In this document: positions 1-64,000 of the stretch, piece after piece
Layout of the letters: every line of letters begins with the position of its first letter
How positions within the stretch are numbered: the stretch's first letter is position 1
Source of the DNA: Haliotis rufescens
Lineage: Eukaryota
Length of the DNA: 64,000 nt
Assembly: GCF_023055435.1 (NCBI RefSeq)
Contig: NW_025964361.1
Span: forward strand, 12,710,001 to 12,774,000
Direction: 5' to 3'
Notes under the pieces: model-generated
What the model was told of the DNA's origin: nothing
Database searches by the model: none
What the model saw: the letters and a program-made list of their open reading frames with translations, nothing else
Translations under genes and position numbers: made by a program

Positions 1-845
1 TCAGTCCCAAGAATGTGGCCTTCTCTACAACTTTGCCAGTAAATAAAGGGTTCTTATGTGGCTTATATATGTTCTTCACAAATGTATGTATAGTTAGTTT
101 ATATTTTGAAAATTTACATCCGTTTTCAAGAGACCACGTTGAATTTTGTTCAGACAGATTTGTAACTACTCCACTATAGTATGCGTACTTTTACCATGGC
201 AGGAAATATTAAAATCATCCAAGAAAAGTTATCCATCTATCGAATAACTTAAAGCCTTTGACAGACTATTTATGTTAATACAACATAAAGTGACAGACAA
301 AACACTGCGGGACAGGCTGATCCTGTTTAAAATAGTCAGACAGATTGGTACCCACTCGGACCTTAAATTGCCTGTCTGTTAAAAACCGTGATAAAGAAAC
401 GACCTCTCAAGCCAAAAGCATGTAAGTCCTTTAAAATGCCATACTTCCAGGTACTATCGTATGCATTCTCAAGATCAAAGAAATTGATACTGTATGTTGT
501 TTATTTATTATAACATTATAAAACAAATGATTCTAATCATATAATATATTTGCCGATAACACATCGAATATTTGTGAGAAGATTTTTGGTTTCCAAATAC
601 CAAACTTATCCATTATTCTCCATGGTTTTACAAACACAATTGGTTAGAGATACAGGGCGGTAATTTGAGGGATCTGTGTGATCCCGGACAGGTTTTGGTT
701 AGGGGACTACAATGGCATCATGCCACGAAGGAGGAAAATTCCATGAATTCTATATCTTGTCAACAAATCTTAAAGTGTATCAAAACATGGTTTAGGCAAA
801 TGCTACAAAAACTGATAATGGATATTATCTTCCCCTTCTGCAGTA
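1..845 (-). mobile_element. Decayed I/Nimb-type LINE reverse-transcriptase fragment
   Basis: Minus strand gives YRPVSLTNCVCKTMERI and FFDLENAYDSTW, with stops and frameshifts. Confidence 0.8.
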
Positions 846-1419
846 TTGAGAACGTGTTGTCTCACGGTAAGTTTTCCTTAAAATAAAATAGATGAATTGA
901 GGGAAAATGATTTATTCAGATGCAGTGTGTGAATCAATAAACATTTCGATTCAGTTTGTCATATAAACACAAAACTAATAATCATAAATTATATTATTAC
1001 AGATAACGCCTTGGTTTCTTATAGCATAACTACACATGGTTAGCAGAAAGTATTTCGCTTTAACTAATCCAATAAACATATCAAATAATCATACCTTACA
1101 TTATACATATATACGTAAATAGTATCAGAATGGATCTTTAACAAGCGGTACAATAACTAAACAACACACATGATTCACTATCCCAATGTCACCTTGAAAT
1201 GATGCAACATTAATGAGGGACGTATTTGTAGATGTATTACGGTAATACAGTTTTGCACATTTACCGTAGTTCTTCTAATGCAAGTGTTATTGAATATTTT
1301 ATGCAGAGCTCGCATACGAGCGTTTTCCATTTAACCACAAACATTAAGTTACGAGTGTTGCATCATTTTCTATAAAGAACAAAGCTGACTGACTATTTAG
1401 TCCATATATAAGTCCAGTT

Positions 1420-2819
1420 AGATATATCTTTTTTTGTATTGTTAACATTATTTCATGCAATGGTTTTGGTTGTTGTTTCTGTTTCTTTGTTGGAGCTGGA
1501 ACTGGAGCTGGAGCTGGAGTTTGAGCTGGGGCTTTGATATCAATTTTATTATTCGTATTGTCCATGACACATCTGACCGACGGTGTACAGATGCTGTTGT
1601 AAATAGGATAACTGTTTTGTAAACAGAAGCAGAAGAATGTTGGTTAGTGTTTGGATGTGAGACTAACTTTGCTTGTGAAGCTGATCTTCTGATCAGATTT
1701 ATTGTTTTGTACAATGGCTTGAAACTTATGGTCACTGCAGTCAGTTGAATAGGACGTAAGTTTACCCTGACAGTTAGAGCATTGGTTTAGTGCAGGCATG
1801 AGCTTGAATGGAAACACACGCCATCTTTGCGATATGTGAATCGTTTGGCTTCAATCACACCCTGACTCCGAAGTTCAGTTAGAATTTCTTCAATAGTTTT
1901 TTCAGCGAGCCTGCCATTGTGGTCTCGGATTATGGCCTTGCTGAAATTTAGGGTCTTGTGAGCAGAACAGCTAAACAGGCATATGATACAGTTTAGTTGA
2001 TGTCATGAGGTTGAATATACCAGGAAAACACAATCTATCAATCAAAAGCGCTCCAGATCGTAATATCGTAACATCCTTCAACTCACCAACTTTATCCTTT
2101 TCCTTTTTCCAAACGTAATGGTGAATACGAAGCTAAAGTAAGGTCACCCTTGGCTTCTATGACAAGGAACCGAGGCCGAGTATCCTTTTCAGAATACAAT
2201 AATCTTGTCACCGTTTTCTCATCAGATGAATCAAGTTCAGAATCAGAATCAGAAAGTTGCCGGGTTGTTTTTTACACAGAGTTGTAGTAACTGTGGTTTA
2301 GCAATCCTGCTCCCTGCCCCACCATGGAGCACAAACAAGGGCGATGCCATACGTAAGCAGAATTCAAGCAAATTAACAGCATAATGCAAAAATATTATAC
2401 TCCAGCAGAACAATAAAATCAACCAGATTGGTCGGAGAGCTACCGTCTTCTGGGGATACGACTCTAGGCAAAGTTAGAAATTGAATTTGTACGTGTGGAA
2501 TATAAGTAAAATATCATTTGGTCAAGACTAAAACAAACTATGACAACATTTAGATATACTTGTGTGAAACAATAATGACGAACAGGGTTTGGCATGACCA
2601 GGCGATTGATACACCAATCCCATCCTACCTCCCGTCAAGGGCAATGTAAGGGTCAAAGTGATGTGTTGGACAAAGAACACTATTGCCAACTCTGGCGTCC
2701 TCAACCATAAGACTCCCTTTTTCTCTGCCGTCACAGTGATGCAACCCACAGTAAGCAAGTTGCCCAATTCGCTCGCCTCTTACGACCAGCAATTGGGTGC
2801 AGGGGACACATTCTACCCC
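1420..2819 (-). mobile_element. I/Nimb-type LINE 5' UTR and deleted ORF1
   Basis: Shortened homolog of 28770-30365. Starts GGGGTAGAAT...GTCGTAAGAGGCGA. Contains a (GGAGCT)n stretch. Confidence 0.75.
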
Positions 2820-2883
2820 ACTAACCATTTACTTGCCTGCTATTACAGGCTCTTACTCTAAGCACACTCCTCCAGACACAACT

Positions 2884-4020
2884 TTAGCCACTTCTCAGCT
2901 CTTCAAAATATTTTGTAACAGTCTCTAGTATTATCATTCCTTCCAAGTTGTAAATATATAGTTGCCCATTAGCTTCCTCGTCTGAGATACACCCAATGGC
3001 TATTTCATCACCAAATGCTGTTAAAGACATAGCAGCATCATAGTTTTCAGGGCACGTCATTAAAAAAGTATCCAGGTTATTTGTAACATTTCGCATGTAT
3101 ACTCTCAAATCTACAAGACCGTAAATTAGAAGATCTTTCAAAATCACAAGTTGTAACAAATGATGCGGAGCCGAGATGCTCGTAAGTATTTGCGGAATGA
3201 CAGGGGGCTGGTGATTGTATATCACATAATACACATCGTACCTATACCTTCTGTTGACTGTCGTCAATTTGCACCACACGAACATCTTGTCCCTACTTCC
3301 GCCTATAAGATAATTGCTGGCGACTATGTGCTCGTTAACATAGGCAATAACAACTTGGCTTGGATTGTCAATCTCTGTTGCCATCAGTTGCCAGTTGGAA
3401 TCCCGTCCTTGAAAGAAATAGATATGTTTATTCCTTCTGTCATAATAAAGACCGCAGATTTTATCATAGCCCTCACTAACCAGCATTTTTAGAAAACGGC
3501 CATCAAGGGAGTGAAGTCGTATGGTGTAATCATCTGGCTGAACAATCAGAAGACAGGCACGCGAATCCACTGCCCAGTTCATGGGAGAATGTAAGCCAGC
3601 TATGCGTACCCAATTTGTTCCATTTGGGCCCAACACATATAAACCCATTTCAACTGTTTCCTCTCCGAAAAGCAAATCCTTTGAAGAGCCCATTCGAATT
3701 GTGAGCGGGATGCCAGTACATCTGGTTCTTGGGGATAGAGCTGTCCTGTTGGAAGCCACACTTGGACCAACATGAAAAGAAGTATTTGTTTTTGTTGACC
3801 AGTTTCCTTCACTGCTGCTCGGGACAAAAGAACAATTCATAATTCCCGATTCATATACTATCGCACAGATAAAATTGCCAAAGTTCTTGAAGGTACTTTG
3901 TAATAGGTAGTTGTTTGTTTTGCTTTCAAGTTGCAAATGTTTCCATTCAATACATTCAGAAGGAGGCGTTTTAAAGCAGAAACAGGCTACCATCACCACG
4001 ACGTTTCTAAGGCATTTCAT
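2884..4020 (-). CDS. Predicted secreted 378-aa protein with degenerate YWTD/LDL-receptor class B-like beta-propeller, copy 1 (intact)
   Basis: Uninterrupted 378-codon ORF. Hydrophobic N-terminus (MKCLRNVVVMVACFCF). Repeats GLHSPMNWAVDSRACLLIV and IRLHSLDGRFLKMLVSEGYDKICGLYYDRRNKHIYF resemble LDLR-B blades. Several N-x-S/T sites, no TM helix. Same length in three copies. Fold is inferred. Confidence 0.8.
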   Translation of the reverse strand: MKCLRNVVVMVACFCFKTPPSECIEWKHLQLESKTNNYLLQSTFKNFGNFICAIVYESGIMNCSFVPSSSEGNWSTKTNTSFHVGPSVASNRTALSPRTRCTGIPLTIRMGSSKDLLFGEETVEMGLYVLGPNGTNWVRIAGLHSPMNWAVDSRACLLIVQPDDYTIRLHSLDGRFLKMLVSEGYDKICGLYYDRRNKHIYFFQGRDSNWQLMATEIDNPSQVVIAYVNEHIVASNYLIGGSRDKMFVWCKLTTVNRRYRYDVYYVIYNHQPPVIPQILTSISAPHHLLQLVILKDLLIYGLVDLRVYMRNVTNNLDTFLMTCPENYDAAMSLTAFGDEIAIGCISDEEANGQLYIYNLEGMIILETVTKYFEELRSG

Positions 4021-4199
4021 GTTTATGTGTAAGGAGTTGACTATCCAAACGGCGACTTCAGAATAAGTTTCAGGACAGAAGGTCTAGACAGAATATTCCA
4101 ATTAACTATGAAAGCCACAGAAATATATTTTATCAAACAGGACCTTATCAGTGATTTAAAAATAAGCAAAATTCGTTTGCGATTGTTTATGCATTATCA

Positions 4200-4760
4200 T
4201 TAGATCTGATCTCTAGATTTGCAGTCATATGCTCAAAAGAAGAAAGAAGACGAAATAGCTATATACAGCTGTCTTTGCAGTATGTTAACTCAACAACCGA
4301 TGCTGCAGCTGAAACAGCTCTATGCAAACCGTTATCCTCACCATTGTCCCGTACATAGATATCAAAACAACCATCAAGCATATACTCGGGGTCGTATGCA
4401 AAACAAAGGGGAACACCCAGGTGGGAATCAATAAACTTCATTAGTTTAAACCAACAATCGGTCACACCTACATGTACGTGGGTATTCAGTAAAGACATGA
4501 AGACGTCATTTTGCGACGAGGTTCTATTGGACACGATTATCTGTTTTCACAGATGATGACGAACCTCCTAAGTGTATACTTTTTAATGAAAGGTTCACCG
4601 TCAAGCATGTTGTGCTTGACCGCACATGTGTGGTCTTGGCAATTGCAAGGGATTCCCATTATTAAACAGTAAGTCTGAAGGATCTTTTTTCCCCTGTGAG
4701 CGGGCTATCACCATCAACTTCCTGACAAAATTATTCTGTATAATAAATTTTAAATATATA
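4200..4760 (+). mobile_element. Decayed LINE ORF2 C-terminus (Zn-finger region); homologs at ~17720-18290, ~31745-32310, ~45330-45860
   Basis: Plus strand gives NKLH*FKPTIG...VILRRGSIGH...DEPPKCILFNERFTVKHVVLD...LKDLF, matching the I-group RxRIGH...PPxC...TVxH motif. Confidence 0.65.
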
Positions 4761-4966
4761 TGGTAGTTATTAAATTTGCTGTGATGCTTTTTGTCAACAG
4801 AGATCATGGACTGCCAAGGAAGTTAGGAAGTACCGTAAAATTATTATCCCTCTATGTGACACGTAGTTCCTATCATAATCGATGTATCTATAATCAACAC
4901 ATGTTTTAAGCCAACATACTATTAGTCGGTTTTTTGAACATGTTAAATAAATAGCTTTTAAATCGA

Positions 4967-5138
4967 NNNNNNNNNNNNNNNNNNNNNNNNNNNNNNNNNN
5001 NNNNNNNNNNNNNNNNNNNNNNNNNNNNNNNNNNNNNNNNNNNNNNNNNNNNNNNNNNNNNNNNNNNNNNNNNNNNNNNNNNNNNNNNNNNNNNNNNNNN
5101 NNNNNNNNNNNNNNNNNNNNNNNNNNNNNNNNNNNNNN
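4967..5138. other. Assembly gap
   Basis: Run of N. Confidence 1.
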
Positions 5139-5479
5139 AGCAGTTCTATCCTTTAGTGTCTACAATTTTGAGGTACAGTCGATCATGCTGTCTACGAAGA
5201 TTCCAAAGAGCATTAAAGAAGTCAAACGTTGTTTTATCAAGAATACAATATTCGAGGCATTGGTGAAGCTTTCAAAAATGGTTATGGTAGACAGATGGTA
5301 GACAGGTAGACAGGTGGAAGACATTTCCAAATATTTCGCATTACTGATAAAAGTGATGTACGATCGAATTATCACCCAGTTGAATATTTGCAGATCCCCA
5401 GAAAGTTCTTAACGTCCACTTCATACAGCGTTTTTAAGAGATGGCCCATTAGCCAGATTCAGATAATGGGGAAGATTAC

Positions 5480-6944
5480 AATAAAAATGTCTATTCATGA
5501 ACTACATAATGCCCTTGGACATGCTCACGATACTGCTACAGGAGCTGATAACATACATTATCAAGTCCTGAAGCACTTACCAGAATCATGTTAACAATCA
5601 CTGTTGAATATTTTTGATGAAATTTGGACGTCAGGACACTACATGGAAAGATTTACGTGATATTGGATTGCGAGGCCGTTTGCCTTTTTTAAATCCAATT
5701 TTTCAACAGTCAGAAAATTTCAAGTCCGCTTGGGTACGGTGCTGCCCTGTCCCCTCATCATAATCAGGATCAGGGCGTCTCACAGGGCAGTATTTTATCT
5801 GTCATATTCAGCAAAAAGATCAAAAGTTATAATTTATTCAGTTGATGGATAATTTTGTGTGGATGATTTTAATATTGCCTGTCGTGGTAAAAACATGGAT
5901 ACTATTGAAAGGCAACTCCAATTATGTTCAAATACAGTTCATAAATGGCCACTCGAAAATGGTTTAAAGTTTTCTAAAACTGTTGCCACTGCCACTGTCA
6001 TTGGATCCAGGACTATCTCATCCAGATTACCTGATAGCTGTTCTATTTTAACAGAAGAAGCAAATGCTATTTTAACAGCTCTTAAATATATCAACAGCCA
6101 AACTAAACATAAACAGTTCATATTTTTCAGATTCTCTTTCTTGCCTCCGGGCTATTAAAAAACTTGTCTTGCTCACATCCACCTTTAATTAAAATTGTTG
6201 AATTCTTTAATTAATTTGCTTCTGGCCAATACGACATCGTTTTCTGTTGGTTACCCAGCCATGCTGGTATCATATGTAACACAGTGGCCGATGCTGCTGC
6301 AAAAGCAGCACTCAACAAATCTGTGACACCACTTCTAATCCCACACAGTGACGATAATCCTGTTATTACTTGCCCGTGAAGAGATCACCCGTTTAATAAA
6401 CATACAGTTGTGTTACAGATTGTTTATTACCAAAACGCGTGCTTTTGTACTCTCAGAACACGTTTCACGAACAAATATTGAAAGCTCACAACATCCCTTG
6501 GCTTATTCAACGACATTGCATGTGGAGAGGAGCTTATGCACACTTGATAACCCCAGCAACCTTGTTGCCAGGCTGACGTCACATGACACTGTTTCGCCGA
6601 TGGATCTTGCAACAAAATTCCACAAATTACTCGCTTTCGCTCATCAGATACCACAACTATTCACTCGTTTCATAAACTTAGTATCACATGGGAGCTCGTT
6701 TAGTATTCTCTCTTTATTAGATATTACATTCGAGATCTGATGCATTTTTATATTATGTTAACTTATACTTTCTGCTTTTAAATGTTCTCAACTAGTTTTA
6801 AATCAAATCGGTGATATTCTAGTTAATGTACTGTCCATGGATGACAGGTTTTTATTTGTCTAAATATATGTATTACTAATGTATAACTTTTCGTCACGAT
6901 ATGGCTGAAATATTGCCGATGTGACGTTAAATATGAACTCACTC
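5480..6944 (+). mobile_element. Internally deleted I/Nimb-type LINE (RT pieces, RNase H, 3' tail); homologs at ~18900-20684 and ~32985-34805
   Basis: GADNIHYQVLKHLP, VDDFNIAC, RLPDSCSILTEEANAI, FCWLPSHAGI. The 3' end reads gatatggctgaaatattgccgatgtgacgttaaa...ctcactc. Confidence 0.8.
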
Positions 6945-8645
6945 TATATGTTTTATGTCAGGTCGACATTTGGCCTGACCATTTGCCAAGGAGGTGATGG
7001 AAAGAGTTGAGAGGGAGCTATATCTTAACACTAGTATTAGAAGCAGAAATGACAGATTTAATTCTGAATCCAAGTGTTGAAACAAGAGACTTTTGTAAAT
7101 AACCCTTACATTCTCCAGTATAGACGATGGAGCCGTAATCAAATTGGTAAGGGTTGTCTGATCTCCTCCCTACTTTGAATTAGATACAACTTTCAACAAA
7201 TCGGATGACATCAGAAATTTAGATCTAAGCGATTTAATGTGTAGTAAGAAAATTAACTGGCCATCAAAGATCAGTCCCAAGAATTTGGCCTTCTCTACAA
7301 CTTTGATAGTAAATAATTCAGGGTCCTTATGTGGCTCATATTTTCTCCACAAATGTATGTATAGTTAGTTTTTTATTATCTAAAAGTGTCTGAATACATG
7401 GTTTAGGCAAATGCTTCAAAAACTGATAATGGATATTATCTTCCCCTTCTGCAGTATTGAGAACGTGTTGTTTCACCGTAAGTTTTCCTTTAAATAAAAT
7501 AGATGAATTGAGGTAAAATGATTTATTCAGATGCAGTGTGTGAATCAATAAACATTTCGATTCAGTTTATCATGTAAACACAATAATAATAATCATAAAT
7601 TATATTATTACAGATAACGTCTTGGTTTCTTATAGCATAACTACTCATGGTAAGCAGAATATAAATCAACAAGCATTTCGCTTCAACTAATCCAATAAAC
7701 ATATCACATAATCATACATTACATTATATATATATACGTAAATAATATCAGAATGGATCTTTAACAAGCGGTACAATAACCACACAACACACATGATTCA
7801 CCATGCCAATGTCACCTTGAAATGATGCAACATTAATGATGGACGTATTTGTAGATGTATTACGGTAATGCAGTTACGCGCATTTACCGTAGTTCTTCTA
7901 ATGCAAGTGTTACTAGATATTTTATGCAGAGCTCGTTTTCGAGCGTTTTGCATTTGACCTCAAACATTCAGTTACAAGTATTGCATCATTTTCTTTAAAG
8001 AACAAAGCTGAGTCCAGCATTACTGTTAGCAACTACTCTACACATATTCACAACATGACAAATTTTACGTTTGATAATTGCACTAGATTTCTTATTTATC
8101 AAACTGTTATCAAGAATTTGATCAGGAATAATTATTTTCATATTTGGGTGATCGAAATTACACTAGAACCTGTACAAGTGACTCATATTGTTGGAATAGT
8201 ACACACTTTTTAAAGTTCCTAAAACTTTATAGAAGATTCAGAAATACATTGAGCAATAACCTTACAATGAAGCAGCGCATGTAGATCAAATTATGCAATG
8301 TTTCAGAAATCATAGACAATAATAATCAAGATATTTGAAAAGAACCATTGAAACAATCTAAGACAACAATCATAAAACACATTCAACATATATGAAAACG
8401 ACCATTGAAACACCGCAAGAAAGTGTCTTACCCTGAAATAAAATAGATAAATTGAGGATATATAATGACATCAGAATTGCTAGCGTTTCAAGATTATATT
8501 CCGATGCAGTGTAAATTGGCGGTCTACTTATGTCTTTCTCTGTTGTTAGATTGAACGTGCGCTTTCTGCATTTTGGTGGGTAGGGGATGTAATAAATGAA
8601 TATAATAAAGTGGAAAAAGCTGGGCTTGGGTTGGTGGGGGTTGGG

Positions 8646-9348
8646 TCAAGCGCTTGAAGCACGGCGTCGGCTGGCGAGCCTGTGTGTTGAGAAAGGCCCT
8701 TCGAGCGTCTGGTGGAGTTGCCTTGCCAGGAGCTTCATTGCTGTGCTCTCTTCCTGTTCACTGATGGCCTTGTACAATATGCCGGTAAGCTGGGCGGCTA
8801 TGTTGGAGATGTACGCCTGACGTATTATCACAGTGCACCAGGAAATCAAAGAGATCCTTCTAACTGTGGATATCATGCTCGAACCTCTCCTCCATGTACC
8901 ATACCATGACCAGCGGTGGGCGCGTACGAGCGCTCGCGAAGTGTTTACCAAGGCTGTTGTCGAAACGAGGGGCGGGGTTGTCCTTGTGCTGCTCCAGAAT
9001 AAAGTAAGCTATCCGTGACAAATCCATACGGGGATCCTCCTTCTCTCTTGGAGGAAGGGCCACCTCAATCTCCTGTCTGGAGACTGAAGGTGTCTCCTTC
9101 TTTTTATTCTGGGGTCTGGGTTTCTGCATCGGGAGTGACGCAGAGGGAGCCAGTTTGTACTTAACCGTGGACTGAGCCCAAGCCTAGTCCAGGGGCCTCT
9201 TTCTTTGATCGAGATAAAAGATGGTGGAGAATGTTGAGGTGTTCTTTCTCTAGGGCGTCTGGAGGGAGAAGTCGCTAACCCGGTACGTTAGAAGCGGTTC
9301 CAGGATGGCGACTAGCTCCCTCGGTAGGGCCTTGCTAATATCTATCAT
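8646..9348 (-). pseudogene. Decayed GC-rich orphan ORF (~230 codons); homologs at ~23503-24148 and ~36716-37413
   Basis: ATG at 9348 (MIDISKALPRELVAILEPLL) is in frame with MQKPRPQ...FEHDIHS. In-frame stops and a probable frameshift into AYISNIAAQLTGILY...RASSA*. Sharp GC contrast with the flanks. Confidence 0.5.
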
Positions 9349-9369
9349 GATGGGCGCTTGGGGGGTGTC

Positions 9370-9422
9370 AAACTGCACATACTTATATCGTGGAGGGACG
9401 CATAGCAATCTCTGATTGGTTA
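9370..9422 (-). promoter_or_regulatory. CCAAT box plus TATA box upstream of the orphan ORF
   Basis: Minus strand reads aaCCAATcag...gaTATAAgta, ~30 bp apart. Conserved at ~24200-24250, ~37465-37516 and ~38612-38664. Confidence 0.5.
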
Positions 9423-10978
9423 AGTTTCGAAGACATTATTTTAATTTATTGTCACCATTAGTTCCTTTGTTATTCTCATAGGTAACCTAACTTATGTCCA
9501 CCTATAGTGGATTATGGTAATAACAAAACAAAGCCTGGCGTGCATGGCTGTTGGCATGTATAAATTTAAGTCAGTTTCGGGTTCACCGGATTTCTTGTTA
9601 TTGTAAGCAACAGCAGTATTTAGGCAATTCACTGGATCCTAAACTTAAAACGGTACTAACTAGGGGCATTAAAATTAAAATGCCAATTCAGGGAATGTAA
9701 ATGGTACAAAGGTGTTCTCCTATTTGTAGATTCTCAAAGGTTAGCTGCCAATCACACCCTAGAATATTTTCTCTCAACCCCTGATACTTTATGAATACTT
9801 TATGACATTTTATGGAATACAAATCAATGCTGATTAGTCAAACTGCTATGCAATTTTCTTTTTCAAAGGAAATTATGCCTTATTCTGTAAAATTACCATT
9901 GGCTCGGGTAGAACCGCTGGGCTAACCACGCGGTTCAAGATAATTGAGCACTGTTCGACTTTTTTTAACCGAGCGTTCCTAACCAAGCCAATGAAAATAC
10001 TACATCATAAATGAACTGTTTCGATTTGCGTGGTTTTACCAACCGCTAGTCCCTAGCAGTTTGCAGTTGGTGAAACTGCGCCAAACCGCGCACAATGGAA
10101 ACTAAGTCGCCGAACTTTTAAGCATAGTTTTTGTATATAGCATTTTAACCGCCAAGCTAAACGTCCCCCAAACCGCGTGGCAAACCGCGCACATGGAAAC
10201 TCAGCCCAAATGGCGGCGGCTTTTACATAAGCCAGTAAAGCTTGTTTGTCAATCCCCATTCATATATTTATGTATAAAAATCTGTTGAAACAAAATACAT
10301 TGTTAAGCCTGGTTTGTTTGCATTAAAATCAAAACAAAGGAATCTGTAAGGTGTAAAAAGCTTTTACATAAACGAACAAAATACATGGGAGAGAGTAAAT
10401 ACATAATTCTATATAATTTTCTTGAATGGAGCACATGTGAAAAAAAGATAATCCAAGCATATGCGATATTACCGTGTTTAAAGAATTTATATCAGTCATA
10501 TATTTCTAACTTAGATCACCAGTATGTAACCCAGGTAAAGCATGCATATCGGGGAACATTGTAATGTTGGTACAGTTTATCGTGTCTTCGTGCTTTATAA
10601 TTAGCATTACACATTGTCTTTTCATATTCCTCAAGGTTTTAATGTTTATTTGTTTATGTACTTTTTTATTTATTTTATTCTCTCCTTTATTTTTTCTGGG
10701 TTATATATTTATCTAAATATACATTTAGTTACTAGTATGTGTGGGGGTGTTTAACAGATACCTGGTTGCACCATGATATTCAAGCCACTCCCAGGAGAGA
10801 GAGTTTATTGCAGTAAAGGGGCCACCGGCCCATTATACAATACATATTTCATTGATTTTTTCAATTCAATTGGGCGCCATACAATATTATGCATTGGTCA
10901 ATCAAAGTGACAATTAATTAATATTGAGTTGTTTACATCTTTTTTTCATTGACAGGAAAATATATTTCGCTAAGACAT

Positions 10979-12270
10979 TTACAGTGTAGGCATTTTGTGA
11001 CGACAGTAGTTGTTGGAATTTAAAAAGAGTTGGTTTTGTACATAGTATTTCGGTAATAGACTTCTTATATCATTATAGAATGGGCATATCATACAAAAAT
11101 GGTATTCAGTTTCAACACAAGGTACGAAACACAATGGACAGAATCTTTCATTCGCACTTATACCAAGTGTACGTCCGTATTCAATCATAAGTCTATGGTT
11201 TGAACATCTAAATTTAATCAGAGCATTTCTATAAGGATGTACAATGACAAGTGATAGGTATTCTTCAAATTTAAAGACAGTCTTAACAGATTGGTACATT
11301 TTCAATTTAGAATATTTTGACAAATCCTCAAACCACATTTGGTAATCAATCTCTTTACAGCGTTCTTGGAACTCTGACAAAAAGGAAGTGATACAATTAA
11401 CATTTTGGTTTTTCCAAACAAATCCAAAACCATACTTAAATAAAAGCATTTTAACATTATATGCCCAACAACTCTTATCTAATTCAGCTAACCTATATTG
11501 AAAAGAATAGGCCTGCTGTAAAATCACATTATCTTGTTGATAAATTAATCTCAGCCAATACTTAATTATTTTGATGTACATCTTAGCTTTTAATGAAGAA
11601 TATCCAACTTCACCTCTAGCAACAACATTTGGTGTGTTTCTACCAAGACAGAGTAATTGCTTAAAGTAAGTATCATAAACACGGGTTGCGTCTGGCGATG
11701 GATGAAACCCCCAAATTTCAGATCCATAAGTCAACACAGGAAACAATTTAACATAAAAAATATACAGCAATACTTGCAATGATAAATTTCTAAAATTATT
11801 ACATTGGGAGCGCATTGTATTCAAAACCTTGGACATTTGAAAAGACAGAGTTTTCTGTGTTTTATACCAGGAACCACTGCTAGAGAACTGAACACCTAAA
11901 TATTTATAGGAAGGAACTATTTCTAATGGTCTATTGTCAAGATAAAACTTTTCATATTTCCTAAGTCTACCACCTTTTCTAAAAACAACTACTTTTGTTT
12001 TCTCAACATTAACACAGAGGCTCCATTTTTTACAATAAACAGAGAGTTTGTCAAGTCTTTTTTGTAGACCCTTTACTGTACTATCTGGTTTTGCTGTATG
12101 TATTATATCCATTAATGTCTACTTTATCTTCTTTATTCAACCAAGATTCCTCGAAACATGCTATATGATGTTTATTGATAAAATCTAAAGAAAGACTCTT
12201 TTGTATTAATCTCTTGAAACCTTCACAGTTCCACACTGACAGTTTTAGGCTGATATCTGTGCATAATGGA
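10979..12270 (-). pseudogene. RTE-X-like ORF2 remnant (APE N-terminus fused out of frame to RT thumb and C-terminal Zn finger)
   Basis: SVWNCEG...IACFEESW, then a jump at ~12085 to LQKRLDKL...VNVEKTKVVVF, YKYLG, YGSEIWG, KFRCSNHRL, CPLC...EYHF...CPFY. The YADD core is missing. Confidence 0.88.
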
Positions 12271-12284
12271 CGTTGGCCACGCCC

Positions 12285-14463
12285 CTAATCATCATCATTC
12301 GTATCTGTTGCTTCCGCTGATTCCATCACTGCTGCTGCGTTGTTTATACCACTCCTAGTGACTGGTGAGAATGTCTTTATGTGTATTAGGTTTTCATTTA
12401 TGTGATCAAATCTGTACAGTTTGTTATCAATTTGAATCTTATCATATCTCAGTACTGCATACTTCATTTTTTTTTTCATCTCTTGCCTTACCTAGAAACG
12501 TTTTCAACTTACGTCGGGTTTGTCGTACTTTTTCTGGAAAATCCTGAGAGACACCAAACTTCGATCCTTTCAGTTTGCTTGATCCTTTCAATATCGATTT
12601 TCTGTCAAGCGAATTTCAAATAGTCATGAGTACAGGTCTGGGTCCCAGTGATTTGGTAGGAAGTCGTCTGATGTCATCATATACAAAGTCTGTGGGTCTC
12701 AGTTCCATTTTGGTGATAACTTCTTTAACTTTATTTTCGATTTCGCTTGTGGTTTCGCCAGTAGATTCTTCAATATTATAGAATTGACGTAGCGCGCCTT
12801 TGGGGTGACGTAGCTTGTCTTTTGGGTGTACTACTTAATTGGGGGAATTAGCGGTAGCAGCGGTCACGACTGGCTATCACCTTTAAGGACAGAGAAGGCT
12901 GTTGAGTTGGTGGCGTTTATTGGTGGAAGCAGAGTGAAGTTTACACAGTAGTACATTTAATTGTAATGGCACGATAATATATGTAAGAGGTTGAGTCACA
13001 TTCATCTAATTGCATACATGTAATTATAACAATTCAATACGTGTACAACACGTACGATCATAATAATACAATCGGCATACAACCGGTAATAACATGACTG
13101 TAAAGATGTACAATATATTTGCTTAACGGATGGTTATTAAAAGGCATTAATTACGCGAAAATATGTCTGGTAGAAAACAGTAGAAAAACAGGTCACTCGT
13201 GGATATTCTGTTATAAGAGACAATATAAATACATGTTGGCCGACTCAGTTTTCAATGTTACTAAGTTGCAGGCAAATCATTGCTATGAGTATGTGTCACT
13301 GAATGTAGGAACGTACAAGTTATTGACATTGGTACACATACTCATATTGGGATGTTGCCGTGCAACTAGTATACTAATACTAATATATGTTCGCGAGAGG
13401 AAGTATTGTCTGGATATTAAGTCAATGATAATTTTCACAACGCTACGATATAGTCGTAATAGATCTAGCCTACATCTAACGTATTAAGATCGTAGCTGAC
13501 AAAATAAGTTAACAGTTAAGTAAATAGTGACTTACCTTGAAGGACAGAGAAGGCTGTTGAGTTGGTGGCGTTTATTGGTGGAAGCAGAGTGAAGTTTGCT
13601 ACCACCGACCGCCGTATATATACAACTCAGGCCTTCATTACGTTACATAACTAAAGATCACAACATCCCAGGTGTCAGCGGTTGATCGGCTGTAACAATG
13701 AGTGGGTGTGTCATTATTTACGGATTTATTCAAGTAGGTTGTTATATTGCCTAACTGACCCTTATATCACAGTCGGACTGACCATGTGTGCCGGCCCTGT
13801 GACGTGAAGTTACCTCACTAATCACTGGTTCTCAGAGAGAGTGACCCTTTGTGTCAGCCTGGCTGGGCAGACTTGCATAATGAGCCACTGTCTCACAGCT
13901 GGAGTGACCGTGAGTTTAGCCGCATATGTGAAACATAAAATATCTTGGATGCGGCGGTCAGTTAGTGCATTCGCTATACTGAATTTACTTTAAGAATAGT
14001 CAGATTAGTTTACCGATATAGGTTGATTGATATATATTTTCTAATAGGAATTTAGTGTTAGAAGAAAGCTATGACAGAATCTTAGATTATCTTTCTTGCT
14101 AAGTCCCTCCAGATATTCCACTTTATTTGATAGATTATTCACAGTGTCTTTCAGTTCTTTGTTTTCCTCCATCACCAATTGCATTTCTTTCAGTTCTTTT
14201 AGGACTTCAGAAGCAGAAAACTCTCCCTCAATCGTCAGTTGGCGGGTTTTTGGCGGGCCTGGGTTGGACTCAACATCGTTGCTAAGTGTCAACGTCAACA
14301 CAGACACAAACAAACAGAGACGCAGATATAACCTGGTGTTCTTCGGCACGTGCAGCACGTGCGGCCTCATGGCTCCTCGTCTAGCTCTTTTGAACATGAA
14401 GTTGATAAAGATTGAGTGAAAACAGCCGATTCTGGCTGTATAATCTGCAGTTTCACAGCTCAT
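12285..14463 (-). pseudogene. LINE ORF1 (2A-like leader, coiled coil, L1-type RRM/CTD), split by a solo LTR
   Basis: ...NDVESNPGP...VEYLEGLSKKDNLRF resumes across the insertion as YNIEES...PRPVL...VSQDFPEKVRQTRRKL...LRYDKIQIDNKLY. Confidence 0.8.
12785..14076 (-). mobile_element. Solo LTR (Gypsy-like), 1292 bp
   Basis: TG...CA ends with imperfect inverted repeat (tgacgtagc / gctatgaca). 4-bp TSD gaat at 12781-12784 and 14077-14080. Removing it restores the ORF1 frame. TATA and AATAAA on the minus strand. Confidence 0.85.
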
Positions 14464-15169
14464 CTACTAGACGTTGTTGATATGAGGAACTTCTCAAAAT
14501 GTTACCTTTGGTGGTAGATTGGTTTTGACGTTATTTCATTTTTTTCTCAGAGCGACAATTCTCTGCTGCTGCACTACACACCGCTAGGTGGCGCCCTCCC
14601 GATATTCTAGCCACTGATATTACATTGATACCATTTTCAAATCGTAGCCTGTATTAAAGAATATATTTTAGATCTTAAATCAGAGTATAACGGACAGCCT
14701 GAGCTGGAGGCGCGCGTGGATATGTTGACAGTTTTTACGTAGTTAGTGTGAAAACCGAATGTTTGCGAGGATTAATAAGATTTCTGAATTCAGTTACAAC
14801 AGTAACCATACAATCATGTATTTGTTGTATGATATATGTCTTATAATTATTTTAGGATGGAAGGTACAGTTACCAAATAAAATATGCTAAAATATCAATC
14901 CATTATGACCATATTTCATAATCTATTTTTAAAATTAACCCTCCTTACATTAAAGATATCTATTTAAAGAATATAGTACTTAAAGACATTGCAACAAACC
15001 GGATAATCAGGGGTGGGGTGGGGGTGGGGTGGGGGGGGGGGGGGGGGGGGGGGGGATTTTATTTCAGAACAGATTCACCTGGGGGGAATCTGTACCGGTA
15101 TAAAATCTCCGGTGGGAGAATTTGTACAGGGGAGAGTTTATACCGGGACGCCGCATTCAGGCTGACTGC

Positions 15170-16350
15170 CGACTTGTATAGGGGATTACCATTATTGGTC
15201 AGCGTGTCAATCTAGAAATGACACGCCATCCGTGAACTATACAGCAAGTGTTTGCACTATGACAGTATCATGAGCATGTGATGAAAATACTTCATTGTAA
15301 TCTTCACCATTATTAGAATCAAAATAAACTCTTTGTCTTTTCCTGTTGTCTCTGATATCTCTGACTCAGGGACATAATTTGTTGATGAAGAATATTTGGC
15401 AAGAGTTTTGCCAAGATTATTTGCAATGGCAGATTTATCAGTTATAAGTTTATCACTGTTTTTAAGACGGTGTACAGAAGATTTGAAACCTTTGCCATTT
15501 ATGTTTTTAACATGTACTATCCCATATGAAACAGCTTAGTTGATGTCATGAGGTTGAATATACCAGGAAAACACAATCTATCAATCAAAAGCGCTCCAGA
15601 TCGTTATATCGTAACATCCTTCATCTCACCAACTTTATCCTTTTCCTTTTTCCAAACGAAATGGTGATTACGAAGCTAAAGTATTGTCACCCTTAGCTTC
15701 CATGACAAAGAACCGAGGCCGAGTATCCTTTTCAGAATACAATAATCTTGTCACCGTTTCATCATCAGATGAATCAAGTTCAGAATCAGAATCAGAAAGT
15801 TGCCGGGTTGCTTTTTACACATAGATGTAGTTACTGTGGTTTAGCAATCCTGCTCCCTGCCCCACCATGGAGCACCAACAAGGGCGATGCCATACATAAG
15901 GGGAATTCCAGCGAACTAACATCATATACAGAAATATTATACTCCAGCAGAACAATAAAATCAACCAGATTGGTCGGAAAACTACCGTCTTCTTGGCATA
16001 TCGAGTTAGAAATTGAAATTATACGTTTGGAATTTAAGTAAAATATCATTTGGCCAAGACTAAAACCAAGTATGACAACATTTAGATATACTTGTGTGAA
16101 ACAATAATGACGAACAGGGTTTGGCATGACCAGGCGATTGATATCACCAGGCCCATCCTACCTCCCGTCAAGGGCAATGTAAGGGTCAAAGTGATATGTT
16201 GGACAAAGAACACTTTTGCCGGCTCTGGCGTCCTCAACCATAAGACTTCCTTTCTCTGCCGCCACAGTGATGCAACCCACAGCAAATAGGTTGCCCAATT
16301 CGCTCGCCTCTTTCGACCAGCAATGGGGTGCAGGGGACACATTCTACCCC
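15170..16350 (-). mobile_element. I/Nimb-type LINE 5' part with ~1.9-kb internal deletion
   Basis: Homolog of 27290-30365 lacking ~27630-29530. Junction near 15515. Confidence 0.75.
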
Positions 16351-16406
16351 ACTACTTGCCTGCTATTGTAGGCACTTACTCTAAGCACACTCCTCCAGAC
16401 ACCACT

Positions 16407-17543
16407 TTAGCCACTTTTCAGGTCTTCAAAATATTTTGTAAAAGTCTCTAGTATTATTGTTCCTTCCAAGTTATAAACATATAGATGCCCATGAGTTTCG
16501 CCTTCTGAGATACACATAATAGCTATTCCATCACGAAATGCTGTTAAAGTCATATCATTTTCAGAGTTTTCAGGGCACTTCATTAAAAACGTATCCAGGT
16601 TATTTGTAACGTTTCGCATGTATACTCTCGAATCTGTAAGACCGTAAATTAGAAGATCTTTCAAAATCACAAATTGTAACAAATGACATGGAGTCGAGAT
16701 ACTCGTAAGCATTTGCGGAATGACAGGGGGCTGGTGATTGTATATTACATAATACACATCGTACCTATACCTTCTGTTGACTTTCGTCAATTTGCACCAC
16801 ACGAACATCTTGTCCCTACTTCCTCCCATACGATAATTGCTGGCGACTATGCGCTCATTAACATAGGCAATAACAACTTTGGTTGGATTGTCAATCTCTG
16901 TTGCCATCAGTTGCCAGTTGGAATCCCGTCCTTGAAAGAAATAGATATGTTTATTACTTCTGTCATAATAAAGACCGCAGATTTCACCATAGCCCTCACT
17001 AACCAGCATTTTTAGAAAACGGCCAACAAGGGAGTGAAGTCGTATGCTGTAACTATCAGGCTGAACTATCAGAAGACAGGCACGCGAATCCACTGCCCAG
17101 TTCATGGGAGAATGTAAGCCAGCTATGCGTACCCAATTTGTTCCATTTGGGTCCAACACATATAAACCCATTTCAACTGTTTCCTCTCCGAAAAGTAAAT
17201 CAATTGAAGAGTCCATTCGAATTGTGAGCGGGATGCCAGTACATCTGGATCTTGGGGATAGAGCTGTCCTGTTAGAAGCCACACTTGGACTAACATGAAA
17301 TGAAGTATTTGTTTTTGTTGACCAGTTTCCTTCACTGCTGCTCGGGACTTAAGAACAATTCATTATTCCCGATTCATATACTATCGAACAGATAAAATTG
17401 CCAAAGTTCATGAAGGTACTTTGTAATAGGTAGTTGTTTGTTTTGCTTTCAAGTTGCAAATGTTTCCATTCAATACTTTCAGAAGGAGGCGTTTTTAATC
17501 AGAAACAGGCTACCATCACCACGACGTTTCTAAGGCTTTTCAT
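16407..17543 (-). pseudogene. Propeller gene copy 2, pseudogene
   Basis: Same 1137-nt span. Premature stops at codon 15 (TGC>TGA, ~17499) and ~codon 65 (TTT>TAA, ~17349). The remainder is open (291-aa ORF in the track). Confidence 0.85.
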
Positions 17544-19769
17544 GTTTATGTGTAAGGAGTTGAAAATCCAAACGGCGACTTCAGAATAAGTTTCAGGACA
17601 GAAGGTCTACACAGAATATTCCAATTAACTATGAAAGCCACAGAAATATATTTTATCAAACAGGAGCTTATCAGTGATTTAAAAATAAGCAAAATTCGTT
17701 TGCGATTGTTTATGCATTATCATTAGATCTGATCTCTAGATTTGCAATCATATGCTCAAAAGAAGAAAGAAGACGAAATAGCCAAATACAACTGTTCTGG
17801 CTGTATATTAACTCAACAGCCGATGCTGCAGCTGAAACAGCTCTATGCAAACCATTATCCTCACTTCTTGTCCCGTACATAGATATCAAAACAACCATCA
17901 AGCGTTATGCTCGGGGTCGTATGCAAAACAAAGGGGAACACCCTGGTGGGGATCAATAAACTTCACCAGTTTAAACCAACAATCGGTCACACCTACATGT
18001 ATGTGGGTATTCAGTAAAGACATGAAGACGTCATTTTGCGACGAGGTCCTGTTGGACACGATTATCTGTTTTACACAGATGATGACGAACCTCCTAAGTG
18101 TATACTTTTTAATGAAAGGTTCACCGTCAAGCAAGTTCTGCTTGACTGCACATGTGTGGTCTTGGCAATTGCAAGGGATTCCCATTATTAAACAGTAAGT
18201 CTGAAAGATCTTTTTTCCCCTGTGAGCGGGCTATCACCATCAACGTCTTGACAGAAATTAATCTGTATAATAAATTCTAAATATATATGGTAGTTATTAA
18301 AATGGGTGTGATGCCTTTTGTCAACAGAGATTATGGACTGCCCAGGAAGTTAGGAAGTGCCGTAAAATTATTATCCCTCTATGTGACACGTAGTTCCTAT
18401 CATAATTGATGTAATAATAATGTATAATCAACACATGTTTTGAGCCAACCTACTATAAGGCGTTTTTTTTTTAAAACATGTTAAATGAATAGCTTTTAAA
18501 TCGAACTTTTAAAATCGCACTAGTATATATATATATACTTGTATAACATGTTCTCATCATCGTGTGGCTGGAATAATTTCCACTCACTGACTTACTCACT
18601 TGATCGCTTTCATTATAGAAATATTCCAGCAGTTCAATCCTTTGGTGTCTACAATTTTGAGGTACAATCGATCATGCTCTGTCTACGAAGATTCCAAAGA
18701 GCGTTAAAGAAGTTGAACGTTGTTTTATCAAGAATACAATATTCGAGGCATAACTGATAAAAGTGATGTACGATCGAATTATCACCCAGTTCAATATTTG
18801 CAGATCCCCAGAAAGTTCTTAACGTTCACTTTATACAGTGTTTTTAAGAGATGGCCCATTAGCCAGATTCAGATAATGGGGAAGATTACAACAACAAAAA
18901 TCTCTTAATGAACTACATAATGTCCTTGGACATGCTCACGATACTGCTACAGGAGCTGATAACATACATTATCAAGTCCTGAAGCACTTACCAGAATCAT
19001 GTTTACAATCACTGTTGAATATTTTTGATGAAATTTGGACGTCAGGACACTACGTGGAAAGCAAATGACACTACATGGAAAGATGTACATGATTTTGGAT
19101 TGCGAGGCCGTTTGCCCTTTTTTAAATCCAATTGTTTAACAGACAGAAACTTTCAAGTCCGCTTGGGTACGGCGCTGCCCTGTCCGCTCATCATAATCAT
19201 GATCAGGGCGTCTCACAGGGCAGTATTTTATCTGTCATATTCAGCATAAAGATCAATAGTTTATCAAAAGTTATAATTTATTCAGTTGATGGATATTGCC
19301 TGTCGTGGTAAAAACATGGATACTATTGAAAGGCAACTCCAATTATGTTCATAAATGGCCACTCGAAAATGGTTTAAAGTTTTCTAAAACTTTTGCCAGC
19401 GCCACTGTCATTGGATCCAGGACTATCTCATCCAGATTACCTGATAGCAGTTCTATTTTAACAGAAGAAGCAAAAGCCATTTTAACAGCTCTTAAATATA
19501 TCAACAGCCAAACTAAACATAAACAGTTCATATTTTTCAGATTCTCTTTCTTGCCTCCGGGCTATTAAAAAACTTGTCTTGCTCACATCCACTTTTAATT
19601 AAAATTGTTGAATTCTTTAATTAATTTGCTTCTAGCCAATACGACATCGTTTTCTGTTACCCAGCCATGCTGGTATCATATGTAACACAGTGGCCTATGC
19701 TGCTGCAAAAGCAGCACTCAACAAATCTGTGACACCACTTCTAATCCCATACAGTGACGATAAACCTGT

Positions 19770-20449
19770 TATTACTTGTGAAGAGATCACCCGTTTACTA
19801 AACATACAGTTGTGTTACGCATTGTGTATTACCAAAACGCGTGCTTTTGCACTCTCGGAACACGTTTCACGAACAAATATTGAAAGCTCAAAACATCCCT
19901 TGGCTTATTTAACGACATTGCATGTGGAGTTGATATATCACTGAGAGGAGCTTATGCACACTTGATAACCCCAGCAACCCTGTTGCTAGGCTGACGTCAC
20001 ATGGCACTGTTTCGCCGATGGATCTTGCAACAAAATTCCACAAATTACGTCATCGGGTATTGTGACGTTATTGTAAACTTTGAGGTGCAAGGGCAGTTCC
20101 GTCTGTTAAAGTATGTGAGTTGCGATAGTCTTAGCCCTACGGTAATGTTGTGAATTCTAAAGGTGGACCATTATATGGTATTAAATTCATACGTTTTTTA
20201 ATTTTGGGCTTGTTTGAATGATTCTTCTGCTAAACTCAATTGGATTATGCCGTGGATCAACAGTATAATTCTAAAAACGTTATAAATGGCAAGTAATAAA
20301 TAAAGTACTAAACTCGCTTCCGTGTAAAACCAATTTTATGAAACTCGTGAATAGTTGTGGTATCTGACTCGCTTTCGCTATATCAGATACAACAACAATT
20401 CACTCGTTTTTTAAAAGTGTTATCACATAGGAGCTCGTTTAGTATTCTA
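19770..20449 (+). mobile_element. Non-autonomous hairpin-ended element (possibly Crypton-type); also at ~6363-6708 (deleted) and ~33851-34570
   Basis: Interrupts the LINE frame (DKPV|IRYYIRDLM), flanked by ttatta on both sides. ~65-bp-arm imperfect hairpin at the right end. Independent copies at 43691 and 58780. Confidence 0.65.
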
Positions 20450-21285
20450 TCTTTATTAGATATTACATCCGAGATCTGATGCATTTTTATATTGTGTTAA
20501 CTTATACTTTCTACTTGTAAACGTTCTCGACTAGTTTTAAATCGAATCGGTGATATTCTAGTTATTGTACTGTCCATGGATAACAGGTTTTATTCGTCTA
20601 AATATATGTATTACCAATGTATAACTTTTCGTCACGATATGGCTGAAATATTGCCGATGTGACGTTCAATATGAACTCACTCTCTATGTTTTAGTGTTGT
20701 TAAAATAGTGTTTGCTTCTACTGTGAATATGGAACTGTAATCTGGTAATCGTGAAGATACTGTTCTGGATCCAATATAAATATACATTTATAAGTGTCAT
20801 ATGTGTTTCTAAATTGCTTGTATTTCTGTATATTAAGTAGTGGGTTTGTGTCAGATTTTTTCAGTTTTGTTTATATCAAGTCGACATTTCACCTTACCAT
20901 TTGCCAAGGAGGTGATGAAAAGTGTTGAGAGGGAGCTATATCTTAACACTAGTATTAGAAGCAGAAATGACAGATTTAATTCTGAATCCAAGTGTTGAAA
21001 CAAGAGACTTTTGTAAATAACCCTTACATGCTCCACTATAGACGATGGAGCCGTAATCAAATTGGTAAGGGTTGTCTGATCTCCTCCCTACTTTGAATTA
21101 GATACAGCTTTCAACAAATCGGATGACATCAGAAATTTAGATCTAAGTGATTTTATGTGTAGTAAGAAAGTTAACTGGCTATCAAAGATGAGTCTCAAGA
21201 AGTTGGCCTTCTCTACAACTTTGATAGTAAATAATTAAGGGTCCTTGTGTGGCTTATATTTTCTTCACAAATGTATGTATAGTTA

Positions 21286-22391
21286 GTATCCGCCGTAGAA
21301 AATGTATGTTGTTCTAGGGGATACTTCTTCAATACACAACACAACTCCGTCTGCGGGTCCAGAACGTTTGATTGTGCATGGGAGCTTGACTAGCTGTTTC
21401 GTGTTCAGCCCCCAGATCTCAACTTCCAGCTCGCACCGGTCTTGATGGATATATCTCTCTCTAACAGTCATTACTATTCTTTATAAGGTAATACAGCTAT
21501 GCCATGTAGTATCTCGTCCACAACCCTCATGCCTCACGTGCAGTGGTCGCCCTGGTGATCTTACTCTTGGTCTTATAAGACAACAGCATGAAGTTGCAGT
21601 CCCACAACTCCAAGAGTATGTATGGCCGGCCTCCCGCATCCCTCACTAGCCCCCAGTGAAACAGCTGTCCAGTGCACGCCTGACCTGTGACCTGGTCACT
21701 CCCCCACGAGGGGTTTGCTTGAGGGAGAGGGGGAGGAAATGTGCGCTACTGCCCAGCGCACACTGCTCGCGGTACATTGTATATTACCGCATGTGGTATA
21801 CTGTATATCTCTCTTGAAATACTGTATACTGCATGTGATATCACCATGTATCCCGGGCTGTTACGTTTGGGATATCTGTCCTTCAAACACAGGAGTCTAT
21901 CAGTGGGTCCACAACACTTTATTTGTGATATGATAATTACAGCATCTATATGATTACGATTGTGGTGATGGGACAGACATGGCCAGGCAGCATATCAGAG
22001 GCATCAGAGAGCCAACCTGCCTAGCCGCTGTCCGAGGGTCAAGTCCCCAGTAACAGAAAGCGTACTATCTTTAACCCTCACTGTCAGACTGCCATGTATC
22101 GTGTTACGTAACATACATGGACAGCCTGCAGTATCCCGCACCTCATCCACAAAGTTAAGCTTCAGTGGCCAACCGGCCATTCTCTGGCACTAATTAGGAG
22201 CCACTGACCTGCACATGACTCCGTGACGTTGGCCATAGTAATAATAGCCCAGCTGCTGTTATAATTTGATTTGGGCAACGATGTGAATATTTATCTATAT
22301 ATACATTTAACTTATTTAACTCAGGGAATATATAAGACATATATATATTCCCTGATAAAACCTATACTCTGCCAAACTGCCTACGATATAC
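21286..22391. mobile_element. Unclassified 1.1-kb insertion with TA (or TAGT) duplication
   Basis: Absent at the homologous sites ~7365 and ~35404. Ends GTATCCGCCGTAG / CTACGATATAC. 14-bp subterminal hairpin at 22321-22355. Confidence 0.75.
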
Positions 22392-24299
22392 TAGTTTTTT
22401 TATTATCTAAAAGTGACTCAAAACATGGTTCAGGCAAATGTTTCACAAACTGATAATGGACATTATCTTCCCCTGCTGCAGTATTGAGAACGTGTTGTCT
22501 CACGGTAAGTTTTCCTTGAAATGAAATAGATAAATTGAGGGAAAATGGTGACATTCGATTTATTCAAATGCAGTGTGTGAATCAATAAACATTTCGATTC
22601 AGTTTATCACATAAACACAAAACTAATAATCATAAATTATATTATTACAGATAACGTCTTGGTTTCTTATAGCATAACTACTCATGGTTAGCAGAATATA
22701 AATCAACAAGCATTTCGCCTCAACTAATCCAATAAACATATAAAATAATCATAATTACATGATACATATATACGTAAATAGTATCGAATGGATCTTTACC
22801 AAGCGGTACAATAACCACACAACACACATGATTTACCATGCCAATGTCAATGCAACATTAATGAGGGACGTATTTGTAGATGTATTACGGATGTAGATGT
22901 AACACAGTTTCGCGCATTTACCGTAGTTCTTCTAATGCAAGTGTTACTAGATATGTTATGCAGAGCTCGTATACGAGCGTTTTGCATTTAACCTCAAACA
23001 TTCAGTTACAAATATTGCATCATTTTCTTTTAATCTTTCGATCTTTGGTGATCGTAATTACACTAGAACCTGTACAAGTGACTCATATTGTTGGAATAGA
23101 TTCAAACATATATATTGAGCAATAACCTTACAATGAAGCAGCGCATGTAGATCAAATTATACAATGTTCCAGAAATCATAGACAACAATAATCAAGATAC
23201 TTGAAAAGAACTATTAAACAATCTTAGACAACAATCATAAAACACATTCAACATATATGAAAACGACCATTGAAACACCGCAGGAAAGTGTCTTACCCTA
23301 AAATAAGATAGATGAATTGAGGATAGGATCAGAGTTGCTAGCGTTTCAAGATTATATTCCGATGCAGTGTGACTTGGCGGTCTACTTATGTCTTTCTATG
23401 TTGGAGATTGAACGTGCGCTTTCTGCATTTTGGTGGGTGGGGGATGTAATAAATGAATATAATAAAGTGGAAAAAGCTGGGCTTGGGTTGGTGGGGGTTG
23501 GGTCAAGCGCTTGAAGCACGGCGTCGGCTGGCGAGCCTGTGTGGTGAGAAAGGCCCTCGGAGCGTCTGGTGGAGTTGCCTGGCCAGGAGCTTCATGGTTG
23601 TGCTCTCTTTCTGTTCACTGAGGGTCTGGTACAATATGCCGGTCAGCTGGGCGGCTGTGTTGGAGATGTACGCTGGAAATCAAAGAGATTTCTAACTGTG
23701 AATATCATGCTCGAACCTCTCCCCCATGTACCATACCATGACCAGCGGTGGGCGCGGACGACCGCTCGCGTAATGGTTTACCAAGGCTGTTGTCGATACG
23801 AGGGGCGGGGTTGTCCTTGTGCTGCTCCAGAATAAAACCAGCTATCCGTGACAAATCCATACGGGGATCCTCCTTCTCTCTTGGAGGAAGGGTCACCTCA
23901 ATCTCCTGTCTTGAGACTGAAGGTGTCTCCTTCTTTATATTCTGGGGTCGGGGTTTCTGCACCGGGAGTGACGCAGAGGGAGCCAGTTTGTACTTAACCG
24001 TGGACTGATCGAGATCAAAGATGATGGAGAATGTTGAGGGGTTCTTTCTCTAGGACGTCTAGAGCTAGAAGTCCTTAACCCGGTACGTTAGAAGCGGTTC
24101 CAGGATGGAGACCAGCTCCCTCGGTAGGGCCCTGCTGATATCTATCATGATGGGCGCTTGGGGGTGTCCAAGCCAAGTGTGTGGTCACTTGACAGTCAAA
24201 CTGCACATACTTATATCGTGGAGGGACGCATAGCAATCTCTGATTGGTTAAGTTTTGAAGACATTATTTTAATTTATTGTCACCATTAGTTCCTTTGTT

Positions 24300-25522
24300 A
24301 TTTTATGGATTGGAGAAAACACGCTTACGAGGTTTTGGTAGACAGAGCATGCCCTGGGGGTCGGGGAAAACCGCGGGGGCTTCGCCCCCTTGGTTTTTCC
24401 CTAGGGACTAGCGGTTGGTAAAACCGCGCAAATCGAAATAGTTCATTTATGATGTAGTATTTTCATTGGCGTGGTTAGGAACGCTCGGTTAAAAAAGTCG
24501 AACAGTGCTCAATTATCTTGAACCGCGTGGTTAGCCCAGCGGTTCTACCCGAGCCAATGGTAATTTTACAGAATAAGGCTTAATTTCCTTTGAAAAAAAA
24601 TTTGCATAGCGGTTTGACTAATCAGCATTGATTTGTTCTCCATAAACTGTCATAAAGTATTCATAAAGTATCAGGGGTCATTTCAACTTGCAAAATGAGT
24701 GACATAGTCCTTTATAGAGCGAGGATTGGGCTGTTTTCTCACCCGATTGACTGATATTACAACATTCACATGGTTTAGAATGGTACAATGAATGGTAAAG
24801 CATGCAAATTGCACTATTACGCGATATTTCATAAGATAATAACATATCTCAGTTAAAAATAAAACAAATATTTATAAGTCCACATACTGACATAAGACTT
24901 TATCACTGTATTGAATTCCAAAAACTTAGTTATAAATTTTCGGACAATTCAGTTCTAAATTCTTCGCCCCCTTGGTTTTTCCCTCTCCCCAGGGCATGCT
25001 CTGTCTACCAAAACCTCGTAAGCGTGTTTTCTCCAATCCATAAAATAACAAAGGAGAGGGGAGAAGCCCCCGCGGTTTTCCCCGACCCCCAGGGCATGCT
25101 CTGTCTACCAAAACCGAGGGAAAGTGATTTTCCATACTTATAAACCGTCTAAATTGATTAAATGTTGTAACGAGCATCTATAAATGAGGCGCTTCATTAT
25201 AGAGCTTCCTTGAAGACGTGATGTCATAACTTGCACGTGAAATTCGCTGACTTGCCGGCGTTCAAGAGCACTTGGATGTGTCAAAAACAAACCACAACTA
25301 AAATACTTACTTTTAAATGAAAGTGAAATCTTCGGTTTCTAAATGTTTGTGTTGTAATATTCCACTTCTTTTAAACTTTTCAAAAAGAAAATTCGCAAAT
25401 TTTAAAATTGATTTTTTGCTTTACAAGATTTTCAACTTTAAACAATCCAACTGTTACATAGAGGTAGTTGTGACGTAACAGCTATCAGTTACTGCACGTG
25501 CAAATTGTGCAGCATTGGTAAG
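24300..25522. mobile_element. Second hairpin-ended element with complex rearrangement (includes an inverted copy of 25829-26392)
   Basis: Replaces ~200 bp present in the other units. GC-rich hairpin gggggcttcgccccc with arms gttttggtagacagagcatgccctgggg seen three times. Confidence 0.7.
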
Positions 25523-26392
25523 CACTAACTAGAGGCATTAAAATTAAAATGCCAATTTAGGGAAAGTAAGTGGTACAAAGGTGTTCTCCTATTTGTAGAT
25601 TCTCAAAGGTTAGCTGCCAATCACACCCTAGAATATTTTCTCTTCCCCCCCCCATTATTTATACAGACGTGTCATGCAGTTCAATAATTTTATGTGTATT
25701 AAATGCAGTGTCTGTGGGGTATTTTGTGATGGACCTAAATACTAGATAAGGAAATGTATGTGGTAAGAATGTGTTCAGCTGTAGATTCTCGTCGTCTAGC
25801 TACAAATCCTGTGATGTATTAATGGTTGAAGAATTTAGAACTGAATTGTCCGAAAATTTATAACTAAGTTTTTGGAATTCAATACAGTGATAAAGTCTTA
25901 TGTCAGTATGTGGACTTATAAATATTTGTTTTATTTTTAACTGAGATATGTTATTATCTTATGAAATATCGCGTAATAGTGCAATTTGCATGCTTTACCA
26001 TTCATTGTACCATTCTAAACCATGTGAATGTTGTAATATCAGTCAATCGGGTGAGAAAACAGCCCAATCCTCGCTCTATAAAGGACTATGTCACTCATTT
26101 TGCAAGTTGAAATGATCCCTGATACTTTATGAATACTTTATGACAGTTTATGGAGAACAAATCAATGCTGATTAGTCAAACCGCTATGCAATTTTTTTTT
26201 CAAAGGAAATTAAGCCTTATTCTGTAAAATTACCATTGGCTCGGGTAGAACCGCTGGGCTAACCACGCGGTTCAAGATAATTGAGCACTGTTCGACTTTT
26301 TTAACCGAGCGTTCCTAACCACGCCAATGAAAATACTACATCATAAATGAACTATTTCGATTTGCGCGGTTTTACCAACCGCTAGTCCCTAG
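24401..26392. repeat. ~560-bp near-perfect inverted repeat (24401-24965 vs 25829-26392)
   Basis: Direct reverse-complement reading. Only one mismatch noticed in the stretches compared. Confidence 0.92.
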
Positions 26393-27329
26393 CGGTTTGC
26401 AGTTGGTGAAACCGCGCCAAACCGCACACAATGGAAACTAAGTCGCCGAACTTTTAAGCATAGTTTTGTATATAGCATTTTAACCACCTCCCTAAACGTC
26501 CCCCAAACCGCGTGGCAAACCGCGCACATGGAAACTCAGCCTAAAGGGCGGCGGCTTTTACATAAGCCAGTAAAGCTTGTTTGTCAATCCCCATTCATAT
26601 ATTTATGTATAAAAATCTGTTGAAACAAATACATTGTTAAGCCTGGTTTGTTTGCATTAAAATCAAAACAAAGGAATCTGTAAGGTGTAAATAGCTTTTA
26701 CATAAACGAACAAAATACATGGGAGAGAGTAAATACATAATTCTATATAATTTTCTTGAATGGAGCACATTTGAAAAAAAGATAATCCAAGCATATGCGA
26801 TATTGCCGTGTTTAAAGAATTTATATCAGTCATATATTTCTAACTTAGATCACCAGTATGTAACCTAGGTAAAGCATGCATATCGAGGAACATTGTAATG
26901 TTGGTACAGTTTATCGTGTCTTCGTGCTTTATAACTAGCATTACACATTGTCTTTTCATATTCCTCAAGGTTTTAATGTTTATTTGTTTATGTACTTTTT
27001 TCTCTCCTTTATTTTTCTGGGCTATATATTTATCTAAATATACATTTAGTTACTAGTATGTGTGGGGATGTTTAACAGAAACCTGGTTGCACCATGATAT
27101 TCTAGTCACTGATATTACATTGATACCATTTTCAAATCGTAGCCTGTATTAAGGAATATATCCGCCCGGGGGAGATTTTATTTCAGAACAGATTCACCGG
27201 GGAAGAATCTGTACCAGTATAAAATCTCCAGTGGGAGAATTTGTACGGGGGAAAGTTTATGACAGGACACGGGCCGCATTTCAGGCTGACTGCTGACTTG
27301 TATAGGGGATTACTATTATTGGTCAGCGT

Positions 27330-30300
27330 GTCAATCTAGAAATGACACGACGGCGGTGAACTCTAAAGCAAGTGTTAGCACCATGACAATATCATGAGCA
27401 TGTAATGAAAATACTTCATTGTAATCTTCACCATTATTTAGAATCAAAATAAACTCTTTGTCTTTTCCTGTTGTCTCTGATATCTCTGGCTCAGGGACAT
27501 AATTTGTTGATGAAGAATGTTTGGCAAGAGTTTTGCCAAGATTATTTGCAATGGCAGATTTATCAGATATTAAATTATAACTGTTTTTGAGATTTGAAAC
27601 TTTTGCCATTTATGCTTTTAACATGTTCAATCCCTTGGATATGGTGGTGCGTGAAGTAATTTTTGAGTCGTTCTTATAAGCACGCGATGCCAGGACATAA
27701 GTAATTCTTTACATTTTCAAATTGTGAACTGTAGCATGTCGGTGGAAATATTTTCCCACTTTCTTCCTACACTCCGTTGTTTTTTGCAGGCGTTATTAGA
27801 TGATGGTTTACGAATATGAGGGTTTTCAGAGGACTTTGCAATTGTTTGGTCAGCAATTTCTAGTTGAGCCGAAAACAACTGGATGTGATCTTGTGAATCT
27901 GTGAAATTATAGGTTTTAGTTTTTGAGGACATAACATATTATACAAGGACCAATTGGCTTTCATAAAACTCCACCGTGATGATGAAGGTGGGTCATCATT
28001 CGCTTTTACAGCTTTTAGGACAGTAGGGAAGTAATCACTTTCACAAAGGTCGTCATGCACAGACCATTCGAACTCATTGTAAACGTTTAACCCGAAAGAG
28101 TCAGGATGTAAAAAAACACATACATCATCATCAGAAATATAATCTGCAATGACTTTAACCTTATTGGTAGTAGCTGCACTTCCACAAAGTGGGTTATGTC
28201 CATTTAAATCGCCCATGATGATGCAGGGCTTTGGGAGCTGATCATGTAGATTCTGATGATCAAATAGTTGAAGAGTAGATGAAGGTGGGACATACAGAGA
28301 GCACAAAGTCCATGCAGTGTGCAATGTAAGTCGGACAATAACAACTTGAAGATAAGTATTTAAATGAACAGAAGTATGAATGATGTGCTGCCTGACTAAA
28401 ATAGCAGAGCCCCCAGACGCATTATCTCCCGGAGGAGAAAATGAATGATGAGAGTTGTACAGCCTCAGGTCAAATGTTCCCCTATGTTTAAGATACGTCT
28501 CTTGGAGACAGATTGCTGACAGCTTAAAATCTTGTTTTCGGAAATGCAGCACATTAAAATGGGTCCCGAATCCTTGGCAGTTCCACTAAATCAAGTGATT
28601 TGTGTTACTCATTAAGGTGGAGTAACAGGGGATCGTCTCCTGTCTTCCTTTTTTGGGAGAGTGGCCACTTGTACGACCACTTGTGCTCACGTGAAGGGAT
28701 ACATATCCTCTAGCGACTCATACTTGTTGTTGAGCTACAGAGGAAGTTTTAGTGTCTTTGACACTCAGTTAGTTACATATTTCTTTTTTTGTATTGTCAA
28801 CATGCAATGGTTTTGGTTGTTGTTTCTGTTTCTTTGTTGGAGCTGGTGTTGGAGCTGGAGCTGGAGCTGGAGCTGGAGCTGGAGCTTTGATATCAATTTT
28901 AGACACTGGCTTAGGTGTGTCTCGTATTGTCCATGACACATCTGACTGACGGTGTACAGATGCTGTTGTAAATAGTTTAACTGTTTTGTAAACAGAAGCA
29001 GAAGAATGTTGGTTAGTGTTTGGATGTGAGACTAACTTTGCTTGTGAAGCTGATCTTCTGCTCAGATTTTTTTTTTTTTTTTTACAATGCCTTGAAACTT
29101 ATGGTCACTGCAGTCAGTTGAAGAGGACATATGTTTACCCTGACAGTTAGAGCATTGGTTTAGTGCAGGCATTTCCTTCATGACCCATCTCACCACATCT
29201 GAAGCAAGTAGCCTTGCCTGTACATGAATTCTGCCCATGTCTAAATTTCTGGCATTTGAAACAGCGAGTTGGTCGTGGAATGCAGAGGTTCACAAGCATA
29301 CAGAAATAACCAACTTTAATAAAGCTTGGTGGAACTTTTGTATCGAAAGTCAAAAGGTATCTGCTTGAATGGAAACACACGCCATCTTTGCGATATGTGA
29401 ATCGTTTGGCTTCAATCACACCTTGACTCCGAAGTTCAGATAGAATTCTTCAATAGTTTCTTCAGCGAGCCTGCGATTGTGGTCTCGGATTATGGCCTTG
29501 CTGAAATTTAGGGTCTTGTGAGCAGAACAGGGATATGAAACAGTTTAGTTGATGTCATGAGGTTGAATATACCAGGAAAACACAATCTATCAATCAAAAG
29601 CGCTCCAGATCGTAAAATTGTAACATCCTTCAACTCACCAACTTTATCCTTTTCCTTTTTCCAAACGAAATGGTGAATACGAAGCTAAAGTATTGTCACC
29701 CTTAGCTTCCATGACAAGGAACCGAGGCCAAGTATCCTTTTCAGAATACAATAATCTTGTCACCGTTTCATCATCAGATGAATCAAGTTCAGAATCAGAA
29801 TCAGAAAGTTGCCGGGTTGTTTTTTACACATAGTTGTAGTACTAGTAACTGTGGTTTAGCAATCCTGCTCCCTGCCCCACCATGGAGCACCAACAAGGGC
29901 GATGCCATACATAAGGGGAATTCCAACGAACTAACATAATATACAGAAATATTATACTCCAGCAGAACAATAAAATCAACCAGATTGGTCGGAAAACTAC
30001 CGTCTTCTTGGCATATCCAGTTAGAAATTGAAATGATACGTTTGGAATTTAAGTAAAATAACATTTGGCCAAGACTAAAACCAAGTATGACAACATTTAG
30101 ATATACTTGTGTGAATCAATAATGACGAACAGAGTTTGGCATGACCAGGCGATTGATATCACCAGGCCCATCCTACCTCCCGTCAAGGGCAATGTAAGGG
30201 TCAAAGTGATATGTTGGACAAAGAACACTATTGCCGGCTCTGGCGTCCTCAACCATAAGACTTCCTTTATCTGCCGCCACAGTGATGCAACCCACAGCAA

Positions 30301-30365
30301 ATAGGTTGCCCAATTCGCTCGCCTCTTACGACCATCAATGGGGTGCAGGGGACACATTCTACCCC
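27330..30365 (-). mobile_element. I/Nimb-type LINE: 5' UTR, gag-like ORF1 with three CCHC knuckles, APE endonuclease (decayed)
   Basis: CFKCQKFRHGQNSC, CFRCGEMGHEGNAC, CSNCQGKH...C. APE motifs WNCQG, ICLQET, IMGDLNGHNPL, SDYFP. Confidence 0.9.
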
Positions 30366-30429
30366 ACTAACCATTTACTTGCCTGCTATTACAGGCTCTT
30401 ACTCTAAGCACACTCCTCCAGACACAACT

Positions 30430-31566
30430 TTAGCCACTTTTCAGCTCTTCAAAATATTTTGTAACAGTCTCTAGTATTATTGTTCCTTCCAAGTTGTAAA
30501 CATATAGATGCCCATGAGTTTCGCCTTCTGAGATACACATAATGGCTATTCCATCACGAAATGCTGTTAAAGTCATATCATTTTCAGAGTTTTCAGGGCA
30601 CTTCATTAAAAACGTATCCAGGTTATTTGTAACGTTTCGCATGTATACTCTCGAATCTGTAAGACCGTAAATTAGAAGATCTTTCAAAATCACAAGTTGT
30701 AACAAATGATGCGGAGCCGAGATACTCGTAAGTATTTGCGGAATGACAGGGGGCTGGTGATTGTATATTACATAATACACATCGTACCTATACCTTCTGT
30801 TGACTTTCGTCAATTTGCACCACACGAACATCTTGTCCCTACTTCCTCCCATACGATAATTGCTGGCGACTATGCGCTCATTAACATAGGCAATAACAAC
30901 TTTGGTTGGATTGTCAATCTCTGTTGCCATCAGTTGCCAGTTGGAATCCCGTCCTTGAAAGAAATAGATATGTTTATTACTTCTGTCATAATAAAGACCG
31001 CAGATTTCATCATAGCCCTCACTAACCAGCATTTTTAGAAAACGGCCATCAAGGGAGTGAAGTCGTATGCTGTAACTATCAGGCTGAACTATCAGAAGAC
31101 AGGCACGCGAATCCACTGCCCAGTTCATGGGAGAATGTAAGCCAGATATGCGTACCCAATTTGTTCCATTCGGGGCCAACACATATAAACCCATTTCAAC
31201 TGTTTCCTCTCCGAAAAGTAAATCCTTTGAAGAGTCCATTCGAATTTTGAGCGGGATGCCAGTACATCTGGATCTTGGGGATAGAGCTGTCCTGTTAGAA
31301 GCCACACTTGGACTAACATGAAATGAAGTATTTGTTTTTGTTGACCAGTTTCCTTCACTGCTGCTCGGGAGAAAAGAACAATTCATTATTCCCGATTCAT
31401 ATACTATCGAACAGATAAAATTGCCAAAGTTCATGAAGGTACTTTGTAATAGGTAGTTGTTTTTTTTGCTTTCAAGTTGCAAATGTTTCCATTCAATACT
31501 TTCAGAAGGAGGCGTTTTTAAGCAGAAACAGGCTACCATCACCACAACGTTTCTAAGGCTTTTCAT
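30430..31566 (-). CDS. Propeller gene copy 3 (intact, 378 aa)
   Basis: Full ORF with about 42 aa differences from copy 1 (~89% identity, counted by eye). Confidence 0.8.
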   Translation of the reverse strand: MKSLRNVVVMVACFCLKTPPSESIEWKHLQLESKKNNYLLQSTFMNFGNFICSIVYESGIMNCSFLPSSSEGNWSTKTNTSFHVSPSVASNRTALSPRSRCTGIPLKIRMDSSKDLLFGEETVEMGLYVLAPNGTNWVRISGLHSPMNWAVDSRACLLIVQPDSYSIRLHSLDGRFLKMLVSEGYDEICGLYYDRSNKHIYFFQGRDSNWQLMATEIDNPTKVVIAYVNERIVASNYRMGGSRDKMFVWCKLTKVNRRYRYDVYYVIYNHQPPVIPQILTSISAPHHLLQLVILKDLLIYGLTDSRVYMRNVTNNLDTFLMKCPENSENDMTLTAFRDGIAIMCISEGETHGHLYVYNLEGTIILETVTKYFEELKSG

Positions 31567-32517
31567 GTTTATGTGTAAGGAGTTGAATATCCAAACGGCG
31601 ACTTCAGAATAAGTTTCAGGACAGAAGGTCTACACAGAATATTCCAATTAACTATGAAAGCCACAGAAATATATTTTATCAAACAGGAGCTTATCAGTGA
31701 TTTAAAAATAAGCAAAATTCGTTTGCGATTGTTTATGCATTATCATTAGATCTGATCTCTAGATTTGCAATCATATGCTCAAAAGAAGAAAGAAGACGAA
31801 ATAGCCACATACAACTGTCTTTGCTGTATGTTAACTCAACAACCGATGCTGCAGCTGAAACAGCTCTATGCAAACCATTATCCTCACTTCTTGTCCCGTA
31901 CATAGATATCAAAACAACCATCAAGCGTTATGCTCGGGGTCGTATGCAAAACAAAGGGGACCACCAAGGTGGGGATCAATAAACTTCATCAGTTTAAACT
32001 AACAATCGGTCACACCTACATGTATGTGGGTATTCAGTAAAGACATGAAGACGTCATTTTGCGACGAGGTCCTATTGGACACGATTATCTGTTTTACACA
32101 GATGATGACGAACCTCCTAAGTGTATACTTTTTAATGAAAGGTTCACCGTCAAGCAAGTTCTGCTTGACTGCACATGTGTGGTCTTGGCAATTGCAAGGG
32201 ATTCACATTATTAAACAGCAAGTCTGAAAGATCTTTTTTCCCCTGTAAGCGGGCTATCACCATCAACTTCTTGACAAAATTATTCTGTATAATAAATTTT
32301 AAATATATATGGTAGTTATTAAAATGGGTGTGATGCTTTTTGTCAACAGAGATTATGGACTGCCCAGGAAGTTAGGAAGTACCGTAAAATTATTATCCCT
32401 CTATGTGACACGTAGTTCCTATCATAATCGATGTATCTATAATCAACACATGTTTTAAGCCAACATACTATTAGTCGGTTTTTTAAACATATTAAATAAA
32501 TAGCTTTTAAATCGAAC

Positions 32518-32649
32518 NNNNNNNNNNNNNNNNNNNNNNNNNNNNNNNNNNNNNNNNNNNNNNNNNNNNNNNNNNNNNNNNNNNNNNNNNNNNNNNNNNN
32601 NNNNNNNNNNNNNNNNNNNNNNNNNNNNNNNNNNNNNNNNNNNNNNNNN
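32518..32649. other. Assembly gap at the homologous position to the first gap
   Basis: Run of N. Confidence 1.
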
Positions 32650-35600
32650 GTTCTGTCCTTTAGTGTCTACAATTTTGAGGTACAGTCGATCATGCTGTCT
32701 ACGAAGATTCCAAAGAGCATTAAAAAAGTCAAACGTTGTTTTATCAAGAATACAATATTAAAGGCCTTGGTGAAACTTTAAAAAATGTTAATGGTAGACA
32801 GATGGTAGACAGGTGGAAGACATTTCCAAATATTACGCATCACTGATAAAAGTGATGTACGATCGAATTATCACCCAGTTGAATATTTGCAGATCCCCAG
32901 AAAGTTCTTAACGTTCACTTCATACAGCGTTTTTAAGAGATAGCCCATCAGCCAGATTCAGATAATGGGGAAGATTACAATAAAAATGTCTATTCATGAA
33001 CTACATAATGCCCTTGGACATGCTCACAATACTGCTACAGGAGCTGATAACATACATTATCAAGTCCTGAAGCACTCACCAGAATCATGTTTACAATCAC
33101 TGTTGAATATTTTTGATAAAATTTGGACGTCAGGACACTACATGGAAAGATTTACATGATATTGGATTGCGAGGCCGTTTGCCTTTTTTAAATCCATTTT
33201 TTTAACAGTCAGAAAATTTCAAGTCCGCTTGGGTACGGTGCTGCCCTGTCCGCTCATCATAATCAGGATCAGGGCGTCTCACAGGGCATATTCACCATAA
33301 AGATCAATAGTTTATCAAAAGTTATAATTTATTCAGTTGATGGATAATTTTGTGTGGATGATTTTAATATTGCCTGTCGTGGTAAAAACATGGATACTAT
33401 TGAAAGGCAACTCCAATTATGTTCAAATACAGTTCATAAATGGCCACTCGAAAATGGTTTAAAGTTTTCTAAAACTGTTGCCAGTGCCACTGTCATTGGA
33501 TCCAGGACTATCTCATCCAGATTACCTGATAGCTGTTCTTTTTTTAACAGAAGAAGCAAATGCTATTTTAACAGCTCTTAAATATATCAACAGCCAAACT
33601 AAACATAAACAGTTCATATTTTTCAGATTCTCTTTCTTGCCTCCAGGCTAATAAAAAAGCTCACATCCACTTTTAATTAAAATTGTTGAATTCTTTAATT
33701 AATTTGCTTCTGGCCAATACGACATCGTTTTCTGTTGGCTACCCAGCCATGCTGGTATCATAGGTAACACAATGGCCGATGCTGCTGCAAAAGCAGCGCT
33801 CAACAAATCTGTGACGCCACTTCTAATCCCATACAGTGACGATAATCCTGTTATTACTTGCCCGTGAAGAGATCACCCGTTTAATAAACATACAGTTGTG
33901 TTACACATTGTGTATTACCAAAACGCGTGCTTTTGTACTCTTGGAACACTTTTCACGAACAAATATTGAAAGCTCACAACACCCCTTGGCTTATTCAACG
34001 ACATTGCATGTGGAGAGGAGCTTATGCACACTTGATAACCCCAGCAACCTTGTTGCCAGGCTGACGTCACATGACACTGTTTCGCCGATGGATCTTGCAA
34101 CAAAATTCCACAAATTACGTCATCGGGTATTGTGACGTTATTGTAAACTTTGAGGTGCAAGGCCAGTTCCACAAGGCGATCGTATTGTAGCGGAACGACA
34201 GTCGTTAGTCTGTTAAAGTATGTGAGTTGCGATAGTCTTAGCCCTACGGTAATGTTGTGAAATCTAAAGGTGGACCGTTATATGGTATTAAATTCATACG
34301 TTTCAACTTTTGACGTGTTTGAAGTATTATTCTGTTAAACTCAATTGGACTATGCCGTGGATCGTTTCGGTGCCAGCCTATTCATACTCAAAAGTATAAT
34401 TCTAAAAACGTTATAAATGGCAAGTAATAAATAAACTACTAAACTCGCTTCCGTGTAAAACCAATTTTATGAAACTCATGAATAGTTGTGGTATCTGACT
34501 CGCTTTCTGACCTCAACTATTCACTCGTTTCATAAAATTTGTATCACATGGGAGCTCGTTCAGTGTTCTATCTTTATTAGATATTACATCCGAGATCTGA
34601 TGCATATTTATATTGTGTTAACTTATACTTTCTGCTTTTAAATGTTCTCAAATAGTTTTAAATCGAATCGGTGATATTCTAGTTATTGTACTGTCCATCG
34701 ATGACAGGTTTTTATTTGTCTAAATATATGTATTACTAATGTATAACTTTTCGTCACGATATGGCTGAAATATTGCCGATGTGACGTTAAATATGAACTC
34801 ACTCTCTATGTTTTAGTGTTGTTAAAATGGTGTTTGCTTCTACTGTGAATATGGACTGTAATCTGGTAATCGTGAAGATACTGTTCTGGATCCAATATAA
34901 ATATACATTTATAAGTTTCATATGTGTTTCTTAATTGCTTGTATTTCTGTATATTAATTAGTGGGTTTGTGTCAGATTTTTTCAGTTTTGTTTATGTCAG
35001 GTCGACATTTCACCTTACCATTTGCCAAGGAGGTGATGAAAAGAGTTGAGAGGGAGCTATATCTTAACACTAGTATTAGAAGCAGAAATGACAGATTTAA
35101 TTCTGAATCCAAGTGTTGAACCACGAGACTTTTGTAAATAACCCTTACATTCTCCAGTATAGACGATGGAGCCGTAATCAAATTGGTAAGGGTTGTCTGA
35201 TCTCCTCCCTACTTTGAATTAGATACAACTTTCAACAAATCGGATGACATCAGAAATTTAGATCTAAGTGATTCAATGTGTAGTAAGAAAGTTAACTGGC
35301 TATCAAAGATCAGTCCCTAGAATTTGGCCTTCTCGACAACTTTGATAGTAAATAATTCAGGGACTTATGTGGCTTATATTTTCTTCACAAATGTATGTAT
35401 AGTTAGTTTTTTATTATCTAAAAGTGTCTGAATACATGGTTCAGGCAAATGCTTCAAAAACTGATAATGGATATTATCTTCCCCTTTCCTCAGTATTGAG
35501 AACGTGTTGTCTCACCGTAAGTTTTCCTTAAAATAAAATAGATGAATTGAGGGAAAACGATTTATTCAGATGCAGTGTGTGAATCAATAAACATTTCGAT

Positions 35601-37413
35601 TCAGTTTATCATATAAACACAAAACTAATAATCGTAAATTATATTATTACAGATAACGCCTTGGTTTCTTATAGCATAACTACTCATGGTTAGCAGAATA
35701 TAAATCAATAAGCATTTCGCTTCAACTAATCCAATAAACATATCAAATAATCATACATTACATTATATATATATACGTAAATAATATCAGAATGGATCTT
35801 TAACAAGCGGTACAATAACCACACAACACATATGATTCACCATGCCAATGTCACCTTGAAATGATGCAACATTAATGATGGACGTATTTGTAGATGTATT
35901 ACGGTAATACAGTTTCGCGCATTTACCGTAGTTCTTCTTATGCAAGTGTTACTAGATATGTTATGCAGAGCTCGTATACGAGCGTTTTGCATTTAACCTC
36001 AGACATTCAGTTACAAGTATTGCATCATTTTCTTTAAAGAACAAAGCTGACTGACTATTTAGTCCATATATAAGTCCAGCATTACTGTTAGCAACTACTC
36101 TACACATATTCACAACATGACAAATTTTACGTTTGATAATTGCACTAGATTTCTTATTTATCAAACTGTTATCAAGAATTTGATCAGGAATAATTATTTT
36201 CATATTTTGATGATCGAAATTACACTAGAACCTGTACAAGTGACTCATATTGTTGGAATAGTACGCATTTTTTTAAAGTTCCTAAAATTTTATAGAAGAT
36301 TCAAAAATTACATTAAGCAATAACCTTACATTGAAGCAGCGCATGTAGATCAAATTATACAATGTTCCAGAAATCATAGACAATAATAATCAAGATATTT
36401 GAAAAGAACCATTGAAACAATCTAAGACAACAATCATAAAACACATTCAACATATATGAAAACGACCATTGAAACACCGGATGAAAGTGTCTTACCCTGA
36501 AATAAAATAGATGAATTGAGGATAAATAATGACATCAAAATTGCTAGCGTTTCAAGATTATATTCCGATGCAGTGTGGTCTACTTATGTCTTTCTATGTT
36601 GGAGATTGAACGTGCGCTTTCTGCATTTTGGTGGGTAGGGGATGTAATAAATGAATATAATAAAGTGGAAAAAGCTGGGCTTGGGTTGGTGGGGCTTGGG
36701 TTGGTGGGGGTTGGGTCAAGCGCTTGAAGCACGGCGTCGGCTGGCGAGCCTGTGTGGTGACAAAGGCCCTTGGAGCGTCTGGTGGAAATGCCTGGCCAGG
36801 AGCTTCAGGGCTGTGCTCTCTTCCTGTTCACTGAGGGTCTGGTACAATATTCCGGTCAGCTGGGCGGCTGTGTTGGAGATGTACGCTGGACTTATTATCA
36901 CAGTCCACCAGGAAATCAAAGAAATCCTTCTAACTGTGGATATCATGCTCGAACCTACCCCTCCATGTACCATACCATGACCAGCGGTAGTCGCAGACGA
37001 GCGCTCGCGTATGGTTTACCAAGGCTGTTGTCGATAGGAGGGGTGGGGTTGTCCTTGTGCTGCTCCAGAATAAAGTAAGCTATCCGTGACAAATCCATAC
37101 GGGGATCCTCCTTCTCTCTTGGAGGAAGGGTCACCTCAATCTCCTGTCTGGAGACTGAAGGTGTCTCCTTCTTTTTAATCTGGGGTTTCTATATCGGGAG
37201 TGACGCAGAGGGAGCCAGTCTGTACTTAACCGTGGACTGAGCCCGAGCCTAGTGCAGAGGCCTCTTTCTTTGATCGAGATCAAAGATGATGGAGAATGTT
37301 GAGGTGTTCTTTCTCTAGGACGTCTGGAGGGAGAAGTACCTAACCCGGTACGTTAGAAGCGGTTCCAGGATGGAGACTAGCTCCCTCGGTAGGGCCTTGC
37401 TGATATCTATCAT

Positions 37414-39716
37414 GATGGGCGCTTGGGGGGTGTCCAAGCCATGTGTGTGGTCACTTGGCACTCAAACTGCACATACTTATATCGTGGAGGGACGCATAGC
37501 AATCTCTGATTGGTTAAGTTTTGAAGACATTAATTAATTTATTGTCACCATTAGTTCCTTTGTTATTTTATGTATTGTTCCTGGTTGATACCATATTCTC
37601 ATAGGTAACCTAACTTATGTCCACCAATAGTAGATTATGGTTATAACAAAACAAAGCCTGGCGTGTAAGGCTGTTGGCATGTATACATTTAAGTCAGTTT
37701 CGGGTTCACCGGATTTCTTGTTTTTGTAAGCAAAAGCAGTATTTAGGGCATTTCACTGGATCCTAAACTTAAAACGGTACTAACTAGAGGCATTCAAATT
37801 AAAATGCCAATTTAGGGAATGTAAGTGGTACAAAGGTGTTCTCCTATTTGTAGATTCTCAAAGGTTAGCTGCCAATCACACCCTAGAAGTCCCCCCCCGA
37901 TTATTTATACAGACGTGTCATGCAGTTCAATAATTTTATGTGTATTAAATGCTTATGTTATGCAGTGTCTGTGGGGTATTTTGTGATAGACCTAAATACT
38001 AGATAAGGAAACGTATGTGGAAAGAATGTATTCAGCTGTAGATTCCGGTCATCTGGCTACAAATCCTGTGATGTATTAATGGTTGAAGTATTTTGATCTG
38101 AACAGTCCGAATGTTTATAACTAAAATTTTGGAATTGAATACAGTGACAAAGTCTTATATCAATATGTGGACTCATAAATATTGGTTTTATTTTTAACTG
38201 AGATATGATATTTTCTTTACCATTGCTTTACCATTCATTGTACCATTCTAAACCATGTGAATGTTGTAATATCAGTCAATCGGGTGAGAAAACAGCCCAA
38301 TCCTCGCTCTATAAAGGACTATGTCACTCATTTTGCAAGTTGAAATGACCCCTAATACTTTATAAATACTTTATGACAGTTTATGGAGTACAAATCAATG
38401 CTGATTAGTCAAACCGCTATGCAATTTTTTTTTCAAAGGAAAGTATGCCTTATTCTGTAAAATTACCATTGGCTCGGGCATAACCGCTGGGCTAACCACG
38501 CGGTTCAAGATAATTGAGCACTGTTCGACTTTTTTTAACCGAGCGTTCCTAACCGCGCCAAGATGGGCGCTTGGGGGGTGTCCAAGCCATGTGTGTGGTC
38601 ACTTGGCACTCAAACTGCACATACTTATATCGTGGAGGGACGCACAGCAATCTCTGATTGGTTAAGTTTTGAAGACATTAATTAATTTATTGTCACCATT
38701 AGTTCCTTTGTTATTTTATGTATTGTTCCTGGTTGATACCATATTCTCATAGGTAACCTAACTTATGTCCACCAATAGTGGATTATGGTAATAACAAAAC
38801 AAAGCCTGGCGTGCATGGCTGTTGGCATTTATAAATTTAAGTCAGTTTCGGGTTCACCGGATTTCTTGTTTTTGTAAGCAAAAGCAGTATTTAGGCATTT
38901 CACTGGATCCTAAACTTAAAACGGTACTAACTAGAGGCATTCAAATTAAAATGCCAATTTAGGGAATGTAAGTGGTACAAAGGTGTTCTCCTATTTGTAG
39001 ATTCTCAAAGGTTAGCTGCCAATCACACCCTAGAAGTCCCCCCCCCCCCCCCCGATTATTTATACAGACGTGTCATGCAGTTCAATAATTTTATGTGTAT
39101 TAAATGCTTATGTTATGCAGTGTCTGTGGGGTATTTTGTGATAGACCTAAATACTAGATAAGGAAACGTATGTGGTAAGAATGTATTCAGCTGTAGATTC
39201 CGGTCATCTGGCTACAAATCCTGTGATGTATTAATGGTTGAAGTATTTTGATCTGAACAGTCCGAATGTTTATAACTAAAATTTTGGAATTGAATACAGT
39301 GACAAAGTCTTATATCAATATGTGGACTCATAAATATTGGTTTTATTTTTAACTGAGATATGATATTTTCTTTACCATTGCTTTACCATTCATTGTACCA
39401 TTCTAAACCATGTGAATGTTGTAATATCAGTCAATCGGGTGAGAAAACAGCCCAATCCTCGCTCTATAAAGGACTATGTCACTCATTTTGCAAGTTGAAA
39501 TGATCCCTGATACTTTATGAATACTTTATGACAGTTTATGGAGTACAAATCAATGCTGATTAGTCAAACCGCTATGCAATTTTTTTTTCAAAGGAAAGTA
39601 TGCCTTATTCTGTAAAATTACCATTGGCTCGGGTAGAACCGCTGGGCTAACCACGCGGTTCAAGATAATTGAGCACTGTTCGACTTTTTTTAACCGAGCG
39701 TTCCTAACCGCGCCAA
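37414..39716 (+). repeat. ~1.15-kb direct tandem duplication (37414-38561 and 38562-39716)
   Basis: gatgggcgcttggggggtg...ttcctaaccgcgccaa occurs twice. Junction aaccgcgccaa|gatgggcgc. Confidence 0.93.
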
Positions 39717-40699
39717 TGAAAATACTACATCATAAATGAACTGTTTCGATTTGCGCGGTTTTACCAACCGCTAGCCCCTAGCGGTTTGCAGTTGGTCAAA
39801 CCGCGCCAAACCGCGCACAATGGAAACTAAGTCGCCGAACTTTTAAGCATACTTTTTGTATATAGCATTTCAACCACCTAGCTAAACGTGCCCCAAACCG
39901 CGTGGCAAACCGCGCACATGGAAACTCAGCCCAAATGGCGGCGGCTTTTACATAAGCCAGTAAAGCTTGTTTGTCAATCCCCATTCATATATTTATGTAT
40001 AAAAATCTGTTGAAACAAAATACATTGTTAAGCCTGGTTTGTTTGCATTAAAATCAAAACAAAGGAATCTGTAAGGTGTAAAAAGCTTTTACATAAAAGA
40101 GCAAAATACATGGGAGAGAGTAAATGCATAATTCTATATAATTTTCTTGAATGGAGCACATGTGAAAAAAAGATAATCCAAGCATATGCGATATTGCCGT
40201 GTTTAAAGAATTTATATCAGTCATATATTTCTAACTTAGATCACCAGTATGTAACCCAGGTAAAACATGCATATCGAGGAACATTGTAATGTTGGTACAG
40301 TTTATCGTGTCTTCGTGCTTTATAACTAGCATTACACATTGTCTTTTCATATTCCTCAAGGTTTTAATGTTTATTTGTTTATGTACTTTTTTATATATTC
40401 TTTTCTCTCCTTTATTTTTTCTGGGCTATATATTTATCTAAATATACATTTAGTTACTAGTATGTGTGGGGTGTTTAACAGAAACCTGGTTGCACCATGA
40501 TATTCTAGCCACTGATATTACATTGATACCATTTTCAAATCGTAGCCTGTATTAAGGAATATATCCGCCCGGGGGAGATTTTATTTCAGAACAGATTCAC
40601 CGGGGAAGAATCTGTACCAGTATAAAATCTCCAGTGGGAGAATTTGTACGGGGGAAAGTTTATGACAGGACACGGGCCGCATTTCAGGCTGACTGCCGA

Positions 40700-43287
40700 C
40701 TTGTATAGGGGATTACCATTATTGGTCAGCGTGTCTATCTAGAAATGACACGACGGCGGTGAACTCTAAAGCAAGTGTTAGCACCATGACAATATCATGA
40801 GCATGTAATGAAAATACTTCATTGTAATCTTCACCATTATTTAGAATCAAAATAAACTCTTTGTCTTTTCCTGTTGTCTCTGATATCTCTGGCTCAGGGA
40901 CATAATTTGTTGATGAAGAATGTTTGGCAAGAGTTTTGCCAAGATTATTTGCAATGGCAGATTTATCAGATATTAAATTATCACTGTTTTTGAGATTTGA
41001 AACTTTTGCCATTTATGCTTTTAACATGTTCAATCCCTTGGACATGGTGGTGCGTGAAGTAATTTTTGAGTCGTTCTTATAAGCACGCGATGCCAGGACA
41101 TAAGTAATTTTTTACATTTTCAAATTGTGAACTGTAGCATGTCGGTGGAAATATTTTCCCACTTTCTTCCTACACTCCGTTGTTTTTTGCAGGCGTTATT
41201 AGATGATGGTTTACGAATATGAGGATTTTCAGAGGACTTTGCAATTGTTTGGTCAGCAATTTCTAGTTGAGCCGAAAACAACTGGATGTGATATTGTGAA
41301 TCTGTGAAATTATAGTTTTTAGTTTTTGAGGACATAACATATTATACAAGGACCAATTGGCTTTCATAAAACTCCACCGTGATGATGAAGGTGGGTCATC
41401 ATTCGCTTTTACAGCTTTTGGGACAGTAGGGAAGTAATCACTTTCACAAAGGTCATCATGCACAGGCCATTCGAACTCATTGTAAACGTTTAACCCGAAA
41501 GAGTCAGGATGTAAAAAGACCCATACATCATTATCAGAAATATAATCTGCAGTGACTTTAACCTTATTGGTAGTAGCTGCACTTCCACAAAGTGGGTTAT
41601 GTCCATTTAAATCGCCCATGATGATGCAGGGCTTTGGGAGCTGATCATGTAGATTCTAAAGATCAAATAGTTGAAGAGTAGATGAAGGTGGGACATACAG
41701 AAAGCACAAAGTCCATGCAGTGTGCAATGTAAGTCGGACAATAACAACTTGAAGATAAGTATTTAAATGAACAGAAGTATGAATGATGTGCTGCCTGACT
41801 AAAATAGCAGAGCCCCCAGACGCGTTATCTCCCGGAGGAGTAAATGAATGATGAGACTTGTACAGCCTTAGGTCCAACGTTTCTCTATGTTTAAGGTACG
41901 CCTCTTGGAGACAGATTGCTGACGGCTTAAAATCTTGTATTAAAAAGTGCAACTCATTAAAATGTGTCCTGAATCCTTGGAAGTTCCACTAAATCAAATG
42001 ATTGGTATTACTCATTAAGGTGGACTAACAGGAGATCGTCTCCTGTCTTCCTTTTTGGGAGAGTGGCCACTTGTACGACCACTTGTGCTCATTTGAAGGG
42101 ACACATATCCTCTAGCGACCATACATGTTGTTGAGCTACACAGGAAGTTTTAGTGTCTTTTGACACTCAGTGTGTTAGATATTTGTTTTTTGGATTGTCA
42201 ACATTATTTCATGCAATGGTTGTGGTTGTTGTTTCTGTTTCTTTGTTGGTGCTGGTGTTGGAGCTGGTGTTGGAGCTGGTGTTGGAGCTGGAGCTGGAGC
42301 TTTGATGACAATTTTAGATACTGGCTTAGGTGTGTCACCTATTGTCCATGACAGATCTGACTGACCTTGTACAGATGCTGTTGTAAACAGAAGCAGAAGA
42401 ATGTTGGATAGTGTTTGAAGGTGAGACTAACTTTGCTGGTAAAGCTGATCTTCTGCTGAGAATTAATTTTTTGCACAATGCCTTGAAACTTATGGTCACT
42501 GCAGTCAGTTGAATAGGACATATGTTTACCCTGACAGTTAGAGCATTGGTTTAGTGCAGGCATTTCCGTCATGACCCATCTCACCACATCTGAAGCAAAT
42601 AGCCTTGCCTGTACATGAATTCTGCCCATGTCCAAATTTCTGGCATTTGAAACATCGAGTTGGTCGTGGAACAGAAATAACCGTTTCATCATCAGTTGAA
42701 TCAAGTTCAGAATCAGAATCAGAAAGTTGCCGGGTTGTTTTTTACACATAGTTGTAGTAACTGTGGTTCAGCAAACCTGCTCCCTGCCCTCCAAGGAGCA
42801 CCAACAAGGGCGATGCCATACGTAAGCAGAATTCCAGCAAATTAACATCATAATGCAAAAATATTATACTCCAGCAAAACAATATAATCTACCATATTGG
42901 TCGAAGAGCTACCGTCTTCTGGGCATACGACTCTCGGCAAAGTTAGAAATTGAAATTATACGTTTGGGATTTAAGTAAAATATCATTTGGCCAAGACTTA
43001 AACAAACTATCACAACATTAAGATAAACTTGTGTGAAACAATAATGACGAACAGGGTTTGGCATGACCAGGCGATTGATATCACCAGGCCCATCCTACCT
43101 CCCGTCAAGGGCAATGTAAGGGTCAAAGTGATGTGTTGGACAAAAAACACTATTGCCGGCTCTGGCGTCCTCAACCATAAGACTTCCTTTCTCTGCCGCC
43201 ACAGTGATGCAACCCACAGCAAACAGGTTGCCCAATTCGCTCGCCTCTTTCGACCAGCAATGGGGTGCAGGGGACACATTCTACCCC
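40700..43287 (-). mobile_element. I/Nimb-type LINE 5' UTR/ORF1/APE, copy in the last unit
   Basis: Homolog of 27330-30365 (ICLQEA, MGDLNGHNPL) with an ORF1 deletion near 42680. Confidence 0.88.
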
Positions 43288-43351
43288 ACTAACCATTTAC
43301 TTGCCTGCTATTACAGGCTCTTACTCTAAGCACACTCCTCCAGACACCACT

Positions 43352-45063
43352 TTAGCCACTTTTCAGCTCTTCAAAATATTTTACAGTCTCTAGTATTATC
43401 GTTCCTTCCAAGTTGTAAACATATACATGCCCATGAGTTTCCTCTTCTGAGATACACACAATGGCTATTTCATCACCAAATGCTGTTAAAGACTAAGCAT
43501 CATCATAGTTTTCAGGGCACTTTATTAAAAACGTATCCAGGTTATTTGTAACGTTTCGCATGTATACTCTCAAATCTACAATACTGTAAATTAGAAGATC
43601 TTTCAAAATCACAAATTGTAACAAATGACGCGGAGCCGAGATGCTCGTAAGTATTTGCGGAATGACAGGGGGCTGGTGATTGTATATATATAGAATACTA
43701 AACGAGTTCCCGTGTAATACCAATTTTATGAAACGAGTGAATAGTTGTGGTATCTGACGATTGGTTTTACAGGGGAGCTAGTTTTGTATTTTATTTATTA
43801 CTTACCTTTTATAACGTTTTTAGAATTACATTGTTGAGTATGAATAGGCTGACACTTACACGATCCACGGCATAGCCCAACTGAGTGTAACAGAATAATA
43901 GATTGTAATTCTAACACCTTGAAAGTTGAAACGTATGAATTTAATACCATTCAACAGTCCACCTTTAGAATTCACAAAATTGTCGTAGGGCTAAGACTAT
44001 CGCAACTCACATACTTTAACAGACTAACGACTGTCGTTGCGATCGCCTTGTTGAACGGGCCTTGCACCTCAAAGTTTACAATAACGTCAAAATAACCGAT
44101 GACGTAATTTGTGGATTTTTGTTGCAAGATCCATCGGCGAAACAATGCCATGTGACGTCAGCCTAGCAACACGGTTGCTGGGGTAATCGAGTGTGCATAA
44201 GCTCCTCTCAGTCCACAAGCAATGTCGTTGAATAAGCCAAAGGATGTGGAGAGCTTTCAATATTTGTTCGTGAAACGTGTTTCGAGAGTACATAAGCACG
44301 CGTTTTTGTATTACACAATGTGTAATACAGCTGTATGTTCATCTTGTTCCTACTTCCGCCTATAAGATAAGTGCTGGTGACTATGTGCTCGTTAACATAG
44401 GCAATAACAACTTTGGTTGGATTGTCAATCTCTGTTGCCATCAGTTGCCAGTTGGAATCCCGTCCTTGAACGAAAATGATATGTTTATTACTTTTGTCAT
44501 AACGAAGTCCGCAGATTTCATCATAGCCCTCACTAACCAGCATTTTTAGAAAACGGCCATCAAGGGAGTGAAGTCGTATGCTGTAACTATCAGGCTGAAC
44601 TATCAGAAGACAGGCACGCGAATCCACTGCCCAGTTCATGGGAGAATGTAAGCCAGATATGCGAAACCCAATTTGTTCCATTCGGGTCCAACACATATAA
44701 ACCCATTTCAACTGTTTCCTCTGCGAAAAGTAAATCCTTTGAAGAGTCCATTCGAATTGTGAGCGGGATGCCAGTACATCTGGATCTTGGGGATAGAGCT
44801 GTCCTGTTAGAAGCCACTCTTGGACTAACATGAAATGAAGTATTTGTTTTTTGTTGACCAGTTTCCTTCACTGCTGCTCGGGAGAAAAGAACAATTCATA
44901 ATTCCCGATTCATATACTATCGCACAGATAAAATTGCCAAAGTTCATGAAGGTACTTTTGTTTTGCTTTCAAGTTGCAAATGTTTCCATTCAATACTTTC
45001 AGAAGGAGGCGTTTTTAAGCAGAAACAGGCTACCATCACCACGACGTTTCTAAGGCTTTTCAT
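43352..45063 (-). pseudogene. Propeller gene copy 4, pseudogene
   Basis: Frameshifting indels near 44958, 44850 and 44665, an in-frame stop at 43493, and a ~650-bp mobile element (43691-44336) replacing ~60 bp of coding sequence. Confidence 0.88.
43691..44336 (-). mobile_element. Same hairpin-ended element inserted in propeller gene copy 4
   Basis: Reverse-complement homolog of ~19805-20449. Confidence 0.8.
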
Positions 45064-46830
45064 GTTTTTGTGTAAGGAGCTGAATATCCAAACGGCGACT
45101 TCAGAACAAGTTTCAGGACAGAAGGACTGCACAGAATATTCCAATTAACTACGAAAGCCACAGAAATGTATCAAATACATTTATGTGGCTTTCGTATTAA
45201 TTTGAATAATCTTTTGCTTATTTATAAATCGTTGATAAGCTGTTGTTTTATATTTTTTTCATAAAACAACAGCTTATCAGCGATTTATAAATAAGGAAAA
45301 TTGTTTCAAACTCGATTCATCATTATCATAAGATCTGATCTCGAGATTTGCAATCATATGCTGAAAAGAAGAAAGAAGACGAAACACCAAGATACAACTG
45401 TTTTTTGCTTTAAGCTAACTCAACAGCCGATGCTGCAGCTGGAACGAATCTTTGCAAACCTTTATCCTCACTTCTTGTCCCGTACATAGATATCAAACCA
45501 ACCATCAAGCGTTATACTCGGGATCGTATGCAAAACAAAGGGGGACACCCAGGTGGGGATCAATAAACTTCATCAGTTTAAACTATCAATCGGTCACACC
45601 TACGTAGGTATTCAGTAAAGACGTCATTTTGCGACGAGGTCCTTTTGGACACAATCGGTGTGCCAACGAATATCTGCTTAACACAGATAATGACGAAGCT
45701 CCTAAGTGTATACCTATTGTGCTTGACTGTGCAATTGCAAAAGAGATTGCTTGACTGTGCAATTGCAAGAGATTCACATCATCAAACAGTAATTGCGTTT
45801 TCCCTGTGAGCGGGCTCTCATCATCAGCCTGGGGAAAGACATTAATCTGTATCATAAACTATAAATATATATGGTTTAATTAAATTTGGAGTGATACTTT
45901 TTGTTAACAGAGATTATGGACTACCCAGGAATTTTGGAAGTACCCTAAAATTATTATTATTCCTCTATGTGACAGGTAGTTCCTATCATAATCGATGTAA
46001 CTATCATCAACACGCTTTAAACTCATTGCTATGCGTTTCTTAAATAAAATATTAAACATGTTTAATAAATTTGCTTTTAAATCTATCTTTTTAAACGCTA
46101 TATACTTGTTGGAATAATTTTCACTCACTCACCCTTTCGATCGCTTTCATTACAGAAATATTCCAGCAGTTCAATCCTTTGGTGTCCAATTTTGAGGTAC
46201 AATCAATCATGCTCTGTCTATGAAGATTCCAAAGAGCGTTAAATAACTCTAGCTCAAACGGTGTTTTTTCAAGAATACAACATTCGAGGCCTTAGTGAAA
46301 CTTTAAAAAAATGTTTATAGTAGACAGGTGGAAGACATTTCCAAATATTACGCATCACTGACAAAATGATGTGCGATGCAATTCCCTATTTTGACTTGTA
46401 CCATATTTTCCTGATATTATTACTGTTTGATTGAAATCATTTGGCCATTGACTTGGCTTTGCGTGTGTTTGTGATTTGTTCCATCGTTGGAGCTCACCTT
46501 TCTGTGAACACCTATGTGATAGTGATTCATAAACACATGTATAGTCGGAATCGTAAAGTCGACCATGCTTTGGGCAGAGATTTTTTATGAAAGTGGAAAG
46601 GGGGGAGAAGGCGGAAAGGGGATTTATTACCCAGTTCAATATTAGCAGATCCTCATGAAGGGGATTAAACACACAACTTAAAGTTCACTTTATATAGCGT
46701 TTTTAAAAGATGGCTGATCAGTCTAAACGTTTAGACTGTCAATAGGAGGTGATCTGAACGATCATTGAAAGAGACCTTGAAGATAGATTGATTCGAGTAA
46801 TAATATAATAGTAATAATAATAATAATAAT

Positions 46831-47240
46831 AACAAGAGTTTGCCACTTATGTGGCTGTATCCCACCCCTGTTGCAGAATTTGCGACATAATTAAATCTAA
46901 GCAAACTCTTAGCTTTTTTAACCGAGGTGGAACTTGTCATGGAAATTGTCAAAAAAAGAAGAGTTTGGAACCTAAGTCCATCTTGTTGCCATGGAAACGT
47001 AATAAAACAAAATTTCTATAATTTCTAAATAGCAAAAGGCACCAGTTCAGCATGTACCTGACAGACCTGCAAAGTTTGATGAAAAGATATGGAACGGTTT
47101 ATGAGTTATGCGCCGGAAACGAACCCCACCCTCCCAGAACCTAAGTCCATCTTGTTGCCATGGAAACGTAAGAAATAAATATTTCTAAAATTTCTAAATA
47201 GCAAAAGGCAACTTTGGTGGGCGGGGGAAAATAATAATAA
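46831..47240 (+). mobile_element. Non-autonomous element with ~169-bp internal tandem repeat (resembles molluscan pearl/HINE-type elements)
   Basis: Starts aacaagag, ends ggcgggggaaaataat, between (TAA)n runs. gaacctaagtccatcttgttgccatggaaacgtaa occurs at ~46968 and ~47137. Confidence 0.5.
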
Positions 47241-47419
47241 TCACTTATAGCCACCAATCATAATGGGAGGGCGTGGTTTGATTAACGTGGGGGCTCTTCT
47301 TGATAGAAATGTATTGTGCACTTTTGCACACATTTATTTGTCTGATGAAAACAATTCCACAGTTTTCTTTAATGAACCAACCAAGCGAAGTGCCATATCA
47401 AATCGGCAAAGAATAAGTT

Positions 47420-47655
47420 TTTTCCATGGAGAGGATGTCTGAACGACCACTGCATCGAGTCTATGGGCAGTGTGTTGAGAAGATCAACAACCCAGCGGAG
47501 TCCTTGAATGAGGTCAGCTGGCCTGAAAAGTGTAACAGGGGGCTTTCTGTTTGCTGCTCAGGGCCAGTCACTTCGCACTCGAAACCGTCAATTTGAGATT
47601 TTGCATCAAAATGTAAATATGAAATGTAGAATGTGCAATGAATTTATTGAGGTAA
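47420..47655 (+). mobile_element. Dong/R4-type LINE C-terminal fragment
   Basis: GLKSVTGGFLFAAQGQSLRTRN...KCRMC matches the ETEGxxxAAQDQxLxTR...KCRxC motif. Confidence 0.65.
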
Positions 47656-48234
47656 AGCTTTGGGTAACGGATTGTGGATCACTTTCAATACCACCAACCA
47701 CACAGTTTTAATTATTTAAATTATAAACATAATTTAACAACACAATGTTTATTAATTACATTGTAAAGAATATAATTATTCTTTTATGAGTATTCTGTAT
47801 ACAGTCAATGTGGTGGGCACAAGGATGCTCTCGAAGATTTAACGTACACTTCTATCAACATTGAAATATTCTATTCACAGTACAGAATAATAATACTGGG
47901 TATATTACTCTTGAATTTCCCAAGGGAATGAATCTAAATACTAAACAACGCGACAGACAAAATACTGCCTTGTGGAACATCCTGATCCTGATTATAATGA
48001 CCAGACAGGGTAAATCCCACACGAACTTGAAATTGTCTGTCTGATAAAAAAACGGGATATAAATTGAGGCAAAGAGCCTCTCAATCAGAAGTCATATAAA
48101 TCTTGAAAAATACCGTATTTCCATTTTGTGTCATATGCTTTTTCTAGATCTTGTATTTCTTGAATGGCCAATACGACATCGTCGCTAATTGACCTCATCA
48201 AATCTGGACTGACAACCCAGGAAGGTGTATACGA

Positions 48235-48502
48235 GTGAGTGAGTGACTGAGTTGGGTTTAACGCCGCTGTATTCCTGTTATATCACGGCGTGTCAGCTTA
48301 ATGTGGGGGGAAACCCGAAGTGATGCAGACGTGTACCACTTCGGTGAAACCCACGAGCACGGGTATGGTGCTGACAAACCTAGAAACATAATCGGGGCGA
48401 ACCGGGATTCGACCCGCAGTCATAGGATTCTGGCGTGCCCAAGGGACGCAACTCTGCACAGCTAATCGCGGCGCCTTTGACGGCGGGGCGACCCGTGCCC
48501 CC
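48235..48502 (-). mobile_element. tRNA-derived SINE, family B
   Basis: B-box-like GGGTCGAATCC, (CTCA)n tail, TSD aggtgta(t/a)acga. Homologous to 60800-61070. Confidence 0.8.
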
Positions 48503-48514
48503 AGGTGTAAACGA

Positions 48515-49360
48515 TATTTGGTTTAATTTCATGTGATTTATTGATACCTACAAGGGTGTCCCAATTCCATTAGATCATGGGTGTAAGATCTATCCACGGG
48601 TTTATAATCAGTGTATGGGGTGAGAAGTGGTGTCACGGATTTGTTGTGTGCTGCCTTTGCAGCAGCATCAGCCATGGCGTGACAAATGATTCCAGTATGG
48701 CTGGGTAACCAACACAAAACGATGTCGTATTGGCCAGTAACAAGAGCATTATACAATTCAACAATTTCGATTAAAAGTGGATGTTGATATGACATGTTGA
48801 CATGACGAAAGAGAATCAGAAAATATGATAAACTTCTGATATTTTGACTGTTTACAGATATATTTGAGAGCTATTAGAATGGCATTGGCTTCCGCTGTGA
48901 AAATAGAAGAGTTATCAGGTAATCTGGATGTGATAGTCCTGGATAGTCCTGGACAGTGGCGCTGGCAACAGTGTCACCATCCTTGGATCCATCTGTAAAG
49001 ATTGATTTGTAAGTAGTATTATCATATGTGTTTCTTAATTCATGAAATTGGTGTTGATTAACTAGTTCATTTGTTTCAGATTTCTTTCGTCTAGTTAAGG
49101 TTAGGTCCTCTGGCTTTATCAACTGCCATGTCGGAGAAGACAAAAGTTCAGTGGGAGCGATATTTTCAAATTTAGTTTAGCAGCAGAAATATAAGATTAT
49201 TGTCTTATTCCATGTGATTTTCGTAGATTTTCGTAAAGGGGATTAAAAACATATGCTGGATTCGAGTTATTGGTTGTAATTTAGATCCTTAAATATAATA
49301 AAGATCCTCTAATGTGCCGTGTTTTAGGGATGGCTCGTCCGCCTTCACATACAGACTATT
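48515..49360 (-). mobile_element. I/Nimb-type LINE RNase H fragment
   Basis: IFTDGSKDGDTVASA and LCWLPSHTGIICHAMADAAAK. Confidence 0.85.
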
Positions 49361-49680
49361 AATGGATGTAGTAGCAAGAGGTACCACTTCAGGATCTGTT
49401 TGATATATCTGCCAAGTTTTGTTGAAAAATATTAAACGGTTACACTGTGGAAAAAAAATGATTACGGACAGAAGTATTTACTAATATTAGAGATAATTAA
49501 TTTTGTTTTGTGCACATAGCTTGTAGGAGATGTTATAACATATATCTGTCCATCCTCATTGCATATTTCTGTATTTTTGTACTTTATTGTTAGTAGTTTC
49601 CTTGAACTCTATGGACATCTGATGATGGGACAATACAATCTGTTCATTTGTTTTGGTGTTGTTTTTTAGAGCATATTTTC

Positions 49681-51083
49681 AAGCAGCCTTACTCGTGTTA
49701 CCTGTGGAGCCAGCCTTACTCGTGTTACCTGTGGAGCGAGCCTTACACGTGTTACCTGTTAAGCCAGCCTTACTCGTGTTACCTGTGGAGCGAGCCTTAC
49801 ACGTGTTACCTGTGGACGCAGCCTTACTCATGTTACCTGTGGAGCAAGCTTTACACGTGTTACCTGTTAAGCCAGCCTTACTCGTGTTACCTGTGGAGCG
49901 AGCCTTACACGTGTTACCTGTGGACGCTGCCTTACTCATGTTACCTGTGGAGCCATCCTTACTCATGTTACCTGTGGAGCAAGCCTTACACGTGTTACCT
50001 GTTAAGCCAGCCTTACTCGTGTTACCTGTGGAGCGAGCCTTACTCGTGTTACCTGTGGAGCCAGCCATATTCATGTTACCTGTGGAGCCAGCGTTACTCA
50101 TGTTACCTGTGGAGCCAGCCTTACTTGTGTTACATGTGGAGCCAGCCTTACTCATGTTACATGTCGAGCCAGCCTTACTCTTGTTACATGTCGAGCTAGC
50201 CTTACTCATGTTACATGTCGAGCCAGCCTTACTTGTGTTACCTGTAAAGCCAGCCTTTCTCGTGTTACATGTCGAGCCAGCCTTACTCGTGTTATCTGTG
50301 GAGCCAGCCTTACTCGTGTTACCTGTGGAGCCAGCCATACTCATGTTACCTGTGGAGCCAGCCTTACTCATGTTTCATGTGGAGCCAGCCTTACTCATGT
50401 TACATGTCGAGCCAGCCTTACTCGTGTTACATGTCGAGCTAGCCTTACTCATGTTACATGTCGAGCCAGCCTTACATGTGTTACCTGTTAAGCCAGCCTT
50501 ACTCGTGTTACATGTCGAGCCAGCCTTACTCGTGTTACCTGTGGAGCCAGCCTTACACGTGTTACCTGTGGAGTGAGCCTTACTCGTGTTCAATGTTGAG
50601 CCAGCCTTACACGTGTTACCTGTGGAAGCAGCCCTACTCGTGTTACATGTCGAGCCAGCCTTACTCATGTTACCTGTGGAGCGAGCCTTACACGTGTTAC
50701 ATGTCGAGCCAGCCTTACTGATGGTACCTGTGGAGCCAGCCTTATGTTACCTGTGGAGCCAGCCTTACTTGTGTTACCTGTTAAGCCAGCCTTACTCGTG
50801 TTACCTGTGGAGCCAGCCTTACTCGTGTTACCTGTGGAGCCAGCCTTACTCGTGTTACCTGTGGAGCCAGCCTTACTCGTGTTACCTGTGGAGCCAGCCT
50901 GACTCGTGTTCCCTATGGAGCCAGCCTTACTCGTGTTTAATGTTGAGCCAGCCTTACATGTGTTACCTGTGGAGCCAGCCTTACTCATGTTACCTGTGGA
51001 GCCAGCCTTATCATGTTACCTGTGGAGCGAGCCTTATCATGTTACCTGTGGAGCGAGCCTTACTCGTGTTACCTGTGGAAGCA
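49681..51083. repeat. 27-bp minisatellite, ~52 copies
   Basis: Unit gagccagccttactcgtgttacctgtg. Confidence 0.97.
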
Positions 51084-51099
51084 GACACTAGGCGACATC

Positions 51100-51666
51100 A
51101 CTAGACTAGAAATCCGGTTTCATCAGCAGTACAGAGGTCTGGACAACTTTCAGTTCTCTGATGGCGATCATGAGCTCTGATTTTTCTAGGTACCCAACTT
51201 GCAGATACCTTGGACATACCAATATGCTCATGAATAATGGTTCCAACAGTTCCAACTGATATTTGGAATTCCCTTGAAAGTTCAGATACTTTCACTCGTC
51301 AGACAGATAAAATTATTCTTTCAATAGCAGCAATAGTTTCCGATTGGGTGGCATCTGAAGGCCTGCCTGACTTTGGGTCATCGTCTATGGACTCCCTACC
51401 CCCTTTAAACTGTAGAGACCAACGGCAAACTGTGGAATAGCCAGGAGCATCCTTAACCATTACTTTACACATGCGATCATGGATTTTTAAGGAACTTTAT
51501 TACAGCGCGTTGTTCATGCTTGAGAGAATCCATGATTGTGACCACCCTAAGGTGAATGACGCCATCACATCTAATGATGTTATGACTAATGTCACACCTG
51601 CCACAAGTTGACATCGTTTGTGTAAACACAAATGCCCAAGTAGCAAAACATATTGAGCGCCCCTCG
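51100..51666 (-). mobile_element. Mariner transposon 5' remnant
   Basis: TA|CGAGGGGCGCTCAATA end. EQRAVIKFL, DDPKSGRP, VSASWVPR and TADET motifs. Frameshifted. Confidence 0.88.
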
Positions 51667-51865
51667 TAACTGTTGAAACTACCAATATTCATCCATTACA
51701 TCGATCTGAAGGACATTTCTCCACAAATTGATTCATCTGAAGTAATGTTATAACCCTGATTAACAAAGAAATACGGTAATAATTAGCAAAAAAAACAACA
51801 TGTGCATGAAGAAATATATATGTTTATTTCTCTTGTACTCATGTCTACATGAAACACAGACATGG

Positions 51866-52076
51866 TGTTTGTTTATTTGTTGTTGAACGCTGCACTCAGC
51901 AATATTCCAGCTATATAACGGCGGTCTGTAAATAATCGAGTCTGGACCAGACAATCCAGTGATTGACATCCCGAACATCGATCCATGCAATTGGGATACA
52001 ATGACATCAATGCATCAGGCAAGTCAGCGAGCCTGACCACCCGATCTGGTTAGTCGCCTCTTACGACAAGCATGGA
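51866..52076 (-). mobile_element. Short non-autonomous retroposon, family C; fragments also at ~55300-55397 (-) and ~63093-63620 (+)
   Basis: Head CCATGCTTGTCGTAAGAGGCGACTAA, tail tatagctggaatattgctgagtgcagcgttcaac. Confidence 0.75.
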
Positions 52077-53195
52077 CTACATCACACAATACATAAGTCA
52101 TATTAAAACCAATGCAGATATGTCCAGTGATGCTGATGGGACTATTTTTGTTCATGTAGCATAGACATTCCCACAATCCTTTCTGCAGCTAACAATTGTT
52201 AGCAATGTCAAAGAAGAGTTACATACTGACTTCCATGCCAGAATACAAAGTGCTTCAATCAAGAAGTTTGACATGCAGTTCATCTCATTCTTTACTTTTT
52301 GTTGGTGATGTTGTTTGTTCTGCATTGTCAAACTGATGCTAATATACAGTTACGTCATAATGTGGTCCATGATATCCATGTTCTATTAGAACCTGGCCTC
52401 AAGAGCTGACCACACCAGAATTGACAGCTCTAGAATTGACCCATCTTCCCGAGGCATGGGAGTTAACTGACTTTAAAAGTCTATTTTCGACCCCTGACGA
52501 ACTAGGCTGGAAGTTTGTGGCTTGATTGTAGCGCCACCAGTGGCTATTACCAGTTGTGTCAGATTCCACCTCTCATATCACATGCATTTGCTGCAAACAA
52601 AATGGTGGCGCCCAGTTAAGATAATCTGATCTATAATCAAGATAAATATTATAGTAAAACAGGTCTTACCTCGCAAAGTGCATCAAATCATTTGAGCACC
52701 TAGGTTAAAAACATGAAAAGATTTGTAAAATATCTGTTGATGCCAAGTTGACGGTACACATGCAAATCCTGCAGTTGATTGATATCTGCACGTTGAATTC
52801 CATGTTGTTCATGAACCGGATGTCTAGTTTGTTGCATGATTTTGATTAGCATATACATGTACATAGACTCCATATAGTCCAGCCAAAATATAACTCCTGA
52901 ATTCCAGTCTAGTTTGGCAAGGGTGGAAACTGGACTTTTACAGTCAGGTAACTCCCTTGCCTCAGAAAGATGGAACTCACCACACCAGCAGTGAGTGTAC
53001 CTGAAGTCATGACCTGGTAGTGCAGCTGGCCCTGAACTGACTTCTTCCCATCAGTAATAGTGAGTTTCCAGATAAAGGTACCAGGGCTGCTGAGAGTTCT
53101 GTCTTGGGTTATTGGGTAGGCTGGCACTGTTCCGCATAACCCTGACAACCTTGTATCACATGGATTGAACTAACTCGAGGACAAATCAGTCATCA

Positions 53196-53481
53196 CTATC
53201 TCGTGTGTGCAAACTGAGTGAACTCTAACGTGGTGAAGTTGGGTGCCCTCACCATGGCGTTGTCTGAACAGTGGGTGGGAGAACGGATCTTTATCCGCCG
53301 TATGTGTGTATCTCGACCATTTTGGTGATTGGACAGGACAGTGACCTGGATCATGAACGTCCGGATGGGTTTGTCATTGACGTCTTTGAGTGGGACACAC
53401 ACCCAGCCCACCGGCTCACTCATCTCCACCTGCTCCACCTCCGTCAGGTCGTTGAAGTGGTTGCCAGCTCGGATGGATATT
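53196..53481 (-). CDS. ANAPC10: ANAPC10 coding exon 3
   Basis: tttcag acceptor. Reads ISIRAGNHFNDL...RTFMIQVTVLSNHQNGRDTHIRRIKI...FTQFAHTR*. Spliced CDS is 115+163+286=564 nt, i.e. 187 aa. Confidence 0.96.
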
Positions 53482-53830
53482 CTGAAACAATTCCACCACA
53501 CAGCATTATTGATGAGTTGGTATGTTTCTGAGGGACTAAACAAGTGAAGCCAAAACTTTCATGAAATAACTCGGTGAAAAAGATTATGTAGCTCACCTTC
53601 ATGTTTTTGAAAACTAGAAAAATGTTTGGAAGTACATGAAACATAAGAAGCAGCCGGTCATTTCCAGAAAGAATCATTACAATTTACATATAATCATCCA
53701 TTTCCAGTCGGATGTCTTCAGTTTGGATTATATCTGCCTTCAACAACCTCAAACCAGATTAAACTGCCTTGCCTTCATCATGATATATGAAAAGAAAAAG
53801 ACACCTAAATGTCCCGAATAATGACATTAA

Positions 53831-53943
53831 CAGTGCCCTGTTCCTCAAAGCGATCTTAGCGCTACGATGATCGTAAGCCTATGTTAAAGTATGGGACTTA
53901 AGATCACCTTGGTGCTAACATCACTTTGAGGAACAAGGCCCTG
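53831..53943. mobile_element. Palindromic MITE (Harbinger-like ends)
   Basis: cagtgccctgttcctcaaagcgatcttagcgc ... gtgctaacatcactttgaggaacaaggccctg folds back over its whole length. Confidence 0.7.
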
Positions 53944-55837
53944 CTGCATGTAGGATTTGCTCAGTTTGGGTTGTGTAACCGTTCAACTTAACTAGAAAAT
54001 TGGTACTAGAACTGTTAGGTGTGAACTGTTATTAGAGCAGATACACTGTGAGTTTACATGTCGGAAAAATAAGCCAACTTTTCAAACAGCAGACTAAATA
54101 GGTCACAGGCTTCTCAATGTTACATAATCTGACCAATAAAAGAAACGGAAACTTTCATCAAGAACCTCTACACATTAGATATCTGTTGACACTAGCTTGG
54201 CGACAGGGTCATCCAGTTCTGCTATTTCTGTCACTGGAACTGTCGCTATTGCTGATGTGTGCACCTGAAGTCAGTTAAATGTGTTTGCATGGCTCCAGAA
54301 TGAACTAGGGTAGAGGAAATTGTTTTCCGGACCACAAGTAAAGCTGTCAATGATTTTGGGGCTCCTACCTGGAAAGGAACTGTACTGTCATTGAAGAAAA
54401 CAAAATGGTTGTTGTCTCAGGTGACCTGTCTCAGATATAAAATAAACCTCCCGTCAATGTTTCAATATTGTGCGATCAGAATGGACCAAACATAATTTTG
54501 TTGACTATGTCATTTTAGCTGTTAATTTCTTTAAAAAACATATTATTTCAGACTGAAGAATTTTGATTTTCTTTAAAAAATGTAAGAATGAGAGTGCGCA
54601 CACGTGGCAATGGCAAATTGTGAGTAACTGACCAATGAAATTTTATCTTGTCAAACTGGTTATCCTGTCTATCATCTACTAATGTTACAACGGTATTCAG
54701 ATCGCAGAACCAGTTTTCATTTAGACCAATGAAAGTTTAGCTTAGTGTAAGGGAGGTTACACACATTTGTTTTACTAACTGATCGACTATCATAAGTCCA
54801 ACATTCATTGTGACATAAACATGATAAAAGACGGCAATTTGTGGAAGAAATTAAATCTTCCAACAGCATTCTGGATGACCTGGCTGAGAGTGGAGTCACA
54901 TTTCCAACTGTAGAAACTGCTGGTGACAATTTTGTCCAGGTTTGTTCAGCGACATATTCTACATTAAAGTAACTTACGTCCCCATATATCTACTTGTATA
55001 AAAAAAAATAACTGGCAATTAAAAAATGTATTATATGTTTTATAACCAGGTTAACGTTCTTACTTACCCAAGTGGCATTTTTTTTTTTTAAATTTACAGT
55101 AATATGGGCACATGGAGTGGACAAACACTTCTCTACATTGCTGTGAGGTGAGGGGGAAAAGGGTCACATTTACACTGCACTCACTGTACGTGGGGTACTG
55201 GGCACATGGAGTGGACAAACACTTCTTCTCTACATTGCTGTCAGGTGAGGGGAAAAGGGTCATATTTACACTGCACTCAGAAGGATTCCAACCTCATGAC
55301 TGCAGACTGTCAATAATCCAGTGATTGACATCAGCATCGATCAGCGCAATTGGGATATCACATACATCAACCAAGTCAGTGACACTGACCACCCAATTAT
55401 TGCCTCAAAACCTAGTCACTTTCAATTAATTTGTGTACAGAAATGCATGCATCAAATGAAAAACTCAAATGTATAAAAACAGCTCACGTAAATAACTTAT
55501 GAAGCTTTTTCAGCATGCGAACAAAGGAGGTAATTTCCAAAACACAATTCCGAATTAATTTACTTACCGTGAGTGAGTGAGTTAAAAATTTAACGTCACA
55601 TCGGCAATATTTCAGCCATATCGTGACGAATTTACTAACTGAGTCAAGCCTATATATTTAGAAGTTATATACATCTAAACATAATTTCATTTTTTTTAAA
55701 TCTTAAAATGTTCACTTATTTTGGGAAAAACACAATAGGGTGATGCATAGATGAGTGAATAAATATTGGTTACCAAATGAAAATGTAATAACCAAATTAA
55801 AATAGAAACCCCAGGGTGAAAACTCAATAGCTCAAAA

Positions 55838-56988
55838 GGCAAGGTTCATGTTTAGATGATTGCATTGTTAACGTTTAGTTGATTGCAAGGTTCATGTATA
55901 GTTGATTGCAAGGTTCATGTATAGTTGATTGCAAGGTTCATGTTTAGTTGATTGCAAGGTTCATGTATAGTTGATTGCAAGGTTCATGTATAGTTGATTG
56001 CAAGGTTCATGTTTAGTTGATTGCAAGGTTCATGTTTAGTTGATTGCAAGGTTCACGTTTAAATGATTGCAAGGTACACGTTTAGTTGATTGCAAGGTTC
56101 ATGTTTAGTTGATTGCAAGGTTCATGTTTAGTTGATTGCAAGGTTCATGTATAGTTGATTGCAAGGTTCATGTTTGGTTGATTGCAAGGTTCATGTATAG
56201 TTGATTGCAAGGTTCATGTTTAGTTGATTGCAAGGTACACGTTTAGTTGATTGCAAGGTACACGTTTAGTTGATTGCAAGGTTCATGTTTAGTTGATTGC
56301 AAGGTTCATGTTTATTTGATTGGAAGGTACACGTTTAGGTAATTGCAAGGTACATGTTTAGTTGATTGCAAGGTTCATGTATAGTTGATTGCAAGGTTCA
56401 TGTATAGTTGATTGCAAGGTTCATGTTTGGGTGATTGCAAGGTTCATGTTTAGTTGATTGCAAGGTTCATGTTTATTTGATTGGAAGGTACACGTTTAGG
56501 TAATTGCAAGGTACATGTTTAGTTGATTGCAAGGTTCATGTATAGTTGATTGCAAGGTTCATGTATAGTTGATTGCAAGGTTCATGTTTGGGTGATTGCA
56601 AGGTTCATGTTTAGTTGATTGCAAGGTTCACGTTTAAATGATTGCAAGGTACACGTTTAGTTGATTGCAAGGTTCATGTTTAGTTGATTGCAAGGTTCAT
56701 GTATAGTTGATTGCAAGGTTCATGTTTAGTTGATTGCAAGGTTCATGTTTAGTTGATTGCAAGGTTCATGTATATTTGATTGCAAGGTTCATGTTTAGTT
56801 GATTGCAAGGTTCATGTTTAGTTGATTGCAAGGTTCATGTTTAGGTGATTGCAAGGTTCATATTTAGTTGATTGCAAGGTTCATGTTTAGTTGATTGCAA
56901 GGTTCATGTTTAGGTGATTGCAATATTCATATTTAGTTGATTGCAAGGTTCATGTTTAGTTGACTGCAAGGTTCATGTTTAGTTGATT
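55838..56988. repeat. 23-bp minisatellite, ~50 copies, in ANAPC10 intron 2
   Basis: Unit gttgattgcaaggttcatgt(t/a)ta. Confidence 0.97.
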
Positions 56989-57100
56989 GAGTTTGGTCTC
57001 CACTGTGAACCAATGCTTGTTTGCCAATGTAAGGGAGCGATGACACTTTTACACAGCTTGAAGCAAAACAACATTTACATAAACATGATAGACAGTGTAC

Positions 57101-57263
57101 CTGTTAGGAGTGTAGCTTTCATCTGCCTTATAATCCGCATACAGACAGATATCTTGTATTGTTGTTTTCTTCTTGAATTGGATGTTCACAAGGTGTGGCT
57201 GAGGTCCATCTGACTGCCAAAAGGTCTCGTAGGATTCATCCCTAAGCTGATCTACTCCAAATC
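57101..57263 (-). CDS. ANAPC10: ANAPC10 coding exon 2
   Basis: tttgcag acceptor. Reads GFGVDQLRDESYETFWQSDGPQPHLVNIQFKKKTTIQDICLYADYKADESYTPN(R). GT donor at 57100, 163 nt, phases match exons 1 and 3. Confidence 0.96.
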
Positions 57264-57384
57264 CTGCAAAATGATCACAGCTGTCCATTTGATTATGTTT
57301 TTTGCATAGGCCCACAGAAAATGTCAAATTTTTATGTTACTGAAAACAGAAAATATTGCAGTGCAGTTTTCCTGGCTAAGTGTG

Positions 57385-57707
57385 AGAGGTGAGGTGCGGT
57401 GAGATCACGTTCAAGATTATTCCACTTATACCATGTATACAGCGAAATGCGTGCACTTGGGTATGTATGTGTGTGTTGTGTGTATGGCTGCTTGCACTAG
57501 TACGGACTAATGCCAATTTTATAGTGCTAGCCGACTGAGAAACCAAGCCCATTTAACAGGAATACCCCACTCAGACACAGTATACTGACTCCAAGCCAAC
57601 CAGTCCTTATTTTAGACCCTTAATGCTTAGTGCCAGGCAGGGTAACAACAAGTACCATCTTTTTGTATGACATGGCCAGGCACTCTACCACTAGACCAAA
57701 GAGGTGG
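57385..57707 (-). mobile_element. Degenerate SINE, family A
   Basis: Homologous to 63232-63586 with a deletion in the head. Confidence 0.75.
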
Positions 57708-58779
57708 TTACAGTGCAAGAGGACCCATCCCCCGATGGCTCTGGGTGGCGTCACACCTTTAGTTCATGCATGATTCAATTTACAAACAAAAACAACAGGC
57801 CTCCGCACAGCGAAGCCGACAACCCAAGTGCTGTGCAGAATAACTGGCTTTGGTCATGTTTTTATTAGAGGAAAATTGAAGAGAAAGCTTCTTTGCATTT
57901 CTTACGGATAAGTTACAAAATACAAATTGCCAGCTTGATTGGATTAGATCAAAGCCTAGATTACAACCTAAATGCCTTGGTCATATGAAGATAATCATGT
58001 TGAAGAACACTCTCCTACCTAGGGCCAGCCTAGTACCTCTGCCACATCGTCACACCTTACACAGTCCATTAAGATATGCATTATGTTTTTCATCTGTTTC
58101 AAATGTGAAAAACTCTTTCCATTTTCGTATTTATCCTCTGTTTACACTGGAAGTATGGCTCTACATGCTGTCATCAAAGCCCTTCGGAGAGGTCATGATA
58201 CAGTCACTTTGATGTGTAAAGCCATATTGTCATGCATCTCTGTCACAGTTGTAGTACCATATCGATATAATTATGCAAAACAATATGTACATGTACCAAA
58301 AGGCTCTCATTAGGCATTTTTTCAGAATAAGTGCGTTTGTAAACAACAAGCACAAAGTCCGGTAAAGCCTACTCCTGTGGTGTGGTCACTGGAGCAGAAA
58401 CTTCTCCCACGGAATATGGCACGCAGGACCAAGTTAGCTTTGGGGTTATTGTTTGCAAACAATGCTTCAGACTGTCAACATACTGGCCCTTTCAAGGTAG
58501 CCACTGAGTAGTCATTTTTTAAACATGGGTACAAGCCTTATCATGCTTATGTAGCAAAACCAGAAGGCTCAATCGAATGTCTACTTATATAAATTGTTTC
58601 TTTTGCAGCATGATGTGTACTGCTGTGAAGGGGGATTCCACTGTAGTGTATTTAGGCCATGTGTTTAGGTCTTCCACTGGTGGGGTAGTATGACAGTTTC
58701 TGGAATGTTTTTGAAGCAATCTCATTAAAACCAGACCTTAGTTCTCGCTACCGCTAAACAAAGATCTGAAGACATCCCA

Positions 58780-59186
58780 TTAGGGCTAAGACTATCGCGA
58801 CTCACATACTTTAACAGACTAACGACTGTCGTTGCGCTACAATACGATCGCCTTGTGGAACGGGCCTTGCACCTGAAAGTTTACAATAACGTCACAATAC
58901 CCGATGACGTAATCTGTGGAATTTTGTTGCAAGATCCATTGGCAAAACAATGCCATGTGATTTCAGCCTAGCAACAAGGTTGCTGGGGTCATCGAGTGTG
59001 CATAAGCTCCTCTCAGTGATCTATCAATTCTACACGCAATGTCGTTGAATAAGCCAAGGGATGTTGAGAGCTTTCAATATTTGTTCGTGAAACGTGTTCC
59101 GAGAGTACATAAGCACGCGTTTTGGTATTACACAATGTGTAATACAGCTGTATGTAAACGGGTGATCTCTTCAAGGGCAAGTAATA
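58780..59186 (-). mobile_element. Partial copy of the same element in ANAPC10 intron 1
   Basis: Reverse-complement homolog of ~33851-34245. Ends aagggcaagtaataa. Confidence 0.75.
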
Positions 59187-59430
59187 AATCACTGTTATTT
59201 TATGTCAATTGAATGCGCAATGTTAGTTTATGCTGATTTCGGAAGAGTTCATGTCTGAGCAGTTCAAACAGGCTGATCTGCAGCATCCTCCAATAACAAG
59301 CTTCGCAAATGTATTGGTTCTAGTGTTCATCTCAGACTTCTTACAATCTGGCCATACTCCCGATATTATAGCATGCCAACTCTCCGCTAACTAGGCCTAT
59401 ATCGCAGTGTTCACAGCTCCATGGGCCTAC

Positions 59431-59545
59431 CTGGTTTGCACGATGACAAAGACCATACCGCTTGGTTACCAACTTCTCTCAATTTTCCCTCCCGTTCTGC
59501 TTTGAATATATCAACATCCTGCACTCCGTTCATCTTCTTCGCCAT
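59431..59545 (-). CDS. ANAPC10: ANAPC10/APC10 (anaphase-promoting complex subunit 10), coding exon 1
   Basis: ATG at 59545. Reads MAKKMNGVQDVDIFKAEREGKLREVGNQAVWSLSSCKP(G), the conserved APC10 N-terminus. GT donor at 59430, 115 nt, phase 1. Confidence 0.95.
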
Positions 59546-59630
59546 TTTAGATAGTACGTAGTTGCAGCTTTTCTATCTGAAGAGAAGACCAAATATGTTC
59601 AATTTCGCCGCGATCTTATAACGGAAGTTC
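59538..59630 (-). promoter_or_regulatory. Likely ANAPC10 core promoter / 5' UTR
   Basis: YY1-like AAAATGGCG overlaps the ATG. ETS-like CGGAAGT at 59622-59628. Motif match only. Confidence 0.4.
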
Positions 59631-59858
59631 ATTTGCCTGTAAAATACGGACAATTCCTGTTTGTGCCTGTGGCTGGGATTGCGATAATTTCGTGACCCAA
59701 ACGAATTCGTACCCCTAGAAAATTCGTAACCCTATAAATAATTAAGAAACTTCGTAACCCTATTTCGTATTTCGGCACCCGTGTTTCTAAATATTCGTTT
59801 ATGCTTTCCAAACATCTTTTATTCGTGTACATAGATCTACATGGACACTAATACGATA

Positions 59859-60219
59859 GGTGAGGTGAGGTGAGGGTTAACTTCACGTGCAAGATAATTG
59901 CACTTATAAAGCGACGTGCATGCACGTGTGGGTGCGTGGCTGCTTGTACTAGTCCGGACTTATGCCGATTTATAGTGCTAGCCCACTGCCGCAGGTTAAC
60001 ATGAATACCCCACTCAGACACAGGATACTGACTCCGAGCACGACCATGCAGTCCTTGGTTTTGCCCCTTAATGCCGAACGCCAGACAGGGTAACAACAAG
60101 TATACTCGGACCCGTGGTACCGCGATAACCCGAGGTTGCAGGCTACCATCTCTTAACGTCTTTTGGTATGACGCTGCCGGGGATCGAACCCCGGACCTTC
60201 CGCTCTCCGGGCGGATGCT
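59859..60219 (-). mobile_element. tRNA-derived SINE, family A, 5'-truncated
   Basis: B box GGTTCGATCC, (CCTCA)n tail, 13-bp TSD cactaatacgata at 59846-59858 and 60220-60232. Confidence 0.88.
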
Positions 60220-60799
60220 CACTAATACGATATTTAGGTCTTTATATTTATTTTCTATATTTAGGATCCATGGTGTATGCTATATCATAGTCGCTATCTA
60301 GTCATATCGCACATTGTGACGCTGAAGATATGACGTCACAGTCGTTTATAGAAAAATATCCAAATTCCAAGGTCACGGTTGTCCCCAAAACTGAAAATAT
60401 ATTTTCTTTGTAGATTTGTACGAAATATATTGCCAAACATCCTTTGAATATAGCTTTGCGTTTTGTAGCCTATAATTGTACTGTAGATAGAATTGTTTTA
60501 ATATGCCTACCTACGATGACTGAAAAAAGTACTATTCTGTGAATGTTATAGCTTCTGCGGTGATATAGCCGTCAAATCGGCTGTTCCAATCAGGTTTTTT
60601 TGGTGTGATTTGATGCCTCTGATTGACCTATCTAAATCGAGTATTTTCCAAATTCATGGTAGAATATATGTTGTTAAGATCTGTGTGTAAATCACGATTT
60701 TATAAAACGAATTTATTGCTTATTGCACAAGAGTTACGAAATTACGATTTGGGGTGCGAAATATCTCATTTCAGGTGATTGGTCGTTGTGGATGAAGGA

Positions 60800-61070
60800 G
60801 TGAGTGAGTGAGTTGGGTTTAACGCCGCTTTTAACAGTATTTCAGTTATATCACGGCGTGCCAGCTTAATGTGGGAGAAAAGCCCGAAGTGATGCAGGTC
60901 TGAGACGTTTACCACTTCGGTGAAACCAACGAGCACGGGTGTGGTGCTGACAAACCTAGAAACATAATTGGGGCGAACCGGGATTCGAACCCACAATCAT
61001 AGGTTTCTGGCGTGCCCAAGGGACGCAACTCTGCACAGCGAATCGCGGCGCCTTAGACGACTACCCCCTG
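60800..61070 (-). mobile_element. tRNA-derived SINE, family B
   Basis: B box GGTTCGAATCC, (CTCA)n tail, 13-bp TSD tgtggatgaagga at 60787-60799 and 61071-61083. Confidence 0.88.
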
Positions 61071-62569
61071 TGTGGATGAAGGAAGTTTGAAACATACGTT
61101 GTAGGTATTGAATGCTCCAGAGAGCAAAGGTAGGCCCCACAAACGTGGCATGTACATAGGCATAAGAAACATCAATATGCAAGATACATGTTATACACCG
61201 AGCTAGGAGTGTACATAAAACATATTCTGAATTAAGAAAAATGTATATTCTCATTGCTTTTAGACACTGTTCTCCCTAACATCTTTTTTATATCCTAATG
61301 CTTGTAAGAAATTGCAAATTGCAAACAACCTCAAATTATTGCATTCTGTGTTCACCATGCTCTGTTGAACATAAACGATTGTTAGCGATGGACATGAAAA
61401 AGACTGTATAAAGTTTGCCGAGTGAGTCCGGTTAATATGTCTCCGAAGAAGGAACGGAAATGACGTTTGCGCATGCGTGTCAAATATCAACAGGAAATGG
61501 GTTATCTGTATATAATTCTACGGAGATAACTTGAATGATGATTAATTGTATTTCTTACAACTCTGTACGTTAATGTGGAGCTCATTTATATTTCATAGTG
61601 TCATGGATGTTAATCAGACATAGATTAGCGAATGTAACGTTTATTACTCTGTGAAATAGGAGCAGCAGCGAGCACTTTCTTGGAGCTGTCAAACTGAGAA
61701 TGTGATTGTCAGAGCCCTGTCATTTAAGTGTTCAAAATGATATGTCGATAGAGTTCAGCTGATTTGTCTTCTGCATCAACTTAGTGAACCGAAAATTTCT
61801 CTACGCAGACTGAAGATGCAACAATCAGCTCCAAATGACAGAGGTTGGTGGACCTATCAGTGTGTTATCTTGTACATGTTGTAGTTGTAAAGAAATTGTG
61901 ACTTAATTCACTCCTGTAGTTTCTACAACTCTTTCTCATCAGGCTCATATTGTATATATCATATTGTGGCTAGACTTAAGAACTGACTTTCACTTTAAAA
62001 GAGTTCTTTGGGAGAATGAACCTCGCAAGCGTTGTCGTTCATACAGATTGCCCCTCACTCTGTGAAGGTTCATACTCCAATAAACTGACATGATCAATTC
62101 ATAATTTTTTTTTACGAATACTGTTTAATACCTCAAAGAATGCATAGTCAATTTCATTAATAGCAACATTGCAGTACTTCCAGTTACTGTATTTGCTAAA
62201 ATAACATGAATTCTTTCAGAAGATGTTATAATCATGATAATGTATCATATGACCATGATGACCCCAAATACATGAAACACGCTATTTGCAGTTAATATAT
62301 GAATATGGTATAACAGGTCTATCTTTTTAAGTTTTGATTGAAAATTGCACATTTTTTCGTAGTTCCGTGTTGTTGATCATCTCAGGGCCAGCAGGCTATT
62401 TGTACTAAAATGTCTTGGTTACCCCCAACTCTATCCTTAGCCCTTGGATCCCTTTGCTGAAAAAAATCTAAATGAGAACTAATTATTTGTGAAAGCACCA
62501 TGGTTCCGTTTAAATAGTTGTCTAATCTAAAATGAGTCTATCCAACGTGTCCAAGTTTCAGACTGTCAA

Positions 62570-62858
62570 GCGGGCATTTGCGTCCCAGTTGTCTAACATG
62601 TCAAAGACACCGCAATTCGCTGTTTTGAGTTGTGTCCCTTGGACACCCTAGAAACCTGTGATCATGATGATTGTGGGTTTGTATCCTGGTTAAGCCTGAT
62701 TATGTTTCTAGGTCTGTCAGCTCCATGACCATCCAAAGTGGTTAGTTAATGTCTGTGACCTGCATCACTTTGGCGTTTCTTTTCACTCTAAGCAGACCCA
62801 GGCTCGCCTTGATATAACTGGAATACAGTTCAAATTGGCATTAAACCCAACTGACTCA
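62570..62858 (+). mobile_element. Old diverged SINE, family B
   Basis: Recognisable homology to the reverse complement of 60800-61070. Confidence 0.65.
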
Positions 62859-63231
62859 AACTTCCTCCACTCATACATTAAATTAGCATGAATAGTGCTA
62901 CACTTCTTACATGAACACGAAACACATAAGGTTGAAAAGCTCTGAACTGGTCCATGATATGCTCTACTTATAACAGTATCCTTTGTATTTGTATTCAACA
63001 ACAATCAGAAAGTAACACATGCTACAGTACCCTTGTGTAATATATTGACTCAGAAATGCACCATGTTCACATTCCAGGTTAAAATTGTGATTACTATGCT
63101 GGTCGTATGAGGCAACAAAATAGATTGGGTGGTCAGACTCAGTGACTTGGTTGAATGTGTATGATCATACTCCAAGCGTGGATTGTCGCTCACTGTATCG
63201 ATCACTGGTTTCTCTGATCCAGACTTGATTA

Positions 63232-63586
63232 GACCGCCTCCGTGGTCTAGTGGTAGAGCGTCCGCCAGGAGAGCGGAAGGTCCGGGGTTCGATCCCCGGC
63301 CGAGTCATACCAAAAGACGTTAAAAAATGGTACTTGTTGTTGCCCTGTCTGGCGCTCAGCATTAAGGGGCTAAAACAAGGACTGGTCGGCTTGGAGTCAG
63401 TATAGTGTGTCTGAGTGGGGTATTCATGTTAAACTGCGGCATGGTATCTCAGTGAGCTAGCACTATAAATCGGCATCAGTCCGGACTAGTACAAGCAGCC
63501 ACACAAACACACACACGTACATGCACGTCTCTTTATAAGTGCAATAATCTTGGACGCGACGTTAAACCCCATTTCACTTCACCTCA
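63232..63586 (+). mobile_element. Full-length tRNA-derived SINE, family A (core resembles the MetaSINE domain), nested in a family C element
   Basis: A box TGGTCTAGTGG, B box GGTTCGATCC, core gtcataccaaaagacgttaaaaaatggtac...ggcgctcagcattaaggg. 13-bp TSD ccagacttgatta at 63219-63231 and 63587-63599. Confidence 0.92.
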
Positions 63587-64000
63587 CCAGACTTGATTAT
63601 TTACAGGCCTCTGTCTTATAACTTCTTTGATAGGCATTTAGAAGTTGGAATACTAAGAAAGGTAGGATTTATGGATGAACAACTTCTTTATTACAATTAA
63701 GAGCGACGTTTCAGTGTAGGTTTTTGTCTCTGATATGCATGATATGTGTTTAACTTTAAAATACCACAACTTCTAAGTTCCTCTTTTTATGTGAGAAATA
63801 AATTTTCTCACAACAACAAATGTATGCCACCATTACGTGCTGGTTGTGTAAATAAGCTGACCTACATTTTTTTACACAGTTTTCTGTTGTTGCCATGGAA
63901 ACAGCATGATATGAAAATTTGAAATGCAGGGCATATCAGCATGCTAACTAAGTGTCGACTATGCATGGTTCGTACCCTGCTTAGTCATGTTGCTGAATAC

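Follow-up and report, generated by a model that had tools for sequence, protein, structure and literature searches.

The YWTD (LDL-receptor class B) β-propellers bind their ligands on the top face. Their six-bladed fold is also predicted for copy 1, the first of four tandem gene copies in the window, by which we mean the whole 64,000-nucleotide stretch of Haliotis rufescens DNA analyzed here. Fold searches with the model of copy 1 matched six-bladed propellers, namely ROS1/Sevenless (9pwq; Z 19.7, rmsd 3.9, 262 aligned), TolB (Z 19.2), ApoER2 (5b4x; Z 18.8), LRP4 (3v65; Z 18.4), LDLR (3p5b; Z 18.1) and nidogen (1npe; Z 18.0). The nearest feature clusters in the Atlas carry PF00058 (0.89 for copy 1 and 0.91 for the Haliotis rubra protein P0003). 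However, the abalone family is only 10–13% identical to YWTD propellers, without a PF00058 match and without a YWTD word in the aligned members. Its single-exon frames end directly after the last strand and have neither an EGF module nor a membrane anchor. Since TolB, Kelch and NHL propellers score about equally, descent from YWTD is only a lead. Judged by sequence, the abalone protein lies outside the YWTD family and would act like a stand-alone propeller.

Two further systems are close in their evolutionary pattern. The abalone lysin/sp18 paralogs are likewise tandemly duplicated and secreted and are discussed under positive selection (PMC9022041). Unlike the propeller family, lysin/sp18 genes have introns, and the word "propeller" is absent from that paper. 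The second system is the Teshima-Innan signature, i.e., divergence peaks kept under gene conversion, which is described for opsin exon 5 and for Drosophila CG18281/CG17637 (PMC2588116 and PMC3924837). No description of the propeller family, and no link of it to gametes, was found in the titles and abstract openings searched, outside subscription journals.

Four tandem units of ~13.5 kb fill the window array, each with one single-exon gene copy on the minus strand. Copy 1 (2884–4020) is an open frame of 378 codons. Copy 3 (30430–31566) is also an open 378-codon frame and carries an alternative C-terminal type (30430–30666). Copy 2 (16407–17543) has the copy-3-type C-terminus and stops at codons 15 and 65, making it a probable pseudogene. 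Copy 4 (43352–45063) is a mosaic of copy-1 and copy-3 states and is broken by frameshifts, a stop at codon 331 and a ~650-base insertion near 43688–44340. This insertion matches, partly inverted, repeat DNA of the other units (6399–6630, 19801–20334 and 33887–34571), and further matching repeat DNA lies at 58781–59155. A fifth copy was absent from the upstream 10 kb.

The window also holds other elements. A minus-strand frame at 14041–14463 contains the word DVESNPGP, which we take to be a 2A/StopGo-like motif, and adjoins a reverse-transcriptase remnant (10979–12112) with a weak RVT_1 match (E = 0.008). There are two minisatellites, one at 49684–51079 (27-base unit, 52 copies), which gives spurious long frames, and one at 55839–56989 (23-base unit, 50 copies).

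The frame of copy 1 starts with a likely signal peptide (residues ~1–22, 3955–4020, minus strand as for all features of the gene), judged by eye. Its ATG is conserved in copies 1–4 and in cluster B, and the N-termini of most family members are hydrophobic. A two-cysteine region and a Ser/Thr-rich linker follow (3673–3954), modeled with low confidence and with four N-glycosylation sequons. This order of hydrophobic start, two-cysteine region and linker recurs in most members. Residues 117–377 (2890–3672) form the predicted propeller according to DSSP of the model, and the structural match covers model residues 84–356. The AlphaFold2 model of copy 1 has a mean pLDDT of 73.5, with mostly 70–92 in the all-β domain (~117–377), and a second AlphaFold2 model, of a cluster-C member, has the same strand pattern. 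The last propeller strand is predicted to close blade 1. Taken together, the gene product is predicted to be a secreted six-bladed β-propeller. In alignment A2, 19 rows include a C-terminus, and in 14 of these the closing strand is followed by a terminal glycine, while cluster C ends in INKM and P0009 in GVA.

Genome searches gave ~25 open frames of ~360 codons or more in this genome, plus fragments; these copy counts are lower bounds. All copies counted are open and intron-free. Cluster A is the window array, cluster B comprises two genes 35 Mb away, clusters C (nine copies) and E (four copies) lie on C605, and there are several single genes. The C and E copies, ~42% identical between the two subfamilies, are interleaved at C605:21.02–21.17 Mb (L035–L059, L095–L124) together with many 5′ and 3′ gene fragments, and selection could be tested better in this array than in the window array. 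An identical protein is found on three contigs (L019, L020 and L021 on C542, C17 and C464), as unplaced duplicates or a very young array. L134 (2952–6188, minus strand; C301, ~3.997–4.000 Mb) is a family member whose frame of 1078 codons has a long Asn/Gln/Thr/Pro repeat stalk before the propeller-like part, a hint that the linker serves as a mucin-like spacer that can be lengthened.

A profile scan of 1.84 billion proteins returned 12 matches, six of which align as family members (P0001–P0004, P0009 and P0012; five Logan proteins and one protein of Haliotis rubra). The latter, XP_046562715.1 (uncharacterized protein LOC124271608; P0003; profile E = 1.3e-59), is the sole named relative. It shares ~21% identity with copy 1, is nearest to L023, and is annotated without a function. 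We excluded the other six (E between 1.5e-12 and 6.5e-5), which are probably propeller-repeat proteins unrelated to the family: P0005 and P0007 seem to be bacterial, and P0010 falls into a cluster with a "beta propeller repeat protein". Pfam gave no family above cut-off for the members scanned. PF00058 was detected in none of 13 members scanned and in none of seven further proteins, and the Kelch, NHL and TolB families gave no match at E ≤ 0.1 in the members scanned. The PDB sequence search yielded a single weak match (E = 0.68). Word-index protein searches retained 1 of 818 and 2 of 3193 candidates, and none of 2414 candidates was a longer form of the protein, which is weak evidence. Across the family the cysteines and the fold are conserved at 20% identity. 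Judging from the sequences retrieved, the family is so far found only in abalone-like data.

The initial annotation had pointed to a cluster of amino-acid-changing substitutions between copies 1 and 3 over the last ~76 codons, and our recount agrees with it. Codons 301–378, referred to as the patch (2884–3120; most of blade 5 and blade 6), hold 26 nucleotide differences with 19 amino-acid changes and 2 purely synonymous codons. The ~23 changes counted for the first ~300 residues were also correct (codons 1–300 hold 23 amino-acid changes and 12 synonymous codons, from 36 nucleotide differences), as were the peptides quoted. Nonsynonymous divergence is raised in the patch (pN = 0.125 vs. 0.034 elsewhere), whereas silent divergence is the same inside (pS = 0.059, 3/51) and in the rest of the gene (0.063, 12/192). 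A scan permutation of the amino-acid changes gave p = 0.004 with windows of 78 codons, 0.0003 with 60 and 0.087 with 100.

We also compared the patch with the flanking non-coding DNA, as had been proposed. Between the units of copies 1 and 3, 326 of 7960 non-coding bases are different (4.1%), and 0.9% of 7494 overlapping non-coding windows of 234 bases reach 26 differences. As plain nucleotide divergence the patch is thus unusual, but not unique. Two non-coding stretches (2370–2500 and 8690–8930) diverge between the two copies as much as the coding patch does (at least 22 differences per 234 bases). Divergence is also raised in the 3′ flank of copy 1 (2252–2883; 43/619 bases, 6.9%), which runs into what resembles a decayed LINE ORF1. 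The frames of copies 1 and 3 have no indels between them, compared with ~5.7 expected from the flanks (P = 0.003).

Codon models were fitted with our own code (MG-type, κ near the flank estimate of 1.7–1.9, a separate tree for each segment), and all p values are uncorrected across many tests. For the patch we obtained ω = 3.35 (CI 0.95–26). The comparison with the rest of the gene gave p = 0.029, and the test against 1 gave p = 0.078 at κ = 1.5, 0.06 at 2 and 0.041 at 3. High ω is found throughout the gene, at 0.76–0.88 in the N-terminal part. Clusters C and E, which had not been used in choosing the region, have a joint C-terminal ω of 1.84 (0.99–3.85) vs. 0.79 (p = 0.056 against 1, p = 0.03 against the rest), and with B added the C-terminal ω of the independent clusters is 1.04. 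M1a/M2a, fitted with our own code on fixed segments with segment-wise trees, gave p = 0.37 for copies 1 and 3, 0.13 for all four window copies, 1 for B, 0.022 for C and 0.032 for E. Within cluster E, L045 and L046 are separated by 19 nonsynonymous C-terminal changes and 1 silent one. Pooled putative orthologue pairs show no C-terminal excess (23/235 differences vs. 40/544 elsewhere, p = 0.25). The pair P0003/L023 was kept out of this count, being too divergent (120 of 275 residues differ); its own C-terminal excess has p = 0.11. On sequence comparison, selection on the patch is suggested.

Loops were classed from DSSP and standard blade topology, the d–a and b–c loops being the top ones by the usual naming convention for propellers. 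Mapped onto the structure model, 9 of the 19 changed patch residues sit in three predicted top-face loops: the b–c loop of blade 5 (residues 303–305, 3106–3114; two changes), the d–a loop between blades 5 and 6 (residues 323–330, 3031–3054; four changes) and the b–c loop of blade 6 (residues 346–350, 2971–2985; three changes). Among the copies, residue 350 can be A, T, P or S. The three loops, a region chosen after the fact, carry 9–11 nonsynonymous steps on 36 sites. With 11/36, the loops exceed local neutral sites (47/676; p = 5e-5, or 0.001 if multi-base codons count once) and silent sites (4/57; p = 0.004, or 0.018).

Fixed-class models gave a top-loop ω of 2.28 for copies 1 and 3 (p = 0.044), 8.2 for E (p < 1e-4), 1.33 for B and 0.76 for C. 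Fitted jointly, the four paralog clusters have ω = 1.49 in top loops, 0.63 in bottom loops and 0.88 in strands (top vs. 1, p = 0.029; top vs. bottom, p = 0.0003). Clusters B, C and E alone, which played no part in picking the region, show the same order (1.35 vs. 0.55, p = 0.0009; top vs. 1, p = 0.137). Stratified counts over all clusters gave 69 top-loop changes where 54.6 were expected (p = 0.007; B, C and E alone p = 0.031). When multi-base codons are counted once, p is 0.17 for copies 1 and 3, 0.14 for B, C and E, and 0.071 for all. In the fixed-class model of copies 1 and 3, loops wider by one residue give p = 0.089. Three close putative orthologue pairs differ at 22 of 142 top-loop and 10 of 149 bottom-loop residues (p = 0.023). 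On the modeled fold, the asymmetry between top and bottom faces is solid, though the top-face excess is absent in cluster C, while a top-loop ω above 1 is borderline. It is the predicted top-face loops, and not the C-terminus in itself, that seem to carry the signal.

The original reading was diversifying selection on a binding surface. It holds up in so far as the variation maps to predicted top-face loops, which may be the binding surface, and sister clusters lend support; a dN/dS above 1, on the other hand, is not established in the window array by the patch or M1a/M2a tests above. The explanation we prefer, with slightly better than even confidence, is a secreted binding protein in which positive selection has retuned the top-face loops from one tandem copy to the next, while the rest is subject to conversion and gene death. 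Copies would arise through tandem duplication of a single-exon gene, and gene conversion would shuffle or homogenize much of the unit. Substitutions in the top-face loops would be favored because they alter binding specificity, and some copies, such as 2 and 4, would die.

Gene conversion appears to be real in this family, as segment trees differ across it and give a mosaic. In the most serious alternative, which we judge less likely than not, the genes would be weakly constrained, with tolerant top loops (ω ~1) and somewhat conserved bottom loops and strands, and conversion would lower mid-gene divergence so that the 3′ end looks like a peak. Cluster B exemplifies this: the flanks of its pair are 13.8% apart and the mid-gene 0.8–6%, and mid-gene conversion accounts for its C-terminal peak, which has an ω of 0.4. 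We therefore rejected cluster B as a replicate of the patch. In all clusters compared, divergence is higher in the 3′ flank than mid-gene, and in B, E and one C pair the homology is interrupted close to the stop. An ω of ~0.8 outside the patch, two broken copies among the four in the window, the non-significant conservative counts and a neutral ratio of changes private to a second species (see below) would also fit. But homology in the window array is collinear for ~1.1 kb past the stop, the patch has no excess of silent divergence, the divergence of its top loops far exceeds that of the local neutral DNA, and the 19-to-1 ratio of L045/L046 also speaks against this alternative.

Selective retuning of the loops can also be set against what is seen in a second species label, organism B, in which both C-terminal types occur in three of four runs. 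There, 12 of 18 checkable differences (range 2894–3107) are fixed between the types in both species, as are 3 silent differences, while four (codons 322, 350, 351 and 362) are absent from its copy-1 type and two vary among its copy-3 alleles. Copy-1 orthologues differ at eight sites, and all seven of those listed are nonsynonymous (decoded by hand; p = 0.15). Changes found in organism B only are at the neutral ratio (seven nonsynonymous to two silent, p = 0.64). All three of its copy-3-type contigs have Thr313→Lys (window 3083, codon 313), which removes the sole glycosylation sequon in the C-terminal half of the propeller. The outgroups B1, B2 and copy 4 assign ~8 amino-acid changes to the copy-1 line and ~14 to the copy-3 line, with codons 329, 343 and 350 changed on both. 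Copy 4 or organism B has intermediate codons at 329, 343 and 362. The changes on both lines and the pattern in organism B argue for a stepwise growth of the patch and against an artefact of assembly.

The patch resembles the Teshima-Innan peaks in that paralog divergence is locally high, with many nonsynonymous sites fixed between the paralogs in two species (12 amino acids and 3 silent sites). The likeness so far is one of the peak; flanking species-specific shared sites would be the mark of ongoing conversion. At 3379–3725 organism B has single collapsed contigs; contigs drop variants, so this is only a hint of shared sites. With a background divergence of 4% between copies 1 and 3, a plain older duplication can explain the shared types.

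The initial annotation had itself raised the possibility of a conversion tract from a distant, neutrally evolving paralog. We checked this and consider it quite unlikely for the window array, where one tract from a distant, possibly lost, donor is largely refuted. The mosaic segment trees, the mixed states of copy 4 and the pattern in cluster B would suit such a tract, and the donor may be missing from the assembly. However, both lineages have changed and there are intermediate codons between the types, four copy-1 changes are absent from organism B's copy-1 type, silent divergence is not raised, and 12 of 18 differences are fixed in the second species. The genome search gave no donor nearer than the copies of the array itself; among seven matches to the copy-3 patch, the best from elsewhere in the genome was 81%.

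That the copies are an artefact of assembly or haplotypes, or that the frame is open but unexpressed, is very improbable: no RNA record is listed for the gene and 0 of 10 paralogous proteins looked up are in the protein collection, but both types were seen in independent runs and in a second species, the frames are indel-free, the cysteines and fold are kept across the family, and a RefSeq relative exists in H. rubra. Run X19, RNA by guess, was dropped as expression evidence as it covers the non-coding flank too.

If the loops are indeed retuned by selection, the ligand would most likely be a variable external molecule. As an unsupported guess, we would give a microbial or parasite ligand an even chance, a gamete or conspecific one roughly a third, and leave the small remainder to anything else. 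A wider reading, which we offer tentatively and hold to be more probably wrong than right, is that the ~25 secreted single-exon propellers derive from a detached YWTD-like module and form a germline-encoded variable recognition system for pathogens or gametes, on a scaffold not described before. Its top face would be under selection, recurrently in blades 5–6, while conversion shuffles the copies. Genes that duplicate in tandem and change fast on a binding face are a familiar evolutionary pattern; the protein family is apparently undescribed. Copies 1 and 3 represent two natural variants kept across species that are directly comparable in binding assays. If the preferred explanation is true, abalone would have a lineage-restricted secreted binding family, without a Pfam profile, with a small mapped set of variable loops. 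If the wider reading is true as well, it would be a new scaffold for invertebrate variable recognition and bear on abalone disease resistance or fertilization.

What the first reader, a model, noticed from the sequence alone, without database searches (positions are those of the whole stretch)
2884..45063. Tandem array of an orphan secreted beta-propeller gene evolving by birth and death
Seen: a ~13.5-kb unit in which every other ORF is decayed carries one 378-aa single-exon CDS, present in four copies (two intact, two dead). Knowledge: YWTD/LDLR-B propellers normally sit in large multi-exon membrane receptors and act as ligand-binding platforms. Inference: this is a free, glycosylated, secreted propeller, perhaps with a vestigial PAN/apple-like N-terminus. 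It may be an uncharacterised diversified recognition family (immunity, gamete recognition, mucus or shell matrix). I do not recognise the family.
Basis: partly seen in the sequence, partly recalled or inferred. Interest (0 to 1): 0.8.

Follow-up and report, generated by a model that had tools for sequence, protein, structure and literature searches.

The report
Abalone-only free propeller gene array
Red abalone carries four tandem copies (two intact, two broken) of an unannotated single-exon gene for a probably secreted ring-shaped binding protein, part of a fast-evolving family of about two dozen genes found so far only in abalones; whether and where it is expressed is unknown.

Summary
The window lies in red abalone (Haliotis rufescens, xgHalRufe1.0.p). 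It carries a bounded tandem array of about 3.5 units of 13.5-14 kb. Four copies of a 378-codon single-exon ORF lie on the minus strand: two intact and two dead.

The N runs lie about 950 bp upstream of the ORFs, not inside them, and are more likely masked stretches than scaffold gaps. I did not fill them.

AlphaFold2 models residues 105-378 as a six-bladed beta-propeller. LRP6, LDLR and ROS1 YWTD propellers are the top structural matches, tied with TolB. Language-model features of an H. rubra homologue and a weak profile match in the correct register also point to YWTD. Pfam Ldl_recept_b does not hit, and no EGF domain follows.

The PAN/apple idea is not supported. "Orphan" needs qualifying: the genome holds about 24 intact paralogs, and public data hold only five relatives. 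One is from H. rubra; the other four are unnamed.

The intact copies show no indels (P=0.004) and no stops (P=0.05), so selection appears to maintain them. A patch at residues 320-365 has excess amino-acid changes, and the family's variable zone is residues 298-350.

Expression is untested. The scan had noted other abalone-only propeller families, but not this one.

The parts
1..46013 (.). Tandem segmental array of about 3.5 units of 13.5-14 kb. It begins about 1 kb left of the window.
   Evidence: Self-BLAST and BLAST of the flanking 10-kb pieces.
2884..4020 (-). Copy 1: intact 378-aa single-exon ORF, made of a signal-peptide-like N-terminus, an unstructured Ser/Thr-rich linker and a six-bladed propeller.
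16407..17543 (-). Copy 2: a young pseudogene, 97.9% identical to copy 3. It has TGA at 17499-17501 and TAA at 17349-17351 and no indels.
   Evidence: It carries 17 lineage-specific changes against 6 in copy 3.
30430..31566 (-). Copy 3: intact 378-aa ORF. This is the protein that was modelled.
43352..45063 (-). Copy 4: an old pseudogene in two pieces (43352-43698 and 44340-45063) with frameshifts, a TAG stop and a repeat insertion.
43699..44339 (.). Dispersed repeat inserted into copy 4. Related copies lie at 33887-34465 and 58781-59187.
30478..30609 (-). Codons 320-363 of copy 3, covering nearly all of the analysed hot patch (codons 320-365): strands 331-336, 339-345 and 351-358 and loops 323-330 and 346-350, with an excess of amino-acid changes. 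The same patch in copy 1 is 2932-3063.
4967..5138 (.). N run 946 bp upstream of the copy 1 ATG. It lies outside every ORF and was not filled.
   Evidence: The whole primary assembly has only 154 gaps.
32518..32649 (.). N run 951 bp upstream of the copy 3 ATG, at the position homologous to the first N run. It was not filled.
10979..12112 (-). LINE reverse-transcriptase remnant inside a 4.3-kb stretch found only in unit 1.
27860..28552 (-). LINE endonuclease (Exo_endo_phos) remnant shared by units 2 and 3.

Best explanation
**What it is.** The locus is a genuine tandem gene array in red abalone, most likely made by unequal crossing-over between 13.5-14-kb units. It evolves by birth and death. 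The inferred branching order is copy 1, then copy 4, then the copy 2/copy 3 pair. Copy 4 died long ago and copy 2 recently; copies 1 and 3 are kept open by selection.

**What it encodes.** The gene has a cleavable-looking signal peptide and a roughly 90-residue Ser/Thr- and sequon-rich region that appears to be unstructured. This is followed by a free-standing six-bladed beta-propeller built from six repeats of about 42 residues, in the same phase as YWTD (LDL-receptor class B) repeats. The propeller has diverged so far that no HMM recognizes it.

**How it most likely works (inferred).** It is an extracellular, disulfide-bonded, probably glycosylated binding module. Its specificity would be set by a fast-changing patch on repeats 5-6, chiefly loops 323-330 and 346-350, which must lie on the same face of the propeller. 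The tandem copies would then offer slightly different binding surfaces, giving a small germline recognition repertoire for microbes, gametes or matrix ligands.

**Shown versus inferred.** Shown here: the array, the lesions, the fold, the family and its taxonomic restriction, and the selection signals. Inferred: secretion, glycosylation, binding function and the duplication mechanism.

**Confidence.** It is about 0.8 for the structural and evolutionary part and about 0.45 for the binding/recognition role. The single figure given is a compromise between the two.
For: **Array and lesions.**

**Genome identity and assembly quality.** G000 has 1,334,454,214 bases. That equals the published primary assembly size (1,334,471,355) minus the 17,141-bp mitochondrion. 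The assembly is HiFi/hifiasm, with heterozygosity of 1.37% and 154 gaps in total (PMC9709998).

**Fold.**
- The AlphaFold2 model built on 21 family sequences has pLDDT of about 85 over residues 100-378.
- The top Foldseek hits are all six-bladed propellers: LRP6, ApoER2, LRP4, Keap1, TolB and SAKe6.
- VIA-align gives Z 20.5, rmsd 3.3 and 252 aligned residues to the LRP6 E4 propeller. Most of the top 50 are YWTD propellers.

**YWTD affinity.**
- Language-model features of the homologue P0003 give Ldl_recept_b clusters at 0.91, with 176 shared features and 26 of 30 hits.
- hhalign against this genome's own YWTD repeats aligns in the expected register, at E 0.06 and 0.04. One of 40 and one of 60 column shuffles scored higher.

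**Selection keeps the intact copies open.**
- The flanks of units 1 and 3 carry 10 indel events in 2,038 columns, and the CDS carries none (P=0.004).
- The chance of no stop arising in 62 substitutions is 0.05.
- Dead copy 2 has accumulated 17 changes against 6 in its intact sister, copy 3 (p=0.03).
- Paralogs with dS of 1.3-1.5 still have intact ORFs, with omega 0.37-0.42.

**Variable patch.**
- Codons 320-365 carry 18 nonsynonymous and 2 synonymous changes.
- Nonsynonymous density there is 5.3 times that of the rest of the gene (p=1.5e-6), while synonymous density is unchanged.
- Both the copy 1 lineage and the copy 2/3 lineage contributed changes.
- Across nine close pairs in five subfamilies, residues 298-350 are the most variable.

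**Extracellular hints.**
- The N-terminal hydrophobic core has a Kyte-Doolittle score of 3.2, and there is no later TM-like stretch.
- Cysteines 63, 101 and 156 are conserved throughout the family.
- One paralog carries a roughly 700-residue Pro/Thr/Gln/Asn mucin-like repeat ahead of the propeller.
Against: - **No evidence of transcription.** No run on record as RNA holds the gene. The two runs guessed to be RNA gave only sparse, low-depth contigs that also cover the upstream non-coding flank, as genomic DNA would. The miRNA library laid nothing.
- **Not in public protein data.** None of ten family ORF products is in the 15-billion-protein collection by exact look-up.
- **Overall omega is near neutral.** Between the intact copies it is 0.84, and the CDS as a whole is no more conserved than its flanks.
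- **YWTD membership fails Pfam.** The profile-profile evidence is only marginal. TolB and Kelch propellers score within 1-2 Z units of the YWTD propellers.
- **Some paralogs lack an N-terminal hydrophobic segment.** These are L016, P0003 and P0005.
- **The signal peptide is judged by hydrophobicity only.** No SignalP-type predictor was available.
Confidence: 0.6

Rival explanations
1. A decaying or never-functional ORF family. All four copies would be drifting neutrally, with copies 1 and 3 simply not yet hit by a disabling mutation.
For: Omega is 0.84-0.92 among the window copies. CDS divergence equals flank divergence. Half of the copies are dead. There is no RNA evidence. The ORF products are absent from public protein collections.
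Against: The CDS has no indels, against 5.6 expected (P=0.004), and no stops (P=0.05). The dead sister copy evolves about three times faster. Outside the hot patch, omega is about 0.53. About 24 paralogs keep full-length ORFs at dS of up to 1.5, with omega about 0.4. Nonsynonymous changes are concentrated in one patch while synonymous changes are not.
Confidence: 0.12
2. The propeller is an enzyme rather than a binder. It could be a secreted six-bladed hydrolase or lactonase of the SGL/PON/DFPase or sialidase kind.
For: Six-bladed propellers include many secreted hydrolases. Asp152, Asp194 and several Tyr residues are conserved across the family.
Against: There is no Pfam hit to SGL, Arylesterase, NHL, BNR or Str_synth. 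The top structural matches are binding propellers (YWTD, TolB, Kelch), not hydrolases. Only a handful of propeller positions are conserved family-wide (D152, C156, Y193, D194, Y201, A226 and Y268 in the 12-sequence alignment; C156, D194, Y201 and Y268 at 90% or more in the 21-sequence one), and whether any would form a central site was not checked. Fast surface evolution suits recognition better than catalysis.
Confidence: 0.1
3. A passenger or coding ORF of a transposable element or endogenous virus, amplified along with the surrounding repeat-rich DNA.
For: The gene is intron-less. The units are full of LINE debris and dispersed repeats. A highly repeated element lies directly 3' of the stop codon, where the DNA run X2 shows a depth of 19,087 at 30287-30403.
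Against: The protein has no TE or viral domain. The profile finds only 38 matches in 1.33 Gb, nearly all in local tandem arrays rather than dispersed. The RT and endonuclease remnants are unit-specific insertions, not part of a shared element. The family has signal peptides and conserved cysteines.
Confidence: 0.05
4. An assembly artefact, with haplotypes or collapsed and expanded repeats falsely stacked into an array.
For: Two N runs lie inside the array. The unit length of about 13.5 kb is close to the HiFi read N50 of 15.8 kb.
Against: The units differ by 3-11%, against a heterozygosity of 1.37%, and each has private insertions and lesions. At most two haplotypes could be stacked, but there are four copies. 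The assembly is HiFi/hifiasm with the haplotypes separated. An independent 2019 DNA run yields contigs identical to copy 3, alongside many more at 90-99% identity. The stretch's 31-mers occur in DNA runs from several studies and in at least two sister species.
Confidence: 0.03

Closest known systems
YWTD / LDL-receptor class B beta-propellers (Pfam PF00058; LRP5/6, LDLR, LRP4, megalin, nidogen, ROS1/Sevenless)
   Same: Both are six-bladed propellers of about 265 residues built from six repeats of about 42 residues. The repeat phase is the same: a hydrophobic-aromatic strand, then an I/L...(L/I)(D/N)G strand, then a strand ending in the conserved Asp of 'AVD'. These propellers give the best VIA-align Z (20.5) and the best Foldseek E-values. 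Language-model features of a family member point to Ldl_recept_b. Both are extracellular.
   Different: Pfam gives no hit, even at E<=10. An own-genome scan with PF00058 lists 58 repeats at E<=1e-5, all above the Pfam cut-off and all on other scaffolds or far from the family loci. The Thr-Asp of the YWTD motif is lost. No EGF module follows, and there are no LDL-A repeats and no membrane anchor. The gene has a single coding exon instead of many. It evolves fast (59% amino-acid identity at dS 0.37).
TolB / PD40-type six-bladed propellers (bacterial periplasm)
   Same: The structural scores are practically tied, at Z 20.2, rmsd 3.2 and 243 aligned residues.
   Different: There is no sequence or Pfam PD40 signal in the family. 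This family is animal and abalone-restricted, and it lacks a TolB N-terminal domain.
Other abalone-only secreted propeller families noted by this scan (s1-807627: coiled-coil stalk plus six-bladed head, about 90 intron-less genes; s1-814381: intron-containing secreted six-bladed propeller)
   Same: All are lineage-restricted, tandemly amplified and reported as secreted six-bladed propellers with one fast-changing surface.
   Different: Those are unchecked notes on other DNA. The profile of this family finds only 38 places in the genome, so a 90-member family is not the same one at sequence level. No coiled coil is predicted here. I could not compare sequences.
Hypervariable TRIM-NHL arrays of the same genome (s1-816315 and others)
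   Same: Both are tandem arrays whose propeller surface varies between paralogs.
   Different: Those proteins are intracellular RING/B-box E3 ligases with NHL repeats. This protein has no RING, B-box or NHL signal and carries an N-terminal signal-like segment.

Membership tests
YWTD / Ldl_recept_b (PF00058) | The Pfam HMM matches above the gathering score (21 bits) | tested here: not met
   No PF00058 hit for any of 12 family members, even at E<=10. The own-genome PF00058 scan lists 58 repeats at E<=1e-5, all above the cut-off and none at the family's loci.
YWTD / Ldl_recept_b (PF00058) | Six repeats of about 40-45 residues folding into a six-bladed beta-propeller | tested here: met
   The AF2 model has pLDDT of about 85 over residues 100-378, with 23 strands. 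The top matches are six-bladed propellers, led by LRP6 at Z 20.5.
YWTD / Ldl_recept_b (PF00058) | Profile-level sequence similarity to true YWTD repeats | tested here: inconclusive
   hhalign against 15 single and 7 double YWTD repeats from this genome gave E 0.06 and 0.04 in the correct register. One of 40 and one of 60 column shuffles scored higher. Language-model features of the homologue P0003 point to Ldl_recept_b at 0.91 with 176 shared features.
YWTD / Ldl_recept_b (PF00058) | Y-W-T-D consensus on the second strand of each blade | tested here: not met
   The corresponding strands read LLFGE, LLIVQ, IYFFQ, MFVWC, LIYGL and IAIMC. The hydrophobic/aromatic character is kept, but the Thr-Asp is absent (sequence, strands).
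YWTD / Ldl_recept_b (PF00058) | The propeller is followed by an EGF-like module and embedded in a multidomain receptor or matrix protein | tested here: not met
   The ORF ends 8 residues after the last long strand, 363-370 (a short closing strand, 374-377, follows). There are no EGF or LDL-A hits.
PAN/apple domain (N-terminus) | A Pfam PAN match and a confident fold with the conserved disulfide core | tested here: not met
   No PAN hit. Residues 1-95 have pLDDT below 50 in both models. Only two to three conserved cysteines lie there. The N-terminus was not modelled on its own.
Kelch repeat propellers | Kelch Pfam repeats with the GG/Y/W signature | tested here: not met
   No Kelch hit. Structural similarity is slightly below the YWTD and TolB matches (Z 18.8).
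Transposable-element or viral protein | A TE or viral domain in the ORF, with dispersed high-copy distribution | tested here: not met
   No such Pfam domain. There are 38 matches genome-wide, mostly in tandem clusters. PHROGs and dedicated TE libraries were not searched.
Secreted glycoprotein | A cleavable signal peptide, no TM segment, and occupied N-glycosylation sites | tested here: inconclusive
   The hydrophobic core VVVMVACFCL follows MKSLR (Kyte-Doolittle 3.2). The maximum 19-residue hydrophobicity later in the protein is 1.15-1.5. There are six sequons. No dedicated predictor or experiment was available.

The most novel reading that the evidence does not exclude
Abalones have evolved their own germline-diversified extracellular recognition repertoire from free, intron-less YWTD-type propellers. 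Tandem paralogs would each present a different binding patch on blades 5-6, and the repertoire would serve pathogen, symbiont or gamete recognition. That would be a use of the LDL-receptor propeller not described in any animal.
Probability: 0.2. Interest if true: 0.7.

Novelty: new variant of a known kind. Interest (0 to 1): 0.45.

Why it matters
If these genes are expressed, they add an unnamed family to the lineage-specific, fast-evolving secreted proteins of abalone. Abalone is a classic model for rapid evolution of recognition proteins.

They would also show a YWTD-type propeller working alone. It would be stripped of the EGF and LDL-A context it has in receptors, and diverged beyond HMM detection.

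The family appears to be missing from public protein data (none of ten ORF products is in the collection by exact look-up) and is invisible to Pfam. Genome-wide screens of abalone immunity, reproduction or disease resistance would therefore probably overlook it.

The locus is also a compact worked example of birth and death. It holds one old pseudogene, one young pseudogene and two maintained copies, with a shared hot patch.

Tried and rejected
**Domain and sequence searches**
- Pfam scans of the protein and of 12 family members gave nothing significant. The best hit was an 18-bit WDR36 propeller match.
- An hmmsearch of the family profile against PDB sequences gave nothing.
- Nine other ORFs of 100 aa or more in the array have no Pfam domain.

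**Homologue searches**
- An exhaustive profile search of 1.84 billion representative proteins returned only five true relatives. The rest were generic propeller noise: bacterial giant proteins with OLF/DUF5122-type repeats, WD40, FG-GAP and PD40.
- Two word-index homologue searches found only P0001 and P0005.
- An exact look-up of ten family ORF products found none in the collection.

**Structure**
- The first AF2 model, built on 12 sequences (pLDDT 63), could not separate propeller classes. VIA-wide gave Z of about 15 to every propeller type. A 21-sequence alignment improved the model.

**Expression**
- The single run search and the single read-laying run gave no usable RNA evidence.

- The Atlas could not read new sequences. 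Only the stored homologue P0003 could be queried.

**Explanations rejected**
- Gene conversion as the cause of the hot patch, because synonymous density is not raised there.
- Stacked haplotypes, because the units diverge far more than the heterozygosity.

**Steps deliberately not taken**
- I did not read or use the stretch of unit 2 that corresponds to the N runs.
Full report
**1. Where the window comes from**

The window is G000:C583:12,710,001-12,774,000, in a genome of 1,334,454,214 bases in 615 sequences. The published red abalone primary assembly xgHalRufe1.0.p has 616 scaffolds and 1,334,471,355 bp, including a 17,141-bp mitochondrial genome. The difference is exactly the size of G000 (PMC9709998). 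I therefore take the genome to be Haliotis rufescens.

The assembly was made with PacBio HiFi reads and hifiasm, with the haplotypes separated. Heterozygosity is 1.37%, and the whole primary assembly has 154 gaps.

**2. The N runs (tested first, as asked)**

- The runs at 4967-5138 and 32518-32649 lie 946 and 951 bp upstream of the ATG of copies 1 and 3. No ORF discussed here crosses them, so no reading frame depends on them.
- They sit at exactly homologous positions. The unit 1 / unit 3 alignment stops at 4966/32515 and resumes at 5143/32650.
- Both sides are collinear with unit 2, which has no N run there.
- With 154 gaps in 1.33 Gb, two true scaffold gaps within 28 kb at homologous places would be very unlikely. 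They are more probably masked stretches.
- I did not fill them and did not read the corresponding letters of unit 2.

**3. The observation**

A 1,137-nt ORF occurs four times on the minus strand.

| Copy | Coordinates | State |
|---|---|---|
| 1 | 2884-4020 | Intact, 378 aa |
| 2 | 16407-17543 | 97.9% identical to copy 3, no indels; TGA at codon 15 and TAA at codon 65 |
| 3 | 30430-31566 | Intact, 378 aa |
| 4 | 43352-43698 plus 44340-45063 | Dead, many lesions |

Copy 4 carries these lesions:
- a 16-bp deletion;
- two 1-bp insertions;
- a 641-bp dispersed-repeat insertion replacing 50 nt of CDS;
- a 1-bp deletion;
- a TAG stop;
- a 3-bp deletion.

Self-BLAST shows units mostly 89-97% identical, with periods of 13.5, 14.0 and about 13 kb. 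The repeat starts about 1 kb left of the window and ends near 46.0 kb. The genome has no further close copy nearby.

The rest of each unit is repeat debris. It includes LINE RT and endonuclease remnants that are private to one or two units.

**4. Not an artefact, not a transposon**

- The units differ by 3-11%, several times the heterozygosity, and each has private insertions.
- An independent DNA run gives contigs identical to copy 3, together with many at 90-99% identity.
- DNA runs of several studies, and of at least two other organism labels, hold the stretch.
- The protein has no TE or viral domain.
- The family profile finds only 38 places in 1.33 Gb, nearly all in local tandem clusters.

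**5. The family**

The own-genome searches show about 24 intact, full-length, single-ORF paralogs of 361-386 aa:

- two at C583:47.2 and 47.4 Mb, 58-59% identical to the window protein;
- a large cluster at C605:21.02-21.16 Mb, with at least 14 copies in two interleaved subtypes;
- single genes at C605:44.86 and 14.83 Mb, C124:13.74 Mb, C57:24.76 Mb and C301:3.42 Mb;
- three identical copies on the small scaffolds C17, C464 and C542.

One member, at C301:3.997 Mb, is an open frame of 1,072 codons. In it, a Pro/Thr/Gln/Asn-rich tandem repeat of about 700 residues precedes the propeller.

In public data, an exhaustive HMMER search of 1.84 billion representative proteins found only five true relatives:
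- One is an "uncharacterized protein" of Haliotis rubra, XP_046562715.1.
- Four are unnamed Logan proteins. Three of these were compared and are 91-92% identical to red abalone paralogs.

None of ten ORF products from this genome is in the 15-billion-protein collection. So the family is known only from abalone, has no name, and appears to be unannotated here.

**6. Fold**

With a 21-sequence family alignment, AlphaFold2 models residues 100-378 at pLDDT of about 85. The model has 23 strands. Residues 1-95 fall below pLDDT 50.

- The best Foldseek matches are all six-bladed propellers: LRP6, ApoER2 and LRP4 (YWTD), the Keap1 Kelch domain, TolB, and the designed SAKe6 proteins.
- VIA-align ranks the LRP6 E4 propeller first, at Z 20.5, rmsd 3.3 and 252 aligned residues.
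- TolB follows at Z 20.2, ROS1/Sevenless at about 20, and then LDLR, megalin, nidogen and LRP4.
- Kelch scores 18.8. Differences of under 1-2 Z units count as ties.

The sequence divides into six repeats in YWTD phase: 116-156, 157-199, 200-245, 246-297, 298-338 and 339-378. An example stretch is SPMNWAVD-SRAC-LLIVQ-PDSYS-IRLHSLDG-RFLKMLV.

**7. Is it a YWTD propeller?**

Against membership:
- PF00058 does not hit any member, even at E<=10.
- A PF00058 scan of the genome lists 58 repeats at E<=1e-5, all above the Pfam cut-off. All lie on other scaffolds or far from the family loci.
- The Thr-Asp of the motif is gone, and there is no EGF module.

For affinity:
- YWTD propellers give the best structural scores.
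- Language-model features of the H. rubra member point to Ldl_recept_b clusters at 0.91, with 176 shared features and 26 of 30 hits.
- hhalign of the family profile against YWTD repeats cut from this same genome aligns in the expected register, at E 0.06 and 0.04. One of 40 and one of 60 column shuffles scored higher.

My reading is that this is a very divergent, free-standing propeller of the YWTD kind. It works like one, but membership is not demonstrable by the family's own HMM.

The proposed PAN/apple N-terminus has no support.

**8. Secretion**

- The N-terminus, MKSLR followed by VVVMVACFCL, scores 3.2 on the Kyte-Doolittle scale.
- No later 19-residue window exceeds 1.5.
- There are six N-x-S/T sequons, four of them in the Ser/Thr-rich linker.
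- Cys63, Cys101 and Cys156 are conserved in all members.
- Most paralogs have similar or better signal-like starts, for example MLLLLFLCVNAVA-SQ. Three lack one.
- The mucin-like paralog also points to an extracellular life.
- This remains inference, because no dedicated predictor or experiment was available.

**9. Selection**

Overall omega between copies 1 and 3 is 0.84 (dS 0.065, dN 0.055), and the CDS is as diverged as its flanks. Four tests nevertheless argue against neutrality.

1. The flanks of units 1 and 3 carry 10 indel events in 2,038 columns, so 5.6 are expected in the CDS and none is seen (P=0.004). The chance of no stop arising in 62 substitutions is 0.05.
2. Since their split, dead copy 2 has gained 17 changes and intact copy 3 has gained 6 (p=0.03).
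3. Outside codons 320-365, omega is about 0.53.
4. Inside those 46 codons there are 18 nonsynonymous and 2 synonymous changes.
   - Nonsynonymous density is 5.3 times that of the rest of the gene (p=1.5e-6), while synonymous density is equal. This argues against a gene-conversion patch.
   - Polarizing with the 47-Mb paralogs and copy 4 shows that both the copy 1 lineage and the copy 2/3 stem changed this patch independently.

Loops 323-330 and 346-350 are separated by two strands, so they must lie on the same face of the propeller.

Across nine close pairs in five subfamilies, the equivalent of residues 298-350 is the most variable segment. It shows 0.22-0.32 differences per site, against 0.05-0.10 in blades 1-3.

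Deeper paralog pairs have omega of 0.37-0.65 with intact ORFs at dS of up to 1.5. The family is therefore fast-evolving but constrained.

**10. Expression**

This is the main gap.

- No run on record as RNA holds the gene.
- Two runs guessed to be RNA gave a few contigs at depth 3-5. These also cover the non-coding upstream flank and match at about 95%, so they look like genomic DNA or other copies.
- A miRNA library laid nothing.

**11. Verdict**

The array and its birth-and-death state are real. The gene encodes a free, probably secreted, six-bladed propeller of YWTD type, belonging to an unnamed family of about two dozen genes known only from abalone, with a recurrently changing surface patch.

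The most likely role is extracellular binding or recognition. The ligand, the tissue and even transcription are unknown.

In this genome the scan has already met several other tandem, lineage-specific propeller families on other DNA. Those are unchecked notes and are not this family by sequence. This locus is therefore one more instance of a pattern rather than a singular oddity. It is moderately interesting, and it is a new variant of a known kind.

Noticed in passing
G000:C605:21,021,000-21,164,300 (loci L015, L017-L022, L026-L028): This is the family's largest cluster. At least 14 intact single-ORF paralogs lie on one strand at spacings of about 6-21 kb, in two interleaved subtypes of 386 aa and 375 aa (about 41% identical). 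Recent pairs have omega of 1.2-1.6, based on few changes.
   Followed up: partly
L023:2452-5670 (-) = G000:C301:3,996,951-4,000,169: An open frame of 1,072 codons in which about 700 residues of Pro/Thr/Gln/Asn-rich tandem repeat (mucin-like) precede a propeller of this family. The true start and any upstream exon are unknown.
   Followed up: partly
window 4967-5138 and 32518-32649: The two N runs sit at exactly homologous positions in units 1 and 3. Since the whole assembly has only 154 gaps, they look like masked stretches rather than scaffold gaps. I did not fill them and did not read the counterpart in unit 2.
   Followed up: partly
window 49684-51079 and 55839-56989: Two satellite arrays lie outside the gene array: a 27-bp unit in 52 copies (86% matches) and a 23-bp unit in 50 copies (91% matches). 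The long ORFs listed there are repeat artefacts.
   Followed up: partly
window 24401-24965 versus 25828-26392: A 565-bp inverted duplication at 99.6% identity inside unit 2. A 1.15-kb direct tandem duplication lies at 37411-38561 / 38559-39716 (98%) in unit 3.
   Followed up: no
window 30287-30403: The stretch directly 3' of the copy 3 stop codon is a very high-copy element. The DNA run X2 shows a depth of 19,087 there, against about 70-130 over the CDS.
   Followed up: no
G000:C17:48726-49811, C464:14228-15313, C542:2818-3903: Three small scaffolds carry 100% identical copies of one 364-aa paralog. They may be unplaced haplotigs or a very recent duplication.
   Followed up: no
L025:1407-2789 = G000:C301:3,419,906-3,421,288: A family member split into two open frames of 210 and 181 aa, about 200 bp apart. 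This could be an intron or a frameshift. The Logan protein P0005 matches the first piece.
   Followed up: no
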